Positions 1 to 20,000 of a DNA stretch of 20,000 nucleotides are shown piece after piece. The notes beneath the pieces are model-generated. The model did not search any database and was not told where the DNA came from. It was given only the letters and a program-made list of their open reading frames with translations. Numbering within the stretch: position 1 is the stretch's first letter; each line of letters opens with the position of its first letter. The DNA is from an uncultured virus (IMG/VR IMGVR_UViG_2061766007_000583) (lineage: Duplodnaviria > Heunggongvirae > Uroviricota > Caudoviricetes), in IMG/VR virus record IMGVR_UViG_2061766007_000583; one strand, written 5' to 3'. A program made the position numbers and the translations under genes.

Positions 1-145
1 GCTTATTTATGTCGCATTTTTTGAGACCACCACTATTGTTTTGAAATTGAAATATAAAATTAATCAACGCCTTTTTAGGGTCGCCACTTGTCACAGTAAT
101 AACTTCAACTTTTCCATTATTATCTTTTCCTATAAATCTATTCAT
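1..145 (-). CDS. Hypothetical protein, 5' part only (MNRFIGKDNNGKVEVITVTSGDPKKALINFIFQFQNN...), runs off the window edge
   Basis: ATG at 145 overlaps the stop of the HicA-like gene and the frame stays open to base 1; not in the ORF track. Confidence 0.6.
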   Translation of the reverse strand, partial: MNRFIGKDNNGKVEVITVTSGDPKKALINFIFQFQNNSGGLKKCDINK

Positions 146-323
146 TATTCCACGCCCCTATTCTTTTCATTTCCTTCTGCCAAGTCTTTTGAGAAACAAA
201 CTTATGCATAGGTAATGATATTGTTAAATTTTTATCAAAATTCTTAAATATCAAATGGTCGCCAGTTCTTACTTTCTCAAAACCTAAACGCTTCAGTTCT
301 CTTTCAGCATCAATTAATCTCAT
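138..323 (-). CDS. hicA: HicA/YcfA-family mRNA interferase-like protein
   Basis: About 61 aa, basic, LKRLGFEKVRTGDHLIFK...ISLPMH matches the HicA G(S/D)H and PxH pattern; probable start MRLID at 323 overlapping the upstream ORF end. Confidence 0.7.
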   Translation of the reverse strand: MRLIDAERELKRLGFEKVRTGDHLIFKNFDKNLTISLPMHKFVSQKTWQKEMKRIGAWNNE

Positions 324-612
324 TGTCTTCCCAATCATTTTTTAAACTCTCCCAATATTTAATAAAATAGCACCCAAGTTCACATTCTAAAGTTTCGTTT
401 ACAATATAATCTTTAAAGCAAGTATCGTGATTATCACATTTAATACAAGGAATACTATCAAACAATGAATCAGCGTCGCTTACAACATCACTACAATAAG
501 GACATAATAGAAATTCTTCATATACAGTATGACCCCATGCTTCTGACGGCTCTTTATAAACTTCAACTTCGTCTTCTTCAATTAATTTCTTACAACCCTT
601 GCAATAATACAT
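310..612 (-). CDS. Small Cys-rich zinc-ribbon phage protein
   Basis: CxxC motifs CKGC, CPYC, CIKC; TTGACA promoter just upstream (636-641). Confidence 0.75.
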   Translation of the reverse strand: MYYCKGCKKLIEEDEVEVYKEPSEAWGHTVYEEFLLCPYCSDVVSDADSLFDSIPCIKCDNHDTCFKDYIVNETLECELGCYFIKYWESLKNDWEDNEIN

Positions 613-715
613 ATTATATCATATCCTTTCTTAATTGTCAATAGTAAAAAATATTCCTAAACCAACGCCTATAATAACGCTGATAATTATTGTTAAAATC
701 AATTCAATAATAAAT

Positions 716-976
716 TTAGTTGTTATAAATTCTGTCAAAAACCAATCCATTGACTTCTCCTAAATCTTCCAATATTTCAGGCATATGCTCTTTACCAAAG
801 CCCCAAGATTCATAATCAGAGTGGGTTGGGGTCTTGTACCATATATTAAATGTGTGGGCTTTATGACCCTTATTACAAACGCAACAAGGAAAATCTGCAT
901 CTGTTCCTAAATAATAGCCAATATGAATATCGCCCCTATCATTAAACTTATACCAATGTCCTTCTTTTAATTTCAT
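716..976 (-). CDS. Hypothetical phage protein
   Basis: 86-aa ORF with AGGAGG RBS. Confidence 0.8.
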   Translation of the reverse strand: MKLKEGHWYKFNDRGDIHIGYYLGTDADFPCCVCNKGHKAHTFNIWYKTPTHSDYESWGFGKEHMPEILEDLGEVNGLVFDRIYNN

Positions 977-998
977 AATAAAATCCTCCTTTATAAAT

Positions 999-1172
999 TC
1001 ATATTAATTCTTCTTTTATTGAGTCAATAAAATTATAGGCTTCGTCAATCCAATAAAATTCTTCGCACCTATCATCGACCCAAACACAATAGCACTCTAA
1101 ACCACCATATTCGTGATAGTGCTTTTCAATTTCCCAACCTTTATAATATAATAATTCATAGTTATCTTCCAT
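999..1172 (-). CDS. Small acidic/aromatic hypothetical protein (MEDNYELLYYKGWEIEKHYHEYGGLECYCVWVDDRCEEFYWIDEAYNFIDSIKEELI, 57 aa)
   Basis: Hand-translated; fills the gap between neighbours, start overlaps the upstream ORF end, AAGGGG RBS. Confidence 0.7.
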   Translation of the reverse strand: MEDNYELLYYKGWEIEKHYHEYGGLECYCVWVDDRCEEFYWIDEAYNFIDSIKEELI

Positions 1173-1398
1173 TTTCGTTTGCCAACCCCTTTAACATTTC
1201 AATATAAATTTGTGAATTATTAGTAAATAATATAAAATTTGGGCGACTATGTTTGTCTGTTCCTACAATTAAATATTCATTAGTGCCTATAACATCATAT
1301 ACATATCCATAATCTGACCCATCAATAATTACATTATTAGATAGCAAATTATATTTACTAGGATTTGCTGAAATAAGTTCCCAAATATCATTAATCAT
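1162..1398 (-). CDS. Hypothetical phage protein
   Basis: 78-aa ORF tightly packed in the operon, GAGG RBS. Confidence 0.75.
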   Translation of the reverse strand: MINDIWELISANPSKYNLLSNNVIIDGSDYGYVYDVIGTNEYLIVGTDKHSRPNFILFTNNSQIYIEMLKGLANENGR

Positions 1399-1403
1399 AT
1401 TTT

Positions 1404-1640
1404 TTAATCCTCATAATCTAAATCTATTAAAAGCCCCATTAACTGATTTAACATATACATTCTTAATTGAGTTGTGCGTTTCCAATTTTCTGCATCTATT
1501 ATTTCACAATTAAATAAAAAGTTTTTGTATTCATTTACAATTTCATTGCATTCTCTAACACAGTCTTCAAATGTGATACAACCATTATACTGTTTTTCAA
1601 TTAATTTGTCAATACGTTCTTTAAATTCTTTTAAAATCAT
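1404..1640 (-). CDS. Hypothetical phage protein
   Basis: 78-aa ORF, AAAGGAG RBS, promoter at 1676-1704. Confidence 0.8.
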   Translation of the reverse strand: MILKEFKERIDKLIEKQYNGCITFEDCVRECNEIVNEYKNFLFNCEIIDAENWKRTTQLRMYMLNQLMGLLIDLDYED

Positions 1641-1675
1641 TTTAAATATACGCTCCTTTCGTATTTGATAAACGC

Positions 1676-1756
1676 ATTATATCAAAAAACAAAATATTTG
1701 TCAATAGGAAAAAATAAAAAAAATCTATTGACAAGAAAATTTCAATATGATATAAT
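1676..1756. promoter_or_regulatory. Back-to-back divergent sigmaA/sigma70 promoters
   Basis: Minus strand: TTGACA (1699-1704) -17- TATAAT; plus strand: TTGACA (1728-1733) -17- TATAAT (1751-1756) with extended TG. Confidence 0.85.
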
Positions 1757-1787
1757 ATAGAAAAATTCAAGAAAGGAAATAAAATAA

Positions 1788-2120
1788 ATGGTTGATTGGA
1801 GTGGGACACCATATAAAGTAAAACAAGTAATTACTATAGAAATGAATATTAGTAATAAAGATAAACATAAAGTAATTAATTTGGTTAAGAAGAATTATGA
1901 AACAGATGTTGTTATCTTTAAAGATTCAAATCTTATAATTACTAATTTTGGTGAAGGGCGTTTATATCAAGGCGACTATTGGAATCCAGATGAATACGAC
2001 GACAACTTATATTATGATGAAGTTGACATAATGCAATTATTAGAAGAACATAATTATGAAGTTATTAATAAGTGGGAAAAATGCGATTATGAAATAAAAG
2101 GAGAAGAGTATGAAGATTAG
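1788..2120 (+). CDS. Hypothetical acidic phage protein
   Basis: 110-aa ORF, AAAGGA RBS, downstream of a consensus promoter. Confidence 0.8.
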   Translation: MVDWSGTPYKVKQVITIEMNISNKDKHKVINLVKKNYETDVVIFKDSNLIITNFGEGRLYQGDYWNPDEYDDNLYYDEVDIMQLLEEHNYEVINKWEKCDYEIKGEEYED

Positions 2121-2625
2121 ACCTAAAAGAGATATAGGAAATTTTTACAATTTTGATTGGATTGAAAATTATTATAAATGTAATGCTATTAAATTAGAAG
2201 ATATTCTTAATTATAATTCAACTGAAAGTTTAAAAGCCAATAAGCAATATGAACTCATATGTGAAGGTAGTGGTTTTTATTTTGTTAAAGGTAAAGATAA
2301 AAATGGTAATTGGGAAACATATTTAATTAGAAAGTGTGATGCTGAAGCAATTAGAGATATTGAAGTCAACGATAAAGTAATCGTTACTAGCGATGAATTT
2401 CAGTATTTATATTATGAACACTTTTTTGAATATAACAAAATTGAAAGTGATTATTTAAAGTTACATTGGGTTTATGGTAAAAATATTGAAGTTGACGACC
2501 ATGAATATTATATTGTAAGATACATAGGAAAACATTCGGAGTTCTTAAAACCTGTATATTTGATAGAAAATAGGGAAGAAGAAATATATATGATTGGTGG
2601 CGAAGGAATTGAGAGAGTAGAGTAA
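2110..2625 (+). CDS. Hypothetical phage protein
   Basis: 171-aa ORF coupled to the previous gene, AAAGGAG RBS. Confidence 0.8.
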   Translation: MKIRPKRDIGNFYNFDWIENYYKCNAIKLEDILNYNSTESLKANKQYELICEGSGFYFVKGKDKNGNWETYLIRKCDAEAIRDIEVNDKVIVTSDEFQYLYYEHFFEYNKIESDYLKLHWVYGKNIEVDDHEYYIVRYIGKHSEFLKPVYLIENREEEIYMIGGEGIERVE

Positions 2626-2640
2626 TCTACTCTCTTTTTT
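2611..2640 (+). terminator. Intrinsic terminator
   Basis: GAGAGTAGA-gtaa-TCTACTCTC followed by a T tract. Confidence 0.85.
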
Positions 2641-2709
2641 GTAAGGTGAGTATGGTTGAAATTAATTGTGGGTGTGTGATTGTTAACGGCTCAACGCAAA
2701 CTCGCCGAC

Positions 2710-2723
2710 CGAACACGTGTTCG
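2710..2723. promoter_or_regulatory. LexA/DinR (Cheo) SOS box, perfect palindrome
   Basis: CGAACACGTGTTCG matches the Gram-positive consensus CGAAC-N4-GTTCG. Confidence 0.65.
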
Positions 2724-2733
2724 ATTTTGAAAA

Positions 2734-2914
2734 GTTAGCCCCCACTAACTCACATCTCGTAACCACTCCCCCACGACACGTAGTATTGAATACTACATAT
2801 AAAATTTTTTATACTACATATTATCATATTATAATATTGTAAAGTAGTTTTTAATAATAAAAAGTTTTTAGTAAATCGGAAAAAAGAAAAATTTTATAGT
2901 TAGCGATAACTAAC
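2734..2914. repeat. Two GTTAG-N6-CTAAC operator-like inverted repeats
   Basis: 2734-2749 and 2899-2914; four more at 3959-4063. Confidence 0.8.
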
Positions 2915-2956
2915 TATAATAAAATATTAAAATATTTCTATATGCTTTTATATAGA

Positions 2957-3058
2957 ATACCTTTTAAACGCACCAGAACGTCCAAAATTGAAAGAAAATA
3001 TATAAATTGATAAAATATACCTTTAAAGACTTAAAACGCAATACAGACGAAAATAAGC
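2957..3058 (+). repeat. Dispersed ~106-bp element, copy A
   Basis: ATACCTTTTAAACGCACCAGAA...TTGATAAAATATACC...AAACGCAATACAGA; homologous to 3852-3956, 7658-7763 and 10831-10936(-). Confidence 0.8.
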
Positions 3059-3158
3059 AAGATTTTTTATTGATTATACAATTTGCACAAAAAAGATAAT
3101 AAAAAATATACAAAACGTAGAAAATTAAAAAATATGTGATTTAGTTTACATAACATTA

Positions 3159-3186
3159 TTGACAAGTTTTGTGTAGGCGTTATAAT
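3159..3186 (+). promoter_or_regulatory. sigmaA promoter
   Basis: TTGACA-16-TATAAT upstream of ORF 3257. Confidence 0.75.
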
Positions 3187-3256
3187 TGACGTAGTCAATT
3201 AAACAAATTGACGGCAACGAAAACAATATTTTATAACACTTTAGGAGGGTAAAGTT

Positions 3257-3778
3257 ATGTTAAGAGAATTAAGTTTAAACAAGGGTTTTACAGGAAAGAA
3301 AGCAACTTGTCAAGTATGTGGAAATGTAGAATTTACAAGCGTTATGACTTCAGCCGATAGCCACAATGACCACTGTTTTATATGTGGTGATTGCTATCAA
3401 AACGGCGTTGTTTCTACTTCAGGAATGTTTGTCCCTAAAGTTTTTATTGAAAGACAAGCAAAGAAAGACGCAAAGCACGATTGCCGTGTTTGGTGGGAAG
3501 TCACCGAAAGCGATATTAAAAAACGTGCCGAACTTATCGCAATGTATCCTACATTTAGGGCGGTAAATACATACGTTTCTACTTCAAAAATAGGTACGTG
3601 GCAATTATCCAAAGTCGCCGATAACTACAAAAATGTAGTTGCACACGTTACGAAAGATGGATACAATTTAGACGGAACACCCACAGAAATAATAAATGCC
3701 GTTCGTGAGATATCAAGCAATCACAACAATTTGACACCGTCAATCATTACAAAATATGGATTTAAAAAAATGAGATAA
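3257..3778 (+). CDS. Zinc-finger (2x CxxC) phage protein, possible distant paralog of 13262-13765
   Basis: 173 aa, AGGAGG RBS, CQVC...CGDC; the only plus-strand gene beside the array. Confidence 0.8.
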   Translation: MLRELSLNKGFTGKKATCQVCGNVEFTSVMTSADSHNDHCFICGDCYQNGVVSTSGMFVPKVFIERQAKKDAKHDCRVWWEVTESDIKKRAELIAMYPTFRAVNTYVSTSKIGTWQLSKVADNYKNVVAHVTKDGYNLDGTPTEIINAVREISSNHNNLTPSIITKYGFKKMR

Positions 3779-3802
3779 AAAAGGGCTTTAAGCCCTTTTT
3801 TT
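3777..3802. terminator. Bidirectional intrinsic terminator
   Basis: AAAAAAGGGCT-tta-AGCCCTTTTTTT. Confidence 0.85.
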
Positions 3803-3851
3803 ATTTTCTGTTTTTGTTTGTTTTAAGTCCTACAATGTAGGATTTTTTAAT

Positions 3852-3956
3852 ATACCTTTAAAACGTCATATTTTGACGTGTACGGCGTTTTAATTGCTTT
3901 ATTGATAAAATATACCATAAACGAAAAAACGTACGAAATAAAGCCAAATTTTGCGT
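3852..3956 (+). repeat. Dispersed ~106-bp element, copy B
   Basis: ATACCTTTAAAACGTCA...TTGATAAAATATACC (3902-3916)...AGCCAAATTTTGCGT. Confidence 0.75.
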
Positions 3957-3958
3957 CG

Positions 3959-4063
3959 GTTATGATAGACTAACTTTATATACTGGTTAGTCATAACTAA
4001 CCTATATAGTTTGGTTAGTCAACACTAACCAAAATCTGATATCATAAGTTAGTTATAACTAAC
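3959..4063. repeat. Cluster of four GTTAG-N6-CTAAC boxes
   Basis: 3959-3974 (1 mismatch), 3986-4001, 4014-4029, 4048-4063. Confidence 0.85.
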
Positions 4064-4141
4064 CAAAATCAGAATTGAAATCCAAAACCACTTTCACAAT
4101 TTACCGTGCTAAAGTGTTTCTGATATTCAAATATCAGAAAG

Positions 4142-4155
4142 CGAACATATGTTTG
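4142..4155. promoter_or_regulatory. LexA/DinR (Cheo) SOS box-like site
   Basis: CGAACATATGTTTG. Confidence 0.55.
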
Positions 4156-4438
4156 CCCCAATCCCCCATTAGGGTAATGCCGTAATGCGAAATTTTAACG
4201 GCTTGGCGATTCGCCCTTATGCGTGTGCGTATATGTATATAAGTACATAATTATAGATATATACAGTTAAATATAACCGATATAATATTAATATTGAATT
4301 ATAATTCAAATTCATAATTCAAATTCAATTTTGTAATTGATAATTAGAATTTATATGTATATACGTATATACATTTCTGATATTTAAATATCATAATCAA
4401 ACATAAAATAAAAAGGGTTTTTCAACCCTTTTTATTTT

Positions 4439-4666
4439 TTAAATTTCGTCATAATTTTCAAAATAGCCTATTAACTTTTCGCCGTTGTAATAAACTTCAA
4501 GATAATCGCCGTTATCGTATTCTACAGAACCGATAAACTTATCAAACAAGGGTGATACTTCATCTTTGTCAACAACTTCAACGAATAAATCAAACTCATA
4601 CATATCAGTATTAACATTGTAAAGTGAATTAACTTCAATAACTTCATTACCTAAAAATTTTTTCAT
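4439..4666 (-). CDS. Small acidic hypothetical protein (probable start MKKFLG)
   Basis: ORF track 4439-4699; AAGGA/AAGG RBS precedes the ATG at 4666; own promoter and terminator. Confidence 0.75.
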   Translation of the reverse strand: MKKFLGNEVIEVNSLYNVNTDMYEFDLFVEVVDKDEVSPLFDKFIGSVEYDNGDYLEVYYNGEKLIGYFENYDEI

Positions 4667-5147
4667 AACCTTAAATTCCTTTCTGTATTCGTGAACCATT
4701 TCACAATACTAGAATAACAAAACCCTTTTATGTTGTCAATACATTTTTAAAAAAAATTTTAAAAAATTTTATCCGACATAGTTACACTCTGATATTTAAA
4801 TATCAGAAATTCTGTTTTTGTTTTTGATTTCTGTTTCTGTTTTTAAATTCAAAATCAAATTCAAGTTTGAAATCAAATTCAAATTCGAAAATAAAATATA
4901 TATATTTAAGTTTGAAATCAAAAACAGAATTTATATTCATATTCTAAAATCAAAATTAGAATCCAAAACCATATTATATTATTATAAATCATTTAACGGC
5001 TCTGTATTGAGTTTAAATATATCAGCCGATAAAAACTACAGTAATAATATTAAAATCAAATATAGGTCAAAATAAAGCGTTATTGCTGATATTCAAATAT
5101 CAGATTGAAATACAATATAAAAAAGGCTTTTCAGCCTTTTTTATATT

Positions 5148-5225
5148 TCAGCATACACTGTTTTGAAGAGGACTTGCAAGGTGAAACATATTTCTGTTAA
5201 GGAGTTCTCTTTTAATTCTATTCAT
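5148..5225 (-). CDS. 25-aa peptide MNRIKRELLNRNMFHLASPLQNSVC
   Basis: Only ORF in a complete promoter(5299-5327)/terminator(5118-5143) unit; GAAAGAAGG RBS. Confidence 0.5.
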   Translation of the reverse strand: MNRIKRELLNRNMFHLASPLQNSVC

Positions 5226-5502
5226 AAAAACCTTCTTTCCGACCCTTTAGGTCTAAATCTAAACTATTCGCAACACGTAAGCATTACCTTACAATAATAT
5301 AATATCAAATTGCTGATATATTGTCAACAATTTTTTAAAAAATTTTTTACGCCCAATTTTTTTAGTCGGCATTTCGCTGTACACCGATATTTAAATATGA
5401 GAAGTTTGTTATAATTTTAATAATAAATATTTTAATATTCAAATTTGTTTTTACNNNNNNNNNNAATTAAATACAAAAATAAAAAAGGGCAGTTGCCCTT
5501 TT

Positions 5503-5880
5503 TTATAAACTGTAAAGATAATTCCAAAACTCTTCGGCTTCTTCGTATGATTTGCCATAGAAATACATTTCGTGTCCTATATAGGTCTCTTTTTCTCCAA
5601 ATTTCTCTTCTATTTGATTTTTGAATCCACGAATTACATTAGATACTATATTATCACAAGATTTAACGCATTCCTTAACTTCTTCTTCAGTAACAAAACC
5701 CAAACGAGAAGCACCATATAAATCGCTATAAATATCGTTGACTTTTCTATCTAATTGAGTAGTAACCAAATTCTGTAATTTAATAGCCTTTATTACAGTA
5801 TCGGCTGAATAAAAATGCTTTTCGAATCTTTCAATTGCTTCGTTTGTTGCAGTGAATAATAATGTTTCAACTAATTTCAT
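5503..5880 (-). CDS. Hypothetical phage protein
   Basis: 125 aa, AAGGAG RBS, own promoter and terminator. Confidence 0.85.
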   Translation of the reverse strand: MKLVETLLFTATNEAIERFEKHFYSADTVIKAIKLQNLVTTQLDRKVNDIYSDLYGASRLGFVTEEEVKECVKSCDNIVSNVIRGFKNQIEEKFGEKETYIGHEMYFYGKSYEEAEEFWNYLYSL

Positions 5881-6472
5881 AACCTTAATCTCCTTATTAA
5901 ATAAAAATCTGTTAACGTGTGTTCGTCTTTCGACAATACAATCATATCAAACGGCTACAGTATTGTCAATAAAAAACTGCACAAAATTTTTAAATTTTTT
6001 TGTGCATTCTTGACTGCACTATGTTCGTGTCTGATATTTAAATATCAGAAATATCAAAANNNNNNNNNNTTCCGTCTTTCGACAATACAATCATATCAAA
6101 CGGCTATAGTATTGTCAATAAAAAACTGCACAAAATTTTTAAAATTTTTTGTGCAGTTTTGACTGCACTATGTTCGTGTCTGATATTTAAATATCAGAAA
6201 TATCAAAACAGATATGTAAATATCGTATTGTAATTATAAAATCGCCCTTGCGAAATCGTGCGTTGGGTAATTCGCTAATCGCCAATCGTTTGCCGACTGC
6301 CGAGATATAGTAATGATATAATAGTACATAATATTATATATATACAGTTATATATAACTGATACTGATATTTAAATATATTTATTCATAAAGCGAAAAAT
6401 AAAAAGGACTTCGAAATTCGTTTTCGAAATCCTTTTTGAAAGAAGGTAGGTTATGAAAGAAAATTTTACTTG

Positions 6473-6694
6473 TTAGCCGTTGAATTTGTCGATTACATAT
6501 CCACCGTCGTGACCTTGTTTCCAATAATGATAAACGCCGTTGGTGTCGTCAAATTCGATATAAATTCCACCGTCGTCACCATAATCTGCTTGAAAGAAAA
6601 TCTTTGCGACTTCGAAAGTTCTTCCTTGAGCGTGAATCTTGTCACCGACTTCAACTTCGTGAACAGTCTCGTAACCGATATTTTTAATAATCAT
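6473..6694 (-). CDS. Small acidic beta-rich hypothetical protein
   Basis: 73 aa, AGGAAGG RBS, TTGACA-17-TATAAT promoter 6748-6776. Confidence 0.85.
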   Translation of the reverse strand: MIIKNIGYETVHEVEVGDKIHAQGRTFEVAKIFFQADYGDDGGIYIEFDDTNGVYHYWKQGHDGGYVIDKFNG

Positions 6695-7098
6695 ATTTTT
6701 ATTTCCTTCCTAAAATGTTTTGTTCCCTTTGTTTATCTTACAAACTTATTATATAACATAATAATAAATTTGTCAATAGTTTTTTGAAAAATTTTTTTTG
6801 TTTACTAAAATAAACATTTGTTTGCTTTTTGTTTAAAATATTAAACATTTCTGATATTTAAATATGATAAGCCTGCTGCCACTTTAGTTAATTAAAGCGT
6901 TAAAGTTTACATAAATAGTTTACATAATATAAAAATCTAATTTACTAAAAAATTTGTTTTGAGAGTAAAAAATAAAATCTAGATTTAATTTATTCAGATT
7001 TAAAATTCAATTTCAAAATTAAATCTGATATTTAAATATCAAAATCGAAATCAAAAATAAAAAACCGAAATCATAATTGAAATCGGTTTTTATTTTCG

Positions 7099-7470
7099 TT
7101 ATGAGCAATAATACAAATCGTCTTCTATCTCTGTTAACTCTGTATCAGTAAACATTCTATGAAGTGCCTTTGAAGTTTTGCCACATTCTTTATAAATGCT
7201 TTTCGCTTCTTCTACACTGTAACCAAATTCATTTGCAAAATTTGTTAAATCTAAAGCGTTATCATATGCTTCCATATCACCAATTAAGCAATTCATAACT
7301 TCTTCTAATTTAGGCATTACATAATCAGTATTACACTGATACTCGAATTTATAACTCTTTCTGTTATAAATTATCTTTCCTGCAAAAATAGTGTGATTAC
7401 TTGTAAACTGTTTACTTTTAGGATTCTCTGCTTCTTCATAACTAAATTTAATCTTGTCTAAAATCATCAT
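7099..7470 (-). CDS. Hypothetical phage protein (P-x-L-x-x-V-x-x-CL-x-x-D...F-x-x-EFGY pattern)
   Basis: 123 aa, AAGGAAGG RBS. Confidence 0.85.
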   Translation of the reverse strand: MMILDKIKFSYEEAENPKSKQFTSNHTIFAGKIIYNRKSYKFEYQCNTDYVMPKLEEVMNCLIGDMEAYDNALDLTNFANEFGYSVEEAKSIYKECGKTSKALHRMFTDTELTEIEDDLYYCS

Positions 7471-7657
7471 AACTTTGTACCTTCCTTTTCTGTTTTTGAT
7501 TATAACTTATTCTAACATATAAATTTTTTATTGTCAATAGTTTTTTTAAAAAAAATTTAAGCAAAAATTTTTTACGTTTTATCACTCCGATATTCAAATA
7601 TCATATTGGTTTACATAATATAATTACAGTTCAACCAACATAAACTGTAATCGTAAT

Positions 7658-7763
7658 ATACCTTTTAAAGTCACCAGAAGCCCCAAATTCGAACGAAAAC
7701 ATATTCTTTGATAAAATATACCTTAAAATAGTTTTCGTTCAAATATGAGCCAAATTTTGCGTT
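7658..7763 (+). repeat. Dispersed ~106-bp element, copy C
   Basis: ATACCTTTTAAAGTCACCAGAA...TTGATAAAATATACC (7708-7722)...GAGCCAAATTTTGCGTT. Confidence 0.8.
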
Positions 7764-7779
7764 TTAAGACTATATCGCC

Positions 7780-7929
7780 CTAGCGATACTCTGAAAAGAC
7801 TTTTTGTTCATACTCGTCCCAATTCTTCTGCACCTTTGATTCAAGGCATACAACACCAAATATAAAGCATAAAAGCAATGAAAAGCATATTAAACAAAAT
7901 TTCACATTCTTAATCTGTTCTTGATTCAT
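7780..7929 (-). CDS. 49-aa single-pass membrane peptide (start MNQEQ)
   Basis: AAAGGAGG RBS before ATG 7929; hydrophobic stretch FCLICFSLLLCFIFGVVCL. Confidence 0.8.
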   Translation of the reverse strand: MNQEQIKNVKFCLICFSLLLCFIFGVVCLESKVQKNWDEYEQKVFSEYR

Positions 7930-8045
7930 AACACGTCCTCCTTTATTAACTAATATAATATTAACATAAATATTATATTTTGTCAAGTATAAAATTAATA
8001 TTGTCTGATATTTAAATATCAGCGTTTAGTAATAAAAAAAGACCT

Positions 8046-8186
8046 TTAATCAAGGTCTTTCTGCAACTCTCTTTTAAGTCGTTTTCTGTCGTAATCCTTC
8101 GGCGATTTATGAGAGCGTGTTCCAGTGTTAAAGGGTACTAACACTCTATGCTTTTTATTCTTTTCTTTTAACTGTTTTTTTGTCAT
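8046..8186 (-). CDS. 46-aa basic peptide, possibly BrfA/ArfA-like ribosome-rescue factor (MTKKQLKEKNKKHRVLVPFNTGTRSHKSPKDYDRKRLKRELQKDLD)
   Basis: Hand-translated; AAGGAAGG RBS; stop lies in the terminator loop; family call from recalled motif similarity only. Confidence 0.6.
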   Translation of the reverse strand: MTKKQLKEKNKKHRVLVPFNTGTRSHKSPKDYDRKRLKRELQKDLD

Positions 8187-8517
8187 TTCTTTTAACCTTC
8201 CTTTTAATTAATNNNNNNNNNNNNNNNNNNNNNNNNNNNNNNNNNNNNNNNNNNNNNNNNNNNNNNNNNNNNNNNNNNNNNNNNNNNNNNNNNNNNNNNN
8301 NNNNNNNNNNNNNNNNNNNNNNNNNNNNNNNNNNNNNNNNNNNNNNNNNNNNNNNNNNNNNNNNNNNNNNNNNNNNNNNNNNNNNNNNNNNNNNNNNNNN
8401 NNNNNNNNNNNNNNNNNNNNNNNNNNNNNNNNNNNNNNNNNNNNNNNNNNNNNNNNNNNNNNNNNNNNNNNNNNNNNNNNNNNNNNNNNNNNNNNNNNNN
8501 NNGGGGTTAAAGGGGAT

Positions 8518-8823
8518 TTAGCAATCATAATCATAACAACCCATATAAGGATTAAATCCGATTTCATAATCATAGTCGTCATAGTCTTCGATTTCTTCGT
8601 CTTCGGTCAATCCTTCAAGTTCATATTGTTCGTGAAAATATGTTTCTTCAAGCATTGCTTTTTCTGTTTCGTCTGCACATTCTACAAGCATTAAAACGAA
8701 CAAATAAGCGTTTTCAAAAGTGTCGATTAAATATTCTTCTTCATAGTTGTTAACATTGATTTTAACGCCGTTTTCTACTCTGTAAATCTCATATTTGTTG
8801 CCGTTGATATTAAATTCTTTCAT
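8518..8823 (-). CDS. Highly acidic protein, possible DNA mimic
   Basis: 101 aa, D/E-rich tail EDEEIEDYDDYDYE; AAAGGAG RBS. Confidence 0.85.
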   Translation of the reverse strand: MKEFNINGNKYEIYRVENGVKINVNNYEEEYLIDTFENAYLFVLMLVECADETEKAMLEETYFHEQYELEGLTEDEEIEDYDDYDYEIGFNPYMGCYDYDC

Positions 8824-9000
8824 AGGTTTATCTCCTTTCTTGATAATACAATATTAACATAAAAGGCTTTTCTTGTCAATATAAAAATTGCACAAATTAA
8901 AATTTATTTCGTTATGCATATTTTGGTTTACATAATATTAATTTCTGATATTTAAATATCGGATTTTGGTTTACATAAAAAAAGACCCTATTGGGTCTTT

Positions 9001-9354
9001 TTAGTATAGCGTTTCGTCGTATCTAACGGCGATTGTTTCATCCATTCTAGCGTGTCCACGCTCAATGGCTTCGTGTCTGTCTTTAGCACTAGCAAGACAA
9101 CTCAAGCCGTTCTGTATTAAAAACTCGTTTAAATGTTTCGAAGTGGTTTTAGAATAGTTGTAATCCCTTCCAAAAGTTACAACTTTTCTAAATCCTAATC
9201 CACCTTCAGTGGCGATTTCACATACTCTAGAATCGTATGACTGAAATGCTACATAGGGTTTGTTGGTTACATTAGAATTATAATGTAATATAAACTGATT
9301 TGCGTTAGCGTTGCCGTTGGCGTTGATTAACTGTGATACTAAAATTTCTGACAT
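9001..9354 (-). CDS. Hypothetical phage protein (NQF...FQSY-x-S...YSKTT-x-K-H motif family)
   Basis: 117 aa, AAAGG RBS, own promoter and terminator. Confidence 0.85.
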   Translation of the reverse strand: MSEILVSQLINANGNANANQFILHYNSNVTNKPYVAFQSYDSRVCEIATEGGLGFRKVVTFGRDYNYSKTTSKHLNEFLIQNGLSCLASAKDRHEAIERGHARMDETIAVRYDETLY

Positions 9355-9539
9355 ATTACTTTTACCTTTCGAACCTATTTTTATCGGTTCGCCTTTCGTA
9401 TTTGATAATACAATTATAACATATACATTTTTAAAGTCAATAGTTTTGAGTAAAAAAGTTGCATAAAATTTTTAAAAGTTTTTGTGCATATTTTATAATA
9501 TATGATATTTAAATATCAGAAATAAATAATAAAAAATGG

Positions 9540-9743
9540 CTATTTCCATAGCCATTCGTATTCGTCCACGAGACGCATTTCAAGAACACAATAATAATCA
9601 TAATCGCCCCAATCACGCTCTTCATAGGCAGATTCCTGCCAACGGCGTAATTCTTCCAAACGCTTCTTATATTCGCACATAGCGTTATATGTAGCGTTTG
9701 TAAGTGTTGCAGTGATACCTTCAGAAATAATGATAGTCTTCAT
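9540..9743 (-). CDS. Small acidic hypothetical protein
   Basis: 67 aa, AAGGAG RBS. Confidence 0.8.
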   Translation of the reverse strand: MKTIIISEGITATLTNATYNAMCEYKKRLEELRRWQESAYEERDWGDYDYYCVLEMRLVDEYEWLWK

Positions 9744-9902
9744 AAAATTTATCTCCTTTTTAAATACAATGTTTTCTTAACTTCTATAATTATAATATCA
9801 CAATATAATAATTGTGTCAACACTTTTTTAAAAAAAATTTTTAATTTATTTTTAAGTATGATATTTAAATATCAGAATAACAAATAAAAAAAAGAAAAGG
9901 CT

Positions 9903-10052
9903 TTATTCAGCCTTTTCAATCATTCTTGCTTTTGTAACTTCAGCAACTGCTTTCTGTCTTCTTCTGTACTCTTCAGCCGTCGGTTTGTTAAACGGCTCTA
10001 TAACCTTTTCAAATCCTACAATTTTTTTGTTCTCAATAATCGCTCTTGTCAT
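9903..10052 (-). CDS. 49-aa peptide MTRAIIENKKIVGFEKVIEPFNKPTAEEYRRRQKAVAEVTKARMIEKAE
   Basis: Hand-translated; AAAGGAG RBS; stop lies in the terminator loop. Confidence 0.75.
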   Translation of the reverse strand: MTRAIIENKKIVGFEKVIEPFNKPTAEEYRRRQKAVAEVTKARMIEKAE

Positions 10053-10067
10053 AATTTTAATCTCCTT

Positions 10068-10136
10068 TTAAATGTTTTGTTTACGTTTAATAAGTTCTTC
10101 GTGAGTGTTCATAAAGTTTCCGATTGATTCAACCAT
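10068..10136 (-). CDS. Possible 22-aa leader peptide MVESIGNFMNTHEELIKRKQNI
   Basis: Short ORF between the promoter (10195) and the 49-aa gene; weak RBS. Confidence 0.3.
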   Translation of the reverse strand: MVESIGNFMNTHEELIKRKQNI

Positions 10137-10304
10137 TCACCCTATTACTTCCGTTCCCTTATCTTGATTATATATTATCATATTATGATATATAAGTCAA
10201 TACTTTTTTGAAAAAATATTGCACAATTTTTTTAAAATTTTTTGTGCATATTTTTTATTTATGATATTCAAATATCAGAATTGAAAACAAAAAAATAAAA
10301 GGGT

Positions 10305-10433
10305 TTACACCCTTTTATAATATTCAAGCCACGTCAAAGCGTTTGTTTCGTCGTCAAGGTCATACAATTCAATACCTTCTTTAATCATTTCGTCATAAGT
10401 TAAAATGTTTCCGTTCTGTAAATTCATAAACAT
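10305..10433 (-). CDS. 42-aa acidic peptide MFMNLQNGNILTYDEMIKEGIELYDLDDETNALTWLEYYKRV
   Basis: Hand-translated; AAAGGAGG RBS; own promoter and terminator. Confidence 0.8.
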   Translation of the reverse strand: MFMNLQNGNILTYDEMIKEGIELYDLDDETNALTWLEYYKRV

Positions 10434-10540
10434 AGGCTTTGCCCTCCTTTATTATGTTATAAGTATAACATAATATTATAATATTGTCAAGTATTATTTT
10501 TATATTGTCTGATATTTAAATATCATATTTTACGCAAACA

Positions 10541-10762
10541 AAAAAAGCAAACCGAATCTTATTACTGACGTTTGCTTCTTGTGATAGACCTTGAGTGCAT
10601 TAGGGGTCTATCGTGGTCTGATTTGCTAGGCTCAAAGCCTACACGCCCAAACGATTTAAAAATCGTTACACCCGACCTAAAAGCGTGTCCCAACGGATAT
10701 TGTATGACTAACAGTCAGTTAAGGGGGACTTCTCATAACTCCTTGCTCCTTTTTTTTATTAT
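10541..10762 (-). ncRNA. Candidate ~220-nt structured RNA
   Basis: Promoter 10769-10797, terminator about 10541-10579, only a 5-codon ORF (10719-10736), several perfect stems, higher GC than flanks. Confidence 0.6.
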
Positions 10763-10830
10763 GTATATATAATATCACAATATAAAAACATTGTCAATAC
10801 TTTTTTTAAAAAAATTTTTTAAAAAAATTT

Positions 10831-10936
10831 AACGCAATATTTGGCTCTGTATTGCGTTTAATTTAATTAGGTATAGATTTATACCTAAAATAATATAAAA
10901 TTAAATGTAGGGCATTCTGTGACGTTTAAAAGGTAT
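10831..10936 (-). repeat. Dispersed ~106-bp element, copy D (inverted)
   Basis: Reverse complement reads ATACCTTTTAAACGTCACAGAATGCCC...AAACGCAATACAGAGCCAAATATTGCGTT. Confidence 0.8.
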
Positions 10937-11015
10937 TGTATGATTTACTGTATATGTTTTTACAATATATAAATATGATATTTAAATATCAATTACGAAA
11001 CAAAAAAATAAGGGA

Positions 11016-11402
11016 TTACTCCCTTATTTCAAATTCCTTGTAATGGTCATATTTGAGTTTAAATACATTCAAGTCAATTTCTGCATTAACTTCTACACCG
11101 ATATAACCATCTTTTACATAGGTGGATTTAAACTCCTTGTAAATATCAATCGTTGTCAATTCGTTTAAATTGAATTTTAAAATTTCTTCAACAAGTTTTT
11201 CATTTTTAAATTCTCCAAACAACTGATTGATTAAACTGAATTTTGACATTAAGTCTTCTACATAAAATTCTAAATCAATACCGTCTTCGCTAATCATTTG
11301 TTTTGCTCTTCTTACAATATAATCAATAGGGTCTTCGCTACAATTGATTAATTCGTTAACTTCGATTTCAGGATAAATATTATACTTGAGTTTTAAATTC
11401 AT
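11016..11402 (-). CDS. Acidic hypothetical phage protein
   Basis: 128 aa, AAGGAG RBS. Confidence 0.85.
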   Translation of the reverse strand: MNLKLKYNIYPEIEVNELINCSEDPIDYIVRRAKQMISEDGIDLEFYVEDLMSKFSLINQLFGEFKNEKLVEEILKFNLNELTTIDIYKEFKSTYVKDGYIGVEVNAEIDLNVFKLKYDHYKEFEIRE

Positions 11403-11543
11403 ATTTTTGTTCTCCTTTTCTTTTGATACTATAACTATATCATATTATAATATAGTTGTCAATACTTTTTTTTGAAAAATTTTTATTTTATGATATTTAA
11501 ATATCATAATTAATCAAAAATAATAAAGGGATTTCTCCCTTTA

Positions 11544-11912
11544 TTATTTTATCAATCTTGATATTATCCACATTAAGCCTTGTATATATTCTTTTTCTAG
11601 TGTATCATAAGTTACACTGTCAAGAAAATATTCGTCTACGTCTTCGCTATAAACGTCAAAGTAAATTATTACTTCTTTAGGATTATAATAATTAAAATAA
11701 ATATATCCTAAATTATTCCACGTTTCAACACGGACAATATTTGCCATTTTTGATTCTGTTTCTGCAATAGGTATTCTGTCAACTTCAATAGTAGTCTTAT
11801 ACTTTTCTTGATACTCTTTAAGTGTTTCTATATCTCTTACATTCATAAAGATTGAAACAACTTCGTGATAATCTCTTTTAATTTCTTCAAGTGTTGGTGT
11901 TGTAATATTCAT
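11544..11912 (-). CDS. Hypothetical phage protein
   Basis: 122 aa, AAAGGAG RBS. Confidence 0.85.
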   Translation of the reverse strand: MNITTPTLEEIKRDYHEVVSIFMNVRDIETLKEYQEKYKTTIEVDRIPIAETESKMANIVRVETWNNLGYIYFNYYNPKEVIIYFDVYSEDVDEYFLDSVTYDTLEKEYIQGLMWIISRLIK

Positions 11913-12054
11913 TTTTAAATCTCCTTTGTTATTTGATAATAATAATATATCATATTACAACATATTTGTCAAGTGTTTTATAACATATTTGTTAAATTTC
12001 TGATATTTAAATATCATATACCTAGTAAAATAAAAAAGTGGGTTGCCCCACTTT

Positions 12055-12324
12055 TTATGCTTTAGTTACATATTCAAGTAAACCTTCGTATAAATCGTTT
12101 ACGTTTTTTCCTTCCATTTTAGAATTAATTGTCGGCATATATTTTCCTTCGCCTTTACAGTAAAATAAAATAACTCCGTCTTCGTCAAACACCATATAAT
12201 CGCAAGACTTCGGCACGTTACCTTGAAGTCCCCAAAGTTTTAATAAAGAACTTGCGAGACCTTCCATAATTGTTTTAACTTCTCCGTTCTTTCTTGTGAA
12301 TAATACTGAATAATTGTTCTTCAT
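12055..12324 (-). CDS. Hypothetical phage protein
   Basis: 89 aa, AAAGGAG RBS. Confidence 0.85.
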   Translation of the reverse strand: MKNNYSVLFTRKNGEVKTIMEGLASSLLKLWGLQGNVPKSCDYMVFDEDGVILFYCKGEGKYMPTINSKMEGKNVNDLYEGLLEYVTKA

Positions 12325-12437
12325 AATTTTAATCTCCTTTAATGTTTTGTTTTATCTTATGTATACATTATATCATATTACAATAAATTGTCAACACTTT
12401 TTTGAAAAAAATTTAAAAAATATTTTTAAAAAACCTA

Positions 12438-12467
12438 TTGACAAAACAATAATAAATGTGTTATAAT
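12438..12467 (+). promoter_or_regulatory. Orphan plus-strand sigmaA promoter with no downstream ORF
   Basis: TTGACA-18-(TGt)TATAAT facing palindrome 12505 and terminator 12536-12557. Confidence 0.6.
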
Positions 12468-12557
12468 GGAATTGATACCAAATTATACAACAATATTGTA
12501 CAATATGATATTTAAATATCAGAAAACAGACAAAAAGAAAAAGCCTTTCGGCTTTTC

Positions 12558-12782
12558 CTAGTCAATCTCTTTCAAGATTGTTTTTGCTTTTAAAATTAAG
12601 TCATAATCTTCGCACTCGTCAAGTACCATATAACAATAATCCTTGATTGCTTTAGGGTCATTATCAAGTGTATCTTCGATATAAGCAAGTGGCTCGAAAT
12701 CGAATGAAATATCTTCATATGAGTAAGGGTCAAAGTCTTTCATTAAATTGTCGATTAAAAAAATTAACTGTTCTTTGTTCAT
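12558..12782 (-). CDS. Small highly acidic protein
   Basis: 74 aa, D/E-rich, AAAGGAG RBS. Confidence 0.85.
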   Translation of the reverse strand: MNKEQLIFLIDNLMKDFDPYSYEDISFDFEPLAYIEDTLDNDPKAIKDYCYMVLDECEDYDLILKAKTILKEID

Positions 12783-12937
12783 AATGTTTTCTCCTTTGTT
12801 AACAATGTTTTGTTTTATTTGATAATACTATTATAACACCTTGATTTTATATGTCAATACTTTTTTAAAAATTTTTTTCAAAAAAATTTTATTTTATGAT
12901 ATTTAAATATCATAAAGTGTTAGAATTAAAAATGGCT

Positions 12938-13117
12938 TTAAGCCATTTCTAATTCATAGATAATTCTTTCAGCACTTGCTAAATTTGAATAAATTCTAGC
13001 ATAACTGTAATCTGTAACATATTTAGCAACGCCACGATAATAACTTTTTAAATAAAGTTTTCTTCCTTCTTCGATTTTAAAAATCTTGTAGCCATTCCAA
13101 ACTCTTAATGTTTTCAT
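12938..13117 (-). CDS. 59-aa protein MKTLRVWNGYKIFKIEEGRKLYLKSYYRGVAKYVTDYSYARIYSNLASAERIIYELEMA
   Basis: Hand-translated; AAAGGAG RBS; own promoter (13173) and terminator. Confidence 0.8.
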   Translation of the reverse strand: MKTLRVWNGYKIFKIEEGRKLYLKSYYRGVAKYVTDYSYARIYSNLASAERIIYELEMA

Positions 13118-13261
13118 TTGATTGTTGCTCCTTTCCTTTAACTATATATACTATATCATATTATAATATTCTTGTCAATATGTTTTTGAAAAATATTTTT
13201 ATTTTCTGATATTCAAATATCAGCGACAATAAAAAAAAGAAAAGGGCTTTTCGCCCTTCTC

Positions 13262-13765
13262 TTAAATCTTTTCTCCACTCTCGATAGCGTTTACACACTT
13301 TTCATATCCTTTATATTTACTGAAAAGTCTTAATCCGTCAAGTGTTTTAAGGTTTAATTCATTACCCCTTAAATCTCTACATTTAACCACCATTGATTTA
13401 GGATTATCAAATCTCTTTTCGTAACTGTTTACAAGTTTTGTAATTGACTGAAAACCTTGTATTTCGTTACCAATGAATTTAGCATTTCCAAAGTTATCAT
13501 ATTTAGGTGCGTATCCTAAAGATTCAAGCCAAGCAGTAATATCAGCAGTGGGATTTTTAACGCTCAACTCAAGTGTATAATAAGAACTTGTTGCCTTATC
13601 ACTTGCAGTGTTTGTTGCAATTCTCTTCATTGCTTTGTGCTTTGCTTCTTCTTCACAGTGGGGACAAACAAAACCATAATTCTTCTGTCCACGATAAACC
13701 TTTTTACATAAACTCTTGTGAATTTCTACTCCACAACCTACACAATTAACCATAACTTTTGACAT
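13262..13765 (-). CDS. Zinc-finger (2x CxxC) phage protein
   Basis: 167 aa, CVGC...CPHC, AGGAGG RBS. Confidence 0.85.
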   Translation of the reverse strand: MSKVMVNCVGCGVEIHKSLCKKVYRGQKNYGFVCPHCEEEAKHKAMKRIATNTASDKATSSYYTLELSVKNPTADITAWLESLGYAPKYDNFGNAKFIGNEIQGFQSITKLVNSYEKRFDNPKSMVVKCRDLRGNELNLKTLDGLRLFSKYKGYEKCVNAIESGEKI

Positions 13766-13941
13766 AATTTTAATCCTCCTTTTTGGATTTCTTGTTTGTT
13801 TTTATCTTACAATACATATTATATACTATTAGTTTTTATTTGTCAATACTTTTTTTAAATTTTTTAAAATTTTTTTTCTTACAATATTTTCTGATATTCA
13901 AATATCAGAATCAAAATCGAAAAAAGAATAGGACTTTCGCC

Positions 13942-14268
13942 CTATTCAAAAATCTCGTATAAAGATTTTTTATAATTCCATTCGCCTTTTACTTGCATTT
14001 CTGCATAGTATGTAGCCATTTCATAGAGTTTCAAAATACTATCAGTTTCTAAAATCAATTCCCAATCTCTAGGGCAAAATGCTTGATATTCGGATTTTGC
14101 ACTCTTATAAACGATTCCAGAGTATAACCAATTTTGACCATAATCGAAATAAATATCTTCAACTGTTAACCTAAAATCCGACACTACAGTATTTACAAAT
14201 ACACAAAACGATTCAAGTCTTATTCTTTCAACTGTACCCATTGTATAAGTTTTAATTTTATTAGCCAT
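13942..14268 (-). CDS. Hypothetical phage protein
   Basis: 108 aa, AAGGAGG RBS. Confidence 0.85.
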   Translation of the reverse strand: MANKIKTYTMGTVERIRLESFCVFVNTVVSDFRLTVEDIYFDYGQNWLYSGIVYKSAKSEYQAFCPRDWELILETDSILKLYEMATYYAEMQVKGEWNYKKSLYEIFE

Positions 14269-14439
14269 TTTCTGACCCTCCTTTATTTTATATACTTATT
14301 ATATAGGATTAAAATTTATTTGTCAATACTTTTTTTAAAAAATATTTTTATATACATNNNNNNNNNNNNNNNNNNNNNNNNNNNNNNNNNNNNNNNNNNN
14401 NNNNNNNATTAAAAAGGGACTTATAAAGTCCCTTTTATT

Positions 14440-14751
14440 TTACCACAATTCCGATTCAACAACTTCTCTTTGTACGGCAACTGATTCTTGATTAAGAATT
14501 TTTTTAATGTTTTCAACAATCTCTTTTACTGTAGTTTTTTCGATAAACATTAATTCAATTCTTAATGTTTTTTCGGTTACAAAACTGCCGTCGTCGTGCT
14601 TGTAAATTCCGTCGGCTTCAAAAATTGTCGCTCCGTCTGTATAAGATAATAATAATTTCTTAATTATCTTATATGCTTCAAGTGTTGATACTTCTTGAAT
14701 TTTTGTGTCCTTGTCATTAAGTCCTACATAAAGTGTAAATTTTTCAATCAT
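14440..14751 (-). CDS. DUF3574-like / phage SAM-lyase (SAMase)-like protein
   Basis: 103 aa with G-x-T...G-x-Y...EKT-x-R...QESV-x-V motif order, similar to T3 SAMase (GCY...EEKTVRV...EQDCVLV) as recalled. Confidence 0.6.
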   Translation of the reverse strand: MIEKFTLYVGLNDKDTKIQEVSTLEAYKIIKKLLLSYTDGATIFEADGIYKHDDGSFVTEKTLRIELMFIEKTTVKEIVENIKKILNQESVAVQREVVESELW

Positions 14752-15185
14752 TTTGGTTGCCTCCCTTGTTTTGATTATGGACTAATTATATCATACCATT
14801 TCTAACTTGTCAAGAAAAAAATGCACAAATTTTAAAAATTTTTTTGTACAATTTTACCACACTGTATATTACATTCTGATATTTAAATATCAGAAAAAAT
14901 CATACTATACTTATACAACGCAATATTTCGCCCTATATGGCGTTTTATATTTTACCCCTTGCGTAATGCGTGAAAATAAATTAAGTGCCGAGCCGAGCCG
15001 TATAATGCGTTATACATATATATTATACATAATTATAGATAAGTATAGTTATATATAACTGATATTCTAATATCATATATACAATAAAGAAAAAAGGCAA
15101 TGCATTTTGCAAAGCCTTTTTTCAAACTCAAAACATTGTATAGGAGGGTTTTATGCCAAAGCAACTTTCGTTGCTTATTGCCATT

Positions 15186-15518
15186 TTATAATTCAGATAA
15201 AGGAACATAAATCTTTTCAATTTCAGATTCAGAATCTGAATCGTCTTCTTCATCTTCTTCTTCGTCGTCGTCCCAATAATCGTCTTCATCTTCTTCTTCA
15301 GTATCAAGACCAATTTGTTCAAAAATCCATTCATCTTCGAACCATAAAAGGTCATTTACTTCTGTCATTGTTGGAATTTCATCGCCATAATATGATTCAA
15401 GAAAGTTCATTAATTCATCTTCGTAACCATATTCTTCAACTGTTTTAAGAGTATCTTCTGCACCACTCCAACAAGCATTAACTAAATCATTAAAATCATA
15501 ATAATTCTTAATTTCCAT
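15186..15518 (-). CDS. Extremely acidic protein, possible DNA mimic
   Basis: 110 aa, WSGA...VNDLLWFE core plus a poly-D/E tail; AAGGAG RBS. Confidence 0.85.
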   Translation of the reverse strand: MEIKNYYDFNDLVNACWSGAEDTLKTVEEYGYEDELMNFLESYYGDEIPTMTEVNDLLWFEDEWIFEQIGLDTEEEDEDDYWDDDEEEDEEDDSDSESEIEKIYVPLSEL

Positions 15519-15792
15519 TTTGTTATCTCCTTTTGTTCTTTTCCTTACCTTGTAAATACATTATAGCATATTACTTTTAATTTGTCAAGCATTTTTTTTA
15601 TTTTATTTTTGCTTTTTTATATTTACTTTCCGTTCCCTTATTTGTTAAATACATTATAGCATAAGTATAAAGTTTTGTCAAGAAAAAGTTTTAAATTCAA
15701 AATCGAGTTTGGAATCATATATGATATTTAAATATCAGAATTTGATAAATGAAAAACGGATTCAAATTCGAAAATCAGAATCCGTTTTGTTT

Positions 15793-16197
15793 TTAGTCTT
15801 TTAAATTAACATATCCAAGTATATATTCTTCATCAGAATAAATCTTGTTGTTTGACGGATAATCACAACTAACATTAAATACTAAACCTTCTTTTTCTGC
15901 AAGTTTTAATACTTCACGTACTGCATAATCATAAGGCATTCTTCTTGTTTTGCAAAAACTAAATTCGTCAAGTTCGTCATTATTAAGAACAAAACTCTCA
16001 CAATATAATTTTTTATCGCTATTTGCATTGCCATTAAAAGCGATTCTATCAACTGTAATTGTGGGTGCATCTTGTCCATCCCAGTCTCTAATAGCAATCC
16101 CTTTTTTAGCACAATCTTTTAAAATCTCTCTAACACTATTACAAAATTCTTCAGTAATAGGTTTAGTTGTTCTTGTCCAATATCTTGTAAAACCCAT
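15793..16197 (-). CDS. Hypothetical phage protein (MG[FY]T-x-YW...FNG...FCKT-x-R-x-PYD motif family)
   Basis: 134 aa, AAGGAG RBS, second gene of a two-gene unit. Confidence 0.85.
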   Translation of the reverse strand: MGFTRYWTRTTKPITEEFCNSVREILKDCAKKGIAIRDWDGQDAPTITVDRIAFNGNANSDKKLYCESFVLNNDELDEFSFCKTRRMPYDYAVREVLKLAEKEGLVFNVSCDYPSNNKIYSDEEYILGYVNLKD

Positions 16198-16208
16198 ATC
16201 TTTCTCCT

Positions 16209-16424
16209 TTACTCTCCTAATAACATTCTTCTGTCTTCATCATAATAAAAAGTTCTTGTTTTGGTAGTTATTTTATACATACCATTGTTATTATTCTTAA
16301 CGCAATCATAAACTTTAAGTCTATCTGCTACTTCTAATTGATAGCCTACTTCGTTTAAACTGCATTCGGAATAAATAATTTCCATATTTGTTTTACCATC
16401 AGTGGTTGAGTACCATCTTCTCAT
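16209..16424 (-). CDS. Hypothetical phage protein
   Basis: 71 aa, AAGGAGG RBS. Confidence 0.8.
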   Translation of the reverse strand: MRRWYSTTDGKTNMEIIYSECSLNEVGYQLEVADRLKVYDCVKNNNNGMYKITTKTRTFYYDEDRRMLLGE

Positions 16425-16625
16425 ATCTGTTTCCCTCCTTCGATAATACTACTATATCATATTATAATAAATTTGTCAATAGTTTTTTTTATTCTTTTTA
16501 AAAATTTTTTTATTCGCTTTAAGATAATTTAAAGCGAATAACTGATATTTAAATATCAGAATACAAAATAAAAAACAGTCGCAAGGCTTTTGACCTCACG
16601 ACTGCAACAAAGGAAGGTAACAAAA

Positions 16626-17243
16626 TTATGAATAAAAACTTCTCGCTTGATTGAAAAGTTTATTCTGCATATTTTCTTTAGTGGGTTTTTCGTTTTCTAT
16701 TCTAGGTAAACCATAAACCTTGTTAACAAAATTCGGAATTGTAGAATATCTTTTGATAATCTGTTTGTGTACTTCGGCTTCTGTTCTTTTATCGTTTGGA
16801 ATAACCCAATCATTCCAATTTCTATAATAGTCAACGCCTTTATCATTAAGTATTTTAATTTCAAAATTACAACTTCCGTCGTGGTGACTGCAATGTACGA
16901 ACAAGTGTCCGTTTTCGTCATAGATTTTATAATTCCAACAATCTTCAATCATACTGAAAAATGCGTCTTTAAAATCTCCAAAGATTTTTCCACCACTATA
17001 AACGCCGTCCCACCTTCCGATACTACCAAAACAAATTATCTCTTTGTCTTCAAAGAATCTTGATAATTCTTCAAGTGTGATATCAAAATCCATTGCACAA
17101 ATATCATAAGCACAATTCTCGATTTCGTCGTCGTCAAATTCTTCTCCACTCTCTTTTAAACATTCTTCTGCATCTTTGAAATATACGTCCATATCGTAAT
17201 TATCAAAGATAATTCTTTCTTTAGCAATAGTGTTCTTTCTCAT
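16626..17243 (-). CDS. Hypothetical phage protein (G-x-IGRWDG...HHDG motif family)
   Basis: 205 aa, GGGAGG RBS, own promoter. Confidence 0.85.
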   Translation of the reverse strand: MRKNTIAKERIIFDNYDMDVYFKDAEECLKESGEEFDDDEIENCAYDICAMDFDITLEELSRFFEDKEIICFGSIGRWDGVYSGGKIFGDFKDAFFSMIEDCWNYKIYDENGHLFVHCSHHDGSCNFEIKILNDKGVDYYRNWNDWVIPNDKRTEAEVHKQIIKRYSTIPNFVNKVYGLPRIENEKPTKENMQNKLFNQARSFYS

Positions 17244-17310
17244 ATAAAAGCCCTCCCTTTTGTTTATATAACTATATTACCATACAATGTTTATTTTGTC
17301 AAGTACTTTT

Positions 17311-17532
17311 TTAACAATTACACCAAAAATCTTCTTCAACAAAACTTATGTGTCCGTATGCCTTTTCAAGAATTGAATAAGGAATATCGTCTGCATAAGA
17401 TAAATTATTAATAAATTCAACGTCTTCAGCCGATAAATCAAAATCAATATTATCAGAATAAAATAATTCTTCCTTTAATTGTATTAATTCGTCTTCAGTG
17501 CATTCATTTAAACCAAAATAAGTATCTCTCAT
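17311..17532 (-). CDS. Small acidic protein (probable start MRDTYF)
   Basis: AAGGGAG RBS before ATG 17532; C-terminal FVEEDFWC. Confidence 0.8.
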   Translation of the reverse strand: MRDTYFGLNECTEDELIQLKEELFYSDNIDFDLSAEDVEFINNLSYADDIPYSILEKAYGHISFVEEDFWCNC

Positions 17533-17696
17533 AATTGTTCTCCCTTCTTGAGTATATACATAGTATATCATATTATGTTTTTCTTGTAAATAGTTTTCAG
17601 TAAAATTTTATAAAAAATTTATAATTGTATGATATTTAAATATCAAAATTAATTTCAAAATCTGATATTCAAATATCATATATTATCCATAAAATA

Positions 17697-18254
17697 AAAA
17701 AGGACTTGTCACCTACCACAAGTCGCTTTTACTTTACATTGTTAACAGTTACAGTTAAAGGGAAAGTATCGCCACAATACTTTCCCTTTAACTTTTTCTA
17801 TACCCTATTGTACTTCTAGGCTATAGGTGGCTATGGTTTTATGCTTTTCTTTTACAACCTTGCACGGACACCTATCCACTTGGTTGACACGCTTTTTATT
17901 CCGTCTAAAAACTCTGTATATCAAAACTGACTCTCTTAACGCAATGTTACGGCACTTTTTATACTAGGTATGAAAATATGCGAACAAAATTTCTACCTCT
18001 CTTAACGCAATTTTACGATTCGTTTCTCTCGGTCTGTAAACGCAATCAAATCTCTACCTATCTTCACGCAATCTTACGCTCATAGGTTTTCACTAGGATA
18101 TAAAACCTTTAGTAATTAAAATTTCTACCTATCTTTAAGAGTATTATCTATGAGTATTACCATTTTAACACTCTAGGCAATATTTACCAACTTTTGGCAG
18201 TCAACCTATCTTAACGCAATTTTACGAGAAAAACTATAACGTCTTTTTTATTAT
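17697..18254 (-). ncRNA. Candidate ~550-nt non-coding RNA with five internal direct repeats separated by hairpin spacers
   Basis: Perfect TTGACA-17-TATAAT promoter (18261-18289), terminator 17703-17724, no ORF of 60 aa or more and no obvious RBS-ATG; repeats at 17931, 17997, 18058, 18129 (degenerate), 18206. Confidence 0.7.
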
Positions 18255-18297
18255 GTATTTATTATAACATAATCATTTTTATTTGTCAAGTACTTTT

Positions 18298-18657
18298 TTA
18301 ATAATTTCTTAAATTTATTAAAACTTTTTCGTACTCAACTAAAAACTTATCGTTATCGAAAATATCTTCAAGGGCAAGTCTTCTCTTATCAGTTAATTTT
18401 GTATAGCCGTTTTCTTCCTTGAATTTGTTTTCAAGATATTTTCTACGATTATCAATCAATTCACGTACTGCACCACACATAACAGTCTGAAATCTGTAAC
18501 ATTCCCACGTTCTGTTAGAATAGTTACAAGTATGTTTTACCTTTTCAACATTATTAATAAATAATGTTGTATCGTGTGCGAATCCGTGTCTAGTGTTTCT
18601 GTACTCGTTTACAAATTCATATTCTTTGTCGCCTACAGTAAATTTTTTAATTTCCAT
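18298..18657 (-). CDS. Hypothetical phage protein (R-x-GF-x-H...NRTWE-x-Y-x-FQ motif family)
   Basis: 119 aa, AAGGAGG RBS. Confidence 0.85.
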   Translation of the reverse strand: MEIKKFTVGDKEYEFVNEYRNTRHGFAHDTTLFINNVEKVKHTCNYSNRTWECYRFQTVMCGAVRELIDNRRKYLENKFKEENGYTKLTDKRRLALEDIFDNDKFLVEYEKVLINLRNY

Positions 18658-18691
18658 TTTTGTTCCCTCCTTTGTTTACTGTAATTATATA

Positions 18692-18919
18692 TTACCACAA
18701 ATCAAATTCAATGTCAAGATATTTTATTAAATTTGTTAAAATTTCTTTTAAGTCTTCATTATGATAAGGCATTGCAGTTTTTATTGCATTATTTGGATTA
18801 TCTTCTACATAATATATATAGATATATCCGTTATTAATATCAATTTTATCTACAAACTTATATATATCTTTTAATATATTATTTAAATGATTTAATTCTT
18901 TAATAGTAATAATGGTCAT
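18692..18919 (-). CDS. Hypothetical phage protein
   Basis: 75 aa, AAAGGAAG RBS; the next promoter is embedded in its 3' end. Confidence 0.75.
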   Translation of the reverse strand: MTIITIKELNHLNNILKDIYKFVDKIDINNGYIYIYYVEDNPNNAIKTAMPYHNEDLKEILTNLIKYLDIEFDLW

Positions 18920-19109
18920 ATCTTTGTACTTCCTTTCTTTAATCTAAAACTAGAATATCATATAATTTTTATTTTGTCAATAAGGAATTTTATATTATCT
19001 GATATTCAAATATCAATATAGTTTTGAATATTGTAATATTGAATTTCTGATATTTAAATATCAGAAATTCAAAACATAAAAAGGAATAGGATTTCCTATT
19101 CCCTTTTCA

Positions 19110-19325
19110 TTATCTCCCAGCCTTTGCCTTTAAGTCCAAGAAAGTCTCTTTGTATTTTCGGCACTCTTCGGCAATATCTTTTATTGTGCTGAAATTGTCC
19201 CACTTGCAACCGTCGGCAGTATAGACAGTATATTCGTTTACTACTCTGCCTTTACGAACTGAATAATAGCAAGTACGAGCAATATGTATTCCGTATGTAT
19301 TTTCCAAATAAGGTTTACTAATCAT
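19110..19325 (-). CDS. Hypothetical phage protein
   Basis: 71 aa, ATGA overlap with the upstream gene, AAAGGAG RBS. Confidence 0.8.
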   Translation of the reverse strand: MISKPYLENTYGIHIARTCYYSVRKGRVVNEYTVYTADGCKWDNFSTIKDIAEECRKYKETFLDLKAKAGR

Positions 19326-19519
19326 TCTTTTACTCCTTTATTCAATTCACTCTTAATAAGATTAAGACTATATTGCATAGAATCAATTAAAGACATTCCG
19401 TATAAACAAGCGTCTTCAAAAGTATCTTCTTCAGCCATTTCAATTTCGTCTCTGATATACTCGCAATCAAGTCTTACACTTTCAAGTTTGTCCATTACCT
19501 TTTCTAAATCAACATTCAT
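19322..19519 (-). CDS. Small acidic helical protein
   Basis: 65 aa, AAGGAAGG RBS. Confidence 0.8.
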   Translation of the reverse strand: MNVDLEKVMDKLESVRLDCEYIRDEIEMAEEDTFEDACLYGMSLIDSMQYSLNLIKSELNKGVKE

Positions 19520-19585
19520 AATTAAAACCTTCCTTTCGTGTTTTCGATAATACTAATATATCATATATCAATTAATTTGTCAATA

Positions 19586-19771
19586 CTATTGTGTAAAATA
19601 TTTTTCATTAATTGATTTTGCCATAGTCTCACCATATTTATTTATATAATCAATAATGAGATTCTGTTCTTCTTCTGTATAATCATTATCGTCACATATT
19701 CTATAATATGCTACAGAAATCGCCGTTAATAAAGTATCTTTTGCAATTGCTTTTGCTTCTGTTTTCTTCAT
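19586..19771 (-). CDS. Hypothetical phage protein
   Basis: 61 aa, AAGGAG RBS, promoter at 19825. Confidence 0.8.
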   Translation of the reverse strand: MKKTEAKAIAKDTLLTAISVAYYRICDDNDYTEEEQNLIIDYINKYGETMAKSINEKYFTQ

Positions 19772-20000
19772 AATTCGTCTCCTTCCTTCGAACCTAAACC
19801 AATCTTATCACATTCAGATTCGTTTGTCAATAGGTTTTTTAAATCGTCTGATATTTAAATATCAGATTTAAATCAAAATCAGAATCAATTTCGATATTGA
19901 AATATTAAATTGATTTTCTAAAAACTGACCGATTATGTTTACGAAATCGCATATGCGTTTATCGTCGAGCGTTGCCGAGTTATTAATATATTATATATAA

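Follow-up and report, generated by a model that had tools for sequence, protein, structure and literature searches.

A palindrome at the unit junctions of a phage early-gene array as the putative docking site of a regulator

The early-gene array and its promoters

The window, a 20,000-nt stretch of DNA from an uncultured cattle-gut phage, carries at 4120-19865 a minus-strand array of 29 small early genes, encoding 42-205 aa each, which probably extends beyond the window end. The original prediction had placed all array genes on one strand; this holds for 29 of 29 genes, with the correction that genes, promoters and terminators lie on the minus strand. In a typical unit, a terminator is followed by an 18-bp palindrome, an A/T-rich UP-like tract, a promoter of the form TTGACA-17-TGnTATAAT, a Shine-Dalgarno sequence and an open reading frame. 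The claim that each gene forms its own unit agrees with this layout, but some units comprise two or three genes, with internal promoters (19583, 18717, 18289 and 17302) having neither terminator nor palindrome. PeSLs are promoter/terminator cassettes as well, and the predicted resemblance of the array units to them is a fair one. The flanking block at 1-4100 has genes on both strands and consensus promoters at 641, 1612 and 1704 (minus strand) and at 1728 and 3159 (plus strand).

Palindromes lie 35-128 nt upstream of 23 of the 31 minus-strand consensus promoters, and for one further promoter the distance from palindrome start to -35 is 195 nt. The spacing is variable, as had been claimed, and these values replace the range of about 20 to more than 100 bp given before. 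The array promoters score 10-12 of 12 against the consensus, mostly with the TG extension (extended -10). Promoters without the site include an intragenic one and three that directly adjoin a stop codon, with no terminator in between. The 12-of-12 promoter at 18261-18289 (minus strand) lies right against the stop codon that ends gene 18298-18657 and has no terminator and no palindrome, and the promoters at 19583 and 17302 are of the same kind. Equally strong promoters without a palindrome are found at 18289 and 15588 in the array, and others in 1-4100. Promoter cores and UP tracts form repeat families of 10-15 copies with 60-80% identity, and many contigs from other runs contain 21-35-nt matches to them. 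Aligned spacers of long-spacer promoters contain a second inverted repeat, TGCACAAAA..TTTTGTGCA, between the palindrome and -35 (5975-6003, minus strand), with related copies near 6124-6152, 9448-9476, 10206-10236 and 14819-14848.

The cargo genes are mutually unrelated, as predicted: an all-against-all BLASTP of the 37 window proteins gave no pair at E <= 1e-3. Acidic proteins make up 19 of the 29 array products, and hardly any of the 29 has a named family. Across the window, three of 37 proteins received a family assignment (HicA toxin and DUF3574 at the Pfam curated cut-off, DUF8033 by other means), none of them a recognisable DNA-binding family. The cargo may consist of anti-defence or host-takeover genes.

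Copies of the palindrome and their placement

Scanning the 20,000-nt window for CTGATATTTAAATATCAG at up to three mismatches returned 33 matches, all within 4120-19865, against a chance expectation of 0.07 on average and 1 at most (200 shuffles). Two weaker extra copies lie at 6211 and 19893. All 33 copies are intergenic, none falling inside the 29 accepted array genes, and positions 1-4100 contain no palindrome, even as the 14-bp core at up to two mismatches; both points had been predicted. The predicted figure of 33 copies is reproduced by the scan, although one copy, 6031-6048, is probably an assembly duplicate, so that the real count is probably 32. This copy sits in a 149-bp duplicate (family D20, copies 94% identical) adjoining the N run 6060-6069, and two independent runs have contigs that lack the duplicate: X4 record 2 skips 5924-6072 and X5 record 6 skips 5922-6070. 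The other N runs of the window are 5455-5464, 8213-8502 and 14358-14407, and parts of three junctions are hidden by the runs.

The core of the 18-bp palindrome is TGATATTT/AAATATCA, with a weak extension to a 22-24-bp dyad. Core positions 1-6 and 9-13 do not vary among the 32 window sites, while the centre is variable (A in 24, G in 8) and its base is also polymorphic in three other runs. The centre variant always occurs in one orientation (8 vs 0), which fits modules copied by descent, and hence part of the conservation could reflect gene conversion instead of binding. Tandem copies in the window are 29-48 bp apart. Taken over the window and the distant relative L071 (see below), tandem spacing corresponds to between about three and about four and a half turns of the helix.

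A palindrome follows 17 of the 18 minus-strand terminator hairpins after 9-23 nt, and the palindrome is thereby tied more tightly to the preceding terminator than to the next promoter. Such a tight gap could be a mere product of compact intergenic DNA. Distances to both neighbours are available for 8005-8022 (exact), 13 nt past the terminator 8062-8036 and 36 nt before the -35 at 7986; for 8945-8962, 16 nt past 9002-8979 and 83 nt upstream of 8879; for 9502-9519, 14 nt past 9557-9534 and 79 nt upstream of 9440; for 9858-9875, 18 nt past 9917-9894 and 55 nt upstream of 9820; and for 10261-10278, 16 nt past 10318-10295 and 78 nt upstream of 10200. The same applies to 11490-11507 (9 nt past 11550-11517, 45 nt upstream of 11462), 12000-12017 (15 nt past 12056-12033, 45 nt upstream of 11972), 12505-12522 (13 nt past 12559-12536, 128 nt upstream of 12394), 13206-13223 (13 nt past 13263-13237, 45 nt upstream of 13178), 13891-13908 (17 nt past 13947-13926, 62 nt upstream of 13846) and the exact copy 16542-16559 (15 nt past 16605-16575, 80 nt upstream of 16479). 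Copy 6364-6381 (three mismatches) lies 19 nt past the terminator 6437-6401, and 10975-10992 lies 12 nt past 11030-11005, with the next promoter 195 nt off. Among the tandem pairs, 17662-17679, 23 nt past the terminator 17724-17703, has its promoter-side partner 33 bp away at 17629-17646, and the exact copy 19047-19064, 13 nt past 19107-19078, is 48 bp from the promoter-side 18999-19016, which precedes the -35 at 18980 by 36 nt.

Gene-free spacers have a palindrome at both ends. Intervals of this kind are opened by 4377-4394 (10 nt past the terminator 4438-4405; interval 4138-4376), 5086-5103 (10 nt past 5147-5114; interval 4807-5085), 7025-7042 (past the hairpin of gene 7099-7470; interval 6869-7024) and 15059-15076 (three mismatches; interval 14894-15058). 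The last copy in transcription order, 4120-4137 (one mismatch), borders the palindrome-free block 1-4100. Copies described by their promoter are 4789-4806 (exact; 67 nt before the -35 at 4739), 5384-5401 (two mismatches; 74 nt, 5327; N run just upstream), 6180-6197 (exact; 79 nt, 6118; a degenerate copy 29 nt upstream at 6211-6224), 6851-6868 (92 nt, 6776), 7587-7604 (three mismatches; 67 nt, 7537), 10509-10526 (36 nt, 10490), 12896-12913 (56 nt, 12857), 14876-14893 (exact; 80 nt, 14813), 15721-15738 (57 nt, 15681; centre base 15729 is C in contigs of three other runs) and 19848-19865 (exact; 35 nt, 19830; a weak copy near 19893). Overall, the prediction that the palindrome marks unit boundaries without overlapping promoter cores agrees with its position after 17 of 18 terminators and 35-128 nt before -35.

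Relative to the next start site, palindrome centres lie about 62-155 nt upstream, in most cases near -62, -72, -82, -94 or -106, and the 22 distances from site to promoter fall into groups at 35/36, 45, 55-57, 67 and 78-80 nt. A Rayleigh analysis of these 22 distances gives R of 0.50-0.56 for periods of 10.9-11.5, with Monte-Carlo p of 0.002-0.008. This helical phasing is weak, moderately significant and not independent, since six of the promoters, at 78-80 nt, share the second inverted repeat. Phased A/T tracts in the spacers could give the same quantised distances.

Conservation of the core and the putative regulator

The palindrome is not a host-wide or virus-wide motif. In IMG/VR, the 18-mer gave two single matches, paired sites none and the site plus TTGACA four single matches. 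Exact 16-mers occur at no fewer than 122 metagenome loci, almost all of them lone matches in unrelated contigs, and L071 is the one array-bearing locus among the matches listed. L071 has 19 core sites (GATATTTAAATATC, at most one mismatch) in 5973 nt, arranged as in the window (terminator, site, promoter). Two of the 37 window proteins are common to both, at 36-38% identity and in different neighbourhoods. Their structure models are confident (pLDDT 92 and 94), with no Foldseek match at E <= 0.001 and best VIA Z-scores of 4.6 and 6.7. The exact 14-bp core is kept across the 19 sites of L071, often in tandem about 30 bp apart (28-34 bp), while the flank preference around it differs from that in the window. 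Such retention of the core, despite protein identity of only about 37%, points to a protein-binding site.

We infer that the palindrome is the putative docking site of a dimeric, probably repressive or insulating regulator, with cassette shuffling being a separate matter of ordinary recombination; from the sequence we would give this reading a probability of roughly 0.55. The binder would be sequence-specific, probably dimeric and most likely phage-encoded, and a dyad whose centre is free to vary would suit a dimer. One copy would sit in untranscribed DNA at each junction between an early unit's terminator and the next unit, and the bound protein would influence, most likely by lowering it, how the block as a whole is transcribed. 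A negative role appears more plausible than activation because the promoters are already near consensus (10-12 of 12). The original prediction had left a choice between a recombination site and a site for an insulating or silencing protein; the second option fits best, given the L071 core, the dyad and the tandem spacing of about three helical turns, and the first is not supported.

The putative regulator might work in two ways. It might form a roadblock or insulator that stops RNA polymerase reading through the terminator, like the stoperators of mycobacteriophage L5, which, as PMC9283540 describes, occupy short intergenic spaces and halt elongation. Alternatively, very strong early promoters might be shut off from upstream. 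For this, phi29 p4, which reportedly represses promoter A2c by holding the alpha subunit of RNA polymerase, is a proposed parallel; repression through that subunit is named in the title of a study cited in PMC11806353. KorB, in turn, silences promoters from distant palindromic OB sites, according to PMC11790492. For a simple repressor, binding at -62 or still farther from the start site is unusual.

An unlikely alternative is that no dedicated binder exists and that the palindrome is the best-kept part of a PeSL-like module, made uniform by recombination or gene conversion and serving as a homology patch only. Consistent with this are the repeated promoter cores and UP tracts, the recurrence of module pieces in other runs, the one-way centre variant expected of copies by descent, and one deletion by promoter-to-promoter recombination (see below). 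However, all 32 of 32 window sites and 19 sites in L071 have the exact core, whereas the nearby promoter and UP sequences are only 60-83% identical; at about 37% protein identity, the window and L071 cannot exchange sequence by conversion, yet both have the same 14-mer; and the dyad symmetry and the tandem spacing of about 30 bp would be left without a role.

It is rather improbable that the site serves a class-I-type activator, a dimer on one helix face (about -62, -72, -82 and -94) recruiting RNA polymerase, like CRP, via the C-terminal domain of the alpha subunit. If the -35 hexamer is numbered -35 to -30 and the CRP class I activator positions serve as reference, 18 of 22 site centres lie near -61.5/-62.5, -71.5, -81.5 to -83.5, -93.5 and -104.5 to -106.5, and both the periodicity and the UP-like A/T tracts between site and -35 suit such a mechanism. 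However, promoters of 10-12 of 12, mostly with an extended -10, should not need an activator, and strong promoters without a site exist both in the array and in 1-4100. Sites after terminators without a near promoter (ending at 4394, 5103, 6381, 7042 and 10992) would be unexplained, and phasing is not clearly repeated in L071, where proximal site-to-promoter distances are 44, 44, 47, 49, 59, 68, 89 and 91.

Quite improbable, too, is a site for a host transcription factor or nucleoid protein borrowed by the phage, for instance for sensing the state of the host. The early genes have host-type promoters, so that a host factor could act ahead of any phage protein, and no palindrome-binding protein was found among the 37 window proteins. 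Against this stand the mostly lone metagenome matches and a paired-site scan of 185,579 GTDB species genomes, which found only one unrelated tandem repeat and by its design covers pairs, so that single sites would be missed.

Cassette turnover is independent of the palindrome

Cassette changes were compared in four other cattle-gut assemblies. They are mostly intergenic and not centred on the palindrome. In X9, one clean 510-bp deletion, which removed copy 11490-11507 together with gene 11544-11912, joins 12-nt identical -10 blocks of two promoters and bypassed an identical 18-nt palindrome 45 nt away. Segments that were replaced have their boundaries at stop codons (15795 and 16626), inside a gene (14502) and, in X4, exactly at the upstream palindrome edge 13909. 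Breakpoints inside the palindrome, which the original prediction had proposed to look for, were not what the assemblies revealed.

An integron-like or other site-specific system, in which cassettes are captured, excised and reordered by a phage recombinase acting at the palindrome, is very improbable: the palindrome does delimit every unit, gene-free ones included, L071 has a strongly different gene content and order, and one boundary coincides with a palindrome edge, but the other boundaries and the X9 deletion lie elsewhere, no integrase or recombinase family is visible among the 37 window and seven L071 proteins, a site symmetric through its centre could not impose a direction although all 29 of 29 genes point one way, and the cassettes have their own promoters and terminators, unlike those of integrons. 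Neither the recombination site nor the integron-like capture system of the original prediction is supported. Gain and loss of cassettes would instead proceed by ordinary recombination between repeated intergenic modules such as promoter cores, as with PeSLs, and the palindrome might provide one more patch of identity for such events.

The early-gene array and its repeated palindrome

The intergenic palindrome, written as the 18-mer CTGATATTTAAATATCAG, is matched 33 times at up to three mismatches, and all of these matches fall within 4120-19865, while shuffled sequences (n = 200) yielded 0.07 matches on average and one at most. No copy was found in 1-4100, even when the 14-bp core alone was sought with up to two mismatches. 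The G+C content per kilobase window ranges from 21 to 32%. N runs are located at 5455-5464, 6060-6069, 8213-8502 and 14358-14407; the third covers the start and the junction of gene 8046-8186, the fourth the DNA that precedes promoter 14326, and they may hide one or two more palindromes.

The strand reading, a scan for ORFs and Shine-Dalgarno sequences, a promoter and terminator scan and the ordered feature map all place the array genes on the minus strand. We accepted 29 small genes in the array, encoding proteins of 42-205 aa, and excluded plus-strand and nested ORFs without promoters from this set. Plus-strand ORFs bearing Shine-Dalgarno-like motifs (5181, 5493, 14320, 15107, 15950) and minus-strand ORFs nested within longer genes were rejected as shadows, having no promoters of their own. 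The usual unit runs from a terminator through the palindrome, an A/T-rich tract, a TTGACA-17-TGnTATAAT promoter and an AAGGAGG-type ribosome site to the ORF. This is the order of elements described in the original prediction, whose strand assignment and some details had to be revised, the genes lying on the minus strand.

Searches of a phage collection (50,697 records) gave no nucleotide or protein match besides one chance-level match of 66 nt. Herein, megablast of 4000-20000 found nothing, distant blastn of 1-4000 returned the single 66-nt match, tblastn of the 205-aa protein (16626-17243) found nothing, and tblastn of the 117-aa DUF8033 protein (9001-9354) produced two weak matches to unrelated phages. 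As evidence of phage origin we counted the PHROG families matched at E ≤ 0.01 by eight of the 37 window proteins, seven of them clearly. The 205-aa protein has 90 metagenomic homologues, its relatives in IMG/VR are found on 44 viral contigs, uncultured and for the most part 42-192 kb long, and the clusters of the DUF8033 protein are labelled viral. ENA and Logan contigs bear homologues of the 205-aa and DUF8033 proteins at 97-69% identity. Public runs matching the DNA are labelled as bovine gut metagenomes, and two of these runs may be its source. Stop codons are TAA (28), TAG (7) and TGA (2), which indicates the standard code and led us to reject recoding, and from the look of the promoters and ribosome sites we infer that the host is probably a low-GC Gram-positive bacterium.

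There are no paralogues among the 37 window proteins, and of the 29 proteins encoded in the array 19 fall below pI 5.5. Named families are limited to DUF3574 (14440-14751), DUF8033 and a HicA-like toxin family protein. The latter, of 66 aa, is encoded at 138-338 on the minus strand in the palindrome-free flank (Pfam E 2.9e-8, above the cut-off); the gene 310-612, which overlaps it upstream, could be its partner. The window holds no tRNAs, and all six Rfam matches were under their gathering scores.

With the copy in a duplicated segment excluded, the 32 remaining sites define the core T-G-A-T-A-T-T-T-(A/G)-A-A-T-A-T-C-A, in which the bracketed position is A in 24 sites and G in eight and the inner positions are invariant. 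The base preceding the core is preferably C or A and the one following it G or T, with TTT..AAA further out, so that core and flank preferences together make a dyad of 22-24 bp. The centre is the only tolerant position; its base at 15729 is C in contigs of three other runs. The only common variant changes the centre from TTTAAA to TTTGAA in the direction of transcription, in eight of the 32 sites against none in the mirror orientation, which we read as copying by descent or strand-biased mutation. The excluded copy lies in a 149-bp duplicate beside an N run. Contigs from two other cattle-gut assemblies skip the second copy of the duplicate (5924-6072 in X4 record 2, 5922-6070 in X5 record 6), so this palindrome is probably an assembly artefact.

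A relaxed hairpin search on the minus strand inside the array found 18 terminator-like structures. In 17 of them a palindrome follows after a gap of 9-23 nt, and the exception meets an N run. At these 18 junctions the terminators sit 60-170 nt upstream of the -35 element, with the palindrome in between. Among the 31 consensus promoters on the minus strand, 23 are preceded by a palindrome at a distance of 35-128 nt and one by a palindrome 195 nt away; the promoter cores score 10-12 of 12 (TTGACA-17-TATAAT), mostly with TG, and have A/T tracts upstream. The seven palindrome-less promoters, all on the minus strand, fall into a few groups: 19583, 18289 and 17302 abut the upstream stop codon with no terminator, 18717 and 11782 are intragenic, 15588 is the second of a tandem pair, and 14326 follows an N run. 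Such a distribution indicates that the palindrome tracks terminator-bounded junctions and not promoters as such. Equally strong promoters in 1-4100 are also without it. All 33 palindromes are intergenic, none overlaps the -35 or -10 of the main promoters, and according to the feature map long gene-free spacers carry one at each end (4394/4137, 5103/4806, 6381/6197, 7042/6868 and 15076/14893).

The independent site-to-promoter distances (n = 22) cluster at 35/36 (4), 45 (3), 55-57 (3), 67 (2) and 78-80 nt (5, or 6 with the duplicate), with outliers at 62, 74, 83, 92 and 128 nt. Taking the -35 hexamer as -35 to -30, the site centres lie near -62, -72, -82, -94 and -106. The Rayleigh R was 0.50-0.56 at periods of 10.9-11.5, with Monte-Carlo p values of 0.0024 (periods 10-11.5) and 0.008 (periods 8-14). 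These values are suggestive of real helical phasing, and only suggestive, since the 78-80 class is non-independent through a second inverted repeat held in common (TGCACAAAA..TTTTGTGCA), the spacers themselves are phased A/T tracts, and the distant metagenome relative L071 gives no clear repeat of the pattern. The second inverted repeat, TGCACAAAA..(A/T)..TTTTGTGCA, occurs at 5975-6003, 6124-6152, 9448-9476, 10206-10236 and 14819-14848, directly upstream of the -35 where the palindrome distance is 78-80 nt, and some of the units may thus possess an additional operator.

Relatives of the array and cassette turnover

IMG/VR contained two lone copies of the 18-mer, four lone matches to the site plus TTGACA, and no paired sites, while a search for paired sites in 185,579 species genomes gave one match, an unrelated 22-bp tandem repeat. 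A metagenome scan with the 16-mer returned at least 122 loci, nearly all of them lone sites, and among the matches listed there was one true relative, L071, taken as the first 5973 nt of a 16.7-kb contig. It carries 19 copies of GATATTTAAATATC (at most one mismatch), arranged as in the window between terminators and the TTGACA/TATAAT promoters that serve small genes, often as tandem pairs or triples 28-34 bp apart. Of the 37 window proteins, only two have a counterpart in L071 (36-38% identity); their neighbours and order differ there, and the flank preference of the site is shifted. The site is thus kept far better than the genes while its flanks have moved, which is the pattern expected of a co-evolving protein and operator.

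Homologues of the 205-aa protein mark 44 loci in IMG/VR, none of which contains the palindrome, so the layout appears to be specific to a narrow lineage. A repeated dyad was found in one of these loci, L034; it is a different one (ACTTTA-N6-TAAAGT), clustered and not present at each junction. L034 has two proteins in common with the window, and its dyad forms 12 loose copies at 300-650 and 3940-4210, interleaved with TGTATACA palindromes in long non-coding regions. In another metagenome contig, the G+C-richer L157, one exact 18-mer stands amid GAATATC/GATATC-type repeats at 270-380, right before a terminator; it may belong to an unrelated element with a similar binding motif.

Contigs from four other cattle-gut assemblies (X4, X5, X7 and X9, independent runs from four studies) were compared with 4000-20000 at ≥85% likeness; the rearrangements come from a sample of 32 pieces listed, beside 1305 further ones. 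Among the matches listed, X9 record 21 is without 11436-11945 and has thereby lost gene 11544-11912 with its palindrome. The junction falls within a 12-nt identical block at the -10 of two promoters, even though the palindromes offer 18 nt of identity at a distance of 45 nt. Among the same matches, X4 record 4 has about 1000 other letters in place of 13910-14501, with one boundary exactly at a palindrome edge and the other intragenic beyond an N run, and about 650 letters in place of 15796-16625, where both boundaries are stop codons; it also has a deletion of 243 bp at 17986-18228. Many short joints with sides of 21-33 nt were not accepted as rearrangements, since they consist of promoter or palindrome repeats that stem from elsewhere or from other phages. 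Overall, cassette turnover is real, intergenic and PeSL-like, yet it is not centred on the palindrome. The original prediction saw the palindrome as a possible recombination site for the shuffling of genes: turnover between genes is borne out, while among the matches listed a single edge coincides with the site.

PeSLs (promoter-early stem-loops) of T4-type phages were defined by Arbiol et al. 2010 (PMC2839356) and also treated by Comeau et al. 2014 (PMC4122927). As far as the excerpts of these sources go, both PeSLs and the array are repeated composite intergenic modules with an upstream stop codon, a terminator stem-loop and an AT-rich tract, followed by a consensus host-type early promoter and a Shine-Dalgarno sequence before small ORFans in a plastic region. 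Indels by recombination between modules are likewise common to both, the array having one promoter-to-promoter deletion and two segment replacements. In contrast, the excerpts describe no separate invariant palindrome in PeSLs, while the array has an A/T-rich 18-bp dyad between terminator and promoter that is unable to form a stable hairpin. The PeSL stem-loop is described there as G/C-rich and usually inside or overlapping the promoter, whereas the array terminator is a separate upstream hairpin; some PeSL subclasses carry the stem-loop in the upstream AT-rich region (PMC2839356, excerpts). Moreover, PeSLs are presented as belonging to hyperplastic regions of T4-like myoviruses, while this phage is low in G+C, has Firmicutes-type signals and gave no T4-like match. 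By analogy, the array would work as a PeSL-rich hyperplastic region plus an operator-like dyad.

In SPO1-like and Kayvirus host-takeover modules, too, many small early genes lie on one strand and bring along strong host-type promoters and terminators of their own, a layout that the array shares; as far as we know, the units of such modules are not bounded by a repeated palindrome.

Much less survives of the integron-like reading in the original prediction, which saw the palindrome as a possible recombination site. In its favour, integron attC arrays likewise have an imperfectly palindromic site at each boundary of unrelated small genes arranged in one direction. However, integrons depend on the tyrosine recombinase IntI beside the array, attI, a common Pc promoter and promoterless cassettes, and no integrase, attI or common promoter is present in the 20-kb window. 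The cassettes bring their own promoters and terminators: 23 of the 31 minus-strand promoters follow a palindrome, and 18 terminator hairpins divide the units. No integrase or recombinase family was found in the 37 window proteins (20 kb; Pfam, PHROGs, NCBIfam) or in L071, so the expectation of a recombinase found no counterpart there. A site symmetric through its centre cannot set direction, yet 29 of 29 genes are co-oriented. Sites of the attC type are 57-141 bp long, with long imperfect inverted repeats, conserved R and L boxes and extrahelical bases, while the palindrome is a near-perfect A/T-rich dyad of 18 bp (at most 24 bp) without such boxes. Taken with turnover off the palindrome, these features speak against the integron-like reading, and the analogy is corrected in that cassette turnover here does not need a dedicated enzyme.

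The palindrome as a predicted docking site

We favour the reading of the palindrome as a predicted protein docking site, since it is conserved exactly across deep divergence, its dyad symmetry goes with a free centre, its tandem copies lie about three turns apart, and its position is untranscribed. With promoters as close to consensus as these (10-12 of 12, mostly with TG), activation is unlikely and a negative or insulating role is likely. Two non-exclusive forms of such a role fit the geometry. In the first, the protein would form a roadblock: at 9-23 nt beyond the terminator stem it would, given the polymerase footprint, encounter the polymerase at the U-tract or shortly after it, and could keep it from reading through into the next unit in a stoperator-like manner. 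As an upstream repressor, it could act on strong promoters like KorB at OB sites or like phi29 p4 holding the alpha subunit at A2c; the p4-type route would account for a helix-face preference.

KorB of plasmid RK2 acts in silencing through palindromic OB operators at variable promoter distances (PMC11790492). In the excerpts of this source, the likeness to the array lies in a palindromic operator repeated over a mobile element at variable promoter distances, and the OB operators form one global regulon on RK2. The same excerpts describe KorB as a ParB-family CTP-dependent sliding clamp that works with KorA, and the OB motif is unrelated to the palindrome. Neither a ParB-like nor a KorA-like protein turned up here. 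The OB sites on RK2 number about a dozen.

In phi29, whose host is also low-GC and Gram-positive, p4 bound upstream of a strong early promoter represses it via the polymerase alpha subunit; Monsalve et al. 1996 reportedly dealt with p4 at the early promoter A2c. An alpha-subunit contact of this type implies dependence on the helix face. However, phi29 has few p4 sites, of a different form, while the array has many palindromes linked to terminators. To our knowledge, p4 sites have no link to terminators, and our searches gave no homologue of p4.

For the stoperators of cluster A mycobacteriophages (L5 gp71), it has been proposed that elongation stops at them in short intergenic spaces (PMC9283540). 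According to the excerpts of that source, they resemble the palindrome in being more than 20 copies of one short site in short intergenic spaces outside promoter cores. In contrast, a stoperator is an asymmetric 13-mer, bound by a monomer and oriented with transcription, while the palindrome is a symmetric dyad; stoperators, as described there, serve the immunity of temperate phages, whereas the palindrome sits in an array of strong early promoters. No immunity-repressor family with HTH and stoperator domains was found among the window proteins (20 kb). We conclude that the array belongs neither to integrons nor to a stoperator system.

Activation would take the form known from CRP class I promoters, where a dimer site lies on one helix face at about -61.5, -71.5, -82.5 or -92.5. 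Of the 22 site centres, 18 are near these positions (p 0.002-0.008), the distances being non-independent and not clearly repeated in L071. However, activator-dependent promoters of the CRP type have a weak core, while those of the array reach 10-12 of 12 and in most cases carry an extended -10.

Two candidates were rejected: a late or alternative-sigma promoter, which the contained GATATT recalls by comparison with SPO1 late promoters and which has no conserved upstream element going with the palindrome, and an RNA hairpin or cruciform, which the untranscribed position between terminator and promoter and the presumably weak 7-bp A/T stem argue against.

Returning to the docking site, no DNA-binding protein was found through Pfam, PHROGs, NCBIfam, PDB sequence searches, the Atlas or two structure models. 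For the two proteins common to the window and L071, the models were confident (pLDDT 92.0 and 94.3), and neither protein had a solved look-alike in Foldseek or VIA-align, a result uninformative on function. The small basic array proteins and the zinc-ribbon proteins (3257-3778, 13262-13765) had no informative matches in these searches. Small basic proteins of the array are encoded at 8046-8186, 9903-10052, 12938-13117, 13262-13765, 18298-18657 and 19110-19325, and 3257-3778 is the gene at the array boundary.

It is tempting to suppose, though we consider it rather unlikely, that a phage protein of a novel type binds the palindrome at unit boundaries and couples the termination of one cassette to the control of the next. 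Such a protein would sit as a dimer immediately beyond each intrinsic terminator, with at least one helical turn between it and the promoter downstream. It would provide some thirty very strong promoters with both a roadblock and a topological insulator, and would turn the whole host-takeover block off at once.

In large uncultured phages, most of the genes of unknown function are found in the early regions, and anti-defence and host-takeover functions are probably among them. For no such phage do we know how about thirty consensus-strength promoters are timed and kept from interfering with one another, and we found no description of palindrome arrays at phage early promoters in open-access papers and preprints. 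An invariant site at every terminator-promoter junction offers a concrete handle here: with the 18-mer as bait one could isolate the regulator, and from sequence alone one could delimit the whole early regulon of the lineage and recognise related phages.

Gene-free stretches in the window and its relatives

Several gene-free stretches are worth a comment. On the minus strand, 17690-18290 has a 12-of-12 promoter (18289) upstream of a stretch without a convincing ORF, then a perfect 19-bp hairpin at 17753-17793 followed by a terminator (folding z -5.95), and is a candidate small-RNA cassette. The X4 deletion of 17986-18228 falls within it. Three further gene-free stretches on the minus strand, 7605-7779, 3800-4010 and 10800-10980, have the motifs ACGCAAAATTTGGCT and (A)AGGTATATT in common and could be small RNAs or promoters of another class; folded as RNA, 7640-7779 has a z of -4.05 against shuffles. 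The gene-free palindrome-to-palindrome stretches 4138-4376 and 6198-6363 have about 60 nt in common (..AACTGTATATAT.TATAAT.ATGTACT..) followed by G+C-richer sequence, with folding z values of only -1.1 and -2.1.

In L071, the gene-poor DNA between cassettes at 2150-2450 holds a DnaA-box-like cluster, with TGTGGATAA about four times and GTTGATAAC several times, and by its motifs may be a replication origin or a DnaA-titrating region; similar TTGGATAACCACCCC repeats are found in L034 at 1706-1835 and 10028-10081. Finally, A/T-rich filler with periodic words of about 8 nt (GATTTNGA, GAAATTGAAATC) adjoins palindromes in the window (4810-4960, 6990-7060, 19870-19930), in L071 (75-260, 5830-5973) and in L034 (1650-1770).

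Follow-up and report, generated by a model that had tools for sequence, protein, structure and literature searches.

The window is a stretch of 20,000 nucleotides of DNA from an uncultured virus of the class Caudoviricetes (IMG/VR record IMGVR_UViG_2061766007_000583), and this stretch is present in bovine gut and rumen metagenome runs from 13 studies. It is AT-rich throughout, with a G+C content of 21-31% per kb. By a consensus scan 194 sigma-70-like promoters were found in the window, compared with 131±11 in shuffled sequences, and 15 of them were perfect (12/12), while 30 terminator-like sites were found compared with 4.1±2.0. In a separate regex scan, 33 promoters of the TTGAC(A/T) type were located on the minus strand, a few of them forming short tandem-promoter units; in the longer minus-strand promoter units a gene with Shine-Dalgarno sequence and ATG start begins about 30 nt past the -10 box. 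Matches to PHROG were obtained for six of 30 ORFs, all with families of unknown function, and for a seventh ORF with part of a homing-endonuclease family. Genes for a polymerase or for replication were not identified in the window, which reads as an early or "take-over" module of a phage.

The minus strand of this module carries a gene-sized gap, hereafter the cassette, in which about 560 nt between promoter and terminator hold no credible ORF. No toxin, cas or defence family was revealed by Pfam and PADLOC in the eight ORFs around it. Relatives of the upstream 119-aa protein are encoded by Flavobacterium podophages and by two contigs of IMG/VR (L002 and L003); among GenBank phages this protein matched Flavobacterium podophages only (41%), and the flanking protein of 205 aa gave zero matches there. 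The model of the 119-aa protein (pLDDT 90.9) has four strands followed by three helices, and no clear structural relative was found for it (best Foldseek E 0.06, VIA Z at most 5.5). Its resemblance to PUR repeats is weak (probability 0.69, E 0.12), and a nucleic-acid-binding role suggested by this resemblance of the model would be only a lead.

The initial annotation had described a perfect promoter and a terminator enclosing no sizeable ORF, and this description was confirmed (Table 1). Six ORFs of at least 20 aa exist in 17690-18297, the largest one on the transcribed strand being a 39-aa frame with TTG start (17924-17805), which begins 337 nt past the -10 box. From the position of the -10 box we infer that the transcript starts near 18254, and it is proposed that the cassette is transcribed early by the host polymerase of sigma-70 type. 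The terminator hairpin itself occupies 17724..17703 and is followed by a T-run.

Table 1. Elements of the cassette, in coordinates of the window
Feature	Position	Strand	Basis and properties
Promoter of RNA gene	18261..18289	-	TTGACA-17-TATAAT with TG extension; scores 12/12
Handle copy 1	18196..18226	-	Repeat search; 3' end diverges to GGUUGACUGCC
Spacer hairpin E	18142..18183	-	16 bp with bulge and mismatch; CCUAG in 5' arm; -10.8 kcal/mol, z -2.8
Handle copy 2, degenerate	18119..18149	-	3' half CUCUUAAAGAUAGGUAGAAAU only; 68% to reference copy
Spacer hairpin A	18085..18107	-	GGUUUU/AAAACC stem, CCUAG in loop; -2.7 kcal/mol, z -0.9
Handle copy 3	18048..18078	-	Repeat search
Spacer hairpin B	18017..18047	-	GAUU-g-CGUUU / AAACG-AAUC, CCGAG in loop; -3.2 kcal/mol, z -0.8
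Handle copy 4 (reference copy)	17987..18017	-	Repeat search
Spacer hairpin C	17952..17981	-	Apical CCUAG; -4.4 kcal/mol, z -2.3
Handle copy 5	17921..17951	-	Repeat search; continues into conserved core
3' core	17826..17935	-	About 110 nt, nearly invariant; P1 hairpin (17884-17924) and second domain with GGAUAGGUGUCC
Hairpin H1	17798..17826	-	Covarying stem, conserved 9-nt loop GAAGUACAA
Hairpin H2	17754..17792	-	Perfect 18-bp stem, conserved apex AUUGUGGCGRU; -23.1 kcal/mol, z -8.1
Intrinsic terminator	17696..17726	-	Covarying stem, conserved loop containing GUAGGU, U-run

The 5' part of the transcript is an array built on five copies of an element of 29-31 nt, the handle. Its starts (the upper coordinates in Table 1) are spaced by 77, 71, 61 and 66 nt; over both RNAs, the units measure 60-85 nt and the inserts 30-55 nt. 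All five repeats, including the degenerate second one, were recovered with the spacings given in the initial annotation, and their number is beyond chance: an 18-mer with at most three mismatches occurred four times compared with 0.04 expected, and four or more occurrences were seen in none of 200 shuffles. The handle consists of a mini-hairpin of 4 bp (CGUA/UGCG) and the purine-rich sequence UUAAGAKAGGUAGAAAU, in which the remainder behind the mini-hairpin reads UUAAGA(G/U)AGGUAGAAAU, and each handle is followed by the A/U-rich stretch AGAAAUUUU.

The motif GA(U/G)AGGU of the handle occurs six times on the minus strand of the 20 kb, five of them within the cassette. Core (GGAUAGGUGUCC) and terminator loop contain UAGGU as well, and this loop is constant over a covarying stem. 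In the thermodynamic ensemble the AGGU of the handles is mostly paired, with unpaired probabilities of 0.04-0.34 in the window and 0.19-0.60 in the relative L053 described below, and the partners predicted for it vary from copy to copy and from one RNA to the other. Exposure of the motif is therefore an assumption. A pseudoknot between handle and loop was considered from the UAGG/CCUA complementarity in some units and was rejected, the variable positions showing no covariation and the predicted partners differing by copy.

The inserts between the handles were annotated initially as spacers, three of them with hairpins. Hairpins A, B and C could indeed be folded as described, though they are weak; for hairpin A this follows from its folding energy and z-score, and neither A nor B is more stable than shuffled sequence. 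The loops of A, B and C carry CCUAG, CCGAG, CCAAG or CCUUAG on conserved arms, and the minus strand of the window has 11 occurrences of CCNAG, six of them within the cassette. The two further copies of CCUAG that had been noted do exist, at 18177 and 17820, but they sit in stems and do not belong to the shared loops. With R for the handles, the order in the window is R1-E-R2(degenerate)-A-R3-B-R4-C-R5-core.

A relative of the cassette was found in a metagenome locus, L053 (25% G+C), by a search for the two-copy handle pattern, in which at least 118 metagenome matches were listed; it was the only true homologue among the at least 172 metagenome and GTDB loci listed. L053 is syntenic with the window: homologues of the genes for 75, 119, 73/86 and 205 aa flank an ORF-free cassette, which has its own TTGACA/TATAAT promoter, five handles, core and terminator, and the promoter is repeated in both architecture and position. 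The flanking proteins are 58%, 55% and 57% identical between window and L053. In the nine full handles of both loci, the first 12 nt vary only in the loop of the mini-hairpin, at the four N of CGUA-NNNN-UGCG. The order in L053 is leader-R1-C-R2-D-R3-B-R4-A-R5-core. In hairpin A of L053 one pair is compensatory (G-C to U-A) and the loop is CCGAG, hairpin B has arms identical to the window with the loop CCUUAG, and the apex of hairpin C is CCAAG.

Alignment of the 3' core with that of L053 gave identity at 105 of 110 columns, 70 of them in one unbroken stretch. For the three hairpins 3' of the core, the stems differ between window and L053 and the loops or apices are the same (GAAGUACAA, AUUGUGGCGRU and GUAGGU). 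In H1, five of nine pairs were changed on both sides and none was broken, with z of -2.9 in the window and -5.3 in L053. The stem given as 17 bp in the initial annotation is H2, which folds over one pair more, and H2 of L053 has 14 bp of different stem sequence. Four compensatory pairs were counted in the terminator. Complementarities between conserved elements could also be noticed, namely core GCCAC with GUGGC of the H2 apex, UACAA of the H1 loop with UUGUA of the core, and UAGGU with loop ACCUA.

Folding of the whole RNA gave z of -5.05 for the window and -5.24 for L053, and the predicted fold of both RNAs is a chain of hairpins without multistem junctions. The covariation that homologues had been expected to reveal was present, as RNAalifold with window and L053 gave 53 pairs of which 12 were compensatory (changed on both sides) and none was broken, in a test limited by its two sequences and by a structure derived from these same sequences. 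When the alignment was slid by 1-3 columns, 0-2 double changes and 41-51% pairing were left, and the observed values were reached in 0 of 500 shuffles. Apart from one pair of hairpin A, the compensatory changes belong to H1, H2 and the terminator; with only one full-length homologue, hardly any covariation is seen within array and core themselves. The minus strand is the functional one, because several of the G-U pairs would turn into A-C mismatches if the other strand were read.

The region 17200-18800 was compared with contigs of one DNA run and of three metatranscriptomes, each from a different study. Contigs of the rumen metatranscriptomes were confined to 17833-18136, plus short matches to the promoter, and none lay on the flanking genes; in the DNA run the flank 17200-17754 was covered. 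The stretches 17697-17832 and 18137-18250, to which no RNA-library contig corresponded, are uninformative as relatives diverge there. The core was covered by RNA-library contigs, and one such contig was identical to the window over 172 nt. Others were variants, in which A-R3 was joined through a C-type hairpin (CCGAG loop) to R5, R3 was joined directly to the core, or hairpin C was fused to the core, and the truncated form of handle copy 2 was present among them too (loose end 18136). Module types A, B and C are thus common to window, L053 and RNA-library variants, with different order and number. These contigs give only a hint of an abundant and stable RNA family with variable module number, because strand, ends and level cannot be read from assembled contigs, and DNA can be present in such libraries.

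Known families were searched with Rfam 15, in which we take ROOL, GOLLD and OLE to be included. At the gathering score there were zero matches in the 20-kb window. At E<=10, unrelated sub-threshold matches were obtained, five on the cassette of the window and eight on that of L053, the best being 19.2 bits versus 83 in the window and 31.5 versus 54 over the terminator of L053. The families that the initial annotation had put forward (ROOL, GOLLD, ToxI/CptI/TenpI and CRISPR repeats) were not among the matches at E<=10. It had also suggested host genomes as a place to look, and 221 nt of the RNA were compared by BLAST with 399+401 genomes of Clostridia and Bacilli; the result was scattered matches of 12-25 nt (17 and 9 genomes, E 3e-4 to 0.01), and no RNA family was there.

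Further copies were sought in several collections. GenBank phages searched by DNA in near and distant modes contained none, and in IMG/VR, searched with four DNA patterns and two protein queries, the cassette was absent, with 1 and 83 chance stretches and the distant protein relatives L002 and L003 being returned. A 72-nt tandem repeat of L002 was examined as a possible relative and discarded, for it is coding and lies inside an open frame of 275 aa. The two-copy pattern of a handle 11-mer, which is an exact match to part of the handle, gave 51 stretches in 185,579 species genomes of GTDB, none with handle-like repeats or a CRISPR-like array. The multi-hit loci among the metagenome matches listed were unrelated tandem repeats, and a two-copy search with the 3' half of the handle was no better than its reversed control. 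In a limited full-text literature search, no description of such a modular RNA was found.

The cassette is a conserved transcription unit for a structured RNA, free of protein genes, in which a modular array is combined with a frozen core, and it represents a genuine new family of modular structured RNAs of phages in the cattle rumen. The structured multi-unit RNA imagined in the initial annotation is borne out by the conservation and covariation with L053 and by the cassette-only RNA-library contigs from three studies. Its guide-RNA array is disfavoured, since the "spacers" are hairpin types conserved in two divergent phages and not unique acquired sequences. The generic sponge or decoy that it had listed as well remains the best guess.

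The RNA is tentatively taken for a multivalent decoy or sponge which would titrate or misdirect an RNA-binding protein or nuclease, a mode of action that we infer and to which we give somewhat less than an even chance. The stand-alone structured RNA of about 560 nt would be made early from the minus strand by the host polymerase of sigma-70 type. Its 5' array offers interchangeable modules, in each of which a handle is combined with an A/U-rich hairpin; these hairpins are of a few types and mostly have an apical CCNAG. The 3' part of the RNA consists of the core of about 110 nt and then the three hairpins with conserved loops. The RNA would accumulate to high levels, and handle, UAGGU and CCNAG would be presented repeatedly to the putative target, a protein or nuclease which may be a host regulator or an RNA-targeting defence, with the module number setting the capacity of the sponge.

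This sponge or decoy is favoured because interchangeable modules are repeated in varying number, the motifs recur in different structural contexts, and the expression signals are strong and early. The perfect promoter and terminator without a promoter-proximal ORF, unlike the other long minus-strand units, agree with it, and so do the sharing of modules A, B and C in varying order and number among window, L053 and RNA-library variants, the confinement of early handle differences to the mini-hairpin loop, the concentration of GA(U/G)AGGU and CCNAG in the cassette, and the recurrence of UAGGU in core and terminator loop. Against it stand the stability of hairpins A and B, which does not exceed that of shuffles, the pairing predicted for most handle motifs with partners that are not conserved, and the lack in these motifs of the GGA of CsrA/RsmA sponges.

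The RNA could instead be a small-RNA precursor, a reading that we hold to be unlikely though worth keeping in view. The handles would be cleavage signals for a host or phage ribonuclease, and the freed hairpins and core would act separately, for example by loop base pairing with transcripts. Such processing would suit the alternation of a constant element with distinct conserved hairpin types, which is like that of CRISPR and type III antitoxin precursors, and also the single-stranded A/U-rich AGAAAUUUU after every handle and the shuffling of modules as independent units. The loops speak against it in sharing CCNAG where diverse target-specific sequences would be looked for, and so does the BLAST comparison of the 221 nt, in which the 800 genomes of Clostridia and Bacilli returned only the scattered short matches.

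A specific anti-defence mimic, whose handles would imitate a type III antitoxin repeat or a CRISPR repeat of the host and trap the toxin or Cas protein, is decidedly unlikely. The lengths of handle and unit fall within the range of CRISPR repeats and their repeat-spacer units, and the expression signals are early and strong. The copy number varies, as in the expansion of pseudo-ToxI described in PMC3594212, and a precedent for repeat mimics in viral genomes is given by Racrs (PMC10651486). No antitoxin or CRISPR-DR model of Rfam matched at E<=10, and among 185,579 species genomes no array of the handle 11-mer at such spacing was seen, save chance stretches and unrelated tandem repeats. In addition, the units are neither near-identical nor abutting, and the "spacers" are conserved structured modules. 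In their structure, the type III antitoxin and CRISPR forms of the mimic depart from the definitions of these two families.

An architectural or "ornate" RNA-only function is quite improbable. Like ROOL and GOLLD, and like the pRNA of phi29, the RNA would assemble through loop-loop contacts into a particle, either folded or oligomeric. The invariant core, the conserved hairpin loops on covarying stems and the predicted short complementarities between conserved elements would fit this function, and size and habitat are like those reported for ROOL in PMC5737381. However, the models of ROOL, GOLLD and OLE gave no match, the predicted fold is a hairpin chain and not a set of multistem junctions, and the free reshuffling and loss of modules counts against one global fold. 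Pairing between handle and loop also lacks covariation, with N of the loop and K of the handle varying independently.

It is very improbable that the cassette acts as a DNA-level element, in which the handles would be tandem promoters of a phage RNA polymerase or iterons of a transcription-activated replication origin. Five conserved boxes of 29-31 bp in the same orientation, with AT-rich spacer, do lie behind a strong promoter; the layout of the handle (AT-rich part, specific part, ATAGG-AGA) presumably resembles promoters of single-subunit phage polymerases, and the origin of T7 is marked by clustered promoters. But the compensatory and G-U pairs show selection at the RNA level, and the degenerate copy 2, without the whole upstream half, is nevertheless conserved in variants. 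There is also no other box copy in the 20-kb window or in 5.5 kb of L053, the spacings of 61-77 bp are not helically phased, and no polymerase or replication gene is in view.

Still less credit can be given to a cis-acting processive antitermination RNA of the put/nut type, by which the polymerase would be modified to pass this terminator and the early terminators downstream. More than 30 promoter-terminator units follow one another in the region, and the module of a conserved single-stranded box and a small hairpin may, in our estimation, loosely recall boxA/boxB. The cassette, however, ends in a strong terminator of its own and the next gene is served by its own promoter, five shufflable modules with an invariant core of 110 nt are unlike known put/nut sites, and Rfam gave no match.

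The least credible reading is that of a leader with a small-peptide gene, the product being the 39-aa TTG frame or mini-ORFs behind Shine-Dalgarno-like handles and the repeats regulating translation: the frame is open in L053 too (34 aa), purine-rich AAGAGAG lies 6 nt 5' of the TTG start and the handles are look-alikes of ribosome-binding sites, weak ones when set against real ones, but the peptide had zero relatives in 5.8 billion clustered proteins (queried as a 52-aa extension of the frame) and in 1.84 billion representatives, its C-terminus overlaps H1, where pairing is kept while amino acids are not and stop codons differ in L053, and orthologous units do not agree in the length and sequence of their mini-ORFs. 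In the part of the frame shared with L053 there are two non-synonymous and zero synonymous differences, beside genes at 55-58% protein identity, so the constraint is on the nucleotides.

The preferred sponge or decoy may be extended to a new class of phage "modular decoy RNA", an extension which is clearly unlikely in its full form. The handle would recruit a host defence or regulatory protein that binds or cleaves RNA, and hairpin modules and core would mimic its natural substrates; the abundant early transcript would disarm RNA-targeting immunity or a global RNA regulator in rumen hosts that are Firmicutes-like, and recombination between handles would tune and re-assort the modules. To our knowledge, phage non-coding RNAs acting on the host are few and mostly accidental finds. 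The cassette bears signs of selection in its near-frozen core beside fast-evolving genes, its compensatory stem changes and its conserved loops, and it has an unusual design of shufflable modules and occurs in cattle-rumen metatranscriptomes of several studies. Should it be a decoy or sponge, a new RNA-binding target in rumen bacteria and an RNA-based strategy of take-over or anti-defence would be implied; should it be an RNA-only machine, the few large RNAs of enigmatic role known from bacteria and phages would gain another family. In either case it provides a defined and testable transcript of 560 nt.

Several known systems can be compared with the cassette RNA. ROOL and GOLLD are similar in their length of about 0.55-0.6 kb, their association with rumen or phage and the absence of a protein product, and differ from it in that no covariance model matched and that the cassette RNA is a modular hairpin chain. 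According to PMC5737381, ROOL has an average length of 581 nt; it was discovered in cow rumen and frequently lies in prophages. Racrs and phage mini-arrays share with the cassette the repeat-sized conserved elements, the phage promoter and the alternating inserts of 30-55 nt, whereas the inserts here are conserved structured modules of diverged phages instead of spacers, and cas is absent nearby. Racrs are repeat mimics encoded by viral genomes, as PMC10651486 states.

For pseudo-ToxI of phage phiTE, the likeness is a phage-borne repeated RNA with changing copy number, and the decoy idea fits. A toxin gene directly downstream is required for a toxin-antitoxin locus and not for a phage decoy, and in the flanking ORFs no gene for a toxin of ToxN/AbiQ/CptN/TenpN type was present by Pfam and PADLOC. 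ToxI consists of abutting near-identical repeats with a unit of 36 nt (PMC3594212). The cassette differs from ToxI, CptI and TenpI in that 29-31 nt of each unit of 60-85 nt are shared and the rest is made of distinct conserved hairpins.

The sponges CsrB/CsrC, RsmX/Y/Z and CrcZ are like the cassette RNA in being stand-alone RNAs with their own promoter and terminator, in which a short motif is reiterated in loops or linkers and the module number varies between relatives. The motifs are different ones: no reiterated GGA, to which CsrA/RsmA binds, is present in the cassette, whose handles carry AGGU and whose loops carry CCNAG, so that UAGGU handles and CCNAG loops stand here in place of the GGA or CA-rich boxes. 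The cassette RNA is further set apart from the Csr, Rsm and Crc sponges by being encoded by a phage and by possessing an extra invariant core of 110 nt.

The divergent 3' end of the first copy of the handle, the 29-31-nt repeat present five times in the RNA cassette, carried the motif GGUUGAC, a perfect complement of GUCAACC in the core, the nearly invariant 3' part of the RNA. The pairing was predicted with high probability in the window RNA (p 0.87), and as modelled it would close the whole array into a single domain. Its counterpart was not found in the RNA of L053, a syntenic metagenome locus carrying the same cassette. A 72-nt tandem repeat with 7-8 copies was revealed in L002 (1-829), an IMG/VR contig related by distant protein homology and lacking the cassette. 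It lay within a 275-aa open reading frame and so was rejected as an RNA array, being coding sequence for a repeat protein.

For the gene listed as 86 aa, the true start was probably ATG 17532, giving 73 aa; this codon was preceded by the Shine-Dalgarno sequence AAGGGAGA, the L053 homologue began at the aligned position, and the gene had a separate, weaker promoter of its own. On the other side of the RNA cassette, the model of the 119-aa protein was confident (pLDDT 90.9), with a four-stranded sheet and three helices. No clear structural relative was found with Foldseek or VIA, the sole structural lead being a weak PUR-repeat-like match. Homologues of this protein were observed in Flavobacterium podophages and in IMG/VR contigs without the RNA cassette. 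The 75-aa ORF gave a partial, weak PADLOC match to Csn2 (E 0.0023, 15.7 bits), which was probably due to chance.

Positions of the features in the window
Feature	Position	Remark
Hairpin boxes	3974-4073	three copies
AT-rich stretch	4800-5100	next after the 25-aa unit
25-aa promoter unit	5114-5327	ATG about 5225
Run of ten N	5455-5464	just downstream of terminator 5506-5479
ORF listed as 86 aa	17311-17571	
Promoter of this ORF	17590-17562	
16-bp palindrome, examples	17630-17645, 17663-17678	
GUCAACC of the core	17883-17890	
3' end of handle copy 1	18196-18210	GGUUGAC
119-aa protein gene	18298-18657	directly upstream of the RNA promoter
75-aa ORF	18692-18919	

Small palindromic hairpin boxes resembling GTTAGTCATAACTAAC, 28-34 bp apart, sat within a 600-bp ORF-poor stretch, which was flanked by two bidirectional terminators and lay where plus-strand and minus-strand genes meet. 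One promoter unit held a single 25-aa ORF (Shine-Dalgarno GAAAGAAGG) ahead of its terminator, and the AT-rich stretch beside it contained short tandem repeats without a good ORF. The ten consecutive N were masked or unresolved.

The 16-bp palindrome TGATATT(T/C)AAATATCA occurred 27 times in the window (4121-19864), with about 1-2 copies in every spacer that separates a terminator from the early promoter following it, and three copies were located beyond the RNA cassette of L053 (about 2490-2560). It looks like a candidate operator for a dimeric regulator switching the whole early module. Throughout the window (1-20000), at least 30 mono- or bicistronic units followed one another on the minus strand. 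Every unit combined a tiny ORF of unknown function with a TG-extended sigma-70 promoter close to consensus, a strong Shine-Dalgarno sequence and a terminator of its own. Judged from its sequence organization, this chain of small promoter-terminator units is the architecture of a take-over module.
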